Origin: an uncultured virus (IMG/VR IMGVR_UViG_3300047554_000670)
Taxonomy: Duplodnaviria; Heunggongvirae; Uroviricota; Caudoviricetes
Reading direction: 5' to 3' (one strand)
DNA: 64,000 nucleotides
Virus record (IMG/VR): IMGVR_UViG_3300047554_000670
This document shows positions 1 to 64,000 of this stretch, piece after piece (the first letter of the stretch is position 1; each line of letters starts with the position of its first letter). Both the position numbers and the translations under genes were made by a program. Below the pieces are notes generated by a model that did no database searches, was not told the origin of the DNA, and saw only the letters and a program-made list of their open reading frames with translations.

Positions 1-29
1 TACATATACATATAGATAAATAAGTCATC

Positions 30-707
30 ATGATTGGATTAATAGAATTTGCTAAACCCTTTAGAGGTTTAGATGTAGATACCTTAACAAGAGTATTAGC
101 TAGTGGTAAGAAATGGACTAGACATAACAGACTTCCTATATCAAAGAAAAACACATCTATAGATTTACTTCATGGGGCACATCATGATTTTGCTGAACAA
201 TTAGCTAGGTCTGGGCAAAGAAGATTTAATAAATACAGATTTGCTCCTATTACACCTCAACTAGTTAAGAAGGTTAAAGATAAACTTAAAAAATATAAAA
301 AATGGAGAAGTTTCTATATTCATGAAGAAATCACTGATAGAAGAACTAAAAGAGCATTGAGGCAACAATTAAAAAATAGAGAGGTTGAAAACTTTGTAGC
401 TGGATTAGAAGGTCTTAAACCAGGCAACGTAAGCATAGATGACTTAGACTCTCGTTCCTATTGGTTAGGAAGAAGAGCACGTAAAAAATTAATGCCTAAG
501 GACTTAAAACAAGCTACAAGAACTGTATATGATGATTATGATGAAGGTGGTAGAAGAATTCGTAATAATCCACTTCAAGCAACAGTAGACTTAGCTACAC
601 AGAGAGCTTTACGAACATCTACTCCAACTACAGCAGCATCAACATCCTTTTACTATCGAACATCAACGAAAGGAAAAAGACATAAAGTAAGAAAGAATAA
701 TATATAA
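30..707 (+). CDS. Basic protein of the 'MIGLIEF' family (putative capsid-internal/cargo protein)
   Basis: Starts MIGLIEF-AK, is K/R-rich, and ends with YYRTSTKGKRHKVRK, which resembles the family's VxSYxRxxGKxV tag. Confidence 0.6.
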   Translation: MIGLIEFAKPFRGLDVDTLTRVLASGKKWTRHNRLPISKKNTSIDLLHGAHHDFAEQLARSGQRRFNKYRFAPITPQLVKKVKDKLKKYKKWRSFYIHEEITDRRTKRALRQQLKNREVENFVAGLEGLKPGNVSIDDLDSRSYWLGRRARKKLMPKDLKQATRTVYDDYDEGGRRIRNNPLQATVDLATQRALRTSTPTTAASTSFYYRTSTKGKRHKVRKNNI

Positions 708-730
708 ATAATAAATATATCAATTTAACC

Positions 731-1606
731 ATGATCGGACTTATAGAACTGACACGATACCCTCATCTTTATAAATTTAATAAAGCTCTTAATATTAAAT
801 CCTATATTCGTAATATAGGTGGTAAGGCAGTAAGAGTAACCTCTCATAGACGACAAGCTATTATGAGAGCACATGAAGCTGCTGATGATTTATTAGCACA
901 AACTGATAGCTTATCTAGAGAGTATGGCTATCTATTAAGCCCTTCCGGTAGATTATCAAAAAGATTCTCAGGTGAGGGTAGTAGTATAAGTATGCCTCAG
1001 AGTAGAGCTATCTCCTTTGACTTACATAACCATCCTAGAGGACTTTTAGAAGGGGATTCAGGTCTTCAGACCATGCCTAGTTGGGGGGATTTAGAACTAA
1101 CTAGAGGATTTAACCAAGGGGCTATTGTAACGCCCACTAAAGTTGGTTCTTATAGAGCTAGATACTATATTAAAAACCCTAAAGAGAATCTAAATAACCT
1201 CAGAGAAGAGATGGATAATGATATTGATACACGAATGTTTATCGGTGCTTTAAGAGCTTCTTCTAGATATGAAATAGAGGATGACATCTTAACTGATTCA
1301 TATTTTGCGGCAGCTAATAGAGAATTTCTTCGTAAGAGTAATAAGATACACTATCGAGAATATGGGGCACCAGGAAAATACATCATTGAATTAGATAATG
1401 AGAACCTATACGGAAACAACCCTTATCTTCAGCAAATCGCAAATAATCAAGATACTAAAATACCGAAAGAGGTCGCTAATGAACTTTTAGCAAAGATTGA
1501 TTCTTTAGGAGATACTATAATTTCAGAACTCCGGTTTTTATTTGATAGAGAACCTAGAAGGGGCTTAAAAGATGAAATTACAAAAAGAATTAAAAGTTCT
1601 CAATAA
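731..1606 (+). CDS. 'MIGLIEL' family protein with JAB/MPN-like metalloenzyme motif
   Basis: MIGLIEL leader, IKSYIRNIGGKAVRVTSHRR tag, then E...HNHP...PSWGD matching the JAB E-HxH-S-x2-D pattern. Confidence 0.6.
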   Translation: MIGLIELTRYPHLYKFNKALNIKSYIRNIGGKAVRVTSHRRQAIMRAHEAADDLLAQTDSLSREYGYLLSPSGRLSKRFSGEGSSISMPQSRAISFDLHNHPRGLLEGDSGLQTMPSWGDLELTRGFNQGAIVTPTKVGSYRARYYIKNPKENLNNLREEMDNDIDTRMFIGALRASSRYEIEDDILTDSYFAAANREFLRKSNKIHYREYGAPGKYIIELDNENLYGNNPYLQQIANNQDTKIPKEVANELLAKIDSLGDTIISELRFLFDREPRRGLKDEITKRIKSSQ

Positions 1607-1660
1607 TATTAGATTCTATTTTGCTTACACCTAAATACTATTTATATAAGTAAACCTTAC

Positions 1661-1689
1661 TTGCCCTATCTACCCATATCTTATATACT
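1661..1689 (+). promoter_or_regulatory. sigma70-type promoter for 1738..2334
   Basis: TTGCCC-17 nt-TATACT. Confidence 0.55.
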
Positions 1690-1737
1690 CTAGGGGTACA
1701 AACACAAGTACAATATACGCAAGTAGATATACTTTAT

Positions 1738-2334
1738 ATGTCATTGATCAATGCCTTTAACAACGTTACAGAACAATCTCTAGTATTAACGAAAGAATAT
1801 CTAGAAGTTACACCTTCATTGTCATCTGTTGGAATATATGGATGGAATAAAGAGCAGGATAAGGGAAATACAGATGAAGGTAATACAGTAAAAGTTCAAT
1901 TTGTTAATGATAGAGGTGTAAAATACGATTTTTCTTACCACGTATGTAAGATAGAATCTGTCACTAAATGCTACGGGTATGTAACTTCATGGAGTACGGA
2001 TATAACAAAAGCACTAGATAATAAATACTATGAAAGTTGGGCTTATCATATAGAACAAACCATAAGTAATCTAAAGGAATTTACTTTCGTCAGTAACAAT
2101 TATGAGAAATTATGTTTTACTTCATACAATGATGGGTACTTACCTGAATACGACAGTAGTAACTATCCAATAGGATATGCATCTGGGTTTGATGATAGAA
2201 AGATTCCTCAATTTACTGCATATAACAGAACCCAACATACAAATACCAATAATGTAACCCATCATAACTATACTTATGTGCAAAGTCTAACTAATGAAGA
2301 TATAAAGAATGGGTTTGTTGTAATTAAACTTTAA
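1738..2334 (+). CDS. Hypothetical protein
   Basis: 198-aa ORF with its own promoter-like element; no motif recognised. Confidence 0.7.
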   Translation: MSLINAFNNVTEQSLVLTKEYLEVTPSLSSVGIYGWNKEQDKGNTDEGNTVKVQFVNDRGVKYDFSYHVCKIESVTKCYGYVTSWSTDITKALDNKYYESWAYHIEQTISNLKEFTFVSNNYEKLCFTSYNDGYLPEYDSSNYPIGYASGFDDRKIPQFTAYNRTQHTNTNNVTHHNYTYVQSLTNEDIKNGFVVIKL

Positions 2335-2350
2335 CCCTACATTATTTTTA

Positions 2351-2450
2351 TTGACCTTACCCTCATGTACCTATAATATATTAGGTTTTACACTGTAAGT
2401 ATGTACCTCTCACGCCTCTTAACAATGCGCACCCTGAGGGGTCTCTTTTT
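2351..2450 (+). ncRNA. Candidate small structured RNA, or a complex terminator
   Basis: TTGACC-17-TAATAT (2351-2379), then stem ACCTCTCA/TGAGGGGT (2405-2442) enclosing CGC-CTCTTAACAAT-GCG, then a T tract. Confidence 0.35.
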
Positions 2451-2457
2451 ATAAGAA

Positions 2458-2485
2458 TAAAAAAGGAGTTATCTAGTAACTCCTT
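2458..2485 (-). terminator. Intrinsic terminator for 2513..2896
   Basis: AAGGAGTTA-TCTAG-TAACTCCTT hairpin with an A run on its left (U tract on the minus strand). Confidence 0.7.
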
Positions 2486-2512
2486 AATCGGTATTTTATA
2501 TATTTTATATAG

Positions 2513-2896
2513 TTATAGACTTCCTAATCGTTCAAGTACATCTTTACCTGTATGTCCATCCCATGCATAAGGAGGAATTTCTACTTCAGGTACTCTAAAA
2601 TCATCCCAGTACTTAGCCTCATAGTGATTACTAACCTGACCTGTAGGAAGAATAGCTACGACAATAAACCATTCATTAGGCTTATCAAAACACCATTTAC
2701 CATCTTCATGTTTCCAGCTTTTATGAACCTCACAGACGTTGTTTGCTGCCAATAGGTTAAATAACGCGGCATTATAGACTCGACGAAAATCATATAACTC
2801 CTTAAAACTATGATAACCATCATGAAGTAATTCTTTTTGGTCTTCAGGTAATTCGTCAATTAATGCTTGAATATCAGTTAGCGATTGTACACTCAT
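2513..2896 (-). CDS. Conserved phage protein with C-terminal WDGH motif
   Basis: DGYHSFKELY...WKHEDG...GQVSNHY...WDGHT pattern. Confidence 0.7.
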   Translation of the reverse strand: MSVQSLTDIQALIDELPEDQKELLHDGYHSFKELYDFRRVYNAALFNLLAANNVCEVHKSWKHEDGKWCFDKPNEWFIVVAILPTGQVSNHYEAKYWDDFRVPEVEIPPYAWDGHTGKDVLERLGSL

Positions 2897-2934
2897 CTTT
2901 CGTTGTTGTTAAGAACTAGAATATACTAACATAA

Positions 2935-2963
2935 ACTATAAATATAAACTATAAATATAGCAA
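2935..2963 (-). promoter_or_regulatory. sigma70-type promoter for 2513..2896, overlapping a 13-bp tandem duplication (ATAAACTATAAAT x2, 2931-2956)
   Basis: Minus strand TTGCTA-17 nt-TATAGT. Confidence 0.55.
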
Positions 2964-2973
2964 TATATAATGT

Positions 2974-4683
2974 ATGGCTTCTCATAAGAAACAGAAAGAA
3001 TTATTACAGAAACAACTTGAACTACAACAGCTTAGAGATTATAAGAAACAGGTACAAGCTGATAAAGAACGTTTAGCTAAAATAACTAATTATGCTAAAG
3101 CAGAGAAGTCTTTATATGAATACCATAAATTGACTTGGAATTTTCATGTACCTCAGCCTTTTATTGATAACTGGCATATTGGTGCTATATGTGAACATCT
3201 TCAAGCTCTTCACAACAGAGAGTTCCGCAATCTTATCATTAACATTCCTCCACGATTTGCTAAATCCACTATTTGTTCCATCTCATTTCCTACATGGGCT
3301 TGGATTAATAAACCTGAAGAACAGTTCATGACTACCTCATATAGTGATGATATTGTTCTAAGAGACTCCACACGTAGTCGTAGTCTTATTCAACATGAGT
3401 GGTATCAAGAAGGTTGGGGACATAGATTTGAACTACGAAAGAATGTAAATCAAAAGAGTCGATATGAGAATAACTTAGGAGGATATAGGATTGCATCTAC
3501 TATTGGTGCTGGTAAACAACTTGGAGAAGGCTATACGTGTTTGATTGTAGATGACCCTCTAAAATCTATCGAAGCATTTAATAAAGCTGCATGTAGTAAG
3601 GTCATAGATTGGTGGAAATACACTATCTCTACCCGTGCTAACACTGATAATGCGGTACGTCTGATTATTATGCAAAGACTCTCTGAGATGGACCTTGTAG
3701 AACATATATTAAAAGAAGATGCACAAGAGGAAGATTGGTATCATTTATGTCTTCCTATGCGATATGAGAAGAGACCTAAGTATGTAACAAGAAGTCCCCT
3801 TAAGTTTGTAGACCCTAGAACTGAGGAGGGAGAACTACTTTGTCCTAAGTATCAGAATGAAGCTAAGGTTCGTATCCTAGAGTCTCAACTTGGTAAATAT
3901 GGTACAGCAGCACAGTTACAACAACGTCCAGCTCCCATTGGCGGAGGATTAATTAAAGAGGATGATATCAAGTTCTATGCTCAATCCATCTCTCCCTATC
4001 AATACCCAATTCTCTTTCACTACCTTATTAGTTCTTGGGACTTTAACTTTGGTGATGAGAATCAAACCTCTAACAATTCATTCTGTGTAGGTCAAGTATG
4101 GGGATTTGGTAAAGACCAACGATACTATCTGTTACATCAGACTAAAGGACATTGGAGCTTTACGGAACAAATTGATGCTATCAAGCGTATGAATAAAATG
4201 TTTCCTCAAATCCGATATAACATAATTGAACAAATGGCTACAGGTTCTGCCGCTATTGATACTATACGTAAAGAGCTTCCTCGTCTTAATGTACAAGGGA
4301 TTAAACCTAAGGACTTTAACTGGGGTGGAAATAAACAAAATACTAAGCTACTTCGAGTTAACGCTTATCTTCCCGTATTTGAAAACAATAAAGTATGGAT
4401 TCCCTCTAAATCTATTGCACCTTGGGTTCTTGAATACGTACAAGAGTTAGTTACATTTCCAGCAAGTCAATATGATGATCAAATTGATGCAACAGTATTA
4501 GCATTAATGTGGTTTGAAAGTAAGAATCTAATGAAGGGAACTGGAATTGACATAAGTGAAGAGCTTAGAAGAACAGAACAGGAAAGACGATTCTACAATA
4601 CCCAGGACGTTAATAAAGGTAGAATTAATACAGCAACATCAATAGCCTTAAGTGCCTTTGATAAACCAAGAAATATATTTTAA
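2974..4683 (+). CDS. terL: Terminase large subunit
   Basis: Walker A-like INIPPRFAKST, Walker B LIVDDP, coupling motif IMQRL, nuclease motifs SWD and DDQIDA. Confidence 0.95.
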   Translation: MASHKKQKELLQKQLELQQLRDYKKQVQADKERLAKITNYAKAEKSLYEYHKLTWNFHVPQPFIDNWHIGAICEHLQALHNREFRNLIINIPPRFAKSTICSISFPTWAWINKPEEQFMTTSYSDDIVLRDSTRSRSLIQHEWYQEGWGHRFELRKNVNQKSRYENNLGGYRIASTIGAGKQLGEGYTCLIVDDPLKSIEAFNKAACSKVIDWWKYTISTRANTDNAVRLIIMQRLSEMDLVEHILKEDAQEEDWYHLCLPMRYEKRPKYVTRSPLKFVDPRTEEGELLCPKYQNEAKVRILESQLGKYGTAAQLQQRPAPIGGGLIKEDDIKFYAQSISPYQYPILFHYLISSWDFNFGDENQTSNNSFCVGQVWGFGKDQRYYLLHQTKGHWSFTEQIDAIKRMNKMFPQIRYNIIEQMATGSAAIDTIRKELPRLNVQGIKPKDFNWGGNKQNTKLLRVNAYLPVFENNKVWIPSKSIAPWVLEYVQELVTFPASQYDDQIDATVLALMWFESKNLMKGTGIDISEELRRTEQERRFYNTQDVNKGRINTATSIALSAFDKPRNIF

Positions 4684-4712
4684 TACCTAGATATTCTAGA
4701 AATCTATTTTAA
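4666..4712 (+). repeat. 3'-end echo of terL (PRNIF* followed by SRNLF*)
   Basis: cca aga aat ata ttt taa vs tct aga aat cta ttt taa, 29-nt offset. Confidence 0.6.
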
Positions 4713-4731
4713 CAACTAATTCATACCCATT

Positions 4732-5445
4732 ATGGTCAAAAAGAATAACGAAAGAAGAAATCAGATACTTAAAGGTGCGGGTATTGCCGCCGGGGGTATT
4801 GGGGTATTAGGAGCGGGAGCTTATGCATTAAGAAAAGGGAAGTTTGGTAAACCTAAAACCCCTCAGACACAAACATCTAACCCTAATCCTCTTACAGCAC
4901 CTCCGTCTGCTCCTAAAGCACCTAGTTCAGCCCCTCCACCTACTCCACCTAAACCACCTAAAGTTTCTAGAAAAAAGAAGAAAGCGGCAAAGAAAGCTGC
5001 CGCAAAAGCCCAAGGACTTAAATATTCTAATAACCACACAAACACTATAGACTTCAATATGTATAAACCTAAATCACGATATGTCTCTGACTATGATAAT
5101 TATGAATTTGGATTTAACCCATTTCGTAAGAAGAGTCTAATCAAAATTGCACCTATTACAGGAAAGAAAAAACTACCGGGTGCATCTAAAACTCCAATTA
5201 CAGATAATCCCATGGCAAGAATGGGGAATAGAAATAAGAGACCTAATCCCCTTGCTGCAAGTAGAGATGATGATTTGAGTAAATCTATTATTGGGCAAAG
5301 ACGTACAGCAGGAGCTAATTATTCTAAGATGAATAAAGCCCCTCAGTATAGTTCTCCTGGTGGTAGAGGTATTAATGCAGGATATGCAAAACCCCGTAAA
5401 CCTACAAATATGAATCTTAATTCTCGTATGGGACGTAAAAGATAA
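4732..5445 (+). CDS. Basic Gly-helix protein, putative cargo family
   Basis: N-terminal GAGIAAGGIGVLGAGAYAL helix, Pro-rich linker, internal IDF|N and YEF|G motifs; paralogous to the next gene. Confidence 0.65.
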   Translation: MVKKNNERRNQILKGAGIAAGGIGVLGAGAYALRKGKFGKPKTPQTQTSNPNPLTAPPSAPKAPSSAPPPTPPKPPKVSRKKKKAAKKAAAKAQGLKYSNNHTNTIDFNMYKPKSRYVSDYDNYEFGFNPFRKKSLIKIAPITGKKKLPGASKTPITDNPMARMGNRNKRPNPLAASRDDDLSKSIIGQRRTAGANYSKMNKAPQYSSPGGRGINAGYAKPRKPTNMNLNSRMGRKR

Positions 5446-5463
5446 TACTAAAAGTTAAATAAC

Positions 5464-5988
5464 ATGGCAAATAACAAAAAAGATAACAGAAAAAGAAATA
5501 TTGCTATAGGAGCATCTATAGCAGGAGGTCTAGGAGCTTTAGGTACAGGGGCTTATTTTCTTAGGAGAAAAAAACTTGGTAAAACTAAACCCACTATGCC
5601 ACCTAATAAACCCGTAAAAGCTCCCTTTGACCCTTCAGGCCCATCTATTCAACAAATAGAGTGGGCATTAGACGATGTTCTAGGCCCTGTTAGACCGGTG
5701 TACAAACCAAAGTCTATAACAATTGATGATGATATTCCTGTAGCTAGTAAAAGCCCCTCTGGTCCTAGGGTGATATCTATTGATGATGATACACCGGAGG
5801 TTACCTCATATATGAGGAAATCAAAAAAAGGTAAAGTACATAGAGTTAGTAAGAGTAAACTAAAGCGCCGACGTGAACAACAATTAGCTGTAAATAAACC
5901 CAGAGCAAAGCGGGATACACAATTCATGGGAAAAAACCAAAGCACTCTTAATTTTAATATGTATAGGCCAAATAAATTTAGATTTTAA
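5464..5988 (+). CDS. Basic Gly-helix protein, putative cargo family
   Basis: IAIGASIAGGLGALGTGAYFL helix, VTSYMRKSKKGKVHRV tag, LNF|NMYRP shared with IDF|NMYKP of the previous gene. Confidence 0.65.
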   Translation: MANNKKDNRKRNIAIGASIAGGLGALGTGAYFLRRKKLGKTKPTMPPNKPVKAPFDPSGPSIQQIEWALDDVLGPVRPVYKPKSITIDDDIPVASKSPSGPRVISIDDDTPEVTSYMRKSKKGKVHRVSKSKLKRRREQQLAVNKPRAKRDTQFMGKNQSTLNFNMYRPNKFRF

Positions 5989-6002
5989 GTCTATATAACA
6001 AC

Positions 6003-6030
6003 AAAAACCCCACTTATTACGGTGGGGTTA
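6003..6030 (-). terminator. Intrinsic terminator between convergent genes
   Basis: AACCCCAC...GTGGGGTT stem with an A run on the left. Confidence 0.7.
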
Positions 6031-6054
6031 ATTATATTTATAACTTAAGTTTTG

Positions 6055-6103
6055 TTATTCAGCTACAGGGAATTTATGTAGATTATTCAGCGATAGGACA
6101 TTC
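6055..6103 (-). repeat. 3'-end echo of the HU gene (PIAE* followed by PVAE*)
   Basis: Minus strand cct atc gct gaa taa vs cct gta gct gaa taa, 28-nt offset. Confidence 0.65.
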
Positions 6104-6475
6104 ACCCGTAGGGCATAGTTCACTTTCTTTAGCACCATAAGGAGCTTCACCGTCATAGGTAGCAACCAAAGACTTGAAGCTGCTGTATGCACTAAAGTTA
6201 GGAACATACTTTTCAGGAACTTCAACTTTTACATTGGGATTCTGAGGGTTGTTACGCAAAGAAGCTGCACGATAACGAGCCTCAAATACACCAAACTCAT
6301 GCAGTGCTACATCATAACCATTAGCAACAGAAACTTTAATAAAATCCAGTAGTTCACCCACAATCAGAGTGGACTTTTCTTTATTAAGCTTAATACCTTG
6401 GTCAGCAAGCAATCCTTGCATATGAGTACCGAGGTCAGCTTTGGTATAGCGATAGCGTTGAGTACGTGTAGCCAT
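6083..6475 (-). CDS. hup: HU/IHF-like DNA-binding protein
   Basis: G.dV.L..FG.F..R.R.A...NPQ.....VP....P.F motif; GGAGA RBS. Confidence 0.9.
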   Translation of the reverse strand: MATRTQRYRYTKADLGTHMQGLLADQGIKLNKEKSTLIVGELLDFIKVSVANGYDVALHEFGVFEARYRAASLRNNPQNPNVKVEVPEKYVPNFSAYSSFKSLVATYDGEAPYGAKESELCPTGECPIAE

Positions 6476-6504
6476 GTTTTGTTCTCCGTGTTTACGTTGT
6501 TTAT

Positions 6505-9500
6505 GTGTGTTATTATATGGCTACCAAACATAAAAGTCAACATATAAATAGGATTATGTCAGATATTCTTTCTGATACACATAAGCTACAAGAGATAAAG
6601 AATAAAGACAAGAATAAAGTCCTTAGTTTATCTCGGAATGTAAAGAATGAGAACAGACAAGCTAGAGAAGCTAAGGAAGTAGGTAAATTCTTTGATGATA
6701 CTCTCTTTCGTTATAGCAACACAATTAGAGCTAAGATTCGTCAGCTCGTAGTTAATAGTGAGGGTAAAGACTTAGGTATTGGTAAGATACTAAGTCCTTA
6801 TCTTAAAGTTCTTTGGTATGAATGTTTACATGAAGGATTATTCTCTGTATATAAGACTAATAATACTAACAGCTATAAATCTGATAAGAACAAGAATGAC
6901 TTTAACCATTATAACAACCCTAGAGTAATTGAATTTGCAACTATAGACTTATCTGGTAGAGGTAAATCAGATGAGAATAAGCCTAAATATAGTGAGAGAC
7001 AACAGAGAATTCTAAGTAGAGCACAAAGAGATTCTGTTCCTAGAGGGGTGCAGATGTTAGCTGAGAATATTAAGGATGTTGACTCTTTATCTCCTGAAAT
7101 TCAAACTCGTATTCTTGATCATGTACAGCGTAATCCAGGTCAATATAGAGAAGGTGATTTAGATTTAATTTATGAGTCTTTTAATAGGAAGAACAAAATA
7201 CGTTTAAGAGATGCTACAAAGTCTATAGGGGAGGTTCGTACTACTAGTCCGGGGAAAAGTCAGCGTATGGGTTTTGTTCCTTCTAGTACTAAGGAAGGAC
7301 AACGTAGAATTCAGAACTTACAGGCTGAACGTGCAGACCTTAAAACTAGAATTAAAAGTACTAAATTAACGAAAGAAGAAGCAAAAGCTTTACGTGATTT
7401 AGAATCTTTATCACCGGATGCTCAAAATGCAATACGATTAAGGTATTTAGGAAGAGAAATTGATCCTAATGACCCATTATCTGTTGCATTAAATAAGTCA
7501 GAAGCTAAAGAAAATACTAAAAGACTTAAAGAAACTACACGAGAGTTACGGGATAGAGGTGTTCGTGTAGGTAATCCATTAGCAGAATCCAAGTCACCTA
7601 AGACTCCTAAGGAACCTAAAGGGGCAAAGGTAAGAACCAATACTCGTAAAGGGGATGTTGTATCAAAAGGTTTTGCTAATCAAGAATACGATGAGATTAT
7701 TGATTCTTGGGATACTTTAAGTAACTATGATAGAAGTCGAGTAATTAAGAAACTTGAAGAACAAGAAGCTATTAAAGATATTTTAGAGTCTTCTATGTCT
7801 AAGGAAGATAAAAACTTAAGCTTAAAGTTACTTCTAAATAAAGAAGCTAAGGTAGAAGATTTTCAAAACTTCCGTCCTATGGAAATTCCTGATTCCATAA
7901 GTAATTGGATTGAAGAAAATGCTACTCGTAGAAAAGCTTACATGGAAGGGTATAGGCAGAATTTACAACTAAAGGTATCTCCTAGTGGTAAAATTCCTGA
8001 AGATTATTTCACTGCTAGGTCTAATACTTTACTTCCTAAGTCTGAAAAAGCTACGAAAGAAGAAATTAAAACAATATTAGCAAATAAGAAACTAACAGAT
8101 AAAGAAAAAGTCATTGCTATTGATAGACTTACTGGTCCAGGTAAGAATAGAACTGTAAGACGACAAGTTATTGGATATATTAAAGAGAGAGAAGGTTTTA
8201 CTTTAGATAGTTTAGTTAATACAGTTCATACAGCTAGACTTGGTGAAGATAGAGCTTATCAAGGAGTTAATCTTAGAGATAGATTAAAATCTTTACTTTC
8301 GTTGTCCCCTAAAAATATCCCATCTGGTAGTAGACCAGGTACATTAGCTAGAGGTACTGAAGTTGATATAAGAGAACGTATACGAGATATCGAAACATAT
8401 TATCCTTATTTGACAGGTAAGTATGATGCTGCTCAGTATATGGAAGCTCGTACTCTAGAACTTAGTAACTATTATGAGGAAGAGTTTAAGAACGGAATTA
8501 AAACTCGGATAGCTGAACTATATAAGAATAAAGATATTACTCCATCACAGAGAAAGAAACTAATCTCTGAAATGATTTCTCAAGTAGAAACAGGTACACA
8601 ACCTTTAAGTAAAGCTGATTCATCTCTTATTACTAGGTTAAGAGAATCATTTAATAAAGAAAGAGTAAAACCCTCTAAAGACCAAAGTACAAAGCTTGAT
8701 CGAATTGAAGATGAAGCTCGTAAGATATGGGTACGTAAACAAAGAATTGAATCTTTAATTGCCATACTTCAACAACCCCGTAATCCTTCAGCTACACCTG
8801 AAGAAGCTAAAGCCTATAATAATAAGAAATTAAAAGCTGTTAAAGAACTATCGGCTGAATTTGGAATTGAAGTTCCAAGAAATGACAAAGGCAATATCTC
8901 TATTAGTGGATTAAATCCAAGTATAGATAAATTTTATAAAGAAATGGAAGCCTTAGGAATTACTTCGGGAATTAAAGGTACAGATTTTATTGGTAAATAT
9001 ACTAAGACTAAAGGTAAAGTTAAGCCTAAGGATGTAGTTCCCGTAGATTCTCTTCCACCTGATTTAGTGGAAGAACTTAAGGTTAGAGGTTTACTTAGAA
9101 GAGGTAAAGGTTCAACAGGTTATCAAGAAACTATATCTCAACAAACTGTAAACACTATAGCTAAGAAGATTAGGACTGAACATGAACGTACTCAGAATAG
9201 ATATACTGGGGTTAACCCTATTGTTGTAGAAGAGCATAAGTCTTTACAGGAAGCACGTAGACAATATAAGACTTTACAAGAAACCTATAGAACTAGAACA
9301 GCTAGAGGGATAAGTGCTAAGAAACCTCCTTCCTTACAGGAACTCTATATACAAACCCATAGAGCTAGATTAGGAAGAGAACTTAGACCTGATGAGGTAT
9401 TAAGTGAAGCTGAGATGAATAACTTAGATAATTTAGTTGTTAATCCTTATCAACGTCTCGATAGAATTCTTAACAATGAAATTACTACAGCTTATAACTT

Positions 9501-11685
9501 AGGTCGTGTAGAGTCTTTTGTAGAGAATGGTGTAGAACAAGTTAGATGGGTAAGTAGATTAGATTCTAAGACATCAACATTCTGTACAAGTCTACATAAT
9601 CGAATATTCAACTTAGCTGAGATTAGAGCATTCTCTACAGCTAGAGGACTAGTTTATCCTTATTTCCCTAATACCAAACGAACATTTGATCAAGTACGAG
9701 ATGCTTCCCCTATAGGAGTGTTTTATATACCCTCAGTTCATCCATTTTGTCGTAGCTATCTAGAACCTGTACCCCCACAAGAAGAATTAACACAAGAGAA
9801 GAAGAATCTATTTAGTGCTTACCAACAAGCATTAAGTACACAATTAGCTAATAGTCAAATTAATCCTGAAACAGTTATTAATGATAAGCGATTACTTCAA
9901 TCACTAGTTGTTATGGGTGCTGTAGCAATTAATATGGGACAGAGAAGGGAACAACGAAAGAAAAAAGAACGTAAAAAGAGAATTATAGCTACAACTGGAG
10001 GAGTATTAGCTGCTGGTGTAGGTGCATATGCTTTTGCTCGTTCTAGTGTTGGTAAGAAACTTGCTGATGCTGCTAAAGAACGTTTACAAAGAGGAAGAGC
10101 AGTAATACCCGACCCACAAGAGGCTATGCAGATTGGTGATGATGTTGTAGAACAAGTTACGGGTTCAGCCCCTAACATATCATGGGGACAAAAACTTGAT
10201 GATTTAACACCCCCTAAACCCCTTGATGACCTAACACCTACGAGACCTCTAGATGATTTAACTCTACCAAAACCTGTAGATGATTTAGGTCCAGAACTTA
10301 ATTTACCTACAAAACAAGCTGATGATTTAGCTGATAGACCCGTTTTACAAATCCCTGGGCAACAAAGTCTTATTATCCTTCCTAATACAGAAGTAGGTAG
10401 AGATGTTGTAAGAAATTCTAGGGCTGTACTAAATGATACTCCCATAGAAGAAGCTATTCCTGAACTAGCTTTACCAACTAAAGATTTTAATGTTAGTCCT
10501 AAGTTAGGTCAGAATATTGAGAAGGCTGCACTTGAGCTACAAAAACAGATAGAACAAGGTCAAACTAATCTTTCTGATTCAGACCTTATTGATTTATTTG
10601 GTGTTGATTATGTTTCTACTAGATTAGGAAGAAAAGTATCAAGTACAGCCAGAGCGGGTAAGGTTAATGTTAAAGGCTTAGACTTAGCTGATTTACCAAC
10701 TTTAGCTAAATACCCATCTAGAACTTCTAGACAACTTATTAATGAACTTGTTAATAAAGCTGAATTAGAAATAGAAGAGTTAGACCATACTATTAATGCA
10801 ATTCTTGATAAAGCTTTTGCTGGTAAATTAGCAAATAATAAGAGGATTACTAGAGTTGTAGCTTTACCCCCAACTAAGAATAGTATTGGTAATAGATATG
10901 CTGTTTATCAAGCTGGTTCTGGAGTTCGTCCCACAGTAGTTAGTACTACATTAGACCAAGCTGCTCTAGACTCTTATATATCTCTTATTAGAGCTAAGAG
11001 AGAAGAATTAATTAAAGTATTATTAGATGATATTTATGATGAACAATTAACTAAACAATTTGTACCTAGAGTTAATAAACTTAAAGTTACCGCAGATAAG
11101 TTTCAACGTCTTAACGATATATCAAGTAACAAGATACGTGAGGAAGTTAATGCTTATAGTCAAGCTGGATTAGAAACTATAGCTCAACTTGACAGATTAC
11201 CCTCGTATAGAATTAAGTCACAGGATGGTCAAGGTGTATTAGACTTAACTCCTTCTACAGTTGTCGGTAGTGGTGGACAATATGGTAAGGATTATCTAGC
11301 TGTACAGAAATTACTTCCTAATAATAATCAGGTACAAGGTACGTATTTAAGATTTTTCTTTCGTGATAACCAATTAAAGGGTTTAGCTTTAAGATATAGA
11401 CTTAATATTAGAGAGGATGTTAAAGCTTTTCTAGCACAACCTAATTTAACTAGAGAACAAATTGAAAATAAGATATACGAGTTACAACTTCTTAGAGCTA
11501 ATGCTAAGGAAACTATTGAGGGTATACGAAATAGACAAAGGATTGAGTTTGATGTGTTTATGAATATTAATGTTAAAGGTAAGGATAAACTTATTGCTAG
11601 ACAACAAGCTAAATTTGATGCTAATGCCCAGTACTATCTATCAAGTATTGAGTCTGAAATCGACTATCTTATTTCTTTAATATAA
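6505..11685 (+). CDS. Giant MuF (Mu gpF / SPP1 gp7-like) minor head protein; true start probably a downstream ATG
   Basis: RILNNEITTAYNLGR...VRWVSRLDSKTSTFCTSLHNRIF...PSVHPFCRSYL signature at about aa 985-1090; directly upstream of the protease. Confidence 0.85.
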   Translation: MCYYMATKHKSQHINRIMSDILSDTHKLQEIKNKDKNKVLSLSRNVKNENRQAREAKEVGKFFDDTLFRYSNTIRAKIRQLVVNSEGKDLGIGKILSPYLKVLWYECLHEGLFSVYKTNNTNSYKSDKNKNDFNHYNNPRVIEFATIDLSGRGKSDENKPKYSERQQRILSRAQRDSVPRGVQMLAENIKDVDSLSPEIQTRILDHVQRNPGQYREGDLDLIYESFNRKNKIRLRDATKSIGEVRTTSPGKSQRMGFVPSSTKEGQRRIQNLQAERADLKTRIKSTKLTKEEAKALRDLESLSPDAQNAIRLRYLGREIDPNDPLSVALNKSEAKENTKRLKETTRELRDRGVRVGNPLAESKSPKTPKEPKGAKVRTNTRKGDVVSKGFANQEYDEIIDSWDTLSNYDRSRVIKKLEEQEAIKDILESSMSKEDKNLSLKLLLNKEAKVEDFQNFRPMEIPDSISNWIEENATRRKAYMEGYRQNLQLKVSPSGKIPEDYFTARSNTLLPKSEKATKEEIKTILANKKLTDKEKVIAIDRLTGPGKNRTVRRQVIGYIKEREGFTLDSLVNTVHTARLGEDRAYQGVNLRDRLKSLLSLSPKNIPSGSRPGTLARGTEVDIRERIRDIETYYPYLTGKYDAAQYMEARTLELSNYYEEEFKNGIKTRIAELYKNKDITPSQRKKLISEMISQVETGTQPLSKADSSLITRLRESFNKERVKPSKDQSTKLDRIEDEARKIWVRKQRIESLIAILQQPRNPSATPEEAKAYNNKKLKAVKELSAEFGIEVPRNDKGNISISGLNPSIDKFYKEMEALGITSGIKGTDFIGKYTKTKGKVKPKDVVPVDSLPPDLVEELKVRGLLRRGKGSTGYQETISQQTVNTIAKKIRTEHERTQNRYTGVNPIVVEEHKSLQEARRQYKTLQETYRTRTARGISAKKPPSLQELYIQTHRARLGRELRPDEVLSEAEMNNLDNLVVNPYQRLDRILNNEITTAYNLGRVESFVENGVEQVRWVSRLDSKTSTFCTSLHNRIFNLAEIRAFSTARGLVYPYFPNTKRTFDQVRDASPIGVFYIPSVHPFCRSYLEPVPPQEELTQEKKNLFSAYQQALSTQLANSQINPETVINDKRLLQSLVVMGAVAINMGQRREQRKKKERKKRIIATTGGVLAAGVGAYAFARSSVGKKLADAAKERLQRGRAVIPDPQEAMQIGDDVVEQVTGSAPNISWGQKLDDLTPPKPLDDLTPTRPLDDLTLPKPVDDLGPELNLPTKQADDLADRPVLQIPGQQSLIILPNTEVGRDVVRNSRAVLNDTPIEEAIPELALPTKDFNVSPKLGQNIEKAALELQKQIEQGQTNLSDSDLIDLFGVDYVSTRLGRKVSSTARAGKVNVKGLDLADLPTLAKYPSRTSRQLINELVNKAELEIEELDHTINAILDKAFAGKLANNKRITRVVALPPTKNSIGNRYAVYQAGSGVRPTVVSTTLDQAALDSYISLIRAKREELIKVLLDDIYDEQLTKQFVPRVNKLKVTADKFQRLNDISSNKIREEVNAYSQAGLETIAQLDRLPSYRIKSQDGQGVLDLTPSTVVGSGGQYGKDYLAVQKLLPNNNQVQGTYLRFFFRDNQLKGLALRYRLNIREDVKAFLAQPNLTREQIENKIYELQLLRANAKETIEGIRNRQRIEFDVFMNINVKGKDKLIARQQAKFDANAQYYLSSIESEIDYLISLI
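6512..6540 (-). promoter_or_regulatory. Near-consensus sigma70 promoter for the HU gene
   Basis: Minus strand TTGACT-17 nt-TATAAT. Confidence 0.8.
10195..10293 (+). repeat. Intragenic 27-nt / 9-aa repeat (LDDLTPxxP x about 4)
   Basis: LDDLTPPKP LDDLTPTRP LDDLTLPKP VDDLGP, with synonymously diverged codons. Confidence 0.85.
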
Positions 11686-11738
11686 AATAATTGTATGCGT
11701 TAGGTTTATGGTAATTTAGTAAAAGAGTTAAATATAAT

Positions 11739-12713
11739 ATGCTAATTAAATTTAAGAAAAGCTCAGAAGGCTTACAGCTAGCTGGTCCAGCATTAATCTT
11801 TGTAGAAGGAAATCACGTTGATAGTAAGAAACGTGCTCATTCCTTTGGTCCTGATCGTATTCGTAAGATTGTAGAAAATACGAATATGTTTATGCGAAAA
11901 GGAGGTCGTGTTCCTTTTCAATCAGACCATCAGAAAACACAACAATTTAATTTAGGTGATGTTGAAGGTGAATTTTACTGTTGTCCAATTGACGAAAGTA
12001 ATCTCCCTGACCCTAAGTACAAGCATTTAATTGGTAAGTTGGGCGTATTTGTAGATCGTCTAGTAGCTAAAGGTACAGATGCTGTCAAAGCAATTAAGGA
12101 GGGAAAGATTCGTACTTTATCTCCCGGTATTGACCCTGTGACAGAAGCTTTTGTAGAAGTATCCGCTACTCCAATTCCCGCTATTATTGGCCCTAGTATT
12201 ATGTTCAGTAGAGATGGAACTGATTACGAAGCTGATAATATTTTGTTGTTCGAGTCATCTTCTCTAAATCCTCGTCCTAGCGCGAGTTATGAAGGTGATG
12301 ATGAGGATGATTATCAAGGTAATATCTCTCCCGCTATGAGTCGTAAAACTAAAGTGTTCTCTATGGAGGAAGCTTTAGGACGTAGTGAGAATATTAAGCA
12401 GATTAAGACCAAGTATGATGAGTTATCTGAAGCTCTTTATCGTGTTCTTTGTTCTTATTATTCTGCTGAGGAGGAAGAGTTACAAGGTAGAGACCCTGTA
12501 AAAGAAAGTTATAACAATATTGAATATTTTGTTAAAGAAATTGAAGGTTTGTTTGAGCTTACTTTTAAGGAAGAAGAACAACAAGAAGATGCAGAAATGC
12601 CTGAATCTCCTGGGGCCAAAGCATCACAACAACCTCAAGCTAATTATTCTCGTTATGATGGTTTGAGCTATAATCCAAATAGATTGTTTAGACGACGCAA
12701 ATATGACTATTGA
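11739..12713 (+). CDS. Prohead protease (Mu gpI / P2 gpO-like)
   Basis: VPFQSDH...GDV...IKEGKIRTLSPGID...EVSATPIPAI pattern; position upstream of scaffold and capsid genes. Confidence 0.75.
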   Translation: MLIKFKKSSEGLQLAGPALIFVEGNHVDSKKRAHSFGPDRIRKIVENTNMFMRKGGRVPFQSDHQKTQQFNLGDVEGEFYCCPIDESNLPDPKYKHLIGKLGVFVDRLVAKGTDAVKAIKEGKIRTLSPGIDPVTEAFVEVSATPIPAIIGPSIMFSRDGTDYEADNILLFESSSLNPRPSASYEGDDEDDYQGNISPAMSRKTKVFSMEEALGRSENIKQIKTKYDELSEALYRVLCSYYSAEEEELQGRDPVKESYNNIEYFVKEIEGLFELTFKEEEQQEDAEMPESPGAKASQQPQANYSRYDGLSYNPNRLFRRRKYDY

Positions 12714-13590
12714 TTTTTATACCGGCCCTTACCAAGAGCTAGTTACGTTTAGTACCGCTGTAGCTGAAGCGCCTTTCGCTTCCGAACTACTGTCCAAACT
12801 CGAAGAAGAGTATGAGACTATTGATGAAGCCATTGAGGACTTGGTTGAAGGTTTTAATGCTGCTGGTTTCGATGCTACGGAAGAAGATGTTCTGGAAATG
12901 TTGACCGAGCAAATTCCGATTTCGGCTGAAGCTCTTGAAGTTCTTGCAGAATACTACATTGATGAAGATGGTGAAGCTGACGAAGTTGGCTACGAACGTC
13001 TTGTTAATGCCGCTGTAGCTTCTCATCAAGCCTTCATTGAAGATGATGAAGATGAAGACGACGAAGAAGATGAAGACCCTTATACTACTTATGATGAAGA
13101 TGAACTCTACGATGACCTTGATGAAGAATTCGAGGTTGAGGATGAGTATGATGAGTACGATGAGGATGACCTGATTGATGAAGAAGAAGCTGAAGAATTT
13201 AACGCTGCGTATGAGCGTGTTCTTGAGTTTAGTCATCAACAAGAGATTAGTTCTCATCTGAATGACCTCATGGAATATGCGGCTCATCTTGTAGAAGAAC
13301 AGCGTCTTGCTCCTATTGCCTTCCAATGGATGTTTGGTCAAGATGATGGTCAACGGGCTATTAACTTTAGTGCAGCTTCTGAAAGCCTTGGTATTGATGA
13401 TGTAACTCATCTTCAAGCTATCGAATATGCTCTGAATCTGTTTGACTCCATTGGTGAACTTACTAATCGTGCAGGATATCGTAGTCCTTTGAATTTCTCG
13501 TCTATCGCGATGGAAGACATTGCCCCTGATACGGCGGATGAGCAAGTTGACTCTTTGGCTGCGGGTATCTTTCGTGGGCTAAATTCATAA
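12703..13590 (+). CDS. Highly acidic scaffolding/core protein
   Basis: D/E-rich, lies between protease and capsid genes, carries repeated xF|S motifs (VTFS, LEFS, INFS, LNFS). Confidence 0.65.
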   Translation: MTIDFYTGPYQELVTFSTAVAEAPFASELLSKLEEEYETIDEAIEDLVEGFNAAGFDATEEDVLEMLTEQIPISAEALEVLAEYYIDEDGEADEVGYERLVNAAVASHQAFIEDDEDEDDEEDEDPYTTYDEDELYDDLDEEFEVEDEYDEYDEDDLIDEEEAEEFNAAYERVLEFSHQQEISSHLNDLMEYAAHLVEEQRLAPIAFQWMFGQDDGQRAINFSAASESLGIDDVTHLQAIEYALNLFDSIGELTNRAGYRSPLNFSSIAMEDIAPDTADEQVDSLAAGIFRGLNS

Positions 13591-13613
13591 CCTAAACCCA
13601 TACCCTATAAACT

Positions 13614-13662
13614 CTCTACCATACCAGGGTCTGTATATTCTATAGAATTTGATATGGTAGGG
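13614..13662 (+). promoter_or_regulatory. Long intergenic RNA hairpin (about 20 bp with G-U pairs)
   Basis: CTACCATACCAGGGTCTGTA pairs with TATAGAATTTGATATGGTAG with 2 mismatches. Confidence 0.5.
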
Positions 13663-13685
13663 TATCCACTCATTTAATCATTCCT

Positions 13686-14546
13686 ATGTCATACGTATAT
13701 TACAAAAATCCGTACAATGTTGACAAAGCTGTATTCAAGAATAGCTCTCAACTTCATGCTTCTGTCTCTGTTCTTATCACCCGTTCTGCTATTAGCCGCA
13801 GTCCTCTAGGTCGTTATGTTATTCCCGCTGGAGTAGTCCTTGCAAGTGTTAATGGTGAAGACCGTCCTCTGCCTCGTGATTATGTAACCGCTGCTGCAAC
13901 CACCAGTGACACCGAACTGTTTGTCACCTACCCTCAGTTGTTCAAAGCTGGGGATACTCTTTATCATCAAGAATCCACCAACACTATTACTATTGGGGGA
14001 ACTTGGGTTGCTGGAGATGTTATCACCGTTCAAATTGGTAGCTATTTCCTAAGCTTTACTGTTACTCAAACTACGGCTGCCGCTGTTGCTACTGAACTCA
14101 ACACCTACATTAACTCCCATTGGATTACTCAGAATCTGAATCTGCGTTCTGGTGTTTCTGGTGCTGTAGTTACCCTTTATACCACGGGTGATGTTGGTAC
14201 TCTTACTGTTAGTGAGAATAGCACTGCTGGTACGGTTGCTGCTGGAGCTTCTACCTTCAACCTGACCTATCCTCTGATTGGAACCATTTCTTATGTGGAT
14301 TCCGACAATAGCAAGTTGGTCCTAACTGCTGCTTCTGCAATTAACGTTCCTGATGGAGCTGCTATTGGCCCTCGTGTTCAACACATGTACGGTCTGATTG
14401 CTTCCAGCATTGACCTTGATGATGTTCGTCAAAGTGAAATTCTTGGGGCTTACGAAAAAGGAGACGTTTATCGCGTAGGTTTGGTCTATTGGGATAATCT
14501 TCTGGCCGCTCGTTTCCCTGAACTTAACGTCTACAGTGGAACCTAA
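13686..14546 (+). CDS. Head decoration/cement protein with inserted beta-rich domain
   Basis: Directly upstream of the MCP; YVIPAGVVLA...YGLI...GDVY decoration-like pattern. Confidence 0.65.
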   Translation: MSYVYYKNPYNVDKAVFKNSSQLHASVSVLITRSAISRSPLGRYVIPAGVVLASVNGEDRPLPRDYVTAAATTSDTELFVTYPQLFKAGDTLYHQESTNTITIGGTWVAGDVITVQIGSYFLSFTVTQTTAAAVATELNTYINSHWITQNLNLRSGVSGAVVTLYTTGDVGTLTVSENSTAGTVAAGASTFNLTYPLIGTISYVDSDNSKLVLTAASAINVPDGAAIGPRVQHMYGLIASSIDLDDVRQSEILGAYEKGDVYRVGLVYWDNLLAARFPELNVYSGT

Positions 14547-14557
14547 ATAACACTCAT

Positions 14558-14605
14558 AAAATACGAGATATGATGTAGATAAAGATATATCATATCTCGT
14601 ATTTT
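14558..14605 (+). promoter_or_regulatory. Perfect 17-bp inverted repeat upstream of the MCP
   Basis: AAAATACGAGATATGAT-14 nt-ATCATATCTCGTATTTT. Confidence 0.7.
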
Positions 14606-14629
14606 CCCTCATCTATAGAATCTAAAATT

Positions 14630-15739
14630 ATGTCTTATATTTCTTCTTTCCTTTCACAAGCACAGAACAATAAAGTAGCAGATATGGTTATTGAAACCAC
14701 TCTGGCTAACCTTACTCACCGTTCCAATTTGTTGGATTCGTTCTGTCCGTTCAAGACTTATACCTCTACCAAATTTCTTTCGTACATCTTCGATAGAATT
14801 AATCCCGTAGCTTCCGTTATCGCATACGGTACTGAAGCTCCTGCAACTCGTCAAGGTACGTTTACTCCGGTTGCGATGGAACTCATCAAAACTGGTATTC
14901 AGTACGTCTATGATGAGAAAACCATGTGGGATATGAAACATGCCATGGAAGAAGCTAATCTGAAGAATATTCAGGTGTCTGATGTTGTTGGTCCTCGTGG
15001 TCAATATATTCAGGGTAGCAATAATGACTTGGCTAAATTCCTCTTTGGTACGATTGAACAAGTTGCACGAGCGCAAGTCGAACTGTTGGATGTTCTGACT
15101 TGGCAAGTTCTGCAAACAGGGCAGATTAATCGTACTGACCCTCGTACCGGCGTAACTCTGAGTATGGATTATCGTAATCCCCACGATACTACATATAACC
15201 ATTTTCCGGCTGCTCTTACTGGTGGTGCGCGTTGGGACCAATTGGCTACGGCTAATGGTATTCAGGATTTGTTCAATGCAGTAGATACGTTCTCCGATAC
15301 CAATGGTTTTGCTCCTGAGAAGATTGTTATGTCTCGCAAAACTTATAACAACCTGCTTCAACAACAATCCACTAAGGATGCAGTTAGTTCTGCTACTGTA
15401 ACTCAAGTGGGTACGGCATCTCCTGAACAACTTGACTTGGTGCTTGATCGTCGCGGTATTCCCCCGATCATCCGCTTTGACGAGATGTTCCAAAATCCTC
15501 TGATTGATGCAACTGTAACCAAGACTCGTTTCCTTAATGACGACCGCTTTGTATTCCTGTGTGAAAACATGGGTCAACGTGCAATGGGTCCGACTCTGGA
15601 AAATGATGGTCAAACGGGTATCTATGTGGTGACGAAAGAAATTAAGAGTCATCCTCCCGTAGATGCAACTATCGGTATTGCATCTATCATCCCTGTGTTT
15701 GCTGATCCTAAACTTCTGTTCAGCCAGCAAGTCAAATAA
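14630..15739 (+). CDS. Major capsid protein (lambda gpE-like, HK97 fold)
   Basis: 369 aa; PVASVIAYGTEAP, WQVLQTGQI, W.....A.GIQDL, P.KIVMS and C-terminal IPVFADP motifs; strong codon bias. Confidence 0.9.
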   Translation: MSYISSFLSQAQNNKVADMVIETTLANLTHRSNLLDSFCPFKTYTSTKFLSYIFDRINPVASVIAYGTEAPATRQGTFTPVAMELIKTGIQYVYDEKTMWDMKHAMEEANLKNIQVSDVVGPRGQYIQGSNNDLAKFLFGTIEQVARAQVELLDVLTWQVLQTGQINRTDPRTGVTLSMDYRNPHDTTYNHFPAALTGGARWDQLATANGIQDLFNAVDTFSDTNGFAPEKIVMSRKTYNNLLQQQSTKDAVSSATVTQVGTASPEQLDLVLDRRGIPPIIRFDEMFQNPLIDATVTKTRFLNDDRFVFLCENMGQRAMGPTLENDGQTGIYVVTKEIKSHPPVDATIGIASIIPVFADPKLLFSQQVK

Positions 15740-15785
15740 TATACATATACGTATATCTCTATTTGATAGTGTGTACAGTTATATA

Positions 15786-15815
15786 AGCCAAGGTCTATAA
15801 GGTCTTGGCTTTTCT
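15786..15815 (+). terminator. Intrinsic terminator after the MCP
   Basis: AAGCCAAG...CTTGGCTT stem followed by T-rich tract. Confidence 0.75.
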
Positions 15816-15873
15816 CTTGATGTAAGTCAAATCTGTTATGCTATAAAATAAACACATTAGTATACAGTTTTGA

Positions 15874-16329
15874 ATGATTATGGCTAAAGTATTTTTGAAG
15901 AAAGATTATATCTCTAAAGGAGGTAATTTCTATGGTGCAGGATATTATGAACAAGAGTCTTTACCTGAAGTAATTAGAGATAATTCTGATTACATTAAGA
16001 TTACTGAAGTAGTTGTATCTAAGGAGCCTCTAGTAGAAAACGGTATTCGTACTATTACTTCTGATGATGGTCCTCGTACTCGTGAGATTAAGCCTATTAT
16101 TGGTGAACCAGTAAAGAGTGATATTGTTAAGGAAGAACCATTTATTAATATTAATGTTGCTTCCGAAGTAGAACTAAGTAGTCTTAAAGGTATTGGACGT
16201 TCTACAGCTAAGAAAGTAATTGAACTTCGTGAAGTTTCTCCCTTCGTTAGCTTTAGTGATTTAGAAGAGAGAGTAGGATTATGGGGTGGAAGAACTTGGG
16301 ATAGTTATAACATTAAGTTTGAATCCTAA
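15874..16329 (+). CDS. Protein with C-terminal helix-hairpin-helix (ComEA-like) DNA-binding domain
   Basis: ININVASEVELSSLKGIGRSTAKKVIELR...FVSFSDL. Confidence 0.85.
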   Translation: MIMAKVFLKKDYISKGGNFYGAGYYEQESLPEVIRDNSDYIKITEVVVSKEPLVENGIRTITSDDGPRTREIKPIIGEPVKSDIVKEEPFININVASEVELSSLKGIGRSTAKKVIELREVSPFVSFSDLEERVGLWGGRTWDSYNIKFES

Positions 16330-16383
16330 CCATCTAATATCAAATTTGAATCCTAACTATAAGGTATTAAATTTGAGTTCTAA
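16306..16383 (+). repeat. 3'-end echo array x3, 27-nt period (NIKFES*, NIKFES*, GIKFEF*)
   Basis: aac att aag ttt gaa tcc taa / aat atc aaa ttt gaa tcc taa / ggt att aaa ttt gag ttc taa. Confidence 0.9.
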
Positions 16384-16402
16384 TAATTAAGGAATTTATA
16401 AT

Positions 16403-16726
16403 ATGACCTATTCTTGGCTAAAGTTTTCTTTCGTTAATCAAACGCAAGGTGATTCTTTCCCTCTTAACTCCCCTCTTATCTATTGTATTGTTGAAAATCC
16501 AAATAATACAGTAACAACTCTTGATATACAAGTTCAGCCTGATAAAGATACCCCTAATTACTGGGTAACACTTAAGACTATTGATATTGATGGTACAGCT
16601 AATCAGGTTATTAATTCTGATACCTTAGCTGATATTTCAGGTGCTGTAGGTCCAGCTAGTGTTTTTAGGTTTGTATTTGCTAATAGCATTACCGCAACCC
16701 TCTATTTCAACGCCTATAGATATTAA
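16403..16726 (+). CDS. Hypothetical virion protein
   Basis: 107-aa beta-rich ORF with AAGGA RBS. Confidence 0.7.
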   Translation: MTYSWLKFSFVNQTQGDSFPLNSPLIYCIVENPNNTVTTLDIQVQPDKDTPNYWVTLKTIDIDGTANQVINSDTLADISGAVGPASVFRFVFANSITATLYFNAYRY

Positions 16727-16798
16727 TATTTTAATGCTTATAGATATTAGTATTTTAATGCTTATCAATATTAGTATAATAACGCTTATTGTTATTAG
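16703..16798 (+). repeat. 3'-end echo array x4, 24-nt period (YFNAYRY*, YFNAYRY*, YFNAYQY*, YNNAYCY*)
   Basis: Exact 24-nt register; the first echo differs only at third codon positions. Confidence 0.95.
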
Positions 16799-16834
16799 AT
16801 TGGTCTAGGTAAGTTTATATTTTAATTTTGTAAG

Positions 16835-16951
16835 ATGAGAGCACTTAATTTAGCCTTAAAGGTCTTAGGCTTAAGAAAACAAATACAGACCGACACTATT
16901 AACGGTAGTGGCATATTTATTAATATGGACCCTGTTATTTTAGGACCATGA
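16835..16951 (+). CDS. Small hypothetical protein (38 aa, not in the ORF track)
   Basis: MRALNLALKVLGLRKQ...ILGP*; ATGA overlap with the next gene. Confidence 0.55.
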   Translation: MRALNLALKVLGLRKQIQTDTINGSGIFINMDPVILGP

Positions 16952-17904
16952 CAAATTACACAACTTCAACACCACGAACAACTAATTCGGCTGATGTATA
17001 TGGCTTACTTGGAGTAGGAACATCAAATACAGGAGTACTGTTGGATGTTAACTCTCTTCCTCTATTTAGTATTACCAGTACTGATATAAATAATTGGGAT
17101 GCAGCACTTCAGTCATCTGCAATCGGAACTACCGTACAGGCTTATGACTCAAACCTAACTACTTTCTTAGCAGCCCATAACCTACCTACGACTCCGATTA
17201 ACAACCAGTACCTTAGGACAAACGCTTCAGGGGTTATCACTTGGGCTTCGGCAATTAACAGCCTCACTTTCACGGCCCCTACTGGGTTCGCCGTGACTGG
17301 TTCTCCAGTCACAACCGGGACTGGTACTATTGGGCTGGGTTTTGCGTCAGGATACTCCCTGCCTACCACAACAAAACAGACGGAATGGGATACCGCATTT
17401 ACGAATCGGATTAATTTTGTCCAGTCCGCAATCCCCACGGCAACAGCCGTAAACCAACTTTGGTACAGACCAGGGGAAGGTTTATACTTTTGGAACAACC
17501 TGTTTTGGGTTAGCCTAGAGTTACTGGAAAAAGAGTTTCTGCCGATCGAGGCAACAAATAACTATACCGCCACTACTGGCTATATACAAGATGGGTTTAT
17601 TCCGGCTAATTCCTACCTTGTCGATGCTGTACTGAATTTCTACTACACAGCAGGAGATTCGTCAAACTACTTTACTTTCAGTGGTAATTTGGCTAGCGCT
17701 GGCGCTGGAGGGTACGTTTCTTTCTCAGGCATTGAAACTCGAAACTACCCTATAACAGACAGCGTGGAAGTTATCATTCCAATTAACACACGTATAACGG
17801 TCAACAGAGCCACTGCTTGCAGACTGACGTTAAATATGACAGAGACGGGAACTAGCAGCATCTATGTTGGTTTTGTCGTCAGATATCGGAGAATTGCCGC
17901 ATGA
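16948..17904 (+). CDS. Fibre-like structural protein (head or tail fibre)
   Basis: IGTTVQAYD, YLRTNASGVITW and GFAVTGSPVTTGTGTI fibre-shaft motifs; higher-GC distal half. Confidence 0.65.
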   Translation: MTNYTTSTPRTTNSADVYGLLGVGTSNTGVLLDVNSLPLFSITSTDINNWDAALQSSAIGTTVQAYDSNLTTFLAAHNLPTTPINNQYLRTNASGVITWASAINSLTFTAPTGFAVTGSPVTTGTGTIGLGFASGYSLPTTTKQTEWDTAFTNRINFVQSAIPTATAVNQLWYRPGEGLYFWNNLFWVSLELLEKEFLPIEATNNYTATTGYIQDGFIPANSYLVDAVLNFYYTAGDSSNYFTFSGNLASAGAGGYVSFSGIETRNYPITDSVEVIIPINTRITVNRATACRLTLNMTETGTSSIYVGFVVRYRRIAA

Positions 17905-18350
17905 TTTATATTCTTTACGCTGGCTCTAGAGTTTTGGCCGAAGACAATGGCACTGTGGTCAACCCTGAGATTTATTGGGGGTCAGATATTATGGCTGGGA
18001 TTCAGGCTGCTTTTGAAGCAGGAGAATGGGAGTCTATACCCGATCCTGTTATCCTTCCTCCTGAACCACTATGGGACCAATTCCTAGCTAATTTCTTTTT
18101 ACCCGGAAATATCTTATACAACGCGACTGCTACAAAAGTACAAGCATCTTCTCCTTTCGTAATTGAGCATTGGACCAATATGAAATTGGGTTTACAAAAC
18201 TCAACTATTCGGTCAGAACCTTGGCTCCAGCTATCATATGCGTATTTGAAACAAATATTGGCAAATGAAGGAAATGCAATCACACCTGAGATTGAACAAG
18301 CTTGGGTTGATATGGCTTCGTTGTACAATATTAATTTAATCCCCACTTAA
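17901..18350 (+). CDS. Hypothetical protein, possible fibre assembly chaperone
   Basis: ATGA-coupled to the fibre gene; PPEPLWDQF motif. Confidence 0.55.
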   Translation: MIYILYAGSRVLAEDNGTVVNPEIYWGSDIMAGIQAAFEAGEWESIPDPVILPPEPLWDQFLANFFLPGNILYNATATKVQASSPFVIEHWTNMKLGLQNSTIRSEPWLQLSYAYLKQILANEGNAITPEIEQAWVDMASLYNINLIPT

Positions 18351-18423
18351 TATATAAGTATATTCACATATATTAATTCTTAGGGATTATATTTTATCGA
18401 TCATCATAGAGAACTTACACAAA

Positions 18424-18924
18424 ATGAGTGAAGAATTTGAACTTTTAAGAAAAACCTTACTACAGCAAGTAGAGGAGACTATTGTTGCTAGAGGAGATGA
18501 TGCTCCTAATCTAGACCGTCTTTTTGCTTATCGTGCTGCACTATTAAATACCACAGGTAACACAGAGCAAACAGATGCTCAGACCGCTCAGTTTGCCTCT
18601 CTAGCGAACGAAATTCTGCTTCAGGTAGAATCCCTCCAACCAAACAATAGAGGCACCTTTACGAACCTCTCAGGACGTGTTGGTAAAGCTCGTGAGTCAC
18701 AACTACTGGCACCTGCAAACCCAAATCGTGTAATGCTAATTATTCAGAATCGGTCTCTGAATCCTCTGTTTATCGAATTTGGTGCTCCAGCTACCACAAC
18801 TATGTCGTTAGGAATCGATATGGGAGAGAGTTTTAAGCTTGATACGGTAATTGATACTCGTGAGATTAACATTACATCCTCTGTTAGCAATACACCCTAT
18901 GTAGCGATTGAAATAAGTGCATAA
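18424..18924 (+). CDS. Structural protein with small C-terminal beta-sandwich
   Basis: LLAPANPNRVMLIIQNRSLNPLFIEFG pattern common in phage virion proteins. Confidence 0.65.
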   Translation: MSEEFELLRKTLLQQVEETIVARGDDAPNLDRLFAYRAALLNTTGNTEQTDAQTAQFASLANEILLQVESLQPNNRGTFTNLSGRVGKARESQLLAPANPNRVMLIIQNRSLNPLFIEFGAPATTTMSLGIDMGESFKLDTVIDTREINITSSVSNTPYVAIEISA

Positions 18925-19007
18925 TGTAGCTATCGAAATAATGGCATAAGTATATAGAGTTATTGTGATAAGTGCCTAATCCGTACATAGCTGTATAAGG
19001 TGCATAA
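18895..19007 (+). repeat. 3'-end echo array x4 (VAIEISA*, VAIEIMA*, RVIVISA*, PYIAV*GA*)
   Basis: Offsets 25, 30 and 28 nt; every copy ends gcN taa. Confidence 0.85.
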
Positions 19008-19046
19008 TATAAACTATGGGATATAAATATTAATAAGGAGACCTAT

Positions 19047-19538
19047 ATGTATTCTCGATATAAAATGTATGACCGTAAAACTATTGACCCGCGTGGTGGG
19101 GGTGATTGGAAGGAACTAGCTAAGATTGGTTCTGATACTTCTGCGGTTACGAAGACCTCTAATTCCATGATGGATTTGAAAAAGTGGGATGAAACTCGTA
19201 CTAAAGGAGATGACCCTACTAGAGACCATGTATCTCGTAATGCCCCTCGTAGCAATAAGATGATGACTACGCAAACTGCGGCTTCTAAAGACCACCGTAG
19301 TGCCTTATATGACATCACCTATCGTGGACCTAACTCTATGCGCTCTACTTTAGGAATCAAACCCTTGGATAATAAAGAGCCTGTAACTCCAAGACATACA
19401 AGTACGTTCGTTCCTGTACCTGCAAATAGAGTTAATATTGTTAATCTACCGGGTAAAGGTAAGACTGGTAATATGGATTCTAAGCGTGGTATGCGTACAT
19501 CCTGGATGAATCTAGGACAAGGGCATATTAACCGGTAA
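19047..19538 (+). CDS. Basic low-complexity hypothetical protein
   Basis: AAGGAG RBS; 163 aa. Confidence 0.7.
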   Translation: MYSRYKMYDRKTIDPRGGGDWKELAKIGSDTSAVTKTSNSMMDLKKWDETRTKGDDPTRDHVSRNAPRSNKMMTTQTAASKDHRSALYDITYRGPNSMRSTLGIKPLDNKEPVTPRHTSTFVPVPANRVNIVNLPGKGKTGNMDSKRGMRTSWMNLGQGHINR

Positions 19539-19675
19539 GAGTTAAAGGTGTATTAATCAATAAGGTTAACAAAAAGATACCGACAGATAAGATTGATACT
19601 GGTTGTAGTGTATGTACATAATCTATATAATTATTAACTTATATAGGTTATGTACATTTATAAATAAAGGTAGTT

Positions 19676-20302
19676 ATGGTTAACGAAAGAAAAACTACAG
19701 GGGAAGATAGCACATTTATAGATAAGCTTAGAGAAGACCGTAGGCTTAGAGAAAAATCTACATCTGAAGAATACAGTAGGTTTTGGCGTGACTTTAATTC
19801 CCGTAAGCAAGAAGCTTTAGAGTTTTCTAAAAAACGTAAGCCTATGAGTGAGGCTACCAAACAGAAGATTAGTCGTAGTGTAGCTAAGTCCAAAGGCAGT
19901 ACTACAGGGTATGATGATTCTAATAAAGAAGACATTATTGATAAGACTGAGCGGTTTACAAATGCTATAGGGCCAATCTTAAGATATATTAGTGAAAGAG
20001 AAAAACTAAACGAGCGTAGAAAACGTAGACAATTAGCTTCTGTAAATAGTGCATTTTATGGAGTGCGTACAGGAAATAAAGTTGCAAACTACTTCACCTT
20101 AAGTCCTGCTGAAAAAGCTAAACAAAAAGTTAGAATTGAAAGATATAGAGAACTTGGGTCTAGAGCGGATAAAAAGTTGGCTCTGGATACTAAAAAACTA
20201 GGTTCTTTTGAAAGACAGACTAAATCTCAACGTATGGAAGTATTACGTAAAATGGAAGTAGATAGAAAGAGTCAAGAGTGGCAAGACCTGTTTAGTCTAT
20301 AA
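19676..20302 (+). CDS. Basic protein with NUMOD3-like motif, putative cargo family
   Basis: ALEF|SKKRKPMSEATKQKISRS. Confidence 0.65.
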   Translation: MVNERKTTGEDSTFIDKLREDRRLREKSTSEEYSRFWRDFNSRKQEALEFSKKRKPMSEATKQKISRSVAKSKGSTTGYDDSNKEDIIDKTERFTNAIGPILRYISEREKLNERRKRRQLASVNSAFYGVRTGNKVANYFTLSPAEKAKQKVRIERYRELGSRADKKLALDTKKLGSFERQTKSQRMEVLRKMEVDRKSQEWQDLFSL

Positions 20303-20319
20303 AATATAGAATAAAGGTT

Positions 20320-20940
20320 ATGAAATATACAACAGAAGAAAGACTAGCAAGACGTTTAAGAGGAAGACTCAATATAGCAAATCAACCTGAAGTAGATACA
20401 GCACTTCAGACTATTCTTGGATATGGGCAAGCTGTAAGTGGTCAGACTGTAGATAATGCATTGATTGAACAGTTGGCAGAAGAACGTGATGCTTACATAG
20501 ACCTTATCTTAGGACAGGTCTACAATATGCCTTTAGCATTAACAGACCCAACTACGGTAGCAATAATGGCTGACCTTAGTGAAAGTCTTATTATAAGTTC
20601 TCTCTTACAAGTTCATTTCGTAGGAACCTCTCCTATCATCCCATCTGCGGATGTTAGTGGTGCAACACAAGAAACACGGAAACATGCAGAATATCTCCTT
20701 ACGGCTCTTACCGTAGGACATAACATCTACATTCCCATATCCCCTATGGGTCAGAACAATAATCCAGGACTGACTCAAATGCAACCTCTCGTATTACCAG
20801 GAGAAACTCTACGTATGAGGCCCCCGGATACAATTACAAGAAATCTAACTATCAGACAAGTTAAGGATACTTCAGCAATTAGAGCTAAATACTTTAATGA
20901 TGATGAAACTAAGACTTATTGGATGAGAGATAGATTGTAG
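20320..20940 (+). CDS. Head-tail adaptor (Mu gp36-like)
   Basis: MKYTT..L..RL...AYIDLILGQVYNMPL pattern and position. Confidence 0.65.
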   Translation: MKYTTEERLARRLRGRLNIANQPEVDTALQTILGYGQAVSGQTVDNALIEQLAEERDAYIDLILGQVYNMPLALTDPTTVAIMADLSESLIISSLLQVHFVGTSPIIPSADVSGATQETRKHAEYLLTALTVGHNIYIPISPMGQNNNPGLTQMQPLVLPGETLRMRPPDTITRNLTIRQVKDTSAIRAKYFNDDETKTYWMRDRL

Positions 20941-20973
20941 AATTAACTAAGAGTGTAATTCAAGTTTTAATAT

Positions 20974-21228
20974 ATGATTGGTTTAATAGAATTTGCTAGA
21001 ACTAAAGGAGCAAAAGATAGGCGCAAGAGATTAACTAAAGGGTTAAATAGATTTGGGTCTAAACTACAAACAACCGGGTCTAGACTACAAAGAACAAGCT
21101 TTACTACACTTAGTGATAGTAATTTAGCAAGACGGACTGTTAATGCATTAACTAGAGGTACACAAGCTACAGGAAGGGGTATGCAGAAAGCAGGACGATT
21201 TTTCAAACGTATTCGTACAAACGATTAA
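20974..21228 (+). CDS. 'MIGLIEF' family small basic protein
   Basis: MIGLIEF|ARTKGAKDRRKR. Confidence 0.7.
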   Translation: MIGLIEFARTKGAKDRRKRLTKGLNRFGSKLQTTGSRLQRTSFTTLSDSNLARRTVNALTRGTQATGRGMQKAGRFFKRIRTND

Positions 21229-21255
21229 ATTATAAACAACAAGGAGAAAACATAA

Positions 21256-21651
21256 ATGGCTACTAAAGCTGATTATATTTTGAATAGACTGGCTCGTATT
21301 GAAGCAAGTCTTGAAGCACTGGAATTTGCGGCTGGTGTGGATTCTTATGAATTTGCACGTAAGCGTGGTTCTAGAGATAAGCAGAAGCGGAAGCGTAAAG
21401 GCTGGTCTACCGCACAGAAAGTTGGTGCTGGTTTGGCTGGCGTTGCTGCTCTTGGTGCTGCGGCTCGTTATGGTGGAGCGGCAATCAAGAAACGTCGTTT
21501 CAAATTAAATTCGGACCAAACTTTTGCTGATAGGATGGCGGCTACTAGAGGTGCCCGTGGCCAATTCAAACAAGACGTTGAGACCGTTAAGACAGGTTTT
21601 GGTAAAGCATACACTGGATTGAAGAGTCGTTTCGCTAAGAAAGCAGACTAA
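21256..21651 (+). CDS. Basic Gly-helix protein, putative cargo family
   Basis: ALEF|A and SYEF|ARKRGSRDKQKRKRK, then VGAGLAGVAALGAAA; AAGGAG RBS. Confidence 0.7.
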   Translation: MATKADYILNRLARIEASLEALEFAAGVDSYEFARKRGSRDKQKRKRKGWSTAQKVGAGLAGVAALGAAARYGGAAIKKRRFKLNSDQTFADRMAATRGARGQFKQDVETVKTGFGKAYTGLKSRFAKKAD

Positions 21652-21674
21652 TTCCAAGTAAATGGGTATGAGAA

Positions 21675-23042
21675 ATGAGTAAAAAGAATAAAAATAGAAG
21701 ACTGGCAAAGGCTAGTGTTATAAGTTCAGACGGTCTAAATACTAGACCCCTCATTTCTCATACTAATACCTCAATGGTTAGCGTTCGCCGTATGCAGAAG
21801 CCTGGTACGAAAGGAATATTGGATTATTGCCGACATAACCTTATTACTTTTGCTAAGAAGGAAGCACGAGGAAAAAGAAAATATGATGTTCGTTCCTATA
21901 TTCGTAAGGGCAAACGTGTTAGAGCATATTCTGCTTTTAGGTTATTTGGAAAGAAAAAGAAAGAGAATAAAAATAATACAGCCAGTAATCTTCTAAAAAT
22001 TGCTGGGGCAGGGGTGGCTACAACTATTCTTTTTAAGAAAGGTATTAAAAGGCGATGGGATAAGTCAATTATAAAATCCTCTCTAGCTGTAGAAGAAAAA
22101 GCTGATAATCTAGTTAGAGATATTACTAAGTACTTAGATGACCCAATAGAATTTAGAAAACTAAAGAGAGCAGCTCAAGAAGAATTAATTAAAAAAGGTA
22201 GAAAGACTGACCCTCTTGCCCCTTTAGATAACCCTGATATTGTTAAAAGATATAATTTTGTTTCTAAAATACAGGATGCACAAAAGAAAAGCCAATCGAG
22301 TTTTTCTTTTGTTTTAGGAGGTATGGATGGGGGACAAGGTTTAACCGGACCTCTAATGGCTGGGAATATGAATCTCAGACTACCAGCGGGAAGATATAGA
22401 AGAAAAAACCTAGAAGGGAAATCTTTCTTTAGCGTAGAAGACCCTACAACAACAGCTTACGGACATATCTGGACACAAACACAAAATAGAATTATTGTCC
22501 CTAGAAGCAGTTATAGTATGCGAATTCCTTTCTTTAATAAGGGGCTTAAAATCCCAGGAACTCCGGTTGGTGTGCCTATTAATAGAGTAGAACAACAGCT
22601 AGATGCTCTAAAAGCGGTGTTTGTTAAAAGTCGATTTTTCGGAGTTGATCCTGATGGGGAAGAGTTAGCTTACTATGCGTTAGCTGCTAGGAAATTGCTT
22701 CCTAAAAATACAGAAATTAGATTTATTGGCCAGTGTGCTGGAGGTTTTCATACTACGTATGCGGCTTCAGTATTAAATAAATTAAATATGCGGGTTAAGA
22801 CTTTCAATATTGCAACACCTAATTTTGTACCTCACAATCTAGATACATCACAATTAAAAACTATAATATCTAAACATGATTCTTTTTACAGGTTAAAAAG
22901 TAAAAAAGATACGCCTATAGATGATGTATGGGGACATGCCTATTTTGGAAAAATTCCTAAAAAGGATAAGAAGAAAGCTAGTACAGGGTATGAGAATTCA
23001 TTAGCTATGGTAAGAGAATATAGAAGGTTTTTTGGGGAATAA
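21675..23042 (+). CDS. Cargo-family protein with alpha/beta-hydrolase-like C-terminal domain
   Basis: LITF|AKK, VRSYIRKGKRVRAY tag, Gly helix, IRFIGQCAGG nucleophile-elbow-like motif, NIATP, later D and GH. Confidence 0.55.
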   Translation: MSKKNKNRRLAKASVISSDGLNTRPLISHTNTSMVSVRRMQKPGTKGILDYCRHNLITFAKKEARGKRKYDVRSYIRKGKRVRAYSAFRLFGKKKKENKNNTASNLLKIAGAGVATTILFKKGIKRRWDKSIIKSSLAVEEKADNLVRDITKYLDDPIEFRKLKRAAQEELIKKGRKTDPLAPLDNPDIVKRYNFVSKIQDAQKKSQSSFSFVLGGMDGGQGLTGPLMAGNMNLRLPAGRYRRKNLEGKSFFSVEDPTTTAYGHIWTQTQNRIIVPRSSYSMRIPFFNKGLKIPGTPVGVPINRVEQQLDALKAVFVKSRFFGVDPDGEELAYYALAARKLLPKNTEIRFIGQCAGGFHTTYAASVLNKLNMRVKTFNIATPNFVPHNLDTSQLKTIISKHDSFYRLKSKKDTPIDDVWGHAYFGKIPKKDKKKASTGYENSLAMVREYRRFFGE

Positions 23043-23047
23043 CAATA

Positions 23048-23890
23048 ATGAATATTTATCTAAAATCATACCCTCTTATTCAGTTTAATAAGAAACAAGA
23101 GGAGAAAGTAAAAGGAGCACTGCAAATAGGAGCTGGCGGCTATATTGCAAAACAATCTATTAGTTCTGGGGTTCCAAGAGCACTAGGGGTTAGAATAGAG
23201 TCCCATACGACATCTAGATCTAAAGCAAAAAAGATATTGTCCGAAAATGGTTTTCTAGACCCTAAGTACGGGGGGACGGGGGCGGCAGTAGGAGCGGGGC
23301 CGGACTTTGTAAAAAGAAGTACTGGGTATGTTCATATTACGGGGGTACATGAAGGACATTATGGGAAACGTATACCTGAACAATTAGCCCCATTTGCCCC
23401 CTTATATAGAGCTATCCAAAGACGCATATATAAAACCTCTGCGGATAACCCTTCATTAAAAGGAATAGAGATTGCTGCTAATATAATTGGGCCTAAAAGA
23501 AATGCTAGAACCTTATATGTTGGGGGAAGTGATAAATATTTTTATGAAAATTTTGAACCCGACCCAGACGACTTAGCTATTAAGTCAAAGAAACCCATAA
23601 AAGTTCACCCTAGTAAGCTAGCTGCTACACTAGATACTTTGAACAGAGAAGGTGGAGGAAATAAATGGAAAGGGGCACGTAAATTAATGAAGGCAAATCC
23701 TAAAAGAGTAGGAGTTGGTTTAGCAATACTTGCTGGAGGAGGATTAGCCGCAAAAAGAGCTATTAGCTTAGGGGTCTCTAATATAAAAGGGGAATCGGGG
23801 TATAGGCCAAAAGGAAGGGTTAAATCTCACTTCAGAAAGTTAAGAAACAAAATGATTAGAGTTAAAAGTTTTATTAGAGGTGAAGGTTAG
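23048..23890 (+). CDS. Cargo-family protein with ADP-ribosyltransferase-like motif
   Basis: LIQF|NKK; HTTS...ILSENGFLDP...GYVHIT; Gly helix; C-terminal VKSHFRKLRNKMIRVKSFIRGE. Confidence 0.55.
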   Translation: MNIYLKSYPLIQFNKKQEEKVKGALQIGAGGYIAKQSISSGVPRALGVRIESHTTSRSKAKKILSENGFLDPKYGGTGAAVGAGPDFVKRSTGYVHITGVHEGHYGKRIPEQLAPFAPLYRAIQRRIYKTSADNPSLKGIEIAANIIGPKRNARTLYVGGSDKYFYENFEPDPDDLAIKSKKPIKVHPSKLAATLDTLNREGGGNKWKGARKLMKANPKRVGVGLAILAGGGLAAKRAISLGVSNIKGESGYRPKGRVKSHFRKLRNKMIRVKSFIRGEG

Positions 23891-23928
23891 AATTGTACAA
23901 TGGATTTATATAATTATTTATCATCGTT

Positions 23929-25809
23929 ATGGCTAAACGTGGGATGGCAATGGGTGCCGTAAATAAACTTAATATTGGTGCCGGTAGAAAAGCTGGATTG
24001 AGCCTTAATGGTAAAGGTCTTGGTACTTCCCCGTTTAGTCAATCTTCTTCTGGAGCGTCTAAATCAGTTCGTAAAGTTAACAGTGAAATTAAAAGTAAGT
24101 TAGCAAAACGAAAGAAAAAGGGAATGCTTAATATGGGAATGCAGACCGGTAAGCGTAAACCTGGAATGCAGACCAATAAAGAACAGACTATCCCCACAAT
24201 TAGTAAGGAACAACGTAGAGTAATGGAAACACAAAGAGCTAAAAAGAGACTGGGTAGAAGATTATCTAATTATTCTTTCGTTCCAACTATTAGTGTTGGA
24301 CTAATTGAATTTAAGAAGGAAGAAGAGAAGAAGAAAAAAAGAGACCTTAGTAAGATTACTGGAATGGCTCAGATTGGTGCAGGAGCAACTATAGGTCAAC
24401 AAGCTATTCGTTCAGGTTTACCTAGAGCCGTAGGTGTACGTTTAGAACAACATGGTACATCGCGTGCTGCGGCTAAGAATATTATTAAAGAAGGCTATTT
24501 AGACCCTAGTTATGGGGGTTCTACTGGTGGTGTTACTGCATCAATGAAACTGCCTAAAGAATTTCTTGAAAGGGCTAAAGGACATACTTTTCTAAGTGGT
24601 AAAAACCCAAGTCACCCATTTTGGCAAGAAAGAAATAGGCTAAGTCCCGTATGGGATGTGGTAAATAGAAAGATTCAAGTTTTGGGTTATAGAGGGTCTA
24701 AGGCGGGAAAAATTACGGATGCGGATATAGAAAGAGGGTCACGCCATATTTCTGGGATTGTTAGTCAGATGTTACGGCCTATAGAAAAAAACTTAAAAGA
24801 TCTAACCCCTGAATCCTACCTAGCTAAGGTCAGAGCAGGTACTAATTTTTCTGACCCTAATGATGTAAGATACCTTGAATCTCTAGAAAACGACCCTAAA
24901 CGCTTAAGAGAAGCGGTTGACTATTATAGAGATGATTTTCTTAACTTATCTAAGCAAATAAAGAAGATGGGTAAACGAGGCTACAATGATGCCGCTCGTG
25001 TTGAAAGAATTCGTAGAATTCAAAAACGGGCCAATATGTTGTTTAAGCCCTATCAAGACGAATTTAAGACCAGAATTGAACCTATAAAAAGCAAAGGTAA
25101 TTGGATTCATAATTCAGAGGGTAAACCTTTAGTTAGCTTAACTTATAAAGAAGAACTTCGTGATTTCCTAAGAGAGAAAGCTAACGCAGGGGATAAACGG
25201 GCGGCACAAATACTTGGGTTACAGAGTGGCCTCGACGACCAACTTCGTTCTCAAAGAGCAGCTAAAATGATTGGTCTAACCGCAGGATGGACTGAAAAGT
25301 TAGTTAAGTCACCCGCATTAGGTGCCGCCGGAGTTGGTAGAACCTTATATATCCCTGGAACAGATGCCTTCTTTAATGATACAAGTAGGTTTGTATACGA
25401 CCCAGATGACCCATTTGGAAACCCTCTAAAAATGGGTAAAGCCATGGAGTCTGAACTGGGTGGTTTTGGTGGAAATGCTCTTAAGACTAAACAGAAAGTA
25501 AGAGCTTTTGGTAATAGGGCCGCAGCATCTAAATGGTTGCTTGAACAAGAAGGGGATGGAAATATCTTTAAGGGGGCCGGTAAGTTAATGAAAGCAAATC
25601 CGGGTAGAGTTGGTGCTGGGTTAGCTTTATTAGCTGGGGGTGGATTAGCTTCTGGTGCCCTTATTGGTAAAGGAGTTTCTAATATACGAAAGAAACCTGA
25701 AGTTACAGTTGAATCCGATGGTAAAGTTAAATCTCACTTTAGAAAACTAAAGAACAAGATGATTAGAGTTAAGAGCTTCATCAGAGGGGAACGTAATGAA
25801 AAAAGGTAG
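23929..25809 (+). CDS. Cargo-family polyprotein-like paralogue of 23048..23890 with ART-like motif
   Basis: Internal VGLIEF|KK; HGTSRAAAKNIIKEGYLDP...GHTFLS; same C-terminal helix and tag. Confidence 0.6.
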   Translation: MAKRGMAMGAVNKLNIGAGRKAGLSLNGKGLGTSPFSQSSSGASKSVRKVNSEIKSKLAKRKKKGMLNMGMQTGKRKPGMQTNKEQTIPTISKEQRRVMETQRAKKRLGRRLSNYSFVPTISVGLIEFKKEEEKKKKRDLSKITGMAQIGAGATIGQQAIRSGLPRAVGVRLEQHGTSRAAAKNIIKEGYLDPSYGGSTGGVTASMKLPKEFLERAKGHTFLSGKNPSHPFWQERNRLSPVWDVVNRKIQVLGYRGSKAGKITDADIERGSRHISGIVSQMLRPIEKNLKDLTPESYLAKVRAGTNFSDPNDVRYLESLENDPKRLREAVDYYRDDFLNLSKQIKKMGKRGYNDAARVERIRRIQKRANMLFKPYQDEFKTRIEPIKSKGNWIHNSEGKPLVSLTYKEELRDFLREKANAGDKRAAQILGLQSGLDDQLRSQRAAKMIGLTAGWTEKLVKSPALGAAGVGRTLYIPGTDAFFNDTSRFVYDPDDPFGNPLKMGKAMESELGGFGGNALKTKQKVRAFGNRAAASKWLLEQEGDGNIFKGAGKLMKANPGRVGAGLALLAGGGLASGALIGKGVSNIRKKPEVTVESDGKVKSHFRKLKNKMIRVKSFIRGERNEKR

Positions 25810-26749
25810 ACGACATACTAAAGAAACTAAAAGAAAGATTTCTGAATCAATGAAAAAAAGGGTTAGTCTTCATCATCATATGGCTAAGGGTTCTTTAATT
25901 GGTGCTGGGACTGGAGCTACTTTACAAGGTATCCCGGCTGCTTTAATTGGTACGCATATTGGTGGTCCTATGCTTGGTATCCCCTTAACTATTAGTGCTA
26001 TGGGAAGAGGGGCTATTGAAGGTGGAACATTAGGGGGTATTGCCGGAGCGGGTACATACTATGCTAAGAGAAAATTCGATACTAAGAATAGAGCTAGGTA
26101 TGAATACAAGAAAGATTTGTCTGTATATGATTTCACTAAGAAAGAGCTAATACCTTATAATTTTGCTAAGAAAGAACAAAAAGTAAAATCACATACTAGA
26201 AGGACTAAGAGGGGAACCACGATTGTTAATCCTTTCGTTAGAGTTAAACGCTATTTTAACCCTGAACCGGCTAAAGGAAGTATCTATACTGCACCATTTA
26301 GATATGCGGCTTTATCTGCTCAAGCATCTAAAGGTAAATTTCAGAATTTAATTAAAGACACTCCTAATCCTAAAGAAGCAACTGAACGTTTAGGTGCAAC
26401 AATCGGGGTGGGTCTAGGAAGACTCGATACATTACGAAAGAAAATTAGAGATAGAGGGAAAGACTTTACAAGAGGTATTAAGCTCGGTCGTAGAAGTGAG
26501 GGTGTACGAGATACTTTTGAACGGCACCGTTTAGGTGAGAATATTGGAGTAGTTGGGGGTCTTTATGCTGCTTCTAGAGGTCTTAAAGGTACAGGGATTA
26601 AGACAGCTTTAGTACAACCTAGTTCAGGCTTAGTTTGGGATGACCAATTTAGAAAAGCATCTAAAGGTAAGAAAGCTTTGATTGTTGGTGGAGGACTAGT
26701 TGCTGCTAGTCAGATAGCAAGAATTACAAATAGATATCTACAAGACTAA
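25796..26749 (+). CDS. Two-unit cargo-family protein (NUMOD3-like + Gly zipper; VKSH tag + Gly helices)
   Basis: GRRHTKETKRKISESMK; GxxxGxxxG zipper; YNF|AKKEQKVKSHTRRTKRG. Confidence 0.65.
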   Translation: MKKGRRHTKETKRKISESMKKRVSLHHHMAKGSLIGAGTGATLQGIPAALIGTHIGGPMLGIPLTISAMGRGAIEGGTLGGIAGAGTYYAKRKFDTKNRARYEYKKDLSVYDFTKKELIPYNFAKKEQKVKSHTRRTKRGTTIVNPFVRVKRYFNPEPAKGSIYTAPFRYAALSAQASKGKFQNLIKDTPNPKEATERLGATIGVGLGRLDTLRKKIRDRGKDFTRGIKLGRRSEGVRDTFERHRLGENIGVVGGLYAASRGLKGTGIKTALVQPSSGLVWDDQFRKASKGKKALIVGGGLVAASQIARITNRYLQD

Positions 26750-26758
26750 TAAAAAATC

Positions 26759-27508
26759 ATGACAAATAAAAATTATAGACACTCAGAAGAAACTAAGCGT
26801 AAGATCAGTAGAGCCTTAAAAGGTAAAAAGCGTAAACGTAATAATAGTTTAGCTATTGGGGGTGGTGCTACAGCCATTGCCGGTACAGGACTAGCTGTTG
26901 GCTCAAATCTCCAAGCTAAAAACTTAGAAAAATCAATTGGTCAATACAATAATGATTTAGCTAAAGTTGCTCGTGAACTAAAGCATAGACAAAAAGGACT
27001 AGCTAGAGGTCAGGATAAAGCTTATAGTTTAATGCAAGAAACTTTTAGTACTGAATTAGACCCTAAGTATGATTCTTTGTCTAAAGCTATGCAGAAGAAT
27101 AGAGAAAGAGCTATTGAACTAGAACAGGAACTTAATGCTAAGGGAAAAGTTAAACTCCCTAAAGTGTTAGGGGGTAAGAAAAGAAAAGAACTTGATTCTC
27201 TGACAACTCAATTAGACCAACAACAACAAGAGTTAAAAGTATATAAAAGACAACTAAAAGCAAAAGCGGATAAAGCGGAAAAGTTTTTAACTCGTCTTTA
27301 TCCTCAAGGAACAGATAAGATTAAGGCCCGTATTAGCGCTTTAGAAAATAGTCAAAGTAACTTACAATCTTCTATTGGTAAAGCACAAAAAGGAATTAAA
27401 CGTCTTGGAAAATTAGCGGTTGTAGGTAAAGGGTTAGCTGCTACAGGGGCATTAACTGCGGCTACTGCAATGGCATTAAAAGCTCGTAATAGAAAGAAAC
27501 GTAGATAA
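26759..27508 (+). CDS. Cargo-family protein: NUMOD3-like, Gly helix, coiled coil, Gly helix
   Basis: YRHSEETKRKISRALKGKK; two Gly/Ala helices flank a coiled coil. Confidence 0.65.
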   Translation: MTNKNYRHSEETKRKISRALKGKKRKRNNSLAIGGGATAIAGTGLAVGSNLQAKNLEKSIGQYNNDLAKVARELKHRQKGLARGQDKAYSLMQETFSTELDPKYDSLSKAMQKNRERAIELEQELNAKGKVKLPKVLGGKKRKELDSLTTQLDQQQQELKVYKRQLKAKADKAEKFLTRLYPQGTDKIKARISALENSQSNLQSSIGKAQKGIKRLGKLAVVGKGLAATGALTAATAMALKARNRKKRR

Positions 27509-27525
27509 TCAATGAGGCAAAGATA

Positions 27526-28287
27526 GTGATTAATTTTGAGAAAGAGTCAAATGTAAAATCTTATTTTCGTAATGGCAAACGTGTAAAGGGGCATAAACGA
27601 AAAAGAGTTAGAGATTTAGGGGCTGATGCAGCTTATCGTAATGCCGCTGTAACAGGTGCAAGTTTAGGTCTTGTCAGTAGCTCCTTACAGTTAAGTGCTA
27701 AAAACATTATGCGTAAAGCTAATGAAAAAAGCAAAGTTACTTTTGAAGATATTATTGAGAATCCTGAAAAATTAAAACGATTTAAGGTGGAATTAGCTAA
27801 TTACCCCGCTAGAACAGAACAAGAGGTTAGAGGTAAAAACTTCTTATTACCCAGATTAGAAAAATTAATTAAAGAACAAGATGAGTTAGCTCAATTAGAG
27901 AAAGCCTTTAATCCTGAAGAAACCTTAGGTAAAGAGATTAAAGATAAAATTACTTCTATTGAAAATAGGTCTGATTGGACTCCCGAACAAAAGAATAAAG
28001 CTATTAGCACACTTAGGGCTAAGAATGAACGCCCAGGTAAGTTAGCACTATACGACAAAGAGGTTGCTAGAAAAGCACCTAATGTTTGGCAATACAGATG
28101 GAGAAAGTTCCGCTATCCTCAAAAATTAGAAGCTTTATTCCCTAAGAAGTTAACAGGAAGAAGAATTACTGGTGTTTTAGCGGGAGGAGCTGCTATTAAT
28201 GCTGCAACTAACATACTAGCACTTAAAGGGGTTAGAGAACTAAGAAAGGCTGCTTTTAGAAGAAAGATGAGGAAATTAAAAAGATGA
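27526..28287 (+). CDS. Cargo-family protein
   Basis: MINF|EKESNVKSYFRNGKRVKGHKR; two Gly/Ala helices. Confidence 0.65.
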   Translation: MINFEKESNVKSYFRNGKRVKGHKRKRVRDLGADAAYRNAAVTGASLGLVSSSLQLSAKNIMRKANEKSKVTFEDIIENPEKLKRFKVELANYPARTEQEVRGKNFLLPRLEKLIKEQDELAQLEKAFNPEETLGKEIKDKITSIENRSDWTPEQKNKAISTLRAKNERPGKLALYDKEVARKAPNVWQYRWRKFRYPQKLEALFPKKLTGRRITGVLAGGAAINAATNILALKGVRELRKAAFRRKMRKLKR

Positions 28288-28871
28288 GTCTAGAAGTAGA
28301 GATAAAGATTGATGAAGTAGCTGAAAAGATACAAGAATCTTTTGAGAAACAAGTTGAGAGGCTAGATAAGATAGATGAAATCGAACCTCTCTTTCGTTCT
28401 GTCATGAATTATGACCTTAAGAAGCGTTTTGAATCATCTCCTCCTACAGCTAGTGGGGGTATTGTTTATGGTCAACAGTATTGGCGACAATTATCAGATG
28501 CTTATTTATTAGCTAAACCAGAAAGAGCTAACGGAACTATACATAAGGACTCTATGGCTCTAATGCAAAGTCTAACTGAACCACAACATCCAGAACAAGT
28601 TAGTACTATAACTCCAGAAGGATATTATCAATACGGTACAGATATACCTTATGCGGATAAATTACAGAAACAACTTAAGCGTCCCCTAGTCTTTACGCAT
28701 GAAACTCTAAATACACAGCTATCCAATATCGTTAGTCTTTACCTTCTTAGCTCTAAGGATGTAGATGAAATAGAGTTAGAGTTAACTGATATTAGAATAG
28801 AAGGTATGGGATTTGCTACAGCTAAGAATAATGAAATGCTAGAGCAAATACTTAAGGATGAGAAAAAATAA
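28284..28871 (+). CDS. Virion morphogenesis / tail-completion protein (Mu gpG-like)
   Basis: WRQLSDAYL..K...LMQSL...YGTDIPYA..LQ....RPLV. Confidence 0.7.
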   Translation: MSLEVEIKIDEVAEKIQESFEKQVERLDKIDEIEPLFRSVMNYDLKKRFESSPPTASGGIVYGQQYWRQLSDAYLLAKPERANGTIHKDSMALMQSLTEPQHPEQVSTITPEGYYQYGTDIPYADKLQKQLKRPLVFTHETLNTQLSNIVSLYLLSSKDVDEIELELTDIRIEGMGFATAKNNEMLEQILKDEKK

Positions 28872-28883
28872 CGGATTTTAATT

Positions 28884-29393
28884 ATGTCTACAATACTTGG
28901 AAACCACGAATATTGTTATAGATTAGGGTTATATCTAAAGGATTTTCTTAATAAAGAATACGTTAAGGAGAGAACTAAGAATACCGAACTAAGCGAAGGC
29001 ACTATTGTTAAGACAGTTAAGAACTATGACTCTATTGTTAATAACTTAGCTGAGTTTCCTTTGCTTAAGCTTTATAGAACTCAAGACCAATTTAAGAAGG
29101 GTACTAACTTTAGAATTAGCACCATAACATTAACTTATTCGCTATCTCATCCTGATTTAAGTAATGACCAACAAGCAGTCCTACCAGACCTTATCTATTG
29201 GGTTGGATATAAAATTAATGAAGGACTAAGACATTGGGACTTAGAGGTTAAAGGTGATTTTTATAAAATGAATGACGATACCTTTTCTATGAGTTATATG
29301 CTTAATGCTTCTGAAATACTAAATACTGTATATCCGTTTATTCGGTGTAGCTTTAGAGTTAGAGACCACTATATGATATGTCAACAAAAGTAA
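28884..29393 (+). CDS. Putative tail terminator
   Basis: Size, FPLLKLYR motif and position between the gpG-like gene and the tube gene. Confidence 0.45.
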   Translation: MSTILGNHEYCYRLGLYLKDFLNKEYVKERTKNTELSEGTIVKTVKNYDSIVNNLAEFPLLKLYRTQDQFKKGTNFRISTITLTYSLSHPDLSNDQQAVLPDLIYWVGYKINEGLRHWDLEVKGDFYKMNDDTFSMSYMLNASEILNTVYPFIRCSFRVRDHYMICQQK

Positions 29394-29419
29394 TATATGT
29401 GATATGTCAGCAAAAATAA
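29370..29419 (+). repeat. 3'-end echo (YMICQQK* followed by YVICQQK*)
   Basis: tat atg ata tgt caa caa aag taa / tat gtg ata tgt cag caa aaa taa, 26-nt offset. Confidence 0.9.
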
Positions 29420-29434
29420 TAAATAATATGGGTT

Positions 29435-29923
29435 ATGAATAAGAAGAAAATTGGTTTAGTGCTTAAGGAATTTAGAGAAGGTAAGCTTAAGAGTTCTGCT
29501 GGTAGAAAGGTTACTAAAAAGAAACAAGCTTTAGCTATTGCATTGTCTGAAGCTAGACAAGATAAGTTTAGTCAAGCCGCATATAATCTCTTGGAATTTG
29601 CTCGTACTAGAGGTTCTAGAGATAAGAAACCTCGTAGAAGACGTAAGGTTAGAGAAAGTCATCAAGAGTTACATAATGTAGCCGCAAGTAATGCTAAGAC
29701 ATTTGGTGCTACTGGAGCAGGATTAAGCTTAGTGGATAAACAAGTTAGAGAGACCGCATTAAAAGCCCCTAGTCAACTTGGAGGAGCTATTAAAGGAGCA
29801 TTATCAAGAGCACCTCGTTATGCTGTTAAAGATGCTGTAACTGCTGCGGGTATTGGTGTAGGACTTGAAGGATTAAGAAGAGTAAGAAATAAGATTAGAG
29901 ACCTAAAGAATAATAAGAGATAA
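29435..29923 (+). CDS. Cargo-family protein with N-terminal DUF6496-like motif
   Basis: EFREGKLKSSAGRKVTKKKQALAIALSEAR; LLEF|ARTRGSRDKKPRRR; Gly helices. Confidence 0.65.
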   Translation: MNKKKIGLVLKEFREGKLKSSAGRKVTKKKQALAIALSEARQDKFSQAAYNLLEFARTRGSRDKKPRRRRKVRESHQELHNVAASNAKTFGATGAGLSLVDKQVRETALKAPSQLGGAIKGALSRAPRYAVKDAVTAAGIGVGLEGLRRVRNKIRDLKNNKR

Positions 29924-29936
29924 GGTAAATAGTAAG

Positions 29937-30404
29937 ATGGATTTCTGGCCAATAGTAAGAACAATTAAAGATTATAAAGGACTTAAGAATAAGATACCCG
30001 TTAGGTCTAAAGTTCCCGTTCGTATTTATACACAACGAAAGGGAAAGACTGATTTTATTGGATTAATTGAGTTACATAAAAGACTAAGCAATATTGAATT
30101 AAGTAAAAAACTAGATAGTATTGAATTTTCTCAACCTGATAAGAAAAGAACTCACAGTATAGCTGGTGTAGGGGCTATAGCTGCTGGAGGAGCAAATGTC
30201 TGGAGTGGGGCAATGCTAGCGGGTGGTAAAAGAGCACCTTATACTAAGAATCCTACAATTTCACCTACTAAACTTGGTAGACATCAACTACGTGCTGGTA
30301 TGGGAATTGCTGCTACTGGTATGTACCTACAACACCGTAGAAATAGAAAGTTGAGAAAACAAGGTTATAAACCTACAAGTACATTAATGAGTACAAGAAA
30401 ATGA
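29937..30404 (+). CDS. Cargo-family protein
   Basis: Internal FIGLIELHK and SIEF|S; two Gly helices. Confidence 0.6.
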   Translation: MDFWPIVRTIKDYKGLKNKIPVRSKVPVRIYTQRKGKTDFIGLIELHKRLSNIELSKKLDSIEFSQPDKKRTHSIAGVGAIAAGGANVWSGAMLAGGKRAPYTKNPTISPTKLGRHQLRAGMGIAATGMYLQHRRNRKLRKQGYKPTSTLMSTRK

Positions 30405-30769
30405 TTGGATTGATTGAACTTCATAAACAGTCTTCTTTAACACCTCATACCTCATCTTTCGTTAACTTTGCAAGAACTCTTGGCGCTAAGGATAAGAAAC
30501 CTCGTAAACGTAAACATTATGGTGTTTGGTTTGAAGGTAGACGTACGGCTATTCTTCCTGGACCTACAGAATCTAAAGCAGGAGCTATAGAAAAGGCTCG
30601 TGCTAAGATGAAAAGAGGTGGCGATAAAGCTAGAGTTAGAGAACTAACTAAGCAAGAAATAAGAACAGCAAATACTGGTAGATGGGTTCGTACGGGGTAT
30701 AACCATGAAAAACCTGGCTATGAAGGTATGAGAGGATATGGGCCTAAACCTAAATCTTATGAGAAATAA
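30401..30769 (+). CDS. 'MIGLIEL' family basic protein
   Basis: MIGLIELHK...FVNF|ARTLGAKDKKPRKRK. Confidence 0.7.
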   Translation: MIGLIELHKQSSLTPHTSSFVNFARTLGAKDKKPRKRKHYGVWFEGRRTAILPGPTESKAGAIEKARAKMKRGGDKARVRELTKQEIRTANTGRWVRTGYNHEKPGYEGMRGYGPKPKSYEK

Positions 30770-30824
30770 GACAAATCAATCATCCAATCTATAATAAAAA
30801 TGTAACTTCATATATTAAATCAAT

Positions 30825-31037
30825 ATGACTACAACTCAAAAACCTGTAGAGGTTAAAATACTATGTCTTATGATTGGTCCTTCTGGCCGATTGTATAATA
30901 AAGGAGAGTATAAAATTGAAGACCTTAACGAAGAGGATGTTGATTTTATTCTGTCTAAACAATCTAGAGTCACCAAATGGAGTGATACCACGGTAAAGAG
31001 TGTGGTATCTACTACTAAAATTTCAACTGAGGTTTAA
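30825..31037 (+). CDS. Small hypothetical protein upstream of the tail tube gene
   Basis: 70-aa ORF in operon context. Confidence 0.6.
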   Translation: MTTTQKPVEVKILCLMIGPSGRLYNKGEYKIEDLNEEDVDFILSKQSRVTKWSDTTVKSVVSTTKISTEV

Positions 31038-31042
31038 TTCTA

Positions 31043-31849
31043 ATGTCGATTTCTATTCTTAACCGTACTTATGTAGGGTGTTCTTATCTTTCTATTACTC
31101 GTGTAAGTGACGGTGTAGTTTACTCTTTTCCTGCTCCTACAGGATTTAACATTGCAACTAACTTGACGTTGCGTGAACAAATGGGTACTAATACTCTGGG
31201 TCGTAAAGTTCGTACTGGTTCCTATAGTACGGGTGAAACTCCTGAGCTTACCGTTAGCTTTGAGTACATGTCTCCTGAACTGATTGCATTCAGTATTGGT
31301 AACGAGTTGGTTAGTGGTACGTTCAGTACTCATTATCCTAAAGTTGTTACTGTTACAGGTGCGGCTATTGCGGGTGATACCGCTGTTGGTGGTATTCTCA
31401 ATGGTCTTACCGCTGATGTATCCGCTGTTGCTTCCTATGTCAAAGATGGTATTTCCATTAACTTGACTCGTCAACCCTACGCTACCTTCACGGGTACTTC
31501 TCCTGCTAATGATGATTCCTTTGCTATTGGGGCTAATGGTGCATTGAAGTTCAGCGATAACTTGGTTTCTGCTGAAGCTGTGGTTGTACTGAAGATTCCC
31601 GTCAGTGTCACTGGTGTTAAGATTTCTGAAGTGTTGGTTGGCCAGCTTAAGATTCAAGCTGCTTTGATTAATACTTTGAACGAAGTTACTATCTTTGAAG
31701 CTAATAACGTTCAAGTTAATACTCAAGGTAAGACCTTTGATATGAGCGGTGAAGGTTCTGTTGAAGTATCATTCTTCCTTAACAACCCGCCTGGTGAATG
31801 TAAATCTTGGAACATCTACGGTACAGATAGCCTAGTAAGTTGTATTTAA
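31043..31849 (+). CDS. Major tail (tube) protein
   Basis: Position before chaperones and TMP, beta-rich, same strong codon bias as the MCP, followed by a terminator. Confidence 0.75.
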   Translation: MSISILNRTYVGCSYLSITRVSDGVVYSFPAPTGFNIATNLTLREQMGTNTLGRKVRTGSYSTGETPELTVSFEYMSPELIAFSIGNELVSGTFSTHYPKVVTVTGAAIAGDTAVGGILNGLTADVSAVASYVKDGISINLTRQPYATFTGTSPANDDSFAIGANGALKFSDNLVSAEAVVVLKIPVSVTGVKISEVLVGQLKIQAALINTLNEVTIFEANNVQVNTQGKTFDMSGEGSVEVSFFLNNPPGECKSWNIYGTDSLVSCI

Positions 31850-31901
31850 GATATAACTTGGTAAGCTGTATTTAAGGTATAGCTTAGTGAACTGTATCTA
31901 A
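31826..31901 (+). repeat. 3'-end echo array x3, 26-nt period (DSLVSCI*, YNLVSCI*, YSLVNCI*)
   Basis: gat agc cta gta agt tgt att taa / tat aac ttg gta agc tgt att taa / tat agc tta gtg aac tgt atc taa. Confidence 0.9.
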
Positions 31902-31948
31902 GTTATAAAATCATAGAGTATTGTTCGCCATAAGGCGTTCTCTGTGTT

Positions 31949-31984
31949 AATCTCTTTCGTTGTTTAGCGGAAGAGATTTTTTTT
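31949..31984 (+). terminator. Intrinsic terminator after the tail tube gene
   Basis: AATCTCTTTCGTT-GTTT-AGCGGAAGAGATT followed by a T run. Confidence 0.85.
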
Positions 31985-32044
31985 ATATCTTATTTACATA
32001 ATTAAGGTATGATGATATGGATTTTAATTTAATCCACGAAAGAT

Positions 32045-32500
32045 ATGAGCAAAAGAAATTTTAAGGTTACCTATAGTGATGGAGAAGAAGTTCTAGTAAA
32101 ACAAACTAGCTGGAAGAATCTCGATGACTTATCTGTATTGTGTTTTGAAATTACACAAATCCTAGTTGAGAAAGAAGGTGAGATTAGTGATGTTATTTCT
32201 CCTAGCAATACTACTTTTTGGGCACATGCAGAGAAAATCTGTAAATTGTTACCTCTTGTAGGTACTGATGAGACTCTGGACTTAAATCGAATTGATGACA
32301 TGGACCAAATCATTGATATTTTCGTCTGTGGTATTGGAAGTATCAATGTAAATACAGGGATGCTTAATGACATGTCCCCTAGTCAGATTTGTCGTATCCA
32401 CAGTATAAATTTTTTCAAACTGGTTCGGAAAGCGCAAGACAATCTGGATCAGAAGGAAAAAGTCAAAACAAAACCTACGAAGAACTCGTCAACGAAATAA
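32045..32500 (+). CDS. Tail assembly chaperone (gpG-like)
   Basis: Between tube and TMP; carries a slippery site at INFF. Confidence 0.7.
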   Translation: MSKRNFKVTYSDGEEVLVKQTSWKNLDDLSVLCFEITQILVEKEGEISDVISPSNTTFWAHAEKICKLLPLVGTDETLDLNRIDDMDQIIDIFVCGIGSINVNTGMLNDMSPSQICRIHSINFFKLVRKAQDNLDQKEKVKTKPTKNSSTK

Positions 32501-32802
32501 AATCTTCAGGTGATGAAGAGGCTGATTTTCTTGCAACATTAATGGCTAAGTCAGATGGAAACATACAGGGTGTACTACATCTTATTGAGACTTACCCATT
32601 AGAAAAGATTAAAAATATTATGGTGTATTGGAATGAATTAACTATCCCTTATGAAGAACGTCAGAAGAAAGCAAAACGAAAGATAGATGATGCTTTTGCT
32701 GAAACTATGGCTCAGAATAAAGGAGTATTCACTACACCAGACGGTAAAACTATTAAATTAAGAGGAATTATTAACAATGGCAATGGCAAATCTGTATCGT
32801 GA
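32389..32802 (+). CDS. Tail chaperone frameshift extension (gpT-like)
   Basis: -1 frame relative to 32045..32500, overlapping it by 112 nt. Confidence 0.65.
   Translation: MSYPQYKFFQTGSESARQSGSEGKSQNKTYEELVNEIKSSGDEEADFLATLMAKSDGNIQGVLHLIETYPLEKIKNIMVYWNELTIPYEERQKKAKRKIDDAFAETMAQNKGVFTTPDGKTIKLRGIINNGNGKSVS
32407..32416 (+). promoter_or_regulatory. Programmed -1 frameshift site
   Basis: A AAT TTT and T TTT TTC heptamers in the 0 frame; the -1 frame stays open to 32802. Confidence 0.7.
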
Positions 32803-33223
32803 ACCTAGAGAATTAGACTTAACTTCATTTCTAGGAACCAAACTTACATATTATCCGGTAACACTAGCTCAGAGTCCTTATCTGTTTAAATTCTTTGGTG
32901 AAGGAGTAGTCGCTAGTAAGTATGGAAAAGAAGAAGTTAACAAGATGTCTTTTGGTGAAATCTTTCTTAAGGCTAAGGAGATTCTTGTTGACAATAACAC
33001 TTTAAGTCCTGAGCAGCTAAGTAATATGGTCTTCTCTGAAGCTTTAATGACTGGTTCAATGAAAGAATATATCTACCCTTGTATTAAAGAATGCTTCCCT
33101 GATGTTAATGTCGAATTATTAACTTTAGAAGCTTTATTTCTATTGGTAGACCAGATTATGAATGATTGGGCTATTCTTATTGAAGAAGTTTTTAGCAATG
33201 CTAAAATTACGAATGAAGCATAA
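32777..33223 (+). CDS. Hypothetical protein, possible additional tail chaperone
   Basis: 148 aa directly before the TMP; GAGGA RBS. Confidence 0.6.
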   Translation: MAMANLYREPRELDLTSFLGTKLTYYPVTLAQSPYLFKFFGEGVVASKYGKEEVNKMSFGEIFLKAKEILVDNNTLSPEQLSNMVFSEALMTGSMKEYIYPCIKECFPDVNVELLTLEALFLLVDQIMNDWAILIEEVFSNAKITNEA

Positions 33224-33235
33224 CAAGAGTTAGAC

Positions 33236-36200
33236 ATGGCAGAAACAGTATCAGTCATAACCCTACAAGGTAAAGACGAATTAAGTAAGATTCTAGAGAC
33301 TAACACTAAGCAATTTAAGACTTTTACAACTGAAACAGAAAAGAGTAAGACTAACGTTGATGCTCTTAATAAAGTTCTTAAAACCACTGGTGATAGCTTT
33401 AAGGTTATTACAACTAATTCTAAGGAAGCTGTAGAAGGTATTCACGGTATGAATCGTGGATTTAAGTCTTCTTACAGTGATTCTGTACGCTTTGGTGGAA
33501 ATCTAATCAAAACCTCTGATACTGTTTCTGAATTAACTTCAGGATTTAAGGGATTAGCATTAAGTGTTGCTGGAGCTAAGAAACCATTTGAATTATTTGG
33601 TTCATCTATTGAAGGTCCAGTAGGTCACTTAAGGGCGATTGCTGATTCTAGAGACCCTACAGAACGATTCTTCAACGTTGTTACACGTGTATCAAAGCCC
33701 GCAGGTAGAGGTTTTGCTTACTTAGGACAGCAAGCTGAAAATGTACGTCGCAATATGAGTAATCTAGAGAAGGGTGTAAACAGTTTCTCTAGTGTTATTG
33801 CTACTACAGGTGCTAACAGTATGAAGATGTTCAGTAGTACGTTTGATACTTTAGCAACTGCAATTAAGGAAAGAGGGGGATTATTCTCTGGCGCTATATC
33901 CAATACGATGTTGGGTATTGGTGATGCTGCTGAACAAGCCAGTAAGAATATGGATAAGTTCAGTAAGACTATCAAACCAGAAGACCTTAATAAAGTAGAT
34001 AAAGCGGGGATTTCACTTGCTAAGACTTTTGTAGGTTTAGAGAGTGGATTAAAAGGTTTAGCTTCAGGTGCTGATGCTGCTGACTTCGTAAGTAATGTAT
34101 ACCTAGGATTAAGAGCTACACAGGATTTTATTAATGAGGGGTTAATTCCAAGTACATTAGCGGCTAAAGATGCAACAGTTGCTACGGCTCAATTTGGTTC
34201 CACTGTAGTTACAGCTATGGGACCATTTGCCACTTTAGGTATGATAGCAGGTACTATCAAAGAGGGATTCTTATTTGGTCTTATTCCCGCATTCAGAGGT
34301 GTTAAACGAGGAATACTTGAAGTTGTATCTCAATTTGATGACATAGCAGTTGCTGTAAGTGTAACTACTATGTTGGTTTCTGCTGTTGATAAAGCTCAAA
34401 TGGCTTGGGTTGACCTCAACAGTACCGTAGAAACGATGACGAATCTTGGTATAAATACATTTGCAATTGAAGCTGCTACAAGTATTGGTAAGGTCGGAGA
34501 AAATCTATTATTTAGTTCTCAAGCTGCTAGAGAATTTGGTCAAGCAGCTATGGCAGCATTTGCTCAATTTGAAGATGCAGCTTCTTTCGTCACAACCCTA
34601 ACATCAGGTGCAGCTTTTAGATTTGAAGGAGCTGAAGCTGGTATTGAAAGTATTGGTCTTGCCATGAATGAACTGGTAAGTGGACCATTAAATAACATGG
34701 TGACCTCAGTAGAAGCATCTAATTCTCTTTACAATGCACTATCTGCCGGTATTGGTTTATCCGCTGGTAAACTAGATGAATTTGGCCGTGCTGTAGCTAA
34801 TACTAGTGAAGTAATGAGTTTCATGGAGGCAGGTCTAAAACTGTCTTCAGCAACTGGAACTGACGCAGCTTCAACTATGGAAGTACTATCTAAGGTTACA
34901 GAGGTATATAACTTAAGTAACTTACAGGCTTCTGAGACAGCGGCTAAACTTAATGCTGTGGTTGAAAATGGTGTTACCACGTTCCCTCAGTTAGTTGGTG
35001 GATTATCTAGAACTGCCTCTGTAGCAGCAAGTGCGGGTGTTGGTATTGATGAACTATTTGGTTCTATTGCCGCTCTAACACGAGTTATGAATACTCAGGA
35101 TGTACAAACTGGTTATGCATCTCTTATCAGTGCTATTGCGGGTCAAGGGGCACAAGCACAGAAAGCTGTTAAGGAACTCGGTATTCAATTTGATATTCAG
35201 ACAGTTAAGAGTGATGGTCTTATTGCTTCACTAGAGAGATTAAATGAAGCTACTAACGGTAACATCTCTAAGCTTAAGGAAATTATTCCTGACCAATTAG
35301 CCTTCCAAACAGCACAAACTCTAATGAATACCTCATTAGAAGATGCTAAGAATATTATGGGTTTAGTTGGTGAAGCTTCATCTGAAAGCTTAGACCAAAT
35401 CTTCTCTAATCGTTCTCAGTCCATGATTAAGCGTATGACCGCTTTAGCCAATGGATTTAATGAGACTTTAATTGATATGGGACAAAGAGTTCTTCCATCA
35501 ATTGAACCAGGTATTGCATTCATGGAGAGACTCCTTACCTTTATGCAAGAAATGCCTGACCCACTAAAGAATATCATTGGGGGAATCATCTTATTTCATA
35601 CAACTTTAGGAAGGATTACAGATACTGTATTTTCGTTGTTAGGTTCATTCATTCAGATTTCAGCAACTCTGATGGTCTTCAGAATGATGGGTCTTGCTAT
35701 GAAGTCCTTTCAAAATGCCATTAAAGGAGCTACTAATGCCAAAGATGGGTTAGGTGGTTTTGTTAAGATGCTTCAGTGGCTGGTATTTGAAGAGAAAAAT
35801 ATCATCGGAGCCTGGATGCACCTTACGGGTATAAATAGAAGATTCCAGCACGGGTTATTGGAAACAATTAAGGCGCAAAGACAATTTAATATTACCCAAG
35901 AACAATTCGCTGAGTATGGTGGTGCGGATGATACTTGGAGAATAAGAGAAAGAGATTTAGATAACTATAGAGAATTATTAAAAAGAACTGAGGTAGAACT
36001 TAAAGAAGCTAAGAAACAGCATGAAGAAATGCCTGATGCTGGGCTTAAGGATAGAGTTAAGAATCTTCAATCCATGAAGAGAAACATGGAAAAGCTAATT
36101 GCACAAGAGAAATTAGCTAGAGCCGAGTTACTAAGAGAAGTACAAGCTGAAGTTACAGAAGCTCTGGATGATACGGCTGTTTCAGTAAGTCAGAAGAAAG

Positions 36201-39200
36201 CTGTAATTACTAAGACTTTTGTAGAGGCTTTTGATAGATTTGATGACCAGACAATTCATCAGATGAGAAATTTTGCGTCTGAGATTGAAGCTGTAATGAA
36301 TCATGCTAACAGCACTACGGCAGAGAAATTAGCGGCTATTAAACGAAGATTTGAAGTTTACATGGATGGTTTACCTGAAAGTGTAAAAAAGGACACACGT
36401 AAAATCTTTGACCAGTATGTCATATTTATTAAAGATGTAGAAAATCTACCTAAATACTACGAAAGTAAAGTTAATAACTCATATAGAAGACTTTTAGCAT
36501 CAATTCCTGAAGAAGCTAGAAAAGCACTAGAGGGGGATGAAACCCAACAAGCTCTTATTAAGCATATAAGTGATATCAATACAACTATAGAAGATAGAAA
36601 AGGTAGTGTACGTCAAGCTGTAAGACGTTTATTGGATGGTTTTCCTGAAGAAATTGCTGCTAACAAAGATGAAATTGAAAAAGCTTTTGAAGACTTAATT
36701 ACAGCAGACCCTAAGAACTTGGACCATAGAGAACAGGTATTTAAGAATGCTTTACAGAAGACTGTAAAGAACATGGGTACAGCAGCTACAGCAGAAGTTA
36801 GAGAACAAGCAAGAGTTATTCAATCCGCTCTATTAGACTTTAGTAGAGTCTTTAATGAACCCGCTAGAAAGGGTGCTAACTTACAATGGGCTAGAGTAAT
36901 TGCCAAAGGTGGAAAGGAAGCATTAGAGGCACTTGACGTATTACAGACACAAATCCGAGCTTCTTTCGTTGGTATCAAAGATGAAATTGATGAGCAAGCT
37001 AAGAAAGGTGGGGGTAGTATACAGGCTTACTATGATGCTGTTAAGAATGTAACTATAGCTGCAACTAATGACACTAAGGAAGTTGTACAAAAGAAACTTG
37101 ATGAACTAGCTAAAGCTTATGAAGCTCTAGATATTCAAGATGAATCCGTAGCCGCTAGTGTTAAGGCATCTTATGAAAAGTTATCTAATGCTATTAAGAC
37201 TTCAGCGTTAGCTAAAACTATTGATGAGCAAAGAAAACAAATTCAGCCAAGAATTGAACAAACTAGACAACAGCTTATTAGTATTGGTGATGCGGAAACT
37301 AGAGATAAGTTAATAGCTAACCTTATTGTTTTAGAAAATCGTCTTCATGATAGTTTTAGTGACATAGCTAATCTTACACAAGCGGATTTAGATAAGATTA
37401 TCGCTGAAGCTCAACGTGGTATGGAAGAGTTAAGTAGTAATCTTTCACCTGATGAAAAAGCTTCTGTTAAAGAGAATCTGGCTAAACTTAAAACTGAATT
37501 ATCTAATGGTTTTAATGCCGCTAAGCAAGAAATTAATAGAGCTGCGCAGGATTTTAAGACTGAAACTCAGACAGTTGAACAAGCTATTAAGGAGGCTACT
37601 GATAGTCTAGAATCAGCTACTTCTTTTGACCAAGTTGTATTATTTGATGAAAGTATCAGTAATACGGCGGCTCTAAAGCTAAGAGGTGTAATTGAACAGA
37701 TTGAAGAGAAAGCTAATTTACAAGATGCTGCTAAATCAGGTATTGATGCTATTAATGAATCCTTAACTGAGATTGCTGATGATAATGTTAAGCAGGAAGT
37801 ATCTCAGAATCTTTTAGAAATTAAAGATGAATTTGAAGAAGGTTTAGATAAAATTGATGCTGAAGTTGGTAGTCCTGAACATACAGAACAAGTTAAAACA
37901 CTGGTAGAAAGAGTTAATGATAAGTTAAAACAGATAGCTCAACATCCTGATATTGTTGCTTCAGTTAAGCAGAATATGGATAAAGTTATTGCTACTGTAG
38001 AAGCTAAGAGTAAGGAAATGGCAACTAAGGTTGTTGATGGAACTACTGAAGCTGTACAGAACAGTAATATGTCCGATAACATGAGGAATAACGCTACAGG
38101 GTTAATCTCTACGTTAGGAAGTCTTACCGGAGTAAATACTTCTGTTATTACTGACCTCGTAGACCTTATGGAGCATACTGAGGGCATGATGGATGACTTT
38201 GGTAATAGTACGGCTCAGGTAGCTAAGAAGACTGATACAGCCACTAAGACATGGAGAAGTTATTGGGATAGTGTTAGAGAATCTAAAGCTGATTTCAAAG
38301 ACGTGTATGCTAGTCAGAATGCTTTAGTCGCTACATTAAACATCCTTGGAGGAGCTTATCACGGAGTTATTGTTGGTGTCGTAGACTATACAAAAGCTAT
38401 AGGTGCGTCCATTAGTGCCACTCTTACAGGTATTCCAGCAAAGATTGCTTCTGCTAAAGCATCCGCTGTAGAACTTGCTACAGACCAAGCGAGAAGAGCA
38501 AGTCTATGGGGTGTTGTAGCCGCTAAAACAGCAGAGACTATGGCTAATTTGAAGAATGCCCCTGTTCAGATTATGACTACAGGTTTAACAACTGCTGAAA
38601 CCATAGCTAAAACAATAGGCGCAGGAGCATCTTTCCTCTATGCAAAAGCAACTTGGGTAGCTACTACAGCCGCTCAAGCTTTTGGTGCAACGCTAACTGC
38701 ACTATATGGAAGTGTATTAATGCCAATCACAATAACCTTAGGTATTGTTGCGGCTGGTGTATGGGGTGTTGCTAAGGCTTTAGGGCTTCTACCTTCTTAT
38801 GCTGAAAAGACCCGAAGAGCTATTGAAGGGACACGAAAGGAATTAGAAAGATTAAGAGTTGAACAAGATAAAGTAGTTGAAGGGACAGTTGACCATACTG
38901 AGAGAGTTGTTGAACAAGTTGAAGGTATGCGTTCCCTTAAAAAAGCTAGAGATGCTGAAAAGAAAGCTTTAGCTGAAGGAAAGACTCGACTAGAATCCTA
39001 TAATGCGGCTTATCTTTCGTTTTCTCAAAATGCTACTGAGCTTCCTACTTTAGTAACCGGCCCAATAACAGGGTTAGTTAGAATTCTTGATTTCCTAGGG
39101 GTAACAGCTTTACGAGTAGTGGGTCTTGTAACAGACTTAATTGGCCGAATTATTCAAGGAACAGGCTGGCTTATAAAGAAGATTGGAGAACTTCTTAATT

Positions 39201-42200
39201 TTGTCCCTGTTGTAGGCCCACTAATTGAGAATTTTGGTAAGTTAGTTGAGACTCTTGGTATATTTGCACATACCTTAGACAACATCTTTATTAAGAACGT
39301 CAGAGAAGGTTTTAATAACATATCGGATGCTCTTACTCGTATTGACGAAAAAACGAAAGCAAATATTAAGGCTATGCAAGACCTTACAGATGAAGCCTTA
39401 AAAGCTTCTCGTATTGCTTTAGGTGAAATGCAAGGTAAAGGTGCGGCATCTCAAGAAGGTAAAGATATTCTTCTTAAGGTTAAGGCTGAACAAAGAGCCA
39501 TGAATGCTGAGGAGATGAAGAAGTTTCAACAAGCAGAGACTGATTTTCTAGAAGAAGAGAAAGCAGTTGTTGATGCTAGAGTTAAAGCTTTAGATACTCA
39601 GATTACTGATTTAGAAAAAGAGTTAGAGAAGAATGGTCGCTTAAGTAAGAATAAGCAGGCTATGTTAGATGCTGCTAAGGAAGAGAAACAGCAAGCTTTA
39701 GATACTATTACTGAATTAGAAGAATGGACTAAGAAGAGAATTGAGTATCAACAAAACATTAACTCAATGATTAGCTTAGTCGAAGAGAATAACGCTAGTA
39801 AAGATACTCTTCTTACTAATGAGAAAGTAGCTCAAACTTATGCTGAGTTACCGGAAGAAGCTAAGAAAGCTTATGCTGAAATTCTAGGGATACAAATTGA
39901 GTCTGTTGAAGATGGAGGGGAAGTAGTAAATAGAGCTATTCAGACTAACTATGACTTATTTAATAGAGGACAAAGACAAAAGTATTTAGCGTTTGCTACG
40001 TCCTTAGCTAGAGTGGCGGATAACGTGGCTAAAGCTACTGATATCAATAGCCAGGATACTTTGGATAAACTTCAGAGTGACATATTCGGTTTTGCTGAAT
40101 CCGCTCAAGGAATGTTAGAAGCTGGATTTGACCCTGAGACTGTATTGACTCAATTTGAACAGGGGTTATCAGAATTTAGGATTCAGTTTGAACAGGCGGG
40201 TATGAGTGCTGAACAAATGGACTTACTTGATGTAGCTGGTCAAGAAGCATTAATGGACTTAATGTTTGAGATGCATAAAGCATTATCTGATAAGATTATT
40301 GCTCAGAACGAACATCAGATTGGTGTTATTAACTTACAAAATAAGAAAGGTGTAGGGGATAGGATAGAGAACTTAGAGCAAGTCTTTAAGTTAGAAGAAG
40401 CTAATGCACAAGAACAGATAAATCTTAATAAGAAGAAACTTAGCGATTTAGAAAAACAAGGGTTAACTAACTCTACAACTTACTTAAATTTAGTTAACAC
40501 TGTAGCTTTACAAGAAATGGAGTTAGACCAACAAGTATTTGATAACAAACTTAAGCTTATTGATGAAGAACTTAAGATTGTTACTGAGAAGAAAGAATTT
40601 GAGTTAGAGCAACTTAAAATTCTAGATTCTATGAATGTTGGAAATAAACTACAGAATCTGCAAGCTATTAATGATTTAGAAGAAAGTCTTGCACAAAGTC
40701 GTATTGATGCTAATAAAGAAAAGTTAGCTGAAATGGCACAGGATGAAAGACTTAATTCTGTTGACTATATTAATCTACAAAGAGAGGTTGCCTTAGAAGA
40801 ACTAGCACTCGATAAGCTTGTAATGGATAACAAGGTAGAGATGCTAGACCAGGAGTTCAAACTTATTGAACTTCAACAAAAGAATGTTATTGATGCTCTT
40901 AAGAATACGGCTCAAGCTGAGTCTATGGTTCTTGAGTTACAACAGAAGAGACTTGATTTACAGAAACAAGTTCTAGAATCACGAAATAAAGTAACTGCTG
41001 CAATTGAAGAATATGAGATTTCTGCTCTACAAAATATCAATAAGCTTGAAACGGATAGATTAAAGCAAGCTGAAAACAATCTTGAGATATTTGTTAAACG
41101 AGGTGAAGCACAAGAGCGTCTGCGGGAATTCGAGTTACTTTCGTTGGAACATCAAGAGAAAGCTAATGAGCTATCTTTTCTAAAAGAAAAATCTCAACTT
41201 CGTATTAATAAACTTGAAGCAGAGTTGGGCATTTTACAGGCCAAGAACGCTCTTGAAAAAGCTAAACAAACGAATGCTACTGAAGATGAAATTCGTTCGT
41301 TACAGCTTGCCCTGGAGGCCGCTCAGCTAACATCTGATGCCTACGCACAGCAGTCAATTATTCTGGAAGAACAATCCGCTCTACAACAAGAGTTGGTACA
41401 AAACGAAAGAAAAGCACTAGAGGCTCAACAAAGAGCACAAGAAGAGGCTTATGCTACTGATTTAATTCTTGAACAAAATAAAGTAACCTTAGCAGCTTAT
41501 GACCAACAGATTGCTAAGTTACAGAATATGGCTCAGATTCAAAAGATTACAGCCGATGTAATTATTTCTAAACGTGAAGCTGAAACTACAATTCTAACTA
41601 ATCAACTTGAACTGTTAAGAAAGCAAGAAGAATTTGTTAAGAGTGCTCAAGACCGTCAACAAAATGCTTATTCCATTGCTATGGATATGGCTAAGAGTGA
41701 GTATAAGAGACAGAAGCTAGAAAGAGAAGCCGCTGAAACTAGACTTAAGAATCTTAAAGCCGCACAGGAATCAGAAGAAAGAATCTTTGAGCTTAATCAA
41801 AGACAACAAAGATTAGCACTAGAGATTGCTGTTATTAAATCAGATGCAGCTAGTTCTCAAGCACAAGCTGACCTTCTCGTAGCAAGGGCTGAAGCTCAAA
41901 AAGTAATGGCGGATATAACTGCAAGTCAGGAAATGAAAGCTGCTGCATTAGCTACTGTACAAGCCGCTGAAGCTACTTATCAATCAGCACAGATTCAACA
42001 AACCTTAACTCGTGAACAACAAAATGTGTTTGAAGAAACTGCGGCAATAGAAAGGGAACAACTTGAAGCAGACCAACAACTTGCTGTATTACAAGCTCAA
42101 GCTGATGTGGCTAAGACTACGAGAGGCTGGGGTGATGATATGCGAGTTGGTAGACAAGCCGAAGCTTTTGCTAGAGGTAGAACCCGTGAAGAACAACAGC

Positions 42201-42667
42201 AATACGAAAGAGAACAGGCTGAAATTAGAAGACGTAATCAACCTACACCTGAACAACAACAGCGTATAGATGATAGAGAAGAACAACGTTTTGCTAATTT
42301 AGCTGAACAAGAAAGAGTTAGAGTACAGGAACTAATTACCGCACAAAGAGAATTAGTTACTCCTCAAATTGATTTAGGAAGTAGTCAGTTAAGACAACTT
42401 GAAGAAATTAATACTCAACTTCGTGATGCTATTAATAGGGAACTAAATTTATTCTCTATGCCTAGTCCTTTATCAGCAGCGGTAAGTCCAACTACAAACA
42501 CTTTTGGAGCAACCCCTAATGTCTTAAGTGGTTCGTTATCTGTAGATCTTAATATTAACGTTGAAGGTTCTGATAAGATTGATACCGAGAATCTTAATAA
42601 GCAAGTTACAGATGTTGTTTATACAGGTCTGTATGATTTGTTTAATGAAATGAGAATCCAAGGATAA
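33236..42667 (+). CDS. Tape measure protein (TP901-type core)
   Basis: 3143 aa, helical/coiled coil; YNALSAG...VENGVTTFPQL...AGVGIDELFGSIAALT core motif. Confidence 0.93.
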   Translation: MAETVSVITLQGKDELSKILETNTKQFKTFTTETEKSKTNVDALNKVLKTTGDSFKVITTNSKEAVEGIHGMNRGFKSSYSDSVRFGGNLIKTSDTVSELTSGFKGLALSVAGAKKPFELFGSSIEGPVGHLRAIADSRDPTERFFNVVTRVSKPAGRGFAYLGQQAENVRRNMSNLEKGVNSFSSVIATTGANSMKMFSSTFDTLATAIKERGGLFSGAISNTMLGIGDAAEQASKNMDKFSKTIKPEDLNKVDKAGISLAKTFVGLESGLKGLASGADAADFVSNVYLGLRATQDFINEGLIPSTLAAKDATVATAQFGSTVVTAMGPFATLGMIAGTIKEGFLFGLIPAFRGVKRGILEVVSQFDDIAVAVSVTTMLVSAVDKAQMAWVDLNSTVETMTNLGINTFAIEAATSIGKVGENLLFSSQAAREFGQAAMAAFAQFEDAASFVTTLTSGAAFRFEGAEAGIESIGLAMNELVSGPLNNMVTSVEASNSLYNALSAGIGLSAGKLDEFGRAVANTSEVMSFMEAGLKLSSATGTDAASTMEVLSKVTEVYNLSNLQASETAAKLNAVVENGVTTFPQLVGGLSRTASVAASAGVGIDELFGSIAALTRVMNTQDVQTGYASLISAIAGQGAQAQKAVKELGIQFDIQTVKSDGLIASLERLNEATNGNISKLKEIIPDQLAFQTAQTLMNTSLEDAKNIMGLVGEASSESLDQIFSNRSQSMIKRMTALANGFNETLIDMGQRVLPSIEPGIAFMERLLTFMQEMPDPLKNIIGGIILFHTTLGRITDTVFSLLGSFIQISATLMVFRMMGLAMKSFQNAIKGATNAKDGLGGFVKMLQWLVFEEKNIIGAWMHLTGINRRFQHGLLETIKAQRQFNITQEQFAEYGGADDTWRIRERDLDNYRELLKRTEVELKEAKKQHEEMPDAGLKDRVKNLQSMKRNMEKLIAQEKLARAELLREVQAEVTEALDDTAVSVSQKKAVITKTFVEAFDRFDDQTIHQMRNFASEIEAVMNHANSTTAEKLAAIKRRFEVYMDGLPESVKKDTRKIFDQYVIFIKDVENLPKYYESKVNNSYRRLLASIPEEARKALEGDETQQALIKHISDINTTIEDRKGSVRQAVRRLLDGFPEEIAANKDEIEKAFEDLITADPKNLDHREQVFKNALQKTVKNMGTAATAEVREQARVIQSALLDFSRVFNEPARKGANLQWARVIAKGGKEALEALDVLQTQIRASFVGIKDEIDEQAKKGGGSIQAYYDAVKNVTIAATNDTKEVVQKKLDELAKAYEALDIQDESVAASVKASYEKLSNAIKTSALAKTIDEQRKQIQPRIEQTRQQLISIGDAETRDKLIANLIVLENRLHDSFSDIANLTQADLDKIIAEAQRGMEELSSNLSPDEKASVKENLAKLKTELSNGFNAAKQEINRAAQDFKTETQTVEQAIKEATDSLESATSFDQVVLFDESISNTAALKLRGVIEQIEEKANLQDAAKSGIDAINESLTEIADDNVKQEVSQNLLEIKDEFEEGLDKIDAEVGSPEHTEQVKTLVERVNDKLKQIAQHPDIVASVKQNMDKVIATVEAKSKEMATKVVDGTTEAVQNSNMSDNMRNNATGLISTLGSLTGVNTSVITDLVDLMEHTEGMMDDFGNSTAQVAKKTDTATKTWRSYWDSVRESKADFKDVYASQNALVATLNILGGAYHGVIVGVVDYTKAIGASISATLTGIPAKIASAKASAVELATDQARRASLWGVVAAKTAETMANLKNAPVQIMTTGLTTAETIAKTIGAGASFLYAKATWVATTAAQAFGATLTALYGSVLMPITITLGIVAAGVWGVAKALGLLPSYAEKTRRAIEGTRKELERLRVEQDKVVEGTVDHTERVVEQVEGMRSLKKARDAEKKALAEGKTRLESYNAAYLSFSQNATELPTLVTGPITGLVRILDFLGVTALRVVGLVTDLIGRIIQGTGWLIKKIGELLNFVPVVGPLIENFGKLVETLGIFAHTLDNIFIKNVREGFNNISDALTRIDEKTKANIKAMQDLTDEALKASRIALGEMQGKGAASQEGKDILLKVKAEQRAMNAEEMKKFQQAETDFLEEEKAVVDARVKALDTQITDLEKELEKNGRLSKNKQAMLDAAKEEKQQALDTITELEEWTKKRIEYQQNINSMISLVEENNASKDTLLTNEKVAQTYAELPEEAKKAYAEILGIQIESVEDGGEVVNRAIQTNYDLFNRGQRQKYLAFATSLARVADNVAKATDINSQDTLDKLQSDIFGFAESAQGMLEAGFDPETVLTQFEQGLSEFRIQFEQAGMSAEQMDLLDVAGQEALMDLMFEMHKALSDKIIAQNEHQIGVINLQNKKGVGDRIENLEQVFKLEEANAQEQINLNKKKLSDLEKQGLTNSTTYLNLVNTVALQEMELDQQVFDNKLKLIDEELKIVTEKKEFELEQLKILDSMNVGNKLQNLQAINDLEESLAQSRIDANKEKLAEMAQDERLNSVDYINLQREVALEELALDKLVMDNKVEMLDQEFKLIELQQKNVIDALKNTAQAESMVLELQQKRLDLQKQVLESRNKVTAAIEEYEISALQNINKLETDRLKQAENNLEIFVKRGEAQERLREFELLSLEHQEKANELSFLKEKSQLRINKLEAELGILQAKNALEKAKQTNATEDEIRSLQLALEAAQLTSDAYAQQSIILEEQSALQQELVQNERKALEAQQRAQEEAYATDLILEQNKVTLAAYDQQIAKLQNMAQIQKITADVIISKREAETTILTNQLELLRKQEEFVKSAQDRQQNAYSIAMDMAKSEYKRQKLEREAAETRLKNLKAAQESEERIFELNQRQQRLALEIAVIKSDAASSQAQADLLVARAEAQKVMADITASQEMKAAALATVQAAEATYQSAQIQQTLTREQQNVFEETAAIEREQLEADQQLAVLQAQADVAKTTRGWGDDMRVGRQAEAFARGRTREEQQQYEREQAEIRRRNQPTPEQQQRIDDREEQRFANLAEQERVRVQELITAQRELVTPQIDLGSSQLRQLEEINTQLRDAINRELNLFSMPSPLSAAVSPTTNTFGATPNVLSGSLSVDLNINVEGSDKIDTENLNKQVTDVVYTGLYDLFNEMRIQG

Positions 42668-42669
42668 CG

Positions 42670-42708
42670 ATAAAGGTATAAAGGTATAAAGGTATAAAGG
42701 TATAAGGA
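42670..42708 (+). repeat. 8-nt tandem repeat (ATAAAGGT) x4 plus a partial copy
   Basis: Read directly between the TMP stop and the next start. Confidence 0.9.
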
Positions 42709-42715
42709 TTTATAG

Positions 42716-43141
42716 ATGGCACCGATAACAGGAACTTGTGGAATTATTAATCATGAACTAATTACTCTTAGTGGGTTTGGTTCTTTTCGTGTTGGATGGG
42801 GGGATTACACTGTAAAACAAAACTCATCTAATGTAGGTATTAAGGTTAAGAATGGTAGTTTCATCAACCAAGTTAACCCTATAGTTTGGTCTGTAGATAT
42901 AACAATGCATGATGTTAACGCATCCCTAGTTACAGCATTTAGAACTACACAGGGTTCTACCATTAGGTCTTATATCAATAGTGGTAGTGGAGGATTAACT
43001 GTAACCTTAGCGGGTATTCAGATTGCTGATTGTATTGTTAAAAGTCTTAATGTTGAACAAGGTTATTATACGGATGATGGAGAATATAGAATTAGTCAGA
43101 TGTCCGTAACCTTAGAGTCTCCCGTATTAAATTGGATTTAA
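42716..43141 (+). CDS. Putative distal tail protein
   Basis: First gene after the TMP; beta-rich, 141 aa. Confidence 0.5.
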   Translation: MAPITGTCGIINHELITLSGFGSFRVGWGDYTVKQNSSNVGIKVKNGSFINQVNPIVWSVDITMHDVNASLVTAFRTTQGSTIRSYINSGSGGLTVTLAGIQIADCIVKSLNVEQGYYTDDGEYRISQMSVTLESPVLNWI

Positions 43142-43154
43142 GAATATAAATGTC

Positions 43155-43955
43155 ATGTGGATTCTTAACAATAATGAATTAGAAAGTACTACGTATGAAC
43201 GAAAGTATAGTTTAGGTCTATTTACTTTAGATTCTTATAAATTTCCTTTAGTTAATATTTCTAAATCACTAACTACTAACCCTATAGAGTCTCCCATCTT
43301 ATATAACCCTAACGATGTTGTTTCTGTAGATACAACTCCTTTAGTTCCATCTAATATAGGGTATTTCTATTTGATAAGAAATCTTGTTGTTGATTTAGAT
43401 TATTTAGGTTTAACATCTGTAACTGAACCCGACCTTATTATTAACAGAAATACTTATTATGTTAATCAAGGTAATTTAGAACCTTATGCTTTAGTTCATA
43501 CAGATAACCCTAACTTACTAGATAGTGGTTTTAAGTACCAATTTAACTTTGTAGTTCCACAAAGAAATGACTTATACGAATATGAGATTGGTCTAAGCAA
43601 CTTTCCTTATGTACCTGAGAGCCTTGATAAGATTGAAGCTTCCGGTATCAATTTCTATGATATGGCAGCAAGTACAGGTTGCCCTAATTATTTTACTTTC
43701 GTTGATAACAAGATTATTCTTAAGGGTTGTGAAACCTGTAGACCTATCACAGGAGATACAGGAACTATATACGGGACCAGAGATATAGGTTCTTATACCC
43801 GATATACCGCATATAAGTTTGATTTCGATACTTCTATATCTATCGTTACTAGTCTTACTTATAAAGGTGACATTTATGATTTAAGTAATAGAATTGAATC
43901 ATTAACTTTATTATTTAGTTCAGAACTCTCAAGTGCTTTAGCTCTTAAATCTTAA
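43155..43955 (+). CDS. Putative tail tip protein
   Basis: Synteny only. Confidence 0.5.
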   Translation: MWILNNNELESTTYERKYSLGLFTLDSYKFPLVNISKSLTTNPIESPILYNPNDVVSVDTTPLVPSNIGYFYLIRNLVVDLDYLGLTSVTEPDLIINRNTYYVNQGNLEPYALVHTDNPNLLDSGFKYQFNFVVPQRNDLYEYEIGLSNFPYVPESLDKIEASGINFYDMAASTGCPNYFTFVDNKIILKGCETCRPITGDTGTIYGTRDIGSYTRYTAYKFDFDTSISIVTSLTYKGDIYDLSNRIESLTLLFSSELSSALALKS

Positions 43956-43972
43956 TTTATATATGTATTCTT

Positions 43973-46594
43973 ATGTCTTTTACTTTCTCTAGTCGTACAG
44001 CTTTAACTAATTTAGTCACTACTAACAGACCAAATGTTCCCTTAGGAGGAGTTGGTACTTCTATTTCGTTAAACCTTAACTTTGAAAGTTCACCTTCAGG
44101 AACTATTAGTTTTGAAGCTGTTAGACGAAACGATGTATATGAGTACAGGCGAGTATATAAGGAAGTCGGTACTAAGATAAAGATATATGATTGGTTAGAG
44201 ATGGAAGTAGCTGGTTATGCTGAGTCTGTTAACCGTATACATGGAAATAATTTAGGGGGAGAATTTGTAACTTACGATATTTCGGTATCGTTAAGAGGTT
44301 ATCATGATGAATTACTTGCTAAGAACCCTAAGATTAACGAATGTAATAAAGGTATTAGTAAAGGTGGAAAGACTACCCTTAAGCAGATAGCTGACCTTAG
44401 CAAGATTAACTATAGTGGATTTGATGTTCAGGTTGATTTAGGTGAAGTTAATTCAGATAGTACCGTTAACTTTAAGAGTATATTAGATACATATAAGACT
44501 CTAGAGGGATATTATATTGATTATTCAGATAATATTGTTAGAGCACATAAGTTAAGCTCAGGAAGAACTTTAGGCTTAACTAAAAATCAAATTATCTACA
44601 CTATCGAATCTACTGCTAATAAACCTGTAGTTTATGATGTGTATGAGCTTAAGGGTAAGGATGATTTTAAGAATCCTAAACAGAAGGTAGAAGAGTTTAA
44701 GGATTCTCTTAAAAGTAATTTAGTTAAGAAACCCCCTTTAGAGATAACTCTGATTGAGGGTGATACTAACCCATCACAAGCCCCTAGAGGTCTAGATATT
44801 GTGGAAGGTCAAGCTGAAGTTAATTCAGTTACCTATAAATACAATGTGCAGGATTTAAGTCTTAATTTTGATAAGAGTGGACCTAGAAAAACTAAAAAAA
44901 CCACTACTACACTTAATGGACAACCTTATAAAGAAAGAATTGAAAGTTGGGGGTTTGCCTACCATGCAATTGATATTGAAAACCCTGAAAGTTTTAATGA
45001 AAATAAAGCAGGATTAGTTCCACCTCTATTAGGAAAGTCCCCTACATTTGAAGGTTTTTGGACTAAGATAGAAGACCGAACTACTCAGTATGTATATAAG
45101 CCATTGGAAGCTGAAGTAGGAGTTGAAGCTACTGAGACTACAACGAAAGGAAAAGATAAGAAACAAAAGAGTCTTGGTATTTATTACCAAAATAGTAAAG
45201 ACCAATTTACTCAATCCCCCACTTCATTCAATACTCATAAATATCTGGTAGAAGTAGTTGAGACTGGTTGGAAATTAGGTAGATTTCTAACAGAAGACCT
45301 TAACAGTGAAGCTGGATTAGATACAACTACGGATACGAGAACCATATACCACTACGTGTTAAGTAAGCCGGATGACCCTGATATCACAGCAGAGGAAAGA
45401 GAACGTTGTGAATTAGTATGGTCAGCTTTACAGTTTAGAAAATTCAAAGTCTACAGTACTAAGATTTTTAGTTTAGGAGAAGCTTCTAAATACTATACGA
45501 ATATAGAAGATATACCTTATAGAACTGAAAAGGTTAAGCTTAAGGATATTGTTTCTGAAGATAAGACTGGAAAACTAGATTTAGAGCAAGATGTTCTTAT
45601 AGCTATACCAGACCCTAATTATGTATTTCCTTTACTTTCGTTGCAAGAAGAAGAAATAGTTCAAGGTATTCATACACATCCAAATCCTGATAATGTTTTT
45701 ATCAAAGCTATACGAAAGGAAATTCAAGACAGTAATGATACACCGGAGGAGAAGCAAGCCGCACTTAAAGAGAACCCTCTACTTCCTGAATTAGTAGTTG
45801 GCGAAGATAGTTATGCTAGAACTTATAGGAAAATACAACCTTCTAAAAACACAAAGAAAGATACGGTAGGAGTGAATGCTGATATCGAATATGAATGGTA
45901 TACAGAGTTTAGTTCGTCCGCTAGTAGTCAGGATGATGATTTTCGTTCTAGCTTTGCTCAAGTAAATTTCTCTCAGAGATTAGGTAAACCTCCTGGTCCT
46001 TCAGTATTAAGTGAAAGATTTGAAGAACCTGATGATGAAGAGGATAAAGAGAAAAATACTAAGAAAGAAAAACGGTATTTTATACAAAGTAATAATGCCA
46101 ATAAGGATAATGAGTTAGATGAAGGTAAACAGAATAGTGGTACAGACCTTAAATGTCTTAACGTTACAGGTACATTAGACTTTCCTACGTATGATGTTAA
46201 TAAGGCTAAGCAAGGAGCAGAAAATCAACTTAAACTTGAGAATTGGCTTAACAGTAGTGAAGTAAGATTAAACTTAGCTTATTATTATCCTCAGATTAAA
46301 CCTGGTGATTTTATAACTGTAATGGATGTACCTGATATAAGTGGGGGGAAACTTAGAGTTAAGAGTGTATCCTTTAGTGTTAATTGGCAAGCTAATGTAG
46401 AAGGAACTGATATTGTTATTTGTGATGGTACATCTATAACTTGTGGTTATTGGAACGAATCTCTTAGTGTAGACCTTATTACTAAGGATAAGGATGAAGA
46501 AGAGTCTAAGTTAAAGATTAAACCTAAAGTATTTGACGCTGAAGAATTAGCACAAACTTATAACTTTAGACCTTATTCTAGAAGAAATAGATAA
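43973..46594 (+). CDS. Putative tail hub / baseplate protein
   Basis: 873 aa; C-terminal PQIKPGDFITV...LRVKSVSFSV pattern typical of hub proteins. Confidence 0.6.
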   Translation: MSFTFSSRTALTNLVTTNRPNVPLGGVGTSISLNLNFESSPSGTISFEAVRRNDVYEYRRVYKEVGTKIKIYDWLEMEVAGYAESVNRIHGNNLGGEFVTYDISVSLRGYHDELLAKNPKINECNKGISKGGKTTLKQIADLSKINYSGFDVQVDLGEVNSDSTVNFKSILDTYKTLEGYYIDYSDNIVRAHKLSSGRTLGLTKNQIIYTIESTANKPVVYDVYELKGKDDFKNPKQKVEEFKDSLKSNLVKKPPLEITLIEGDTNPSQAPRGLDIVEGQAEVNSVTYKYNVQDLSLNFDKSGPRKTKKTTTTLNGQPYKERIESWGFAYHAIDIENPESFNENKAGLVPPLLGKSPTFEGFWTKIEDRTTQYVYKPLEAEVGVEATETTTKGKDKKQKSLGIYYQNSKDQFTQSPTSFNTHKYLVEVVETGWKLGRFLTEDLNSEAGLDTTTDTRTIYHYVLSKPDDPDITAEERERCELVWSALQFRKFKVYSTKIFSLGEASKYYTNIEDIPYRTEKVKLKDIVSEDKTGKLDLEQDVLIAIPDPNYVFPLLSLQEEEIVQGIHTHPNPDNVFIKAIRKEIQDSNDTPEEKQAALKENPLLPELVVGEDSYARTYRKIQPSKNTKKDTVGVNADIEYEWYTEFSSSASSQDDDFRSSFAQVNFSQRLGKPPGPSVLSERFEEPDDEEDKEKNTKKEKRYFIQSNNANKDNELDEGKQNSGTDLKCLNVTGTLDFPTYDVNKAKQGAENQLKLENWLNSSEVRLNLAYYYPQIKPGDFITVMDVPDISGGKLRVKSVSFSVNWQANVEGTDIVICDGTSITCGYWNESLSVDLITKDKDEEESKLKIKPKVFDAEELAQTYNFRPYSRRNR

Positions 46595-46615
46595 CCTATA
46601 CGAAATAGAATTAAA

Positions 46616-46798
46616 ATGAATAATGAACAAAGAAATATTCTAAAGTCTTTAATGAAAGATATTTTAGAAAAATACAATAAGCAATCAATTACTTACGAGA
46701 AAGGAACTAACACTGTTAATGTTAATGGTGAGTCTATACTTTTACCTAAGAGTTCTGAACGTAGTATAATGTCATCGAGAAATACGTTTACAAGATAG
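46616..46798 (+). CDS. Small protein sharing its N-terminus with 53303..54913
   Basis: MNNEQRNILKSLM vs MNTEQRNLLRSLI. Confidence 0.6.
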   Translation: MNNEQRNILKSLMKDILEKYNKQSITYEKGTNTVNVNGESILLPKSSERSIMSSRNTFTR

Positions 46799-46805
46799 AG
46801 AGTTT

Positions 46806-49800
46806 ATGAGGTCTCAATTCGCTTCAGGAAGAGAACAAATATGTCCCATTACAGTTAATGTTGTATCTGGTAGTTTTACAAGTGCTGTAGCTGGTACTTA
46901 TTACTTCTGGTTACAAGCTCGTAACTGTATTGGATATAACTTACCGAGTACAGTTTCTTCTTGTACTGTAGCTGCTGGACAAGGTATTGAACTTGTATTT
47001 CCTACAGATTGTTTTCGTTCTGGTGAGAATTGGGAAAGATTTGCTGTTACGGTAAACACTATCAATGATGCTAGTAATGCGAGTTTACTAATTGAAATTG
47101 ATGCAACAACTTTAACTCAAGCCCCCATCACACTTCCCTACTCTATAACCCTTAGTAGTGACTCTCATCTTGATATAGAAACTTCTACGGCTACTCTTCC
47201 TACAGGGATGCCAAATGGGTTTGTTCTAGAGTACACAACGAAAGGAAATCTATACAGATACAGTAGTACTTCCGTAGCTCTTCCTAATGGTGATGATGTT
47301 ATTGCTGCATCTCCTAGTGGTAATTGGTTAGCTTTTTATGAAACCAACACTTTTGATATTTATGTTAATGACACCACCTCATCTGTACTTGGTTGTGACG
47401 TAGCTATTGAAGACTTAAATGCACAATATCTAATACAGAATTATTACGGTGTAGATGGTAGTGATAGTAAGTTTAGACGTGTATGGTTATTTAATGACAC
47501 AACTGTAGATGTTGCTGAAGGTGAACGTGTAGGAGTAACCATAGATTTACAAGGTGTAGATGTTAGTGCTAGTTTTACTGACTTATTAACCCTAGTGTTT
47601 GAAGGTTATGTAGAAAAAACTACTGCTGAACTTGATATTTATGAAGATGATGGTGTAACTTTACTTCCTTATGTAGGGGTATTACAGAGTTATACAGGTG
47701 GTAAAAGTAGTTCATTATCAATTCCTAAGACTCTAGGTACTAATGAGGCTTATCAATTAAAGATTTATGCTAACTTTACTAACTCAGACCTTGCTCGTAA
47801 TGGACTAATTCCCGCTTACAATAGCACCATAAGTATAATTCCCTTTATTTATAGCAATAGAGGAGTACAAGTTGGTGTAGGTGCATTTACAGGAGATGCA
47901 ATTCTAGGAGGAGATGACCCTAATCTTCGTCGTGTATATCCTAATGAAGGTTTAGAAGTAATTGTTGATAGCGGTAGCGGGATTGTTAAGCAGTTTTTAT
48001 TTGAAAACGTTCCATCTACTACGGTAGGAGGGTTGTTAAGTAATACACAAGACCAAATTATTAGTATAGATGGGAATGGTTCTGTATTTACGTCTTTATC
48101 TCTTACAGCTAATCTAGCTCAACGTGCATTAGTTTCTACATTAAGTGGACAAAGTGCATACAGTACATTAAGTTCTGTAGGTAATGGGGATGCAAATTCT
48201 ACTCTAAACATTACCGTCACATACCCTACACAAATTAGAAGTAATTATTCTGATGTTATTGCGAGTTCTACTAAAGGAACATTCTTTGCAGAGAGTATTA
48301 GGTTTTATATAAAGAGAACTAATTTAGGTGATTCTTCCATTTCCTTTCGTTATTTTGACCAAGGAGTTACCCCGTCCTTAGCCTCTGACATATATACGCT
48401 GACTTATGAAGATGGGACTACGGATACGGCGATTCCCACAAATACTCCCTATGGTCTCTATAGCCCCGTAACCCCTGTAATATCTTCTATAACAAACACA
48501 ATTCCTGCTGAGAATTACACTTACGAAGTCTGCTATTGTTTCGTATACACAGGTACAAGTATTACAAACATTAGTCATTCTCCTAATGATGGCTGTATTC
48601 AAGAAATCTCTACAACTCTAACAGAAGTAATTGCTAATTCCTTACGTTATGAAGGTGCTTGGGATTCAGGTACAGCTTATGGTGCTGGTGATGTTGTATC
48701 CCATAATGGTATGTGGTGGATTGCAACAAATACGAGTACGGGGGTGACTCCTGCGGTTGGAGCAGCACAATGGACTAATTTTAGTAACGTAAGTTATAAG
48801 GTAAAAAACAGTACCAATGATACAACCCCTGGATTTCTTAGTAATAAGCTTGTAGCGGGTACAGGAATAACACTTACTACACTTAATTCAGGGGCTAACG
48901 AAAGTATAGAGATTAATGCTCCTCCAGCAATAACTGTAGAGAATGAAGGAACCCCTTTACCTCAACGTAGTAATATCAATTTTGTTGGACCGGCTGTTAA
49001 CGCTACTGATGCTAGTCCAGACACCATAGTTGACATCAGAGCATATAATACATTTACGGGAAGTCCTTCTATTGTTACTCCCACCGCTACGGAACAACTT
49101 TTTGTATCCACAGACACCACTCCCAACTTGCTTTATCGCTCTACGGGCACAGGTCCAGGCAACCTATCCCCCATCGGTAGCTATCGAACTTTCACGGGAG
49201 ACCCTACGTTAGTTACACCAACACATACGGGATTGCTCTATATAGCAACTGATAATAATAAACTTTACCGGGCCACAGGTACAACCTTGGGGGCATTAGT
49301 TGAGGTTTCTGGTGGAGGTTCTGGTGGAGGTGGGTCTGACATGACATACACATTGACCAGTAATGCAACACCCGCTTCCGGTGAGATTAAATTGTCTAGT
49401 CTTGATGCACTTAACTTTGGAAGTGCAGGGGGCGGATTTGGAGACACTATCAGAATTAGTGAGACTGATGGCAACGGGGTTTTTGTTGGATATGTCTTAA
49501 GCTCTGTAACACAAGGGGGTTACGTTAAGCTTACGGGACAAGACTCAGGTGCGTTCACATACGCCCGAATCTTTAGTGCTGTGGATTCAGGCTCTTACAG
49601 AACATGGGGGATTAGTCTACTTTCAGGAGGAAGTGGTGAATTTGTCCCTGGAGAAGCTGTGAGTGTTCAAATACTACCTAGCACAGCCCCTCTATATACA
49701 ACCAAAAACGCCAACTTCTCACCAGGATTAAATTCCGAAAGATTTTTCGTGAATGTCTCAGGCGGATCTGTTACTGCGACTTTGCCAAATACGGGAAGCG

Positions 49801-51116
49801 GCCCAAACTATGATGATTCCTTGCACTACCTGTTCAAGGTCATACCGGGGAACAGTAACAACACCCTGACCTTAGCTCGTTCTGGCTCAGACTTGATTGA
49901 TGGAAGTACTTCAGTTGTCTTCTATCAAGGTGAATCAGTTATAGTTCATTCTGATGGTCAAGGTAACTGGTATACCACGGGAAGAGGGCAGAGACTTGTT
50001 CAACTACAGGATGAGGGTGTAAACCAAGGTACAGCGGGACAGGCAACCATTTATAACATCACAGGGGAAGGTGCTTCAGTTAGTGTTTCGGGTAACACAG
50101 CCACAATTAATATTCCTGGTGGAGGTGGACTAACACCGGTCTATGTCACGGCCCCTACAGTTTTGGGGGTCAAAGGCAATCTGTACCAAATTGCAGGGAC
50201 AACCACATTAAATCTACCAGCGGGGGCTAACGGGGACCAAATTGCCATTGTTGACCAACTTCCCAACTTTACCGCTGCCCCACTCACAATCAATCCCAAC
50301 GGTGTTCAAACCATTGCAGGACAATCTTCCCTAGTTTTAGATAGCGACAATGCCTGTGTTTGGCTGGTTTTCTATGGCACGAACTGGGCTATTGTTGCCG
50401 CTGAATCTTTCACAGACTACAGTGCGGGAGGTGGAAGCGCATCTCTGACCTCGTTCAACACAATTGCTGTATCAGGGCAGTCCAATATCGTGGCTGATTC
50501 TGCAAACGATACGGTTACTTTCGTCGCAGGAAGTGGGATTTCTCTCACAACCAATGCCGCTACAGATGCTCTTACCATATCCAATACTGGGCCATTGACC
50601 AGAACGGGAGTATACAGAGAGATTTGGATTGGTGCGGGAGCCATGACCCCTAGAGCAACAAGCGGGGCCGCTATTGCTACAGTAGAGACCACGACGAATG
50701 ACATTGCTTATGACACCCTAGATTTTGACGCTACGACTTCCGAGGGTGCCTGTTTTCAAATTTCAATGCCTGACTCTTGGGACCGGGGTACAATCAAGGC
50801 TCGTTTCTATTGGACCGCAACGAGTGGCAGCGGAACCGTAACATGGGCTATCAAGGGAGGGAGCCTGTCAGATGACGACCTGCTAGACACAGCTTATGGT
50901 ACGGCTCAATCCGTAACTGACACCTTGATTGCAGTCAACGAAATGCACATAACTTCTGCCACAGCATCCGTGACGGTTGCGGGTTCACCGGCATTACAAG
51001 ACTGGATTTATTTTGAAGTAAGTCGAGATATAGCTGATACCTTGGCAGTGGATGCACGGCTCATTGGGGTCAAAATCCAATACCTAGAACTCACGACAGA
51101 GCCGACAGGGTGGTAA
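46806..51116 (+). CDS. Large tail fibre / receptor-binding protein
   Basis: 1436 aa, T/S/G-rich; CBM5/12-like WDSGTAYGAGDVVSHNGMWWIA; LVAGTGITL shaft motifs; internal domain repeats. Confidence 0.8.
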   Translation: MRSQFASGREQICPITVNVVSGSFTSAVAGTYYFWLQARNCIGYNLPSTVSSCTVAAGQGIELVFPTDCFRSGENWERFAVTVNTINDASNASLLIEIDATTLTQAPITLPYSITLSSDSHLDIETSTATLPTGMPNGFVLEYTTKGNLYRYSSTSVALPNGDDVIAASPSGNWLAFYETNTFDIYVNDTTSSVLGCDVAIEDLNAQYLIQNYYGVDGSDSKFRRVWLFNDTTVDVAEGERVGVTIDLQGVDVSASFTDLLTLVFEGYVEKTTAELDIYEDDGVTLLPYVGVLQSYTGGKSSSLSIPKTLGTNEAYQLKIYANFTNSDLARNGLIPAYNSTISIIPFIYSNRGVQVGVGAFTGDAILGGDDPNLRRVYPNEGLEVIVDSGSGIVKQFLFENVPSTTVGGLLSNTQDQIISIDGNGSVFTSLSLTANLAQRALVSTLSGQSAYSTLSSVGNGDANSTLNITVTYPTQIRSNYSDVIASSTKGTFFAESIRFYIKRTNLGDSSISFRYFDQGVTPSLASDIYTLTYEDGTTDTAIPTNTPYGLYSPVTPVISSITNTIPAENYTYEVCYCFVYTGTSITNISHSPNDGCIQEISTTLTEVIANSLRYEGAWDSGTAYGAGDVVSHNGMWWIATNTSTGVTPAVGAAQWTNFSNVSYKVKNSTNDTTPGFLSNKLVAGTGITLTTLNSGANESIEINAPPAITVENEGTPLPQRSNINFVGPAVNATDASPDTIVDIRAYNTFTGSPSIVTPTATEQLFVSTDTTPNLLYRSTGTGPGNLSPIGSYRTFTGDPTLVTPTHTGLLYIATDNNKLYRATGTTLGALVEVSGGGSGGGGSDMTYTLTSNATPASGEIKLSSLDALNFGSAGGGFGDTIRISETDGNGVFVGYVLSSVTQGGYVKLTGQDSGAFTYARIFSAVDSGSYRTWGISLLSGGSGEFVPGEAVSVQILPSTAPLYTTKNANFSPGLNSERFFVNVSGGSVTATLPNTGSGPNYDDSLHYLFKVIPGNSNNTLTLARSGSDLIDGSTSVVFYQGESVIVHSDGQGNWYTTGRGQRLVQLQDEGVNQGTAGQATIYNITGEGASVSVSGNTATINIPGGGGLTPVYVTAPTVLGVKGNLYQIAGTTTLNLPAGANGDQIAIVDQLPNFTAAPLTINPNGVQTIAGQSSLVLDSDNACVWLVFYGTNWAIVAAESFTDYSAGGGSASLTSFNTIAVSGQSNIVADSANDTVTFVAGSGISLTTNAATDALTISNTGPLTRTGVYREIWIGAGAMTPRATSGAAIATVETTTNDIAYDTLDFDATTSEGACFQISMPDSWDRGTIKARFYWTATSGSGTVTWAIKGGSLSDDDLLDTAYGTAQSVTDTLIAVNEMHITSATASVTVAGSPALQDWIYFEVSRDIADTLAVDARLIGVKIQYLELTTEPTGW

Positions 51117-51119
51117 AAG

Positions 51120-51845
51120 ATGAATCCATATTTATTACATCGAAGAAAAGCCTTTAGACAAACAGGAGATCCTTTTTGGGCCAACGTGGTTTTTCTGCAA
51201 AACTTCCAGGGCACAAATGGCTCCAAGCCCGCTACAGAGCAAGGCCCACTAGCCCTTCCCATAACCTGGAATGGGGACGCTGTAATTAGTACGGCGCAGA
51301 GTCCTTTTGCGGGTGGGAGTAGCCTCGCGCTGGATGGGACAGGAGATTCAATCCAGTCCCCCGACTCGGAAGCATTTAATCTTTCTGGGGATTTTACTGC
51401 GGAATTTTGGCTTTATCCCTCAGCGAACCCTAGCGTTGTCTACCTGCTGGGTCAGACAGTGGCAAACACGTATGCCCCAGTATTACCTTTTGTCGCCAGT
51501 GGTGGGCTAGGAATTGCAGCATCCGCCACTGGTTCTAGCTGGTTCATCAACAACTTTGCGACCGGTGCTCCCTCCCTAGCACTGAGTACATGGGTATATA
51601 TTGCATTTACCCGATCTGGGAATTCGTGGCGATGCTGGATTGGGGTCTCTGGAGCAACAACACAGTACCTGATAGGCACGGGCACATATTCAGGCACACC
51701 CTACAACAGCACACTCCCCCTGATTTTGGGAGGTGCAAATTCTCTTTACTATTTTCAAGGGTATATCGGCCCAGTCCGTATTACCAAGGGCGTTGCCCGC
51801 AATGTTTCCATTGTCCCCACAGCACCATTCCCCACTGGACCCTAA
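51120..51845 (+). CDS. LamG/concanavalin A-like domain protein
   Basis: DPFWANVVFL...SSLALDGTGD...GDFTAEFWLYP...FQGYIGPVRITKGVAR. Confidence 0.85.
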   Translation: MNPYLLHRRKAFRQTGDPFWANVVFLQNFQGTNGSKPATEQGPLALPITWNGDAVISTAQSPFAGGSSLALDGTGDSIQSPDSEAFNLSGDFTAEFWLYPSANPSVVYLLGQTVANTYAPVLPFVASGGLGIAASATGSSWFINNFATGAPSLALSTWVYIAFTRSGNSWRCWIGVSGATTQYLIGTGTYSGTPYNSTLPLILGGANSLYYFQGYIGPVRITKGVARNVSIVPTAPFPTGP

Positions 51846-51848
51846 CCC

Positions 51849-52169
51849 ATGGCAACCCTAACTTCTCTTTACACTCGAATCGACTCTTTCCCTGTCGCAA
51901 CCATCTCGACAAGCACCACGCTCTCTAGCACTAACTCCTATCGTTACAGGCTGAATGCAACTGGGGGGAATATAGTTCTTACCCTTCCTCTTGCTGCATC
52001 ATCTGCGACCATCCTGCATACATTAAAACGGATTGACAACGCTGCCAATACAGTTACTGTTGTTAGATCGGGATCAGACCTAATTGATGGGGAAACCTCC
52101 TTTACGCTTCAGCCCTATGAAGCTGTTATTGTTGAGGCCGATGGTGTTTCTAACTGGTTCATTTCATAG
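51849..52169 (+). CDS. Small fibre-associated domain protein
   Basis: NATGGNIVLTLP...NTVTVVRSGSDLIDG, homologous to an internal domain of 46806..51116. Confidence 0.7.
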   Translation: MATLTSLYTRIDSFPVATISTSTTLSSTNSYRYRLNATGGNIVLTLPLAASSATILHTLKRIDNAANTVTVVRSGSDLIDGETSFTLQPYEAVIVEADGVSNWFIS

Positions 52170-52180
52170 GAGATTTATTT

Positions 52181-52975
52181 ATGGCTTTATTGCGACGAGT
52201 TAATACTTATAATGGCTTTGATTCTTGGAGGGCGCTTTATGAGGGCCAACTAGATGGGAAGATTTTCCAAAGCTTCAACATCCCTGCAAGACGCTCCGCA
52301 TTTTCTACCACTACTGAGCTTGAAGATATTGCAGAATACCTAACTACGCCAAGCATTCCTGAACCCACAGGAGCACAATCCTGGGAAGTCGTGAGCAGTT
52401 CTGCTAATGATGCGGCTGCGGGAACGGGAACAAGGACCGTAGAGGTGCATTATCTGGATAATTCCTGGCTGTCACAAACGGCAACGGTTACGCTCAACGG
52501 AACAACACCCGTAGCTATTGCAGCTATGGCCAATTGTCGGGCAATCAACTGGCTGCACAGTAAAACCGTAGGAAGTGGGGGCAAGGCTGCGGGGAATATT
52601 GACCTTCGAGTTGCAGGGGGTGGGGCAATCCATGAGCGTATTACAGCAGGCGGAAACCAAAGTCTATCAAGCTTGTTCACCGTGCCTGAGGGCTACTATG
52701 CCGTAGTCGATAGATGGGGCGCTGGAGTCTCCACAAACCACAGCCAAGACTTTCGATTGCGAGCTACCTGTGAACGTGATTCGAGAGATTTGCTCGATGG
52801 GGTGCCCCCGGTGTACCTGTTTCAAGACCAAATCGTGCTAGACAATGCTACTCATAGCAGAGAAATTTCACCTTTACTGTTCAAGCCACGGACCCGAATC
52901 AAAGTATCCGCAATCTCTGGTAGCCTAGCCGCTATTGCTAACTCAAGTTTTAACATTCATTTGGTACAGATTTAA
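52181..52975 (+). CDS. Virion structural protein
   Basis: EVVSSSANDAAAGTGTRTVEVHYLD...TVTLNGTTPV motif; AGGAG RBS. Confidence 0.7.
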   Translation: MALLRRVNTYNGFDSWRALYEGQLDGKIFQSFNIPARRSAFSTTTELEDIAEYLTTPSIPEPTGAQSWEVVSSSANDAAAGTGTRTVEVHYLDNSWLSQTATVTLNGTTPVAIAAMANCRAINWLHSKTVGSGGKAAGNIDLRVAGGGAIHERITAGGNQSLSSLFTVPEGYYAVVDRWGAGVSTNHSQDFRLRATCERDSRDLLDGVPPVYLFQDQIVLDNATHSREISPLLFKPRTRIKVSAISGSLAAIANSSFNIHLVQI

Positions 52976-52980
52976 TTACT

Positions 52981-53292
52981 ATGACCTTAAATGCAAAAGA
53001 AGCTTTTCATATTCTTACACCACAAGATAAAAGTAATATGTTAGGAGAAACATCCTCTTTTCTTTCGTGGTGTAGCTCACAGTATACAAATATTGCAGTA
53101 GATACAACTTGGTTAGATAGTGTATTAGGAGGTTGTCAACCTAAAGATAACTACACACTCTATAGTGTATTTCTCTCTGTGTTTAATGAAAGAAATGATG
53201 AAGTTAAAACCAACCTAATCAATCTATATACAGTTACAGGAATACTTACTGAATCTACTAAAAATAATCTACTTAGTAATTTAGCTAACTAG
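52981..53292 (+). CDS. Hypothetical protein
   Basis: 103-aa ORF at the end of the operon. Confidence 0.6.
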   Translation: MTLNAKEAFHILTPQDKSNMLGETSSFLSWCSSQYTNIAVDTTWLDSVLGGCQPKDNYTLYSVFLSVFNERNDEVKTNLINLYTVTGILTESTKNNLLSNLAN

Positions 53293-53302
53293 GTATTCTG
53301 GT

Positions 53303-54913
53303 TTACGGAGAATAGTAAGAGAAAGTTAACACCTCAGGTGGATTATCTACAGATTCTGGATCACTCCCAAATTTTGAATTAGCCCAAGCTTGAATCCGTT
53401 GCTGGTACTCACGGTCTGGCACTAGGTCACAGGTAGGGTTAGTACTGGAGACCCGATAGCCTTCGATAGTGAGGGGATCCCCAGAGATGATGCTGTCATT
53501 GATTATGCCGAACGTGGGGGGGTCGTAGGCTTTGCGTCGGGTTGGTAGATAGTTGAGTAATCGGTCAGTCTGATAATCGTTCAGGCACTCATCAGGGGAC
53601 ACCGGAGGGGTAACCGTTGCCCCCCATTCCAGGTTTACGCTCTTGGGATTATCCCGGAAGTCCTCAAGGGTGACAGGATCAGGGCTGAAGACCAAATCCT
53701 CTAAGGCTTGACCTTCGGCATACTGTGAGGTTCCATCGTCGTAGTAGCGACGAGCATATATTTTACGGCGTTGGATGTTCTTCTTGCCGTAAAATCCGTA
53801 GATTCGCTCCTCTAGGTAGCTAGGGCCATCTGTTCTGACTTCCTCTGTGGGGTATCCAGCAGACCCTGATGGAGTTTCATAAACAATTACCCACGTAATC
53901 CACCCCTGAGAGTCTATGTATGACCATGACCGACCCCATTGACGATCACACAATATTTCAACATCGGACAGGCTGATACTGGCGCTAGCACTGGCATCAA
54001 TAATTAGGGTTGCGGCTGAATCGAGACTAGACAGAGCGTGGATCCTGAATTCGTCAACATAAGGCGCGGTATCTGAACTTTGCCCTGTAAACGCAAAATC
54101 GAATGATGACCCCCCGATCGTGTTTACTCCATCAAAGAAAGCACCTACGTCAGTTTGACTTTCAAAAGGAATCAGTTCAATAGCAGACCCTCCATTATTC
54201 TCGGACGATATTGCAAAAGACCGTGATGCACTAACAGACCCCCTAAGTGCTAGCCCGCTGAACGTTGCTGAGTAAGTGGCCTCTATAAACCACCCTGTCG
54301 TATCAGTGCCCATAGATGCGCTCGTAGATATCGAGACTGAATTACCCGTTTGATTGAATGTTGCTGAGCCAGTAGGGGGAGGACCAACGGGGAAGATGCT
54401 ACCAATACTAACTCCCCCAACAAACTCTAGCGTCCCCAAGTCTCTCCATTCCAAAGGTATTGACGTGGCCAGTGTGTATTTGCCATCAATTAGTAGATAA
54501 ATTTCAATATCATTTAGGAGTTCAGGGTTTTGTTCATAGTACGGGTTGAATGTAGGGGTCACCATCTCATCCCGTCTGATACTAGGCACATACCGATACA
54601 GCAATCCCACAGAAGGCACTATGTTTCGTCGTACAGGCTCTGGAGCAATATACTTCCTTGTAAATGTTCTTTCGTTAAGTACGGGATTAAACTCTTCTCT
54701 CACCCCATAGTACGTACCATTCTTGGTATCTCTAAATACCCATACTTTATTTCCTGGATATATGTCACATAAAGCTGTAACTGATAAACCTTGATAACGA
54801 AAGGAATTATTAGCTTTACATCCTACCGTAGCATTTATAACTAAATTATCATTGGTATTTTTAATTAAAGGTTCAATCAGGCTTCGTAGTAGGTTTCTCT
54901 GTTCAGTATTCAC
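53303..54913 (-). CDS. Hypothetical tail-associated protein in inverted orientation, with GC-richer C-terminal region
   Basis: 536-aa ORF, GTG start; N-terminus similar to 46616..46798. Confidence 0.65.
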   Translation of the reverse strand: MNTEQRNLLRSLIEPLIKNTNDNLVINATVGCKANNSFRYQGLSVTALCDIYPGNKVWVFRDTKNGTYYGVREEFNPVLNERTFTRKYIAPEPVRRNIVPSVGLLYRYVPSIRRDEMVTPTFNPYYEQNPELLNDIEIYLLIDGKYTLATSIPLEWRDLGTLEFVGGVSIGSIFPVGPPPTGSATFNQTGNSVSISTSASMGTDTTGWFIEATYSATFSGLALRGSVSASRSFAISSENNGGSAIELIPFESQTDVGAFFDGVNTIGGSSFDFAFTGQSSDTAPYVDEFRIHALSSLDSAATLIIDASASASISLSDVEILCDRQWGRSWSYIDSQGWITWVIVYETPSGSAGYPTEEVRTDGPSYLEERIYGFYGKKNIQRRKIYARRYYDDGTSQYAEGQALEDLVFSPDPVTLEDFRDNPKSVNLEWGATVTPPVSPDECLNDYQTDRLLNYLPTRRKAYDPPTFGIINDSIISGDPLTIEGYRVSSTNPTCDLVPDREYQQRIQAWANSKFGSDPESVDNPPEVLTFSYYSP

Positions 54914-54966
54914 TTAAATATCTATAGAGTTATAATGTCTGAAGATATCATACAGTAAAAACAATT

Positions 54967-56370
54967 ATGTCAACTAGAAATATGGATAATTCTGAGACTA
55001 ACAGACCCTCTTATAGTGCTGAAGAAAGAGAGAAGCAAGGAATTAGACTACGAGAATTCAAACCTTCTATCCCTGTACCTCATGAAGGTCAACGTACTCG
55101 AACTATTAATAGGCTTACTCAAAACTTTCTACAAGAGTTATTTAATAATGATCGAGACCTTCCTAAATATATTGAAGCAGCTAAGACCGACTCCTATATC
55201 CGTAGTTGTCAAGAACTTAAGTGTTTACGTTTAGCAAATAAGATTGGAAAGTATACCCATAGTGATGCTTCCATACAAGCTTGGGTTAGAAGTAATTTTG
55301 ATAACATTAACGGTCGTCTACACCATATTGTAGGTAGATTAGGTTCAGCTATGGCCTACGGATTCTCTAATGCAGAGATTATCTTTAGTGCTAAGATTCC
55401 TGGACATAAAGGGCAATGGAGACTTAAGGGTCTTAACGTACTCGATCAAACTAGAACTACTTTTGAAGGTCTTGATGGTGAAGTCAAATATCTGGTCTAT
55501 AGAGATGGTAAGAATGTAAAAACTCGTGTCCCTTATGAGAGTTGTTTACATCTAGTAAATGGGTATTCGTCTAATATATATAATTCAGACTTCGTATTTG
55601 GTGACCCTGAAGCTAAAACTGCGTATAAATATTATCTAGCTAAACAAGCTATTCTTGCTGAGATGATGATTGCAGCTAAGAATAATGCTACAGGGATATT
55701 GCTAGGGAAAGTTGATAGTAATGAATGGGTTGAGATGACTGATGCTCAAGGTAAACCTATTGTAGGTAATGATGGTCAAAGTAAGACTGAACCGGCTGCA
55801 ATGAACTTACTAAGACAACTTATTGCTACTGAGAATAATTCTGTAATTGTTACTGATAATAAGAACAATGTAACTCCACTAATCATGCCTACAAGTGAAG
55901 GTTTCTGGAATATGAGTATTGAAATTCTAAATAAGCATATTCAAAGAGCCTACGGTATCCCATCTCTTATGTTTGAGGAAGGAAGTAGCAGTATGGGTAT
56001 GAATAGTTTAGGAAAACAACATAGTACGGTACTGGATGCACAGATTGAAAGTTTAGTACAACAACTACAGGACCAACTAATTGAAAAGATAGTACGTCCC
56101 CTATTGGTATATAACTTTGGAATTAAGGATGACTTTGGTGAATTTCAATCAGACAGAACATTAGACCCTGAAGTAGCAAATATTCGCATTCAGAGTCTAA
56201 TTTCTGCTATGTCTGCTCAGGTTATCCCTACAACTAACCTTAATGTAATCAATAGCTTGTTATCTCTGCTAGATGTTCCTACACTAACAGAAACAGATTG
56301 GGCTTATCAAGTACAAAGAGATATTGCTAAACAGACTATGGTTAACCAAGCTATGTATGGGCAAATGTAA
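54967..56370 (+). CDS. Portal protein (DUF935 / Mu gp29-like)
   Basis: D.YIRSC.E...AMAYGFSNAEIIF...S.SLGKQH...L..QLIEKIVRPLLVYNFG. Confidence 0.85.
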   Translation: MSTRNMDNSETNRPSYSAEEREKQGIRLREFKPSIPVPHEGQRTRTINRLTQNFLQELFNNDRDLPKYIEAAKTDSYIRSCQELKCLRLANKIGKYTHSDASIQAWVRSNFDNINGRLHHIVGRLGSAMAYGFSNAEIIFSAKIPGHKGQWRLKGLNVLDQTRTTFEGLDGEVKYLVYRDGKNVKTRVPYESCLHLVNGYSSNIYNSDFVFGDPEAKTAYKYYLAKQAILAEMMIAAKNNATGILLGKVDSNEWVEMTDAQGKPIVGNDGQSKTEPAAMNLLRQLIATENNSVIVTDNKNNVTPLIMPTSEGFWNMSIEILNKHIQRAYGIPSLMFEEGSSSMGMNSLGKQHSTVLDAQIESLVQQLQDQLIEKIVRPLLVYNFGIKDDFGEFQSDRTLDPEVANIRIQSLISAMSAQVIPTTNLNVINSLLSLLDVPTLTETDWAYQVQRDIAKQTMVNQAMYGQM

Positions 56371-56383
56371 GACACTACATGTA

Positions 56384-56884
56384 TTACAAACAAATCTCTA
56401 CAGAGGCATCCTCTTTCGTTAGAACAACGCTAGAGCCTTGGAAGGTTAACATAGTGGTCCAATAATAAGAACACCCATTGATTTGAGCGTCATTAGGAAT
56501 CCATTGGCCTCCACTAACTGTATGTGTATTGGTTACACAATAATTATTATCGTTAGCTGTACCTGAGCTAAAAGTTGCTGTATTGTTAGACTTAAGAGAT
56601 AGAGGAATTGCCATAGAAGCATCTAGAGTTGTAATATCAGAAGGACAAGAACCCTCAGTTGTAGGTACAGCTACAAAAGGATGTCCTACAGCACTTACAA
56701 TCTGACCTTCATTTCCAACTACAGCAACTTCAATAGTAAACTCAGCTTTATTTACAGGGGGAGTAAATTCTGTACTTCCCGATGGTGTACTATCATAGTT
56801 CTCATATCGATCATCCTCACAAGACACTAGAAAACTTGATAGACCAATCAAACTAAGACTAAGCACAGTATTTTTAATCTTCAT
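56384..56884 (-). CDS. Lipoprotein
   Basis: MKIK plus hydrophobic stretch plus LVSC lipobox. Confidence 0.7.
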   Translation of the reverse strand: MKIKNTVLSLSLIGLSSFLVSCEDDRYENYDSTPSGSTEFTPPVNKAEFTIEVAVVGNEGQIVSAVGHPFVAVPTTEGSCPSDITTLDASMAIPLSLKSNNTATFSSGTANDNNYCVTNTHTVSGGQWIPNDAQINGCSYYWTTMLTFQGSSVVLTKEDASVEICL

Positions 56885-56888
56885 ATTT

Positions 56889-57074
56889 TTAATCCTTAAT
56901 ATACAGGAACATAATCCCGACTAGACAAAGAGCAACTAAAACCAATTGAGCGATTTCGGTAGCTACTAATACATTATCGCTCATAAACACAGATGTACGT
57001 TCTAGAGAACCATATAGGAACCCTAGAAGTAAGGAAGTCTTAATAAACCACTGTAAATTGTTAATCATCCTCAT
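56889..57074 (-). CDS. Small two-helix membrane protein
   Basis: Two hydrophobic segments in 61 aa. Confidence 0.6.
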   Translation of the reverse strand: MRMINNLQWFIKTSLLLGFLYGSLERTSVFMSDNVLVATEIAQLVLVALCLVGIMFLYIKD

Positions 57075-57369
57075 CCTCTATAGAATACTGGTATTGGTCT
57101 AATGCTCGTTCAAAAGGGTCATACCCTATTAGTGTTGTACTTTGAAAAGTCTTAAGAAGCTTATCAATTAGTTCTTCATCTTCACTAACTAGGGTTACGT
57201 GTTCAAACCAGTCAACATCAAACTCAGAGTGCTTACCCAGACATTCAGAAAATCCAATTGTAGGATAAATTTCATTAGCTCTATCTAAATCTTCTTTACT
57301 AACAATAAATAACCCACTAAGAGTTCCAAACCTAGAAACATTGTATTCAAACTTATAAAGCCCTAACAT
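57061..57369 (-). CDS. Conserved phage hypothetical protein
   Basis: R.G.LSGLFI...F.E.LGKHSE...GYDPF. Confidence 0.7.
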   Translation of the reverse strand: MLGLYKFEYNVSRFGTLSGLFIVSKEDLDRANEIYPTIGFSECLGKHSEFDVDWFEHVTLVSEDEELIDKLLKTFQSTTLIGYDPFERALDQYQYSIEDEDD

Positions 57370-57641
57370 TAAATAACCTCTGCTAAACGTTCCTTAAATT
57401 CTTCTGTCTTAAGATTAACAATCTGATTCATAACATATCTATCCGTAATAGATTTCCGATGTCTACTCGTAGTGTTACTAATCTTAGTGTCTAAAACATA
57501 AAGAATTTGTTCATCTCGCTTAAAGAAAGCAATACAAGTTTCATAACTCATATACAAGAGACAACGATTAAGCTTAATCTGTACTGCCTTATAATCATTA
57601 TCCTTGTAATAACAAGAGCTTAACTCTAACATCATAATCAA
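57369..57641 (-). CDS. Conserved phage hypothetical protein
   Basis: SYETCIA...SNTTSRH motif. Confidence 0.65.
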   Translation of the reverse strand: MIMMLELSSCYYKDNDYKAVQIKLNRCLLYMSYETCIAFFKRDEQILYVLDTKISNTTSRHRKSITDRYVMNQIVNLKTEEFKERLAEVI

Positions 57642-57655
57642 ATATAATCCTCTAT

Positions 57656-57808
57656 TTAATCCTCTAGTACAAAAACTTTATAGTCTGGGGTCGATGTAAT
57701 TGTAAAGTTTATAATATCTAACTCTTCTGCTTGTGATGTTGCTACACTTTGACGATTAGTGTTACAACGAAAGGAAAGTTTCTTATCAATATCATTAATG
57801 TAAAGCAT
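57656..57808 (-). CDS. Small hypothetical protein (50 aa, not in the ORF track)
   Basis: MLYINDIDKK...VFVLED* with GAGGTG RBS; fills the gap in the operon. Confidence 0.55.
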   Translation of the reverse strand: MLYINDIDKKLSFRCNTNRQSVATSQAEELDIINFTITSTPDYKVFVLED

Positions 57809-57820
57809 TACTTACACCTC

Positions 57821-58042
57821 TTATTTAGATTTATTCTGAAAATACAATTTCCACAAATGATTCTGCATCTGTTCATAACCAGACATAATTTCTTTATACT
57901 TAAGTATTAAATCATCATCTAACTCAGCAATTACCCCTGGGATATGTTCTTCTATGTCTGAACCCCAGAAATCAGTATAAACAGAATTTGTATCAAAATC
58001 ATAATCATCTTTGTCATTTATAAAGATATGGATTTTACTCAT
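57821..58042 (-). CDS. Hypothetical protein, paralogue family A (start reassigned to MSKIHI)
   Basis: Similar to the two neighbouring ORFs. Confidence 0.65.
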   Translation of the reverse strand: MSKIHIFINDKDDYDFDTNSVYTDFWGSDIEEHIPGVIAELDDDLILKYKEIMSGYEQMQNHLWKLYFQNKSK

Positions 58043-58256
58043 AAAAATCTCTTTTAGCTTGAAATAGAAAAGATTGCATATCACTATATTCTTTCGTGAT
58101 TTGTCGATACTTTTCTAATAACTCATCACTAACATTAACACTCACACTTCCATGTAAGTCTTCATCATAAGGAACACCCCATTCTTTCTCAAAGTCTTCC
58201 GCTGTCTCAAAATAACAGTAGACAGCATCACTCTCATGAATATAGATTTTAGGCAT
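58035..58256 (-). CDS. Hypothetical protein, paralogue family A (start reassigned to MPKIYI)
   Basis: VSDELLEKYRQITKEYSDMQ similar to LDDDLILKYKEIMSGYEQMQ. Confidence 0.65.
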   Translation of the reverse strand: MPKIYIHESDAVYCYFETAEDFEKEWGVPYDEDLHGSVSVNVSDELLEKYRQITKEYSDMQSFLFQAKRDFYE

Positions 58257-58261
58257 CAAAT

Positions 58262-58495
58262 TCAATCCTTCCAATAAACCTCGTACATTTCCTCTTGCAA
58301 TTGTTTCCACAGGCTAAAAACTTCTTGCCATTTAGCTAATTGTTCTTTAGCCACATGAACATATTTAGTTTCTAGAGTACAACTAATATTTACGGGGTCT
58401 GGGCTAGGGATAAATTCTCCTAGTGTATAGTACCCATCTAATAAAGAGTCACTGTCACTGGTATATCGACGAATAGATACAAAATCATCAAACAT
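58262..58495 (-). CDS. Hypothetical protein, paralogue family A (divergent)
   Basis: VAKEQLAKWQEVFSLWKQLQ C-terminal helix. Confidence 0.6.
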   Translation of the reverse strand: MFDDFVSIRRYTSDSDSLLDGYYTLGEFIPSPDPVNISCTLETKYVHVAKEQLAKWQEVFSLWKQLQEEMYEVYWKD

Positions 58496-58500
58496 AGGAT

Positions 58501-58719
58501 TTACCCAACTAAATGTTTATCATCTTGAAATTCAATAATAAACTCTCTAATTACACCCCATAAAGACCTACCCACGTACATATACCCTTTGTGGTACATA
58601 ACATATATAGGAAAGCGAGATATAACTAGAGAGTCGTCATAATGAAGTTCTACATTAAGCAAACAACGTAGCAAGAAACTTAGCGGCTTGCTGACGATAA
58701 GCTGTATGTCCACCATCAT
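58501..58719 (-). CDS. Hypothetical protein (start uncertain, overlaps the thyX end)
   Basis: Fills an operon gap. Confidence 0.45.
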   Translation of the reverse strand: MMVDIQLIVSKPLSFLLRCLLNVELHYDDSLVISRFPIYVMYHKGYMYVGRSLWGVIREFIIEFQDDKHLVG

Positions 58720-59887
58720 TACTTCTTAACTTATATGTATAATACTGTTTGCTAATCGGGCCTGAAATGTAGATTGGTGTATGGAATCCCATAGGATAAG
58801 AGTATAAATTACTGGGATTAACGAAAGAATATACATGAGCTAACACCTCTTCAATATAATTATTAAACTTAGTATCTACCTTATCATTAACTACAGAGAT
58901 ACCAATATCAATACCTAGTTCAAATAATTGTTCTTTATTACAACCATATTCAATAAAGGGAATGTAGCGTAATAGGGAACGATGACGATTCCAATCTCTA
59001 ATCTGTCCTAAGTCTAGAATTGTTGCCATGTAGTTAGTGCTAAGGGGATTAGCATATAACTCGATGATTCCAGGGACTACATCATAGTGGTGAGGGTAAT
59101 ATGATTGTACTAATTCCAGTAACCCATCTCTATTATGGTCATCCAATCGATACCGTTTGCTTAGTTCTTCAGTAAAAGCTACGTCTTTCTTATAGTCATG
59201 AGGTTCAGTATGACGAACAAGATTAGCTCCTGGAGGACTAACACCCTCAATTTCTTTCGTCAGTAATTCTTCAATAAGATTTCCAATACTTACGAATTCC
59301 TCTAGCTCATCATAACCTTTGAGAAGACTAATAAGCATAGCCCACTCACGTAGGTTAGTGCTAATCCACAAAGAGGTACGAGTACCCATAAGAAGTAGAT
59401 ATCTAATAGAATCATAAGCATCTTTACCATAGGGTTTGGCTCGTTCCAGTACTTCTCTATAGAAGTCTGTATCAGATTTAGTTCCGATAAGACCTTCTGT
59501 ATCCATTTTTTGATATCTTGTACTTCGTTGTGAAGCCCCATAAGTATTAATTTTATTTAACATAAACATAGCTAGTAGCTCACTCACTCCTTCAAAGGAG
59601 ATACCAACTTGAGCAAACTCAGCTACTGAAGAATGCCCGTAGTCAATAGCAATCTTACTTGCTCTCTCAGACATAGATACACTCTTGTCTACAATCTCGT
59701 CTATAATTCCAAGTACATTCTTATCAGAACGTGAATATCGTGCGGCTACAAAACAGAAATCCTCACCTGTAAGACCTTCATTTTCATTCTTTGGGGTAAA
59801 AAATCTCTGAACTCTCTGATTACTTTCGTTCTCTAAACCAACGATACTTAGATTGGGATAAGAAGTCTCAATTACAAAACTTTTCAT
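58655..59887 (-). CDS. thyX: FAD-dependent thymidylate synthase, tandem Thy1-type
   Basis: ARYSRS, YGHSSVAE, SQRSTRY, TNLRE and RDWNRHR motifs. Confidence 0.85.
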   Translation of the reverse strand: MKSFVIETSYPNLSIVGLENESNQRVQRFFTPKNENEGLTGEDFCFVAARYSRSDKNVLGIIDEIVDKSVSMSERASKIAIDYGHSSVAEFAQVGISFEGVSELLAMFMLNKINTYGASQRSTRYQKMDTEGLIGTKSDTDFYREVLERAKPYGKDAYDSIRYLLLMGTRTSLWISTNLREWAMLISLLKGYDELEEFVSIGNLIEELLTKEIEGVSPPGANLVRHTEPHDYKKDVAFTEELSKRYRLDDHNRDGLLELVQSYYPHHYDVVPGIIELYANPLSTNYMATILDLGQIRDWNRHRSLLRYIPFIEYGCNKEQLFELGIDIGISVVNDKVDTKFNNYIEEVLAHVYSFVNPSNLYSYPMGFHTPIYISGPISKQYYTYKLRSNDGGHTAYRQQAAKFLATLFA

Positions 59888-59935
59888 TATTAGGTATATG
59901 TATGTGTAGGTGTTTGATGTAGATGCACCTTGACT

Positions 59936-60412
59936 TTAAGGAACTATAAAATCTTCTGGATTAGACTTAAAGAAATCACTTAACTCTACAATAGGGGTTT
60001 TCCTATCTTTAGCCCAATATCCTTCACATACTCTCTCAAAATCTATATTGTAGAACTTCCGGTATTCTGAACCAAAAGTATAGGTAACCTGTAAGCCTAA
60101 GTAATTCTCACAAAAAATTGTAGTGATATCAAAAATCTCTGCTTTAGTAATAATTGGCTTACGGTTAAGTAGTACGGATACCCACCATTCAGACCCTACG
60201 GTAAAGTAGTCGGGAACGTCATCAATGTAGATAAGAGATTCAATATGTTTAATTGCCTCTTCTTTACTTTCAAAAGCGACTTCAGTATAACTATCCCCTA
60301 ATGCATATACCCAATAGTCTTCTTCATATTGACATAAAGTAAAGTCTCTATTGTTAGACACGAAAGGTTCAGTATAGATAATCTTTTCCCCACGGGCACC
60401 ATACCTATTCAT
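59936..60412 (-). CDS. Hypothetical protein, paralogue family B
   Basis: FESKEEA...FTVGSEWW. Confidence 0.7.
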   Translation of the reverse strand: MNRYGARGEKIIYTEPFVSNNRDFTLCQYEEDYWVYALGDSYTEVAFESKEEAIKHIESLIYIDDVPDYFTVGSEWWVSVLLNRKPIITKAEIFDITTIFCENYLGLQVTYTFGSEYRKFYNIDFERVCEGYWAKDRKTPIVELSDFFKSNPEDFIVP

Positions 60413-60463
60413 AGCGAATAAATTCCTCTGGCTTCAGTTTTGATAACTTTTTCCTTATTCTTA

Positions 60464-60937
60464 TTAGACATCAATGAAATCCTCAATATTTTTTCGTAAA
60501 ATCTCGGTTACATCATTTCCATATGCAGTTCTTGCACTATAGTCTTCACCATATTTGTCTACCCAGCTAATAAGGTTACCTAGATATAAGTGATAAACTT
60601 CATCATCGTCTTCTTCCCACGTATGCCAAGGTACTACGTTAGTAACAGTAACCTTAACAATTTTATTTAAGTTCTTACGATGTGTGTAATAGTACCACTC
60701 TGACCCTACTTGATAAGGATGGTCTACAGGGAGTCGTTTATCAATTACATTCTGACTAGCTTGTTGTGCTGATTCTTCTGTTAGAAATTCATAATCAAGA
60801 AGTTCACCATCAATAACTAATTGGTACCCATCTATAATTTCACTAATATTTTCTACATTACCAATAATTGTTTTAATCTGTTTCTTAATACTAACAATTT
60901 CAATATCTATATAATCTCTAACAATCTCAATACACAT
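60464..60937 (-). CDS. Hypothetical protein, paralogue family B
   Basis: FLTEESA...YQVGSEWY. Confidence 0.7.
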   Translation of the reverse strand: MCIEIVRDYIDIEIVSIKKQIKTIIGNVENISEIIDGYQLVIDGELLDYEFLTEESAQQASQNVIDKRLPVDHPYQVGSEWYYYTHRKNLNKIVKVTVTNVVPWHTWEEDDDEVYHLYLGNLISWVDKYGEDYSARTAYGNDVTEILRKNIEDFIDV

Positions 60938-60950
60938 ATACCTTTACAAC

Positions 60951-61064
60951 TTAAGGGTTAAGAATTAAAGCTAAACCAATTACAGGAACAATAATTAAGC
61001 TCGTAAGAGTTAAAGCGGCTAATAATAGCTTAAGAAATAGCCAGTTATCTTGTTTATTTATCAT
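60951..61064 (-). CDS. Small membrane peptide (37 aa, not in the ORF track)
   Basis: MINKQDNWLFLKLLLAALTLTSLIIVPVIGLALILNP*. Confidence 0.5.
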   Translation of the reverse strand: MINKQDNWLFLKLLLAALTLTSLIIVPVIGLALILNP

Positions 61065-61080
61065 TACTTTACTATCTTGT

Positions 61081-61554
61081 TTATTCATTACCAAATTCCT
61101 TAATTTCTTTTTTCAAATTAGTTCTAATTTCATCATTAATAGAAGTAAGAGAATAGCTACAACCCTCTTTATCTTTAACCACAATTAGCTTACATAGGAA
61201 TATCGGGTCTATGTTATCGTGTAACATGCCATCAGATTCTAGAATCCAAACATTTTCAGTAACTTTTACATGAATAGTTTGTTGGCCATAGTAACGCATA
61301 TACCATTTAGAGCCTAACGTATATTCCTCATAAGTATCACTATCTACTGTGACATTATCAACAGCATACTGTGCATCTTCTAAATTCTTAAAGGTATATA
61401 TAACATCTTCTTCTCCATCATCTAATCCTAGACCATAGAGAACGGAACGTGTAGTTGTCTTAAGATGCTTAAAATCTATACTTTCAAACTCATACAACTG
61501 AGTACTATCTACAATCTTATATAGCTTAACTTTAGGAATCTCATTTACACTCAT
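61081..61554 (-). CDS. Hypothetical protein, paralogue family B
   Basis: FKNLEDA...YTLGSKWY. Confidence 0.7.
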   Translation of the reverse strand: MSVNEIPKVKLYKIVDSTQLYEFESIDFKHLKTTTRSVLYGLGLDDGEEDVIYTFKNLEDAQYAVDNVTVDSDTYEEYTLGSKWYMRYYGQQTIHVKVTENVWILESDGMLHDNIDPIFLCKLIVVKDKEGCSYSLTSINDEIRTNLKKEIKEFGNE

Positions 61555-62269
61555 TAGTTAGTACCTCTATTGCTAAACGTTTAATTGTACCTTTACTTTC
61601 GTTGTTTCTAGCTAACTTAATAGCATTTTCTGTACCCTTACTTTGTCCATCCCATACAGCAATAAAGTAATTGCATAAGTTAACTAGGACTTGATTCCTT
61701 TGCATACCAGCACTTCTACCAAGTTCATTCCACTTTGCAGCTACGGGCACATACATATACTCATTAGCTTCTGCATATTCTCTTAGTACAGCATCCACCC
61801 CTGTACTACAGTCTCCTCCGATAATATATCTCTTAGTAGCTTGTGTATTAAGATTTACTAAATATTTATCTAAAATAGAATAAATCTTATCTTTATCCTT
61901 AATAGTTCTAGAACCTGAAATACAGACTCTAGGAGAATTAGCAAATTCTAAATAAGTATCACAATGACAAGGTTGTGGATTACACCAACATGAGAAACCA
62001 TTAGTTTGGAAAGCTTTACCTAACAACGAAAGATAATTATATCTATCACAGGGCTTATATTTAGAGCTTAATAGAGAAGAATCAACCTCGATAGAACTTC
62101 CTAATAAGATAGCTCTAAAGTACTGATTATGTAAGTTAATAACCTTAGCTCTATTCTCTTCTGTATCTCTAGTTAATTTATAAGGATTACCTAAAGAACT
62201 ACCTCTATCACATCTAAATCCTAAGATAGAATCCTTGTTTCTAAGATTAAAAACTTTATACTCTACCAT
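61541..62269 (-). CDS. DUF4326-like + SLOG (YspA/DUF2493-like) fusion protein
   Basis: RGSSLGNPY...CWCNPQPCHCD, then ISGSR...GVD...AGMQRNQ...AVWDGQSKGT. Confidence 0.75.
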   Translation of the reverse strand: MVEYKVFNLRNKDSILGFRCDRGSSLGNPYKLTRDTEENRAKVINLHNQYFRAILLGSSIEVDSSLLSSKYKPCDRYNYLSLLGKAFQTNGFSCWCNPQPCHCDTYLEFANSPRVCISGSRTIKDKDKIYSILDKYLVNLNTQATKRYIIGGDCSTGVDAVLREYAEANEYMYVPVAAKWNELGRSAGMQRNQVLVNLCNYFIAVWDGQSKGTENAIKLARNNESKGTIKRLAIEVLTNECK

Positions 62270-62294
62270 AAACTATCAATTTCCATATCATAGG

Positions 62295-62489
62295 CTACCA
62301 ATTTCCTAGTAAACAAGATTTAGGAGGTTTAACTCTGCTCTTACTCTCTTTATTACGTCTTCCACAAAGGTCACATTTCTTATTATTCTCTACATAACAT
62401 CTATCACAATAAGAACAAAATCCTTGATATCTACTTCTAGAAGATAGTTTATATTTATAACGATTACGCATAAGTAAATAATTTCTCAC
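62295..62489 (-). CDS. Small Cys-rich (Zn-ribbon-like) protein
   Basis: CSYCD...CDLCG. Confidence 0.55.
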   Translation of the reverse strand: MRNYLLMRNRYKYKLSSRSRYQGFCSYCDRCYVENNKKCDLCGRRNKESKSRVKPPKSCLLGNW

Positions 62490-63156
62490 TAGCTTTCTTA
62501 TACTTACCCTCTTTCTTATTTACCCAAGTGTCAATTTCTCTTTCGTAAATACAGGTAAAATCATCGGGTGCTTCATATTCACTAACGAAGACTTTACAGG
62601 GTAGGTTTCTACACCAATCCCAGAACTCATCATGATTAAACTTAGCTATCTTACTGTATTGAGTTGTGTTCTTATAAGGTGGGTCACAATACACAATTGC
62701 ATTGGAAGGAATAACTAAATCTTTATAATCACAACAAATTAAATCACTTCCTTGTAGTAAAGGAGATTGTTTAACCGCACTATTATATGCTTCGGTAACG
62801 TAATCTCTATTGGATTTATTCCTAGCCCATCCCCCTAAAAACTTAGCACCATAACTATAAGTAAATGAAGCAAAACCCTTATGAGGATAAGCATCACTAT
62901 GTCTAAGCTTTCTATAGTCTTCCTCAGTAAACTCTAAGTTATTCTTAGGAAGTTCATTAACATAATCTCTTATAGAGATAAGAGCTTGGATTGTATAAGG
63001 ATTAGCATCAGAACCAAGTCTAGGATTAGCTACTTGACTAAATACATTAGCCCCTCCTACAAATGGTTCTACCCATACATCATCAGGTTGTCTATAAGCT
63101 AGCATTAGTGGAACTATGTCCTTAACTAATCTAGACTTACTTCCCATATATTTCAT
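62464..63156 (-). CDS. DNA adenine methyltransferase (D12/Dam-like, short form)
   Basis: YMGSK, EPFVGG, YCDPPY, VFVSEY. Confidence 0.9.
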   Translation of the reverse strand: MKYMGSKSRLVKDIVPLMLAYRQPDDVWVEPFVGGANVFSQVANPRLGSDANPYTIQALISIRDYVNELPKNNLEFTEEDYRKLRHSDAYPHKGFASFTYSYGAKFLGGWARNKSNRDYVTEAYNSAVKQSPLLQGSDLICCDYKDLVIPSNAIVYCDPPYKNTTQYSKIAKFNHDEFWDWCRNLPCKVFVSEYEAPDDFTCIYEREIDTWVNKKEGKYKKASEKLFTYA

Positions 63157-63164
63157 ACCTGATA

Positions 63165-63695
63165 CTAGTCTTTATAATTTCTAATAATCACATCATTAAC
63201 CTTAACTCTACTCTCTTTAGTAGCACCAACACAACGAAAGGAAGATAAGTCAATAATCTCATAATCTCTATATAGTTCTCGTATTAAATCAGTTCCTGAG
63301 TTAGTCATTAACCATTTAGCTTTATTTAGACTATGGTTTATCCAATTAAATAATTGAACTTGATCAAATACAGAATCATTCCAGTAAGAGTTAAAGGTTT
63401 GGTCATAAGGAGGGTCTAGGTAGAAGAAGCTACTACTAAGGTCAAACTCTGTATCTACTTGACTATAGCTTGTATTTGTTATTACTAAGTCTACGGAGTT
63501 TAGATAATTATGAATTTTTACTAAGTTATTTACTATAGGGTCAATGTTAGGGGATTGTTTACCGTAAGGAACATTAAACTTACCTTGTTTATTAAATCTA
63601 CAGAGACCGTTATAACCAAAGTTTAAGAGATAAATAAATCTAGCAGATTGTTCTGCTAACTTAGGAAATATATTCTCTTCTAGAGAATTATCCAT
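63165..63695 (-). CDS. dam: Dam-like methyltransferase, C-terminal half of a split gene
   Basis: ARFIYL..GYNGLCRFNKQGKFNVPYG, YLDPPY. Confidence 0.8.
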   Translation of the reverse strand: MDNSLEENIFPKLAEQSARFIYLLNFGYNGLCRFNKQGKFNVPYGKQSPNIDPIVNNLVKIHNYLNSVDLVITNTSYSQVDTEFDLSSSFFYLDPPYDQTFNSYWNDSVFDQVQLFNWINHSLNKAKWLMTNSGTDLIRELYRDYEIIDLSSFRCVGATKESRVKVNDVIIRNYKD

Positions 63696-63999
63696 ACTTA
63701 TTAAAGATATCTCTCTGTTTATAATATTCTTCCTCTGTATTAGATAAAAGAAAGAGACAATCTAACTCATATAGCATTATATGAAGTAGTTCTTTATTCC
63801 TTAAGCATCTCCACAGTAGGTTAACAAAAGAGTTAATGTCATTGAGATAGATATGGTTTGTTGGTTTATATGCAAGAAGTAAACTACCCATGCCTACAAA
63901 GGGTTCATAATAGTTTGTAGGCATAGTAGAAGGGAAGTACCTAATAATGTTGGTAGCTTCCCTTGATTTACCTCCTGTCCATTTACAGGGGGCTTTCAT
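63688..63999 (-). CDS. dam: Dam-like methyltransferase, N-terminal half of a split gene
   Basis: KWTGGKS, YYEPFVGMGS, LNDIN, YYKQRDIFN; out of frame with the C-terminal half. Confidence 0.8.
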   Translation of the reverse strand: MKAPCKWTGGKSREATNIIRYFPSTMPTNYYEPFVGMGSLLLAYKPTNHIYLNDINSFVNLLWRCLRNKELLHIMLYELDCLFLLSNTEEEYYKQRDIFNKYG

Positions 64000-64000
64000 T

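Follow-up and report, generated by a model that had tools for sequence, protein, structure and literature searches.

An evenly spaced, strand-wise heptamer in a freshwater siphovirus as a possible map of primase start sites

The window (the whole 64,000-nucleotide stretch analysed here) is part of the roughly 136-kb genome of an uncultured freshwater siphovirus that is distant kin of Pseudanabaena and Nodularia cyanophages, and it carries many copies of the asymmetric word CTTTCGT/ACGAAAG (Table 1). Its GC content was 37.2%, not the approximately 35% assumed in the initial annotation, and its CpG observed/expected ratio (o/e) was 0.61. A second record of 71,060 bp (G002) continues the window, and a 117,452-bp composite of phage sequence formed the basis of pooled spacing statistics. 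The phage supplies a replisome of its own, whose primase combines a zinc ribbon with Toprim and is of the DnaG/T7 gp4 type. It also encodes recombination functions (Sak4-like, exonuclease, Mre11-like, and RuvC), an RNA-ligase-like enzyme, and an HNH endonuclease. An HU-family gene is placed between the terminase and head genes, and D12-class methyltransferase ORFs would be candidate readers if the word were a modification site. Depletion of GATC (o/e 0.15), CGCG (0.15), and TCGA (0.32) places the phage under strong restriction pressure.

Table 1. Copies of CTTTCGT in the window, all located by exact search, and genes for candidate readers.
Feature	Position	Strand	Remarks
CTTTCGT copy	666..672	-	ACGAAAG on +
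CTTTCGT copy	1789..1795	-	
CTTTCGT copy	2084..2090	+	
CTTTCGT copy	2897..2903	+	intergenic
CTTTCGT copy	3435..3441	-	
CTTTCGT copy	4748..4754	-	
HU/IHF-like DNA-binding protein gene	6083..6475	-	PF00216, E 4e-12; candidate alternative reader
CTTTCGT copy	6705..6711	+	
CTTTCGT copy	7369..7375	-	
CTTTCGT copy	8053..8059	-	
CTTTCGT copy	8296..8302	+	
CTTTCGT copy	9954..9960	-	core kept in G003 as TCGAAAG
CTTTCGT copy	11358..11364	+	core kept in G003 as CTTTCGA
CTTTCGT copy	11992..11998	-	
CTTTCGT copy	13569..13575	+	
CTTTCGT copy	14777..14783	+	
CTTTCGT copy	15632..15638	-	
CTTTCGT copy	16428..16434	+	
CTTTCGT copy	18154..18160	+	
CTTTCGT copy	19683..19689	-	
CTTTCGT copy	21807..21813	-	
CTTTCGT copy	24108..24114	-	
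CTTTCGT copy	24275..24281	+	
CTTTCGT copy	25686..25692	-	absent from initial annotation
CTTTCGT copy	26232..26238	+	
CTTTCGT copy	26434..26440	-	
CTTTCGT copy	28391..28397	+	
CTTTCGT copy	30035..30041	-	
CTTTCGT copy	30456..30462	+	
CTTTCGT copy	31954..31960	+	intergenic
CTTTCGT copy	32036..32042	-	intergenic
CTTTCGT copy	32676..32682	-	
CTTTCGT copy	34584..34590	+	tape-measure gene
CTTTCGT copy	36459..36465	-	tape-measure gene
CTTTCGT copy	36963..36969	+	tape-measure gene
CTTTCGT copy	38833..38839	-	tape-measure gene
CTTTCGT copy	39014..39020	+	tape-measure gene
CTTTCGT copy	39353..39359	-	tape-measure gene
CTTTCGT copy	41138..41144	+	tape-measure gene
CTTTCGT copy	41403..41409	-	tape-measure gene
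CTTTCGT copy	42204..42210	-	absent from initial annotation
CTTTCGT copy	43199..43205	-	
CTTTCGT copy	43696..43702	+	
CTTTCGT copy	45143..45149	-	
CTTTCGT copy	45635..45641	+	
CTTTCGT copy	45712..45718	-	
CTTTCGT copy	47238..47244	-	
CTTTCGT copy	48344..48350	+	
CTTTCGT copy	48898..48904	-	
CTTTCGT copy	50518..50524	+	
CTTTCGT copy	53062..53068	+	
CTTTCGT copy	54669..54675	+	
CTTTCGT copy	54797..54803	-	
CTTTCGT copy	56413..56419	+	
CTTTCGT copy	57767..57773	-	intergenic
CTTTCGT copy	58091..58097	+	intergenic
CTTTCGT copy	58821..58827	-	
CTTTCGT copy	59254..59260	+	
CTTTCGT copy	59823..59829	+	
CTTTCGT copy	60360..60366	-	
CTTTCGT copy	61596..61602	+	
CTTTCGT copy	62026..62032	-	
D12-class N6-adenine DNA methyltransferase ORFs	62464..63999	-	three ORFs, one apparently split
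CTTTCGT copy	62540..62546	+	
CTTTCGT copy	63234..63240	-	
Primase gene, favoured reader	L016:5336-6205 of record G002, outside window		homologue motifs and structure model

The exact search revealed 63 copies of the heptamer (30 on the plus strand, 33 on the minus), such that the enrichment described in the initial annotation, which counted about 59, stands; its count of 39 for the octamer AACGAAAG was exact. Dinucleotide-preserving shuffles (n = 100) gave 6.01 +/- 2.18 heptamers with a largest value of 13 and none reaching 63, and against an order-2 Markov expectation of 6.4 the word was the top 7-mer outlier (z = 22). The excess also persisted against synonymous-codon permutations (n = 300; mean 16.3 +/- 2.9, maximum 25) and codon-order permutations (n = 300; mean 13.2 +/- 2.6, maximum 23). 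Record G002 held 83 copies versus 9 of a reversed control word, and the composite held 128 (59 plus, 69 minus) versus 11.9 expected, a density of 1.09 per kb. Under a crude ORF model, 58 of the 63 window copies were inside ORFs and 5 were intergenic, with all six reading frames used (11/11/10 where ACGAAAG is on the coding strand, 7/12/7 where CTTTCGT is) and with codons that are rare here (ACG 10% of Thr, TCG 3% of Ser, CGA 10% of Arg). As the initial annotation had proposed from frames and rare TCG and ACG codons, the codon-preserving shuffles and frame counts support the DNA word, not the proteins, as the target of selection.

Evaluating each strand separately, gaps in the window had a CV of 0.50 on the plus strand (P < 5e-5) and 0.62 on the minus strand (P = 0.002) against 0.97 for random placement, and the smallest same-strand gaps were 569 and 520 bp, respectively (P about 1e-4). 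These observations uphold the even per-strand series seen previously, where all 17 listed plus-strand positions were correct and the 16 gaps given as 1.5-2.7 kb measured 1498 to 2709 bp; the minus-strand copies listed in runs near 2 kb were also real, but each run omits one copy (25686 and 42204). Pooled same-strand gaps across the composite averaged 1827 bp with a CV of 0.57 (0.99 for random placement), and only 2 of 126 were shorter than 500 bp versus 30.2 expected. The two series are placed independently of each other, with 18 of 59 plus sites having a minus site within 300 bp versus 20.3 in the control (P = 0.81) and opposite-strand copies separated by as little as 77 bp. Four evenly spaced plus sites (gaps of 2379, 2051, and 2124 bp) lie inside a single 9.4-kb tape-measure gene, which shows that the spacing is not dictated by gene borders. 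Selection for gap-free coverage would yield such evenness where chance copies are rare, with no measuring device needed; the genome-wide "ruler" of the initial annotation holds in its evenness but is overstated, as sites turn over between relatives. In the literature searched, we found no paper describing such an evenly spaced phage word.

The flanks add a direction to the word. Across the 128 composite sites, the four positions after ACGAAAG were A in 78, 98, 94, and 85, and the first three were C in only 3, 2, and 1, with this extra information on one side only. Relatives (68% TerL identity or 51% primase identity) carried a variant, (T>A)CGAAAG(A), at about 1 per kb, and the sequence comparisons suggest a word that is private to, and drifting with, the phage lineage: the 7-mer was kept at 0 of 6 aligned sites, with the CGAAAG core kept in relative G003 at two of our positions (Table 1), and in relative L026 the variant was evenly spaced (CV 0.59, P = 0.007). 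Among cyanobacteria, the word was not enriched in 5 named genomes, where it was rarer than the control word, and reached at most 0.32 per kb and 2.7 times the control in 401 genomes drawn evenly from the phylum, such that none of 406 was word-rich.

Several readers could be considered for such a word. A Chi-like signal, in which a translocating enzyme of defence or repair (host RecBCD/AddAB or another) would read one strand of the word and turn from degrading the DNA to recombination or to a harmless state, with close copies on both strands protecting phage DNA from any end, seems rather unlikely to us. The word, with 7 bases, resembles Chi in being asymmetric, strand-wise, and directional in its flanks; known Chi words, however, are G-rich. 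Host-Chi enrichment is known in some phages, but the Chi-rich lambdoid phages described in that source are those without their own recombination module (PMC12315714), and Sak4-like, exonuclease, and RuvC genes are all present here. These genes, together with a cyanobacterial maximum of 0.32 per kb against 1.09 in the phage, weaken the Chi-like option of the initial annotation, and the one-letter variant in relatives is easier to square with a reader that the phage encodes and that evolves fast than with a conserved enzyme of the host. We also regard as unlikely a strand-specific covalent mark, in which a phage enzyme would nick the word or modify a base in it (for example, an ACGAAAG adenine via the D12-class methyltransferases) for packaging, ejection, or anti-restriction. 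The methyltransferase ORFs, HNH endonuclease, RNA-ligase-like enzyme, and strong restriction pressure would suit this, but restriction-modification targets are usually avoided rather than enriched, an adenine mark would sit on one strand only because CTTTCGT has no adenine, and we know of no need, in nicking or methylation, for copies every 2 kb or a tenfold excess. Localised nicks at a consensus word occur in several phages, where nickase and sites appear to co-evolve, yet the sites described for tf, T5, and phiKMV-like phages are all on one strand at 4-14 per genome (PMC3517423), unlike the word here with 59 and 69 copies on its two strands, such that a nick site would resemble none of the systems documented there.

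It is quite improbable that the word is a docking site on double-stranded DNA for a genome-organising phage protein acting in condensation, packaging, or transcription; one candidate would be the HU/IHF-like protein, whose gene neighbours that of the terminase. Asymmetric words can be recognised by proteins of the IHF type, the gene lies between terminase and head genes, and even genome coverage would suit an architectural role; however, a double-stranded DNA binder sees both orientations on one duplex, so the combined series should be even, whereas evenness belongs to each strand separately, with opposite copies independently placed, and the literature searched offered no precedent. Least credible, and in our judgement very improbable, is an excess with no reader at all, either as a by-product of biased mutation or repair, comparable to the link made between HIP1 and particular enzymes, or as the mirror of an abundant host word. 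A phage can mirror a host word, as Nodularia phage 2AV2 does with the host-type HIP1 palindrome (40 versus 0.4 expected; both strands, 50 kb), but a mutational drive would convert near-cognate sites anywhere, so that even per-strand spacing would not be expected and the deficit of gaps under 500 bp counts against it, as do the 406 cyanobacterial genomes not rich in the word and the complete absence of HIP1 from this phage (zero copies).

We tentatively favour a possible reading of the word as a genome-written map of start sites for the phage's own primase, for which we infer the reader, the strand read, and the primer start point. Among the options that the initial annotation listed without choosing, this one gains support from the phage's own zinc-ribbon/Toprim primase, its DnaB-like helicase, and Okazaki-scale spacing. 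The 289-aa primase is encoded immediately upstream of a 550-aa AAA_25/DnaB-like helicase, with a family A polymerase next after one small 83-aa ORF. CPxC, EGE, and DxDxxG are invariant across 91 homologues, longer ones of which are fusions to D5_N/DUF5906, VapE, DUF3987, or AAA_25 helicase domains, and the structure model (pLDDT 94) had its best PDB matches in DnaG catalytic cores, Aquifex primase (zinc-binding and RNA polymerase domains), Twinkle, and T7 gp4 primase. Travelling with the helicase, the enzyme would start RNA primers at 5'-(TTTT)CTTTCGT(T)-3' on the single-stranded lagging-strand template, yielding a purine-rich pppACGAAAG(AAAA) or else, in a register that relatives share, pppGAAAG(AAAA) with the template G and T cryptic, and the one-sided A-rich flank matches the trace of such a copied primer. 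Chance alone would satisfy a 6-7-base requirement only about once in every 10-20 kb of each strand, so that selection would have written copies into genes, rare codons, and any frame, ending once neither strand had a long site-free stretch, with an outcome of about 1 site per 1.8-2.0 kb per strand, the scale of Okazaki fragments. The evenness would arise because long gaps are filled, and further copies close to an existing one bring no selective gain and seldom occur by chance. A series would be found on both strands because each may serve in turn as lagging-strand template, recombination-dependent replication being one example.

In favour of the primase reading, DnaG-type primases read a template word with a cryptic 3' base through the zinc-binding domain, and the working sites of T7 primase are 5-mers (PMC2910064) while AtTwinkle, a T7 gp4 orthologue, reads a 4-mer with two bases cryptic (PMC5737085), so that word length and register vary within the family. 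Several observations, however, count against this reading. Among the enzymes covered in these sources, none of the DnaG type is known to require a template word longer than 3-5 bases. The word was no more single-stranded than flank-shuffled controls (0.543 versus 0.544), and forks moving one way need no equal density on both strands. In G003 the variant was only about 3-fold enriched and unevenly spaced (CV 1.24), and Pseudanabaena phage PA-SR01, with a 29%-identical primase homologue, showed no more than a fuzzy excess of purine-rich CAGAAAA (133 versus 43) that, unlike the word here, was uneven (CV 0.96 and 0.82). The 5-mers of T7 primase, abundant by chance at about 1 per 250 bp, were barely enriched (94/141/85 versus 57/125/68 expected) and unevenly spaced (CV 0.92 and 1.00), and thus give no precedent for the pattern here. 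The first base of the word, A in this phage and mostly T in relatives, would be awkward if the primer starts at that base. The A instead of T may be due to this phage's avoidance of TCGA (o/e 0.32 versus 0.76 and 0.84).

An exact count found 63 copies of CTTTCGT/ACGAAAG in the window, 30 on the plus strand and 33 on the minus strand; the 59 heptamers of the initial annotation were slightly low and its 39 octamers exact. The over-representation that it claimed survived both dinucleotide- and codon-preserving shuffles. Dinucleotide-preserving shuffles gave 6.01 ± 2.18 copies (63 being reached in 0 of 100), permutation of synonymous codons within genes gave 16.3 ± 2.9 (300 permutations, maximum 25) and permutation of codon order gave 13.2 ± 2.6 (300 permutations, maximum 23), the last two expectations being too high because such shuffles retain codons that come from the motif. 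Against an order-2 Markov expectation of 6.4, the word was by far the top heptamer with z = 22, the next unrelated word reaching z = 14. It was also sharply defined, as the base 5' of CGAAAG in the window was A at 63 positions and C, G and T at only 2, 1 and 1.

These copies lay mostly in coding sequence, with 58 of the 63 inside ORFs under a crude gene model and 5 intergenic. That the motif falls in different reading frames and uses rare codons, as had been proposed, proved correct: all six frames were in use (11/11/10 for one orientation of the word, 7/12/7 for the opposite one), the codons ACG, TCG and CGA made up 10 % of Thr, 3 % of Ser and 10 % of Arg codons, and the observed/expected ratio of CpG was 0.61. 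Joining the window to the remainder of G002, a 71,060-bp IMG/VR record that continues it, gave a composite of 117,452 bp made of two strains 2.2 % apart, which held 128 copies (59 plus, 69 minus) against 11.9 expected, at a density uniform along its length in structural and replication genes alike. When the window was compared with contigs from four sequencing runs, none of the 40 differences listed (of 1115) fell in the motif, where ~0.3 were expected. Three more ordinary origins were rejected, namely a promoter or terminator, since copies occur on both strands within co-oriented genes, a peptide motif, since all six frames are used, and a mobile repeat, since the copies have just 7–12 bases in common.

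A second heptamer, AGCCGCA/TGCGGCT, was enriched in the window as well (20 copies against 1.65 expected, z = 14) and spanned positions 13278–59741, with copies for example at 13794, 23746 and 29575 and, on the minus strand, at 13278, 19277 and 21327. The 117-kb composite held 22 copies, 20 of them in the structural-gene half and 14 reading TGCGGCT on the plus (coding) strand, and this heptamer may represent an effect at the level of codons (Ala-Ala) or a further signal.

Evaluating spacing for each strand separately revealed that the copies in the window were placed more evenly than at random, with same-strand gaps having a CV of 0.50 on the plus strand (P < 5e-5) and 0.62 on the minus strand (P = 0.002) against 0.97 for random placement. 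The plus-strand positions in the initial annotation were correct, and the near-even minus-strand series that it described was borne out, although each of its two minus-strand runs had skipped one real copy. No same-strand gap in the window was under 520 bp (P ~1e-4), whereas opposite-strand copies came to within 77 bp of each other. Pooled same-strand gaps in the composite had a mean of 1827 bp, a CV of 0.57 and a largest value of 6121 bp over 117 kb, and only 2 of 126 were <500 bp against 30.2 expected. The plus and minus series were mutually independent: in the composite, a plus site had its nearest minus site at a median of 514 bp, against 459 bp with circular shifts (P = 0.83). Even plus-strand gaps (2379, 2051 and 2124 bp) also occurred within one gene, the 9.4-kb tape-measure gene, so the spacing is not dictated by where genes begin and end. 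The pattern had been read as a genome-wide ruler, but with a background rate as low as ~0.05 copies/kb per strand, selection acting to close long gaps yields exactly such spacing on its own, and a physical ruler is therefore not required. The observation of an enriched, evenly placed word is itself confirmed and strengthened.

Beyond the heptamer, the four positions 3' of ACGAAAG held A at 78, 98, 94 and 85 of the 128 sites, with C at just 3, 2 and 1 sites in the first three, and the position 5' of ACGAAAG held A at 79 of the 128. Because this flank information is one-sided (5'-TTTT-CTTTCGT-T-3' in the opposite-strand form), the word is directional, running to ~11–12 bases with an exact 7-base core and weaker flanks; relatives have the form CTTTCGA. 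Two relatives, each represented by a pair of overlapping contigs, carried CGAAAG at ~1 per kb, with 31 copies against 10.1 expected in 24.8 kb for G003/G004 (TerL 68 % identical) and 22 copies in 20.8 kb for L026/L027 (primase 51 % identical). The base 5' of CGAAAG in these relatives was mostly T (16 T/11 A in G003/G004 and 15 T/5 A in L026/L027), with A following on the 3' side. The observed/expected ratio of TCGA was 0.32 in the window's phage against 0.76 and 0.84 in the relatives, and the strict leading A of the window's phage may simply be what is still permitted of an (A/T)CGAAAG word. Evenness was mixed among the relatives, with L026 even (CV 0.59, P = 0.007) and G003 not (CV 1.24). Six window copies fell in blocks alignable with G003, of which none kept the 7-mer and two kept the CGAAAG core; individual sites thus turn over, and what selection maintains is therefore the density of copies. 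The relatives further showed a mild excess of ATATC/GATAT words, with CAATATC at 20 against 3.8 and ATATTGA at 26 against 6.4 in L026, and CGATATC at 9 against 1.1 in G004.

The window forms part of a large siphovirus-like phage whose annotated features are collected in the table below, and no isolated phage close to it at the DNA level was found. G002 overlaps the right end of the window, with 220 of 10,041 overlapping bases differing, and extends 53 kb further. Because a protein identical to a G002 gene product is encoded on a 136,124-bp contig, the genome is probably ~136 kb, of which ~19 kb is unseen. The Pseudanabaena phages PA-SR01 and Pam2 were among the closest isolates and are distant (capsid protein 34 % and primase 29 % identity), and the polymerase of Nodularia phages was 27 % identical to that of the window phage. 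The sequencing runs containing the stretch (9 listed) carry the label freshwater metagenomes. A host search with the ribonucleotide reductase protein returned no relative among genome contigs, and one with the WDGH protein in the Atlas returned no host taxon.

Features of the phage genome; positions refer to the window unless a stretch of G002 (L016, L019) is named
Feature	Position	Strand	Remarks
WDGH-domain protein	2513-2896	-	PF25311, E 8e-34
Large terminase	2974-4683		
HU/IHF-family DNA-binding protein gene	6083-6475	- (opposite strand)	between terminase region and 1726-aa MuF-like head gene
MuF-like head protein	in window		1726 aa
Portal-like protein	in window		
Major capsid protein	14630-15739		
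Tape-measure protein	33236-42667		3143 aa
ThyX-like gene	in window		
D12-class adenine methyltransferase ORF	62464-63156	-	
D12-class adenine methyltransferase ORF	63165-63695	-	
D12-class adenine methyltransferase ORF	63688-63999	-	
Predicted primase ORF	L016:5336-6205		289 aa; immediately upstream of helicase
Ribonucleotide reductase	L019:2800-6417 (G002)		1205 aa; with intein containing LAGLIDADG homing endonuclease

Outside the window, the phage carries a complete replication and recombination set that comprises an AAA_25/DnaB-like helicase of 550 aa (L016:6192-7844), a family A DNA polymerase, an exonuclease, a Sak4-like annealing protein, a Mre11-like phosphoesterase next to an ATPase, and RuvC, along with the ribonucleotide reductase and an RNA-ligase-like protein. 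The ORF upstream of the helicase had no Pfam match even at E <= 1, just a weak PHROGs match to phrog_47 'DNA primase' (E 0.0028) and nothing relevant in a PDB sequence-profile search, and a first structural model from 4 sequences was uninformative (pLDDT 39.8). An exhaustive profile search recovered 268 homologues, the longer of which were fused to D5_N/DUF5906, VapE-like, DUF3987 or AAA_25 helicase domains, and among 91 aligned homologues the motifs CPxC, EGE and DxDxxG were invariant, with two more cysteines kept in at least 90 %. An AlphaFold model built on the 91-homologue alignment reached pLDDT 94, and its best PDB matches were DnaG catalytic cores, the Aquifex primase (zinc-binding and polymerase domains), Twinkle and the T7 gp4 primase. 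Foldseek probabilities were ~1.0 and TM scores 0.3–0.4, values to be expected where a protein has two domains and is flexible. Because of this profile search and second fold, the identity of the protein can be considered settled, and the phage is predicted to encode a zinc-ribbon/Toprim primase of its own, on a different protein from the helicase. Single-protein scans of viral contigs with the primase family found no locus. PA-SR01 was the one complete isolate genome with a primase homologue that we analysed, its relative Pam2 also having a homologue; with a primase 29 % identical, PA-SR01 held no comparable word, just a fuzzy excess of CAGAAAA (133 against 43) that was not evenly spaced.

The best-supported reading of the word, which we hold tentatively and rate somewhat short of probable, is that its copies are primase start sites. 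If the primase required CTTTCG(T) on the template, a site would arise by chance just every 10–20 kb per strand, and such rarity would lead selection to write copies into genes; sites selected in this way would account for the tenfold excess, the rare codons in any frame and, for either strand taken separately, gaps that are even and of Okazaki size. The one-sided purine-rich flank would then be the copied primer, either as pppACGAAAG..., with an AC start like that of T7 primers, or as pppGAAAG(AAAA), which consists of purines only and leaves template G and T/A cryptic, and we infer that the second register would be common to the relatives and more economical than the first. More speculatively, a Toprim/DnaG-type phage primase may have evolved a 6–7-base template requirement, such that Okazaki starts would be encoded in the genome on both strands and word and zinc finger would co-evolve between lineages.

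PMC2910064 describes DnaG-type primases in which a short template word, cryptic at its 3' base, is read by the zinc-binding domain, the T7 enzyme requiring 5'-GTC-3', working at three 5-mers only (GGGTC/TGGTC/GTGTC) and making the primers pppACCC/ACCA/ACAC. For AtTwinkle, an orthologue of T7 gp4, PMC5737085 gives the word 5'-(G/C)GGA-3', two cryptic bases and a start with CTP, and the family is therefore variable in word length, in register and even in the nucleotide that begins the primer. The word studied here shares with such sites a reading on one strand, directional flanks and lagging-strand template sites at Okazaki intervals (by its mean same-strand gap), and the phage encodes a predicted zinc-binding and Toprim primase of this type beside a DnaB-like helicase. 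It differs in length, the known words being tri- to pentanucleotides whereas here enrichment belongs to a word of exactly 7 bases (~11–12 with its weaker flanks), and also in being tenfold enriched and even. Because the length of 3–5 bases is not shared, the analogy suggests that the word works like a primase recognition site, and membership of the family is not claimed. In T7 itself, taken as a control, the primase 5-mers showed scarcely any enrichment (94/141/85 where 57/125/68 were expected) and no evenness (CV 0.92 and 1.00), being already frequent by chance at ~1 per 250 bp; the known 3–5-base words lack enrichment and evenness because they are so common by chance, and T7 thus offers no precedent for an enriched, even pattern. 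We know of no DnaG-type primase requiring 6–7 bases. Sequence-specific priming is reportedly a property of AEP primase-polymerases with a helix-bundle domain in phage NrS-1 and its kin, but the primase here belongs to the Toprim/DnaG superfamily, which is unrelated to AEPs. The single-strand accessibility of the word did not differ from that of flank-shuffled controls on either strand.

Among other readings, a Chi-like signal would suit a word that is directional and belongs to each strand separately. Chi sites are likewise brief and asymmetric, a travelling enzyme reads them on one strand, and some phage genomes, such as those of the Chi-rich phages (LLS, P1; Zheng et al. 2025, PMC12315714), hold them in excess. 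The Chi-rich lambdoid phages of that paper, however, are ones without recombination genes of their own, whereas the phage here has a Sak4-like protein, an exonuclease and RuvC. The word was also unenriched in the candidate host genomes sampled, occurring less often than the reversed control word in 5 named cyanobacteria and, across 401 evenly drawn cyanobacterial genomes, reaching at most 0.32/kb and at most 2.7x the control against 1.09/kb in the phage, a comparison in which the host may lie outside the sample; we regard a Chi-like role as unlikely. A nick or modification site, which we consider quite unlikely, finds its nearest parallel in the nicks of T5/BF23, phiKMV-like phages and tf (5'-TACT/RTGMC-3'), which follow a phage-specific consensus within genes and for which a co-evolving reader is suspected. 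In PMC3517423, though, documented sites lie on one strand and number 4–14 per genome, whereas the 128 copies in 117 kb here occupy both strands.

Docking on double-stranded DNA would leave unexplained why evenness belongs to each strand separately, and we judge it very unlikely. Still harder to credit, and in our view highly improbable, is that the word has no reader at all and reflects a mutational or repair drive, or that it mirrors a host word as HIP1 (GCGATCGC) is mirrored in Nodularia phage vB_NpeS-2AV2. HIP1 and the uptake sequences (USS/DUS) do resemble the word in being short, highly iterated within genes and present in all frames, but HIP1 is palindromic and a property of the host, whereas the word here is asymmetric and even on each strand; neither drive nor mirroring explains the even spacing, and no HIP1-type excess of the word occurred in 406 cyanobacterial genomes. 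In bases 1–50000 of 2AV2, the HIP1 palindrome GCGATCGC itself was counted 40 times on the two strands together where 0.4 would be expected, which illustrates that iterated words of host type can occur in a phage. Searches of the literature on the word itself, phage nicks, primase sites and evenly spaced phage words, which covered mostly journals open without subscription, turned up no account of the pattern.

Were the copies indeed primase start sites, the starts of lagging-strand fragments would be fixed by the genome sequence and not left to frequent short words, a replication enzyme would shape codon choice in every viral gene, and the 289-aa primase with its defined 7-base word would make a testable pair for how zinc-finger primases read DNA. 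Such a signature is searchable in metagenomes and would there predict what replisomes recognise. If a Chi-like, nick or modification role were true instead, the word would still be an undescribed genome-wide DNA signal in cyanophage-related freshwater phages.

Several further features of these genomes were observed. Short palindromes were strongly avoided in the window and composite, with GATC at 58 against 397 expected (0.15), CGCG at 0.15, GCGC at 0.31 and TCGA at 0.32, and PA-SR01 held 0 copies each of GATC and GGCC in 137,012 bp against 489 and 209 expected from base composition. One D12-class methyltransferase was apparently split into N-terminal and C-terminal ORFs with an 8-base overlap. 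The WDGH protein had structure look-alikes in the ESM Atlas that include clusters in which WDGH is joined with the Tad2-like Thoeris anti-defence domain, which at TM <0.5 serve as a lead only. In G002, ARAGORN called a 95-nt tRNA-Ile(TAT) within a predicted permuted 'tmRNA', a call that is probably spurious, plus a tRNA-Met(CAT) (L015:10260-10705, L016:16082-16155). The same record encodes a ThiF-family protein (E 5e-7) near a protein that matches Prok-JAB weakly (E 0.02; L016:388-1410, L015:18697-19653), and the two could form a ubiquitin-like conjugation or deconjugation pair.

Follow-up and report, generated by a model that had tools for sequence, protein, structure and literature searches.

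We observed that seven genes of an uncultured freshwater phage are followed by copies of their final codons and stop codon arranged head to tail, with one to three worn copies (hereafter echoes) standing downstream of each functional gene end (the live copy). The window analysed is a stretch of 64,000 nucleotides from a genome of about 136 kb, and these gene-specific arrays occupy seven of its 67 gene ends, on both strands. They have the appearance of short, unstable DNA repeats tied to gene ends rather than of a new coding or regulatory device, and in all likelihood serve no function themselves. On balance, we consider it probable that they are locus-specific, minisatellite-like tandem duplications remodelled by slippage or recombination; we infer duplication and recombination as the mechanism.

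The existence of such echoes had been proposed in a sequence-only reading of this DNA, and it was confirmed at all seven sites, each of which was read and aligned and found to hold tandem, diverged copies of the last 15–25 nt plus stop (Table 1). Tandem Repeats Finder independently called five of the seven arrays, with periods of 27, 24, 25, 26 and 26 and 2.0–4.0 copies, and the period is constant within arrays (24/24/24, 27/27, 26/26). The units are set apart by unique spacers of 0–9 nt at six arrays and 14 nt at terL, and the outer units are progressively decayed, as had been claimed, in all four multi-copy arrays. The earlier remark that TAA sometimes becomes TAG applies to the array of gene 16403–16726, where the live unit ends in TAA and all three echoes in TAG, and to none of the others. 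In five of the seven arrays the 3' boundary of the unit lies 0–5 nt past the stop, which is nearer than a uniformly placed boundary predicts; a short ancestral spacer could force the position in three cases. The terL echo is short, comprising 15 nt with one mismatch, and its likeness continues for about 5 nt beyond the stop. With regard to gene identity, terL was assigned by PHROG phrog_38, the HU-like gene by Pfam Bac_DNA_binding and gene 15874–16329 by an HHH_3 domain, while gene 31043–31849 is a putative tail tube gene according to gene order and a conserved homologue alignment. Protein searches with the products of genes 16403 and 18424 returned only their own 90% clusters.

Table 1. Gene-end arrays of the window and the terminator downstream of the last of them; array periods (nt) are the best lags of a lag scan, with the change of period in the 18424–18924 array given as aligned.
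Feature	Coordinates	Strand	Live copy and echoes	Period
terL array	4669..4712	+	live end to 4683 (stop 4681-4683), spacer, echo 4698-4712	29
HU-like gene array	6055..6102	-	live 6083-6102, echo 6055-6074 (16/20)	28
Helix-hairpin-helix gene (15874-16329) array	16308..16383	+	live to 16329; echoes 16335-16356, 16358-16383	27
Gene 16403-16726 array	16703..16798	+	exactly four 24-nt units: live 16703-16726, three echoes 16727-16798	24
Gene 18424-18924 array	18897..19007	+	live to 18924; echoes 18925-18949, 18951-18979; remnant 18995-19007	25, then ~29
Gene 28884-29393 array	29370..29419	+	live to 29393; one echo 29396-29419	26
Putative tail tube gene (31043-31849) array	31827..31901	+	live to 31849; echoes 31853-31875, 31879-31901	26
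Intrinsic terminator	31949..31978	+	separate feature, downstream of tube array	

During the gene-end analysis, the final 30 nt of every gene were aligned to the following 150 nt and scored against 200 shuffles. Nine of the 67 gene ends scored above every one of the 200 shuffles, and seven of these nine are the tandem arrays; the remaining two (19676–20302 and 28284–28871) reflect gapped matches within the next gene, are not echoes and were excluded. Lower-scoring gene ends share 9–10-nt exact words only, with no tandem structure. Controls in the same window flagged 5 of 400 interior positions (against 9/67 gene ends, Fisher p = 1.7e-5), 2 of 65 gene starts compared with their upstream sequence and 2 of 67 gene ends compared with their own upstream sequence. 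Seven arrays at 67 gene ends lie far above these levels. Four unrelated phages gave 7 flagged gene ends out of 281, and distant relatives identified through the tube protein 1 out of 116. Moreover, the lag scan detected 29 direct-repeat clusters in the window, compared with 1.6 +/- 1.1 in 20 Markov shuffles.

That these units were produced by an assembler merging strains is scarcely credible, even though related strains are present in the sample and the units resemble allelic variants. When the probable source run was assembled independently, the five arrays covered (all but those of terL and HU) came out exactly the same, and two long contigs of that assembly (18,029 and 28,719 nt) match positions 12001–32000 letter for letter, with 0 differences, at a word depth of about 27–30x, which disposes of the artefact that the earlier reading had allowed for. 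A 44.7-kb public viral contig is identical to the window and hence displays no variation, contigs from other samples and studies carry such units in differing numbers, and the unique spacers and progressive distal decay likewise argue against an artefact.

Copy-number variation, which the same reading had suggested looking for in reads, was found in related strains. Short contigs of strain-level relatives from three freshwater metagenome runs of two other studies were compared, and copy number differs at two of the five arrays compared (16703 and 18924). At the 16703 array, one strain contig joins 16707 to 16780 and is 72 nt shorter, exactly three units, and 68 nt are skipped in another run. 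At the 18924 array, one strain lacks 56 nt and carries 20 other letters, and another has 29 extra letters, readable as one additional unit which encodes the same seven residues and stop with two silent differences. The strain contigs give no joint at the 16329, 29393 and 31849 arrays, where their cover is uncertain. Judging from its joint, the strain joining 16707 to 16780 seems to end its gene with the echo type that is most distal in the window. The HU protein of three strain variants has 126 identical residues, with differences confined to the last four (the probability that the two variable sites would both lie there by chance is about 0.0007), and the window's HU echo encodes a valine which is the live residue of one variant. 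Since a distal echo type seems to be live in one strain and the HU echo carries a live-variant valine, echo and live copies appear to be interchangeable, suggesting exchange between them. In the tube homologues at 66–68% identity, the C-terminal residues are similar without matching the echoes.

The tandem-duplication reading would begin with a short duplication of 24–29 nt straddling the stop codon. Such a duplication would be harmless, as the gene is still ended correctly by the first copy and the extra copies fall in non-coding DNA, whereas a duplication inside a gene would survive only with a length that is a multiple of three. A frame filter of this kind was observed: the lag is a multiple of 3 in 15 of 18 in-gene clusters compared with 2 of 7 stop-spanning arrays (Fisher p = 0.017), and in-gene arrays harbor similar units (27 nt x3.3 at 10198, 27 x2.3 at 30066 and 21 x2 at 21055). 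With two copies present, slippage during replication could add or remove units, as could unequal homologous recombination, whether inside a single genome or between strains that co-infect a cell. When an array contracts, the gene body may be joined to a downstream unit, which then forms the new live end, and because a downstream unit can become live in this way, echoes would occasionally be exposed to selection. A period that stays constant within an array is more readily explained by amplification of a single unit than by separate installations. By eye, the 16403 array has no flanking match longer than 1–3 nt, the arrays being highly diverged and the single-unit strain being known from its joint only.

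Some observations, the closeness of the unit boundary to the stop among them, sit less easily with this reading. Firstly, with the echoes removed, there are 1297–1393 sites for a wholly intergenic duplication of 24–29 nt against 675–780 for a stop-spanning one (about 1.8:1), yet all seven arrays of 24–29 nt period span the stop; by hand arithmetic the neutral chance is about 0.35^7 = 6e-4, a figure overstated insofar as long spacers contain promoters and terminators. The anchoring of every array at a stop codon therefore exceeds the neutral-space prediction. Secondly, two contigs (24.8 and 17.5 kb) from relatives whose TerL is 68% identical show no convincing echo in 44 genes, so that a lineage-specific rise in the rate is needed; two of these 44 gene ends were flagged, one through a wrong ORF call and one through a weak 15-nt repeat. 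DNA and protein searches of a phage collection gave no match or distant TerL matches only.

The sequence-only reading had held that the differences between live ends and echoes are mostly synonymous or conservative, and an enrichment in synonymous changes is supported: between the live end and the first echo, 16 of 23 differences lie at third codon positions and 13 of 19 differing codons are synonymous. Its argument that drift in a non-coding copy would affect every codon position, and that each echo had therefore probably been a gene end at one time, overlooks that the live end in the comparison is itself constrained. Under a null model in which only the live copy is constrained (accepting synonymous change only), the third-position share would be 0.38–0.45 against 0.70 observed (p = 0.015), and the synonymous share 0.27–0.46 against 0.68 observed (p = 0.04). 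The codon-position tally thus exceeds this null modestly, while the differences between echoes (4, 9 and 12 at the three codon positions; p = 0.09) are near random. First-echo differences comprise 17 transitions and 6 transversions in both directions, and a manual count from the alignments gives about 8–9 changes towards A/T and 7 towards G/C; with this balance, echo decay towards A/T does not account for the third-position excess. In the 16403 array, the four differences between the live copy and echo 1 are common to echo 2 and partly to echo 3, and because they are shared among echoes, the silent changes are best placed on the live copy. The synonymous look probably comes mainly from a live copy that accepts silent change alone, and secondarily from exchange between live and echo copies.

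The excess over the constrained-live null is also what would be expected if a foreign allele of the last eight or so codons plus stop were installed and the resident one pushed downstream, by out-of-register recombination with co-infecting relatives or by stop-anchored template switching, leaving an ordered record of once-live alleles. Such a record, as the earlier reading proposed, is possible though rather unlikely. It agrees with the silently differing extra unit of the 18924 strain, with the distal-echo-type live end that the 16707–16780 joint would give, with the HU valine and with stop anchoring beyond the neutral-space expectation; in addition, divergence from one strain shifts across the 18924 array from 19 differences in 195 nt upstream to 7 in 362 nt downstream, resembling a recombination boundary. 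Against it stand the constant within-array periods, the near randomness of differences between echoes and the placement of the 16403 silent changes on the live copy. Additionally, the single-unit strain is accounted for just as well by a deletion between live unit and echo 3, the strain evidence consists of a few short contigs, and no reverse transcriptase, integrase or annealing recombinase was found among the ORFs of the window (67 compared with PHROGs and 58 with Pfam). A further step, which we regard as unlikely, is that a stop-anchored process (a template switch at a hairpin presenting the stop, or out-of-register strain recombination) repeatedly stacks displaced gene ends, the stack serving as a dated record and as a pool of C-termini for strains.

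A functional element acting at the mRNA 3' end or in translation termination, whether through stop-codon hairpins, through repeated units acting on termination or on the stability or processing of mRNA, or through back-up stops in other frames, is quite improbable. In its favour, units one and two of the tube array both fold into 11-bp hairpins in which the stop codon makes up the three-base loop (z = -3.9 and -3.75; 0 of 200 shuffles fold as well), and the two units differ by a single two-sided change from U-A to C-G; such a two-sided change in a quasi-palindrome can arise by templated mutation without selection. Folding stronger than in shuffles was also seen for the 28884 array (z = -3.1), but the other five of the seven arrays fold unremarkably (z = -0.5 to -1.8). 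Frame-breaking periods do supply stops in several frames, though the AT-rich spacers already hold stops in all of them. At the tube and HU genes the array lies between the stop and the true terminator, which after the HU array is a bidirectional hairpin at 6006–6029. No array contains an intrinsic terminator (GC-rich hairpin plus T run), and because the intrinsic terminator of the tube gene stands apart, the tube array itself is not one. Relatives whose tube protein is about 50% identical lack an echo at this gene, and there the terminator follows directly. Copy number is unstable between close strains, and units of different genes display no shared motif (the cross-site score averages 10.4, compared with 10.5 after shuffling), making a common binding site unlikely; with similarity at the shuffled expectation, the unit sequences are locus-specific and form no dispersed repeat family. 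Programmed read-through or frameshift extension was rejected, in accordance with the earlier reading, as every unit has its own stop and five of the seven periods break frame (27 and 24 keep it).

With reference to known systems, the arrays resemble intergenic VNTRs or minisatellites of bacteria and large viruses, being head-to-tail, of constant period, locus-specific in unit and strain-variable in number, with decayed outer units; constant-period units, copy-number change in close genomes and locus-specific sequence were all found here. Unlike VNTRs, they begin about 15–25 nt inside the coding sequence and include the stop, so that one unit is a working gene end, and the units are few (2–4) and already diverged. 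The Ehrlichia repeats of 2005 (PNAS) reportedly comprise many non-coding tandem repeats with strain-variable copy number and enlarged intergenic DNA, but are bacterial and mostly of longer units. Integrative elements that substitute their own version of a target gene's 3' end, with att sites at the ends of tRNA or protein genes, likewise leave a displaced, slightly different gene 3' end downstream of the functional one. An att duplication was rejected on account of the short spacers, which leave no element between copies, the constant-period units and the lack of an integrase in the window. Diversity-generating retroelements also place a repeat of the gene 3' end just downstream of the gene, but their repeats are of about 100 nt or more compared with units of about 25 nt here. 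They were set aside as well, the window having no reverse transcriptase and the differences being mostly transitions of all four kinds rather than adenine-specific. A keyword search of open-access literature found no description of stop-spanning tandem copies in phage genomes, which does not prove their absence. In fission yeast, microhomology-mediated tandem duplications are reported to be short, frequent and easily reverting, with mostly frame-keeping survivors in coding sequence (PMC8639346). Compared with that description, the phage arrays are fixed, diverged, multi-copy and concentrated at stop codons.

If the stop anchoring is mechanistic, it would link gene boundaries with recombination or replication errors, a link which to our knowledge is undescribed. 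In practice, the arrays can serve as strain markers, and they are a trap for gene callers and for mixed-strain assembly. If the ordinary reading of tandem duplication is right, the arrays would show a compact phage genome growing new intergenic DNA, with selection seen filtering a frequent process of small duplication of which gene ends are the visible hot spots, and C-terminal residues, such as those of the HU-like protein, could change more quickly than the remainder of the protein.

In this study, echoes, that is, diverged tandem copies of a gene's own last codons and stop lying downstream of the live gene end, were followed at the seven gene ends (terL, the HU-like gene, the helix-hairpin-helix (HhH) gene, the genes starting at 16403, 18424 and 28884, and the tail tube) where the sequence-only reading had placed them, and all seven sites were borne out when read and aligned. 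At each, copies of the last 15-25 nt plus the stop stand head-to-tail, one to three per gene end, with periods in a lag scan of 29, 28, 27, 24, 25, 26 and 26 in the order named; five of the seven arrays were also reported independently by Tandem Repeats Finder. The same scan found 29 direct-repeat clusters in the window against 1.6 in Markov shuffles. We then compared each gene's last 30 nt with the next 150 nt, flagging it if it scored above all 200 shuffles. The expected excess over random positions was observed, as 9 of 67 gene ends in the window were flagged against 5 of 400 interior positions (Fisher p = 1.7e-5); seven of the nine were the arrays, and the other two were dropped as gapped matches within the following gene. 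Comparatively, 2 of 65 gene starts and 2 of 67 gene ends matched against their own upstream sequence were flagged. In other genomes, the flagged gene ends numbered 7 of 281 for four unrelated phages (p = 8e-4 versus the window), 1 of 116 for distant relatives, and 2 of 44, both doubtful, for two relatives whose TerL is 68% identical. The terL and tube genes of the relatives examined had no downstream echo. From these low controls and echo-less ends, therefore, the gene-end excess is genuine and particular to this phage lineage.

The window is a portion of a tailed phage of about 136 kb, from freshwater metagenomes according to their habitat labels, and is AT-rich, with a GC content of 33-41% over most of its length. 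The tube gene received no name from the profile libraries (PHROGs, Pfam) and was called as such because it lies directly upstream of an overlapping pair (32045-32802) and the tape measure. The two ORFs of this pair overlap in different frames, in the usual place of the tail assembly chaperone frameshift pair. On the minus strand at 62464-63999, three neighbouring ORFs match one DNA methyltransferase family, and two of them, overlapping by 8 nt, match successive parts of the profile, which suggests a split or frameshifted methyltransferase beside an intact one.

Annotated genes in the window
Feature	Coordinates	Strand	Basis
terL	2974-4683		PHROGs and Pfam
HU-like DNA-binding protein	6083-6475	minus	PHROGs and Pfam
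MuF-like giant protein	6505-11685		PHROGs and Pfam
Major head protein	14630-15739		PHROGs and Pfam
Helix-hairpin-helix protein	15874-16329		PHROGs and Pfam
Tail tube	31043-31849		gene order and well-conserved homologue family
Tape measure, 3143 residues	33236-42667		PHROGs and Pfam
Mu-type portal	54967-56370		PHROGs and Pfam

Several smaller repeats were also noticed. A possible eighth, small echo (62273-62306, minus strand) repeats the last 12 nt, TAG stop included, of gene 62295-62489, lying 22 nt downstream with one mismatch (shuffle test p = 0.06). On the minus strand, short tandem repeats at 61044-61094 and at 56869-56902 each run across a stop and the start of the following ORF: one, of about 27 nt, doubles the opening codons of an ORF of 47 codons, and the other, of 15 nt, overlaps the stop and next start. 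In Pseudanabaena phage Pam2, an unrelated freshwater cyanophage, just one rearranged echo (42728-42800 of that genome), copying roughly the last 30 nt, follows the end of the tail fibre gene.

A merged-strain assembly error, the artefact named beforehand, was ruled out. Two contigs (18,029 and 28,719 nt) built by a different assembler from the probable source run reproduce 12001-32000 with zero differences; a public viral contig of 44.7 kb is identical to the matching part of the window, and such units also occur, in differing copy numbers, on contigs from other samples.

Related strains were examined in three runs from two other studies, where most aligned pieces were 90-99% alike, and the copy-number variation looked for was present at the 16403 and 18924 arrays (the latter at the end of gene 18424-18924). 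At the 24-nt array of gene 16403, one strain contig joins 16707 to 16780 and is thus shorter by 72 nt, or three units; judging from the joint rather than the contig's letters, the gene in this strain would terminate in a unit of the window's third echo type, with TAG as the stop. In a second run, 68 nt are skipped there. At the 18924 array, 56 nt are missing from one strain, which has 20 different letters resembling a worn unit. Another has an insertion of 29 letters that can be read as a further unit, which encodes the same seven residues plus stop and differs silently at two places. No strain joints were found at the other three of the five arrays compared, where cover is uncertain. Across 18730-19342, one related strain shows 19 differences on the upstream side of the 18924 array (195 nt) and 7 on its downstream side (362 nt); the array may mark a recombination boundary. 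The HU-like protein (130 residues) occurs in three strain variants that are alike except within their final four residues (codons 6083-6094), the part spanned by the repeat unit; the chance of both variable sites falling there is ~0.0007, and the HU echo in the window encodes the valine used by one variant. Elsewhere, an acidic GAA/GAT repeat (13039-13076, within gene 12703-13590) gave joints that go back on themselves in two strain runs, a variation that is unreliable because many unrelated low-complexity contigs pile up there.

The echoes had been said to differ from live ends mostly by synonymous or conservative changes, where a non-coding copy should drift evenly. Between the seven first echoes and live ends, 23 differences fall 4, 3 and 16 on codon positions 1, 2 and 3 (17 transitions, 6 transversions; 13 codon differences synonymous, 6 non-synonymous). 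The third-position excess thus stood (p = 4e-4 against a flat one-third), but the even-drift null is the wrong one, since one compared copy is the live gene end, free to change silently only. When equal mutation of both copies was simulated with selection on the live copy, the expected third-position share was 0.38-0.45 and the synonymous share 0.27-0.46, leaving a modest excess over the upper values (p = 0.015 and 0.04, respectively; 0.006 and 0.017 with the other strain's extra unit added). At the 16403 array, echo 2 shares the four differences that separate echo 1 from the live end, and echo 3 shares part of them, so parsimony assigns these changes to the live copy; neighbouring echoes differ by 4, 9 and 12 across codon positions, not significantly uneven (p = 0.09). 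Most of the synonymous signal therefore comes from the live copy, and the remainder is compatible with occasional live-echo exchange.

No common motif was found among units of different genes, and five arrays folded no better than shuffles. The exception is the tube array, where the live end and first echo (31833-31888) each form an 11-bp hairpin whose three-base loop is the stop codon (z about -3.8); one base pair, with both sides changed, goes from U-A to C-G between them, and the third unit has no fold. True terminators lie farther downstream of the arrays at the tube and HU genes. The unstable copy number and the relatives without arrays argue against a required function. As a separate observation, a perfect 8-nt repeat, ATAAAGGT, in 4.5 copies (42670-42705) begins 3 nt past the tape-measure stop and extends to the next gene's start region, and is rich in Shine-Dalgarno-like AAGG.

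Four known arrangements, namely a diversity-generating retroelement, att duplication by an integrative element, read-through extension and, as the identity of the arrays, a terminator, were rejected, the arrays lacking, within the window, a defining feature of each. In a keyword search of open-access literature, no account of phage arrays that span stops came up. With the echoes removed, a 24-29-nt duplication would have about 1.8 wholly-spacer positions for every stop-spanning one; each of the seven arrays of this size nonetheless spans the stop (~6e-4 by chance in our arithmetic, an overstatement if long spacers are under functional constraint), and in five of them the unit has its 3' edge 0-5 nt past the stop. 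No convincing flanking microhomology was seen. This anchoring at stops is the main unexplained point beyond what frame filtering predicts, and it keeps alive the directional replacement put forward in the sequence-only reading, by which a new gene-end allele is installed and the old one pushed downstream.

The closest known kind is a variable-number tandem repeat arising from short tandem duplication. Small duplications would arise generally and, inside genes, the reading frame would filter the survivors. As claimed earlier, most array periods break frame, only 2 of 7 being multiples of three, against 15 of 18 lags of in-gene repeat clusters (Fisher p = 0.017); in-gene units are of similar size, with in-frame units of 27, 27 and 21 nt at 10198-10287, 30066-30127 and 21055-21095. 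In a yeast study (PMC8639346), tandem duplications are described as frequent, reversible and frame-filtered. The frame pattern in this phage is the residue that a general small-duplication process under reading-frame filtering would leave.
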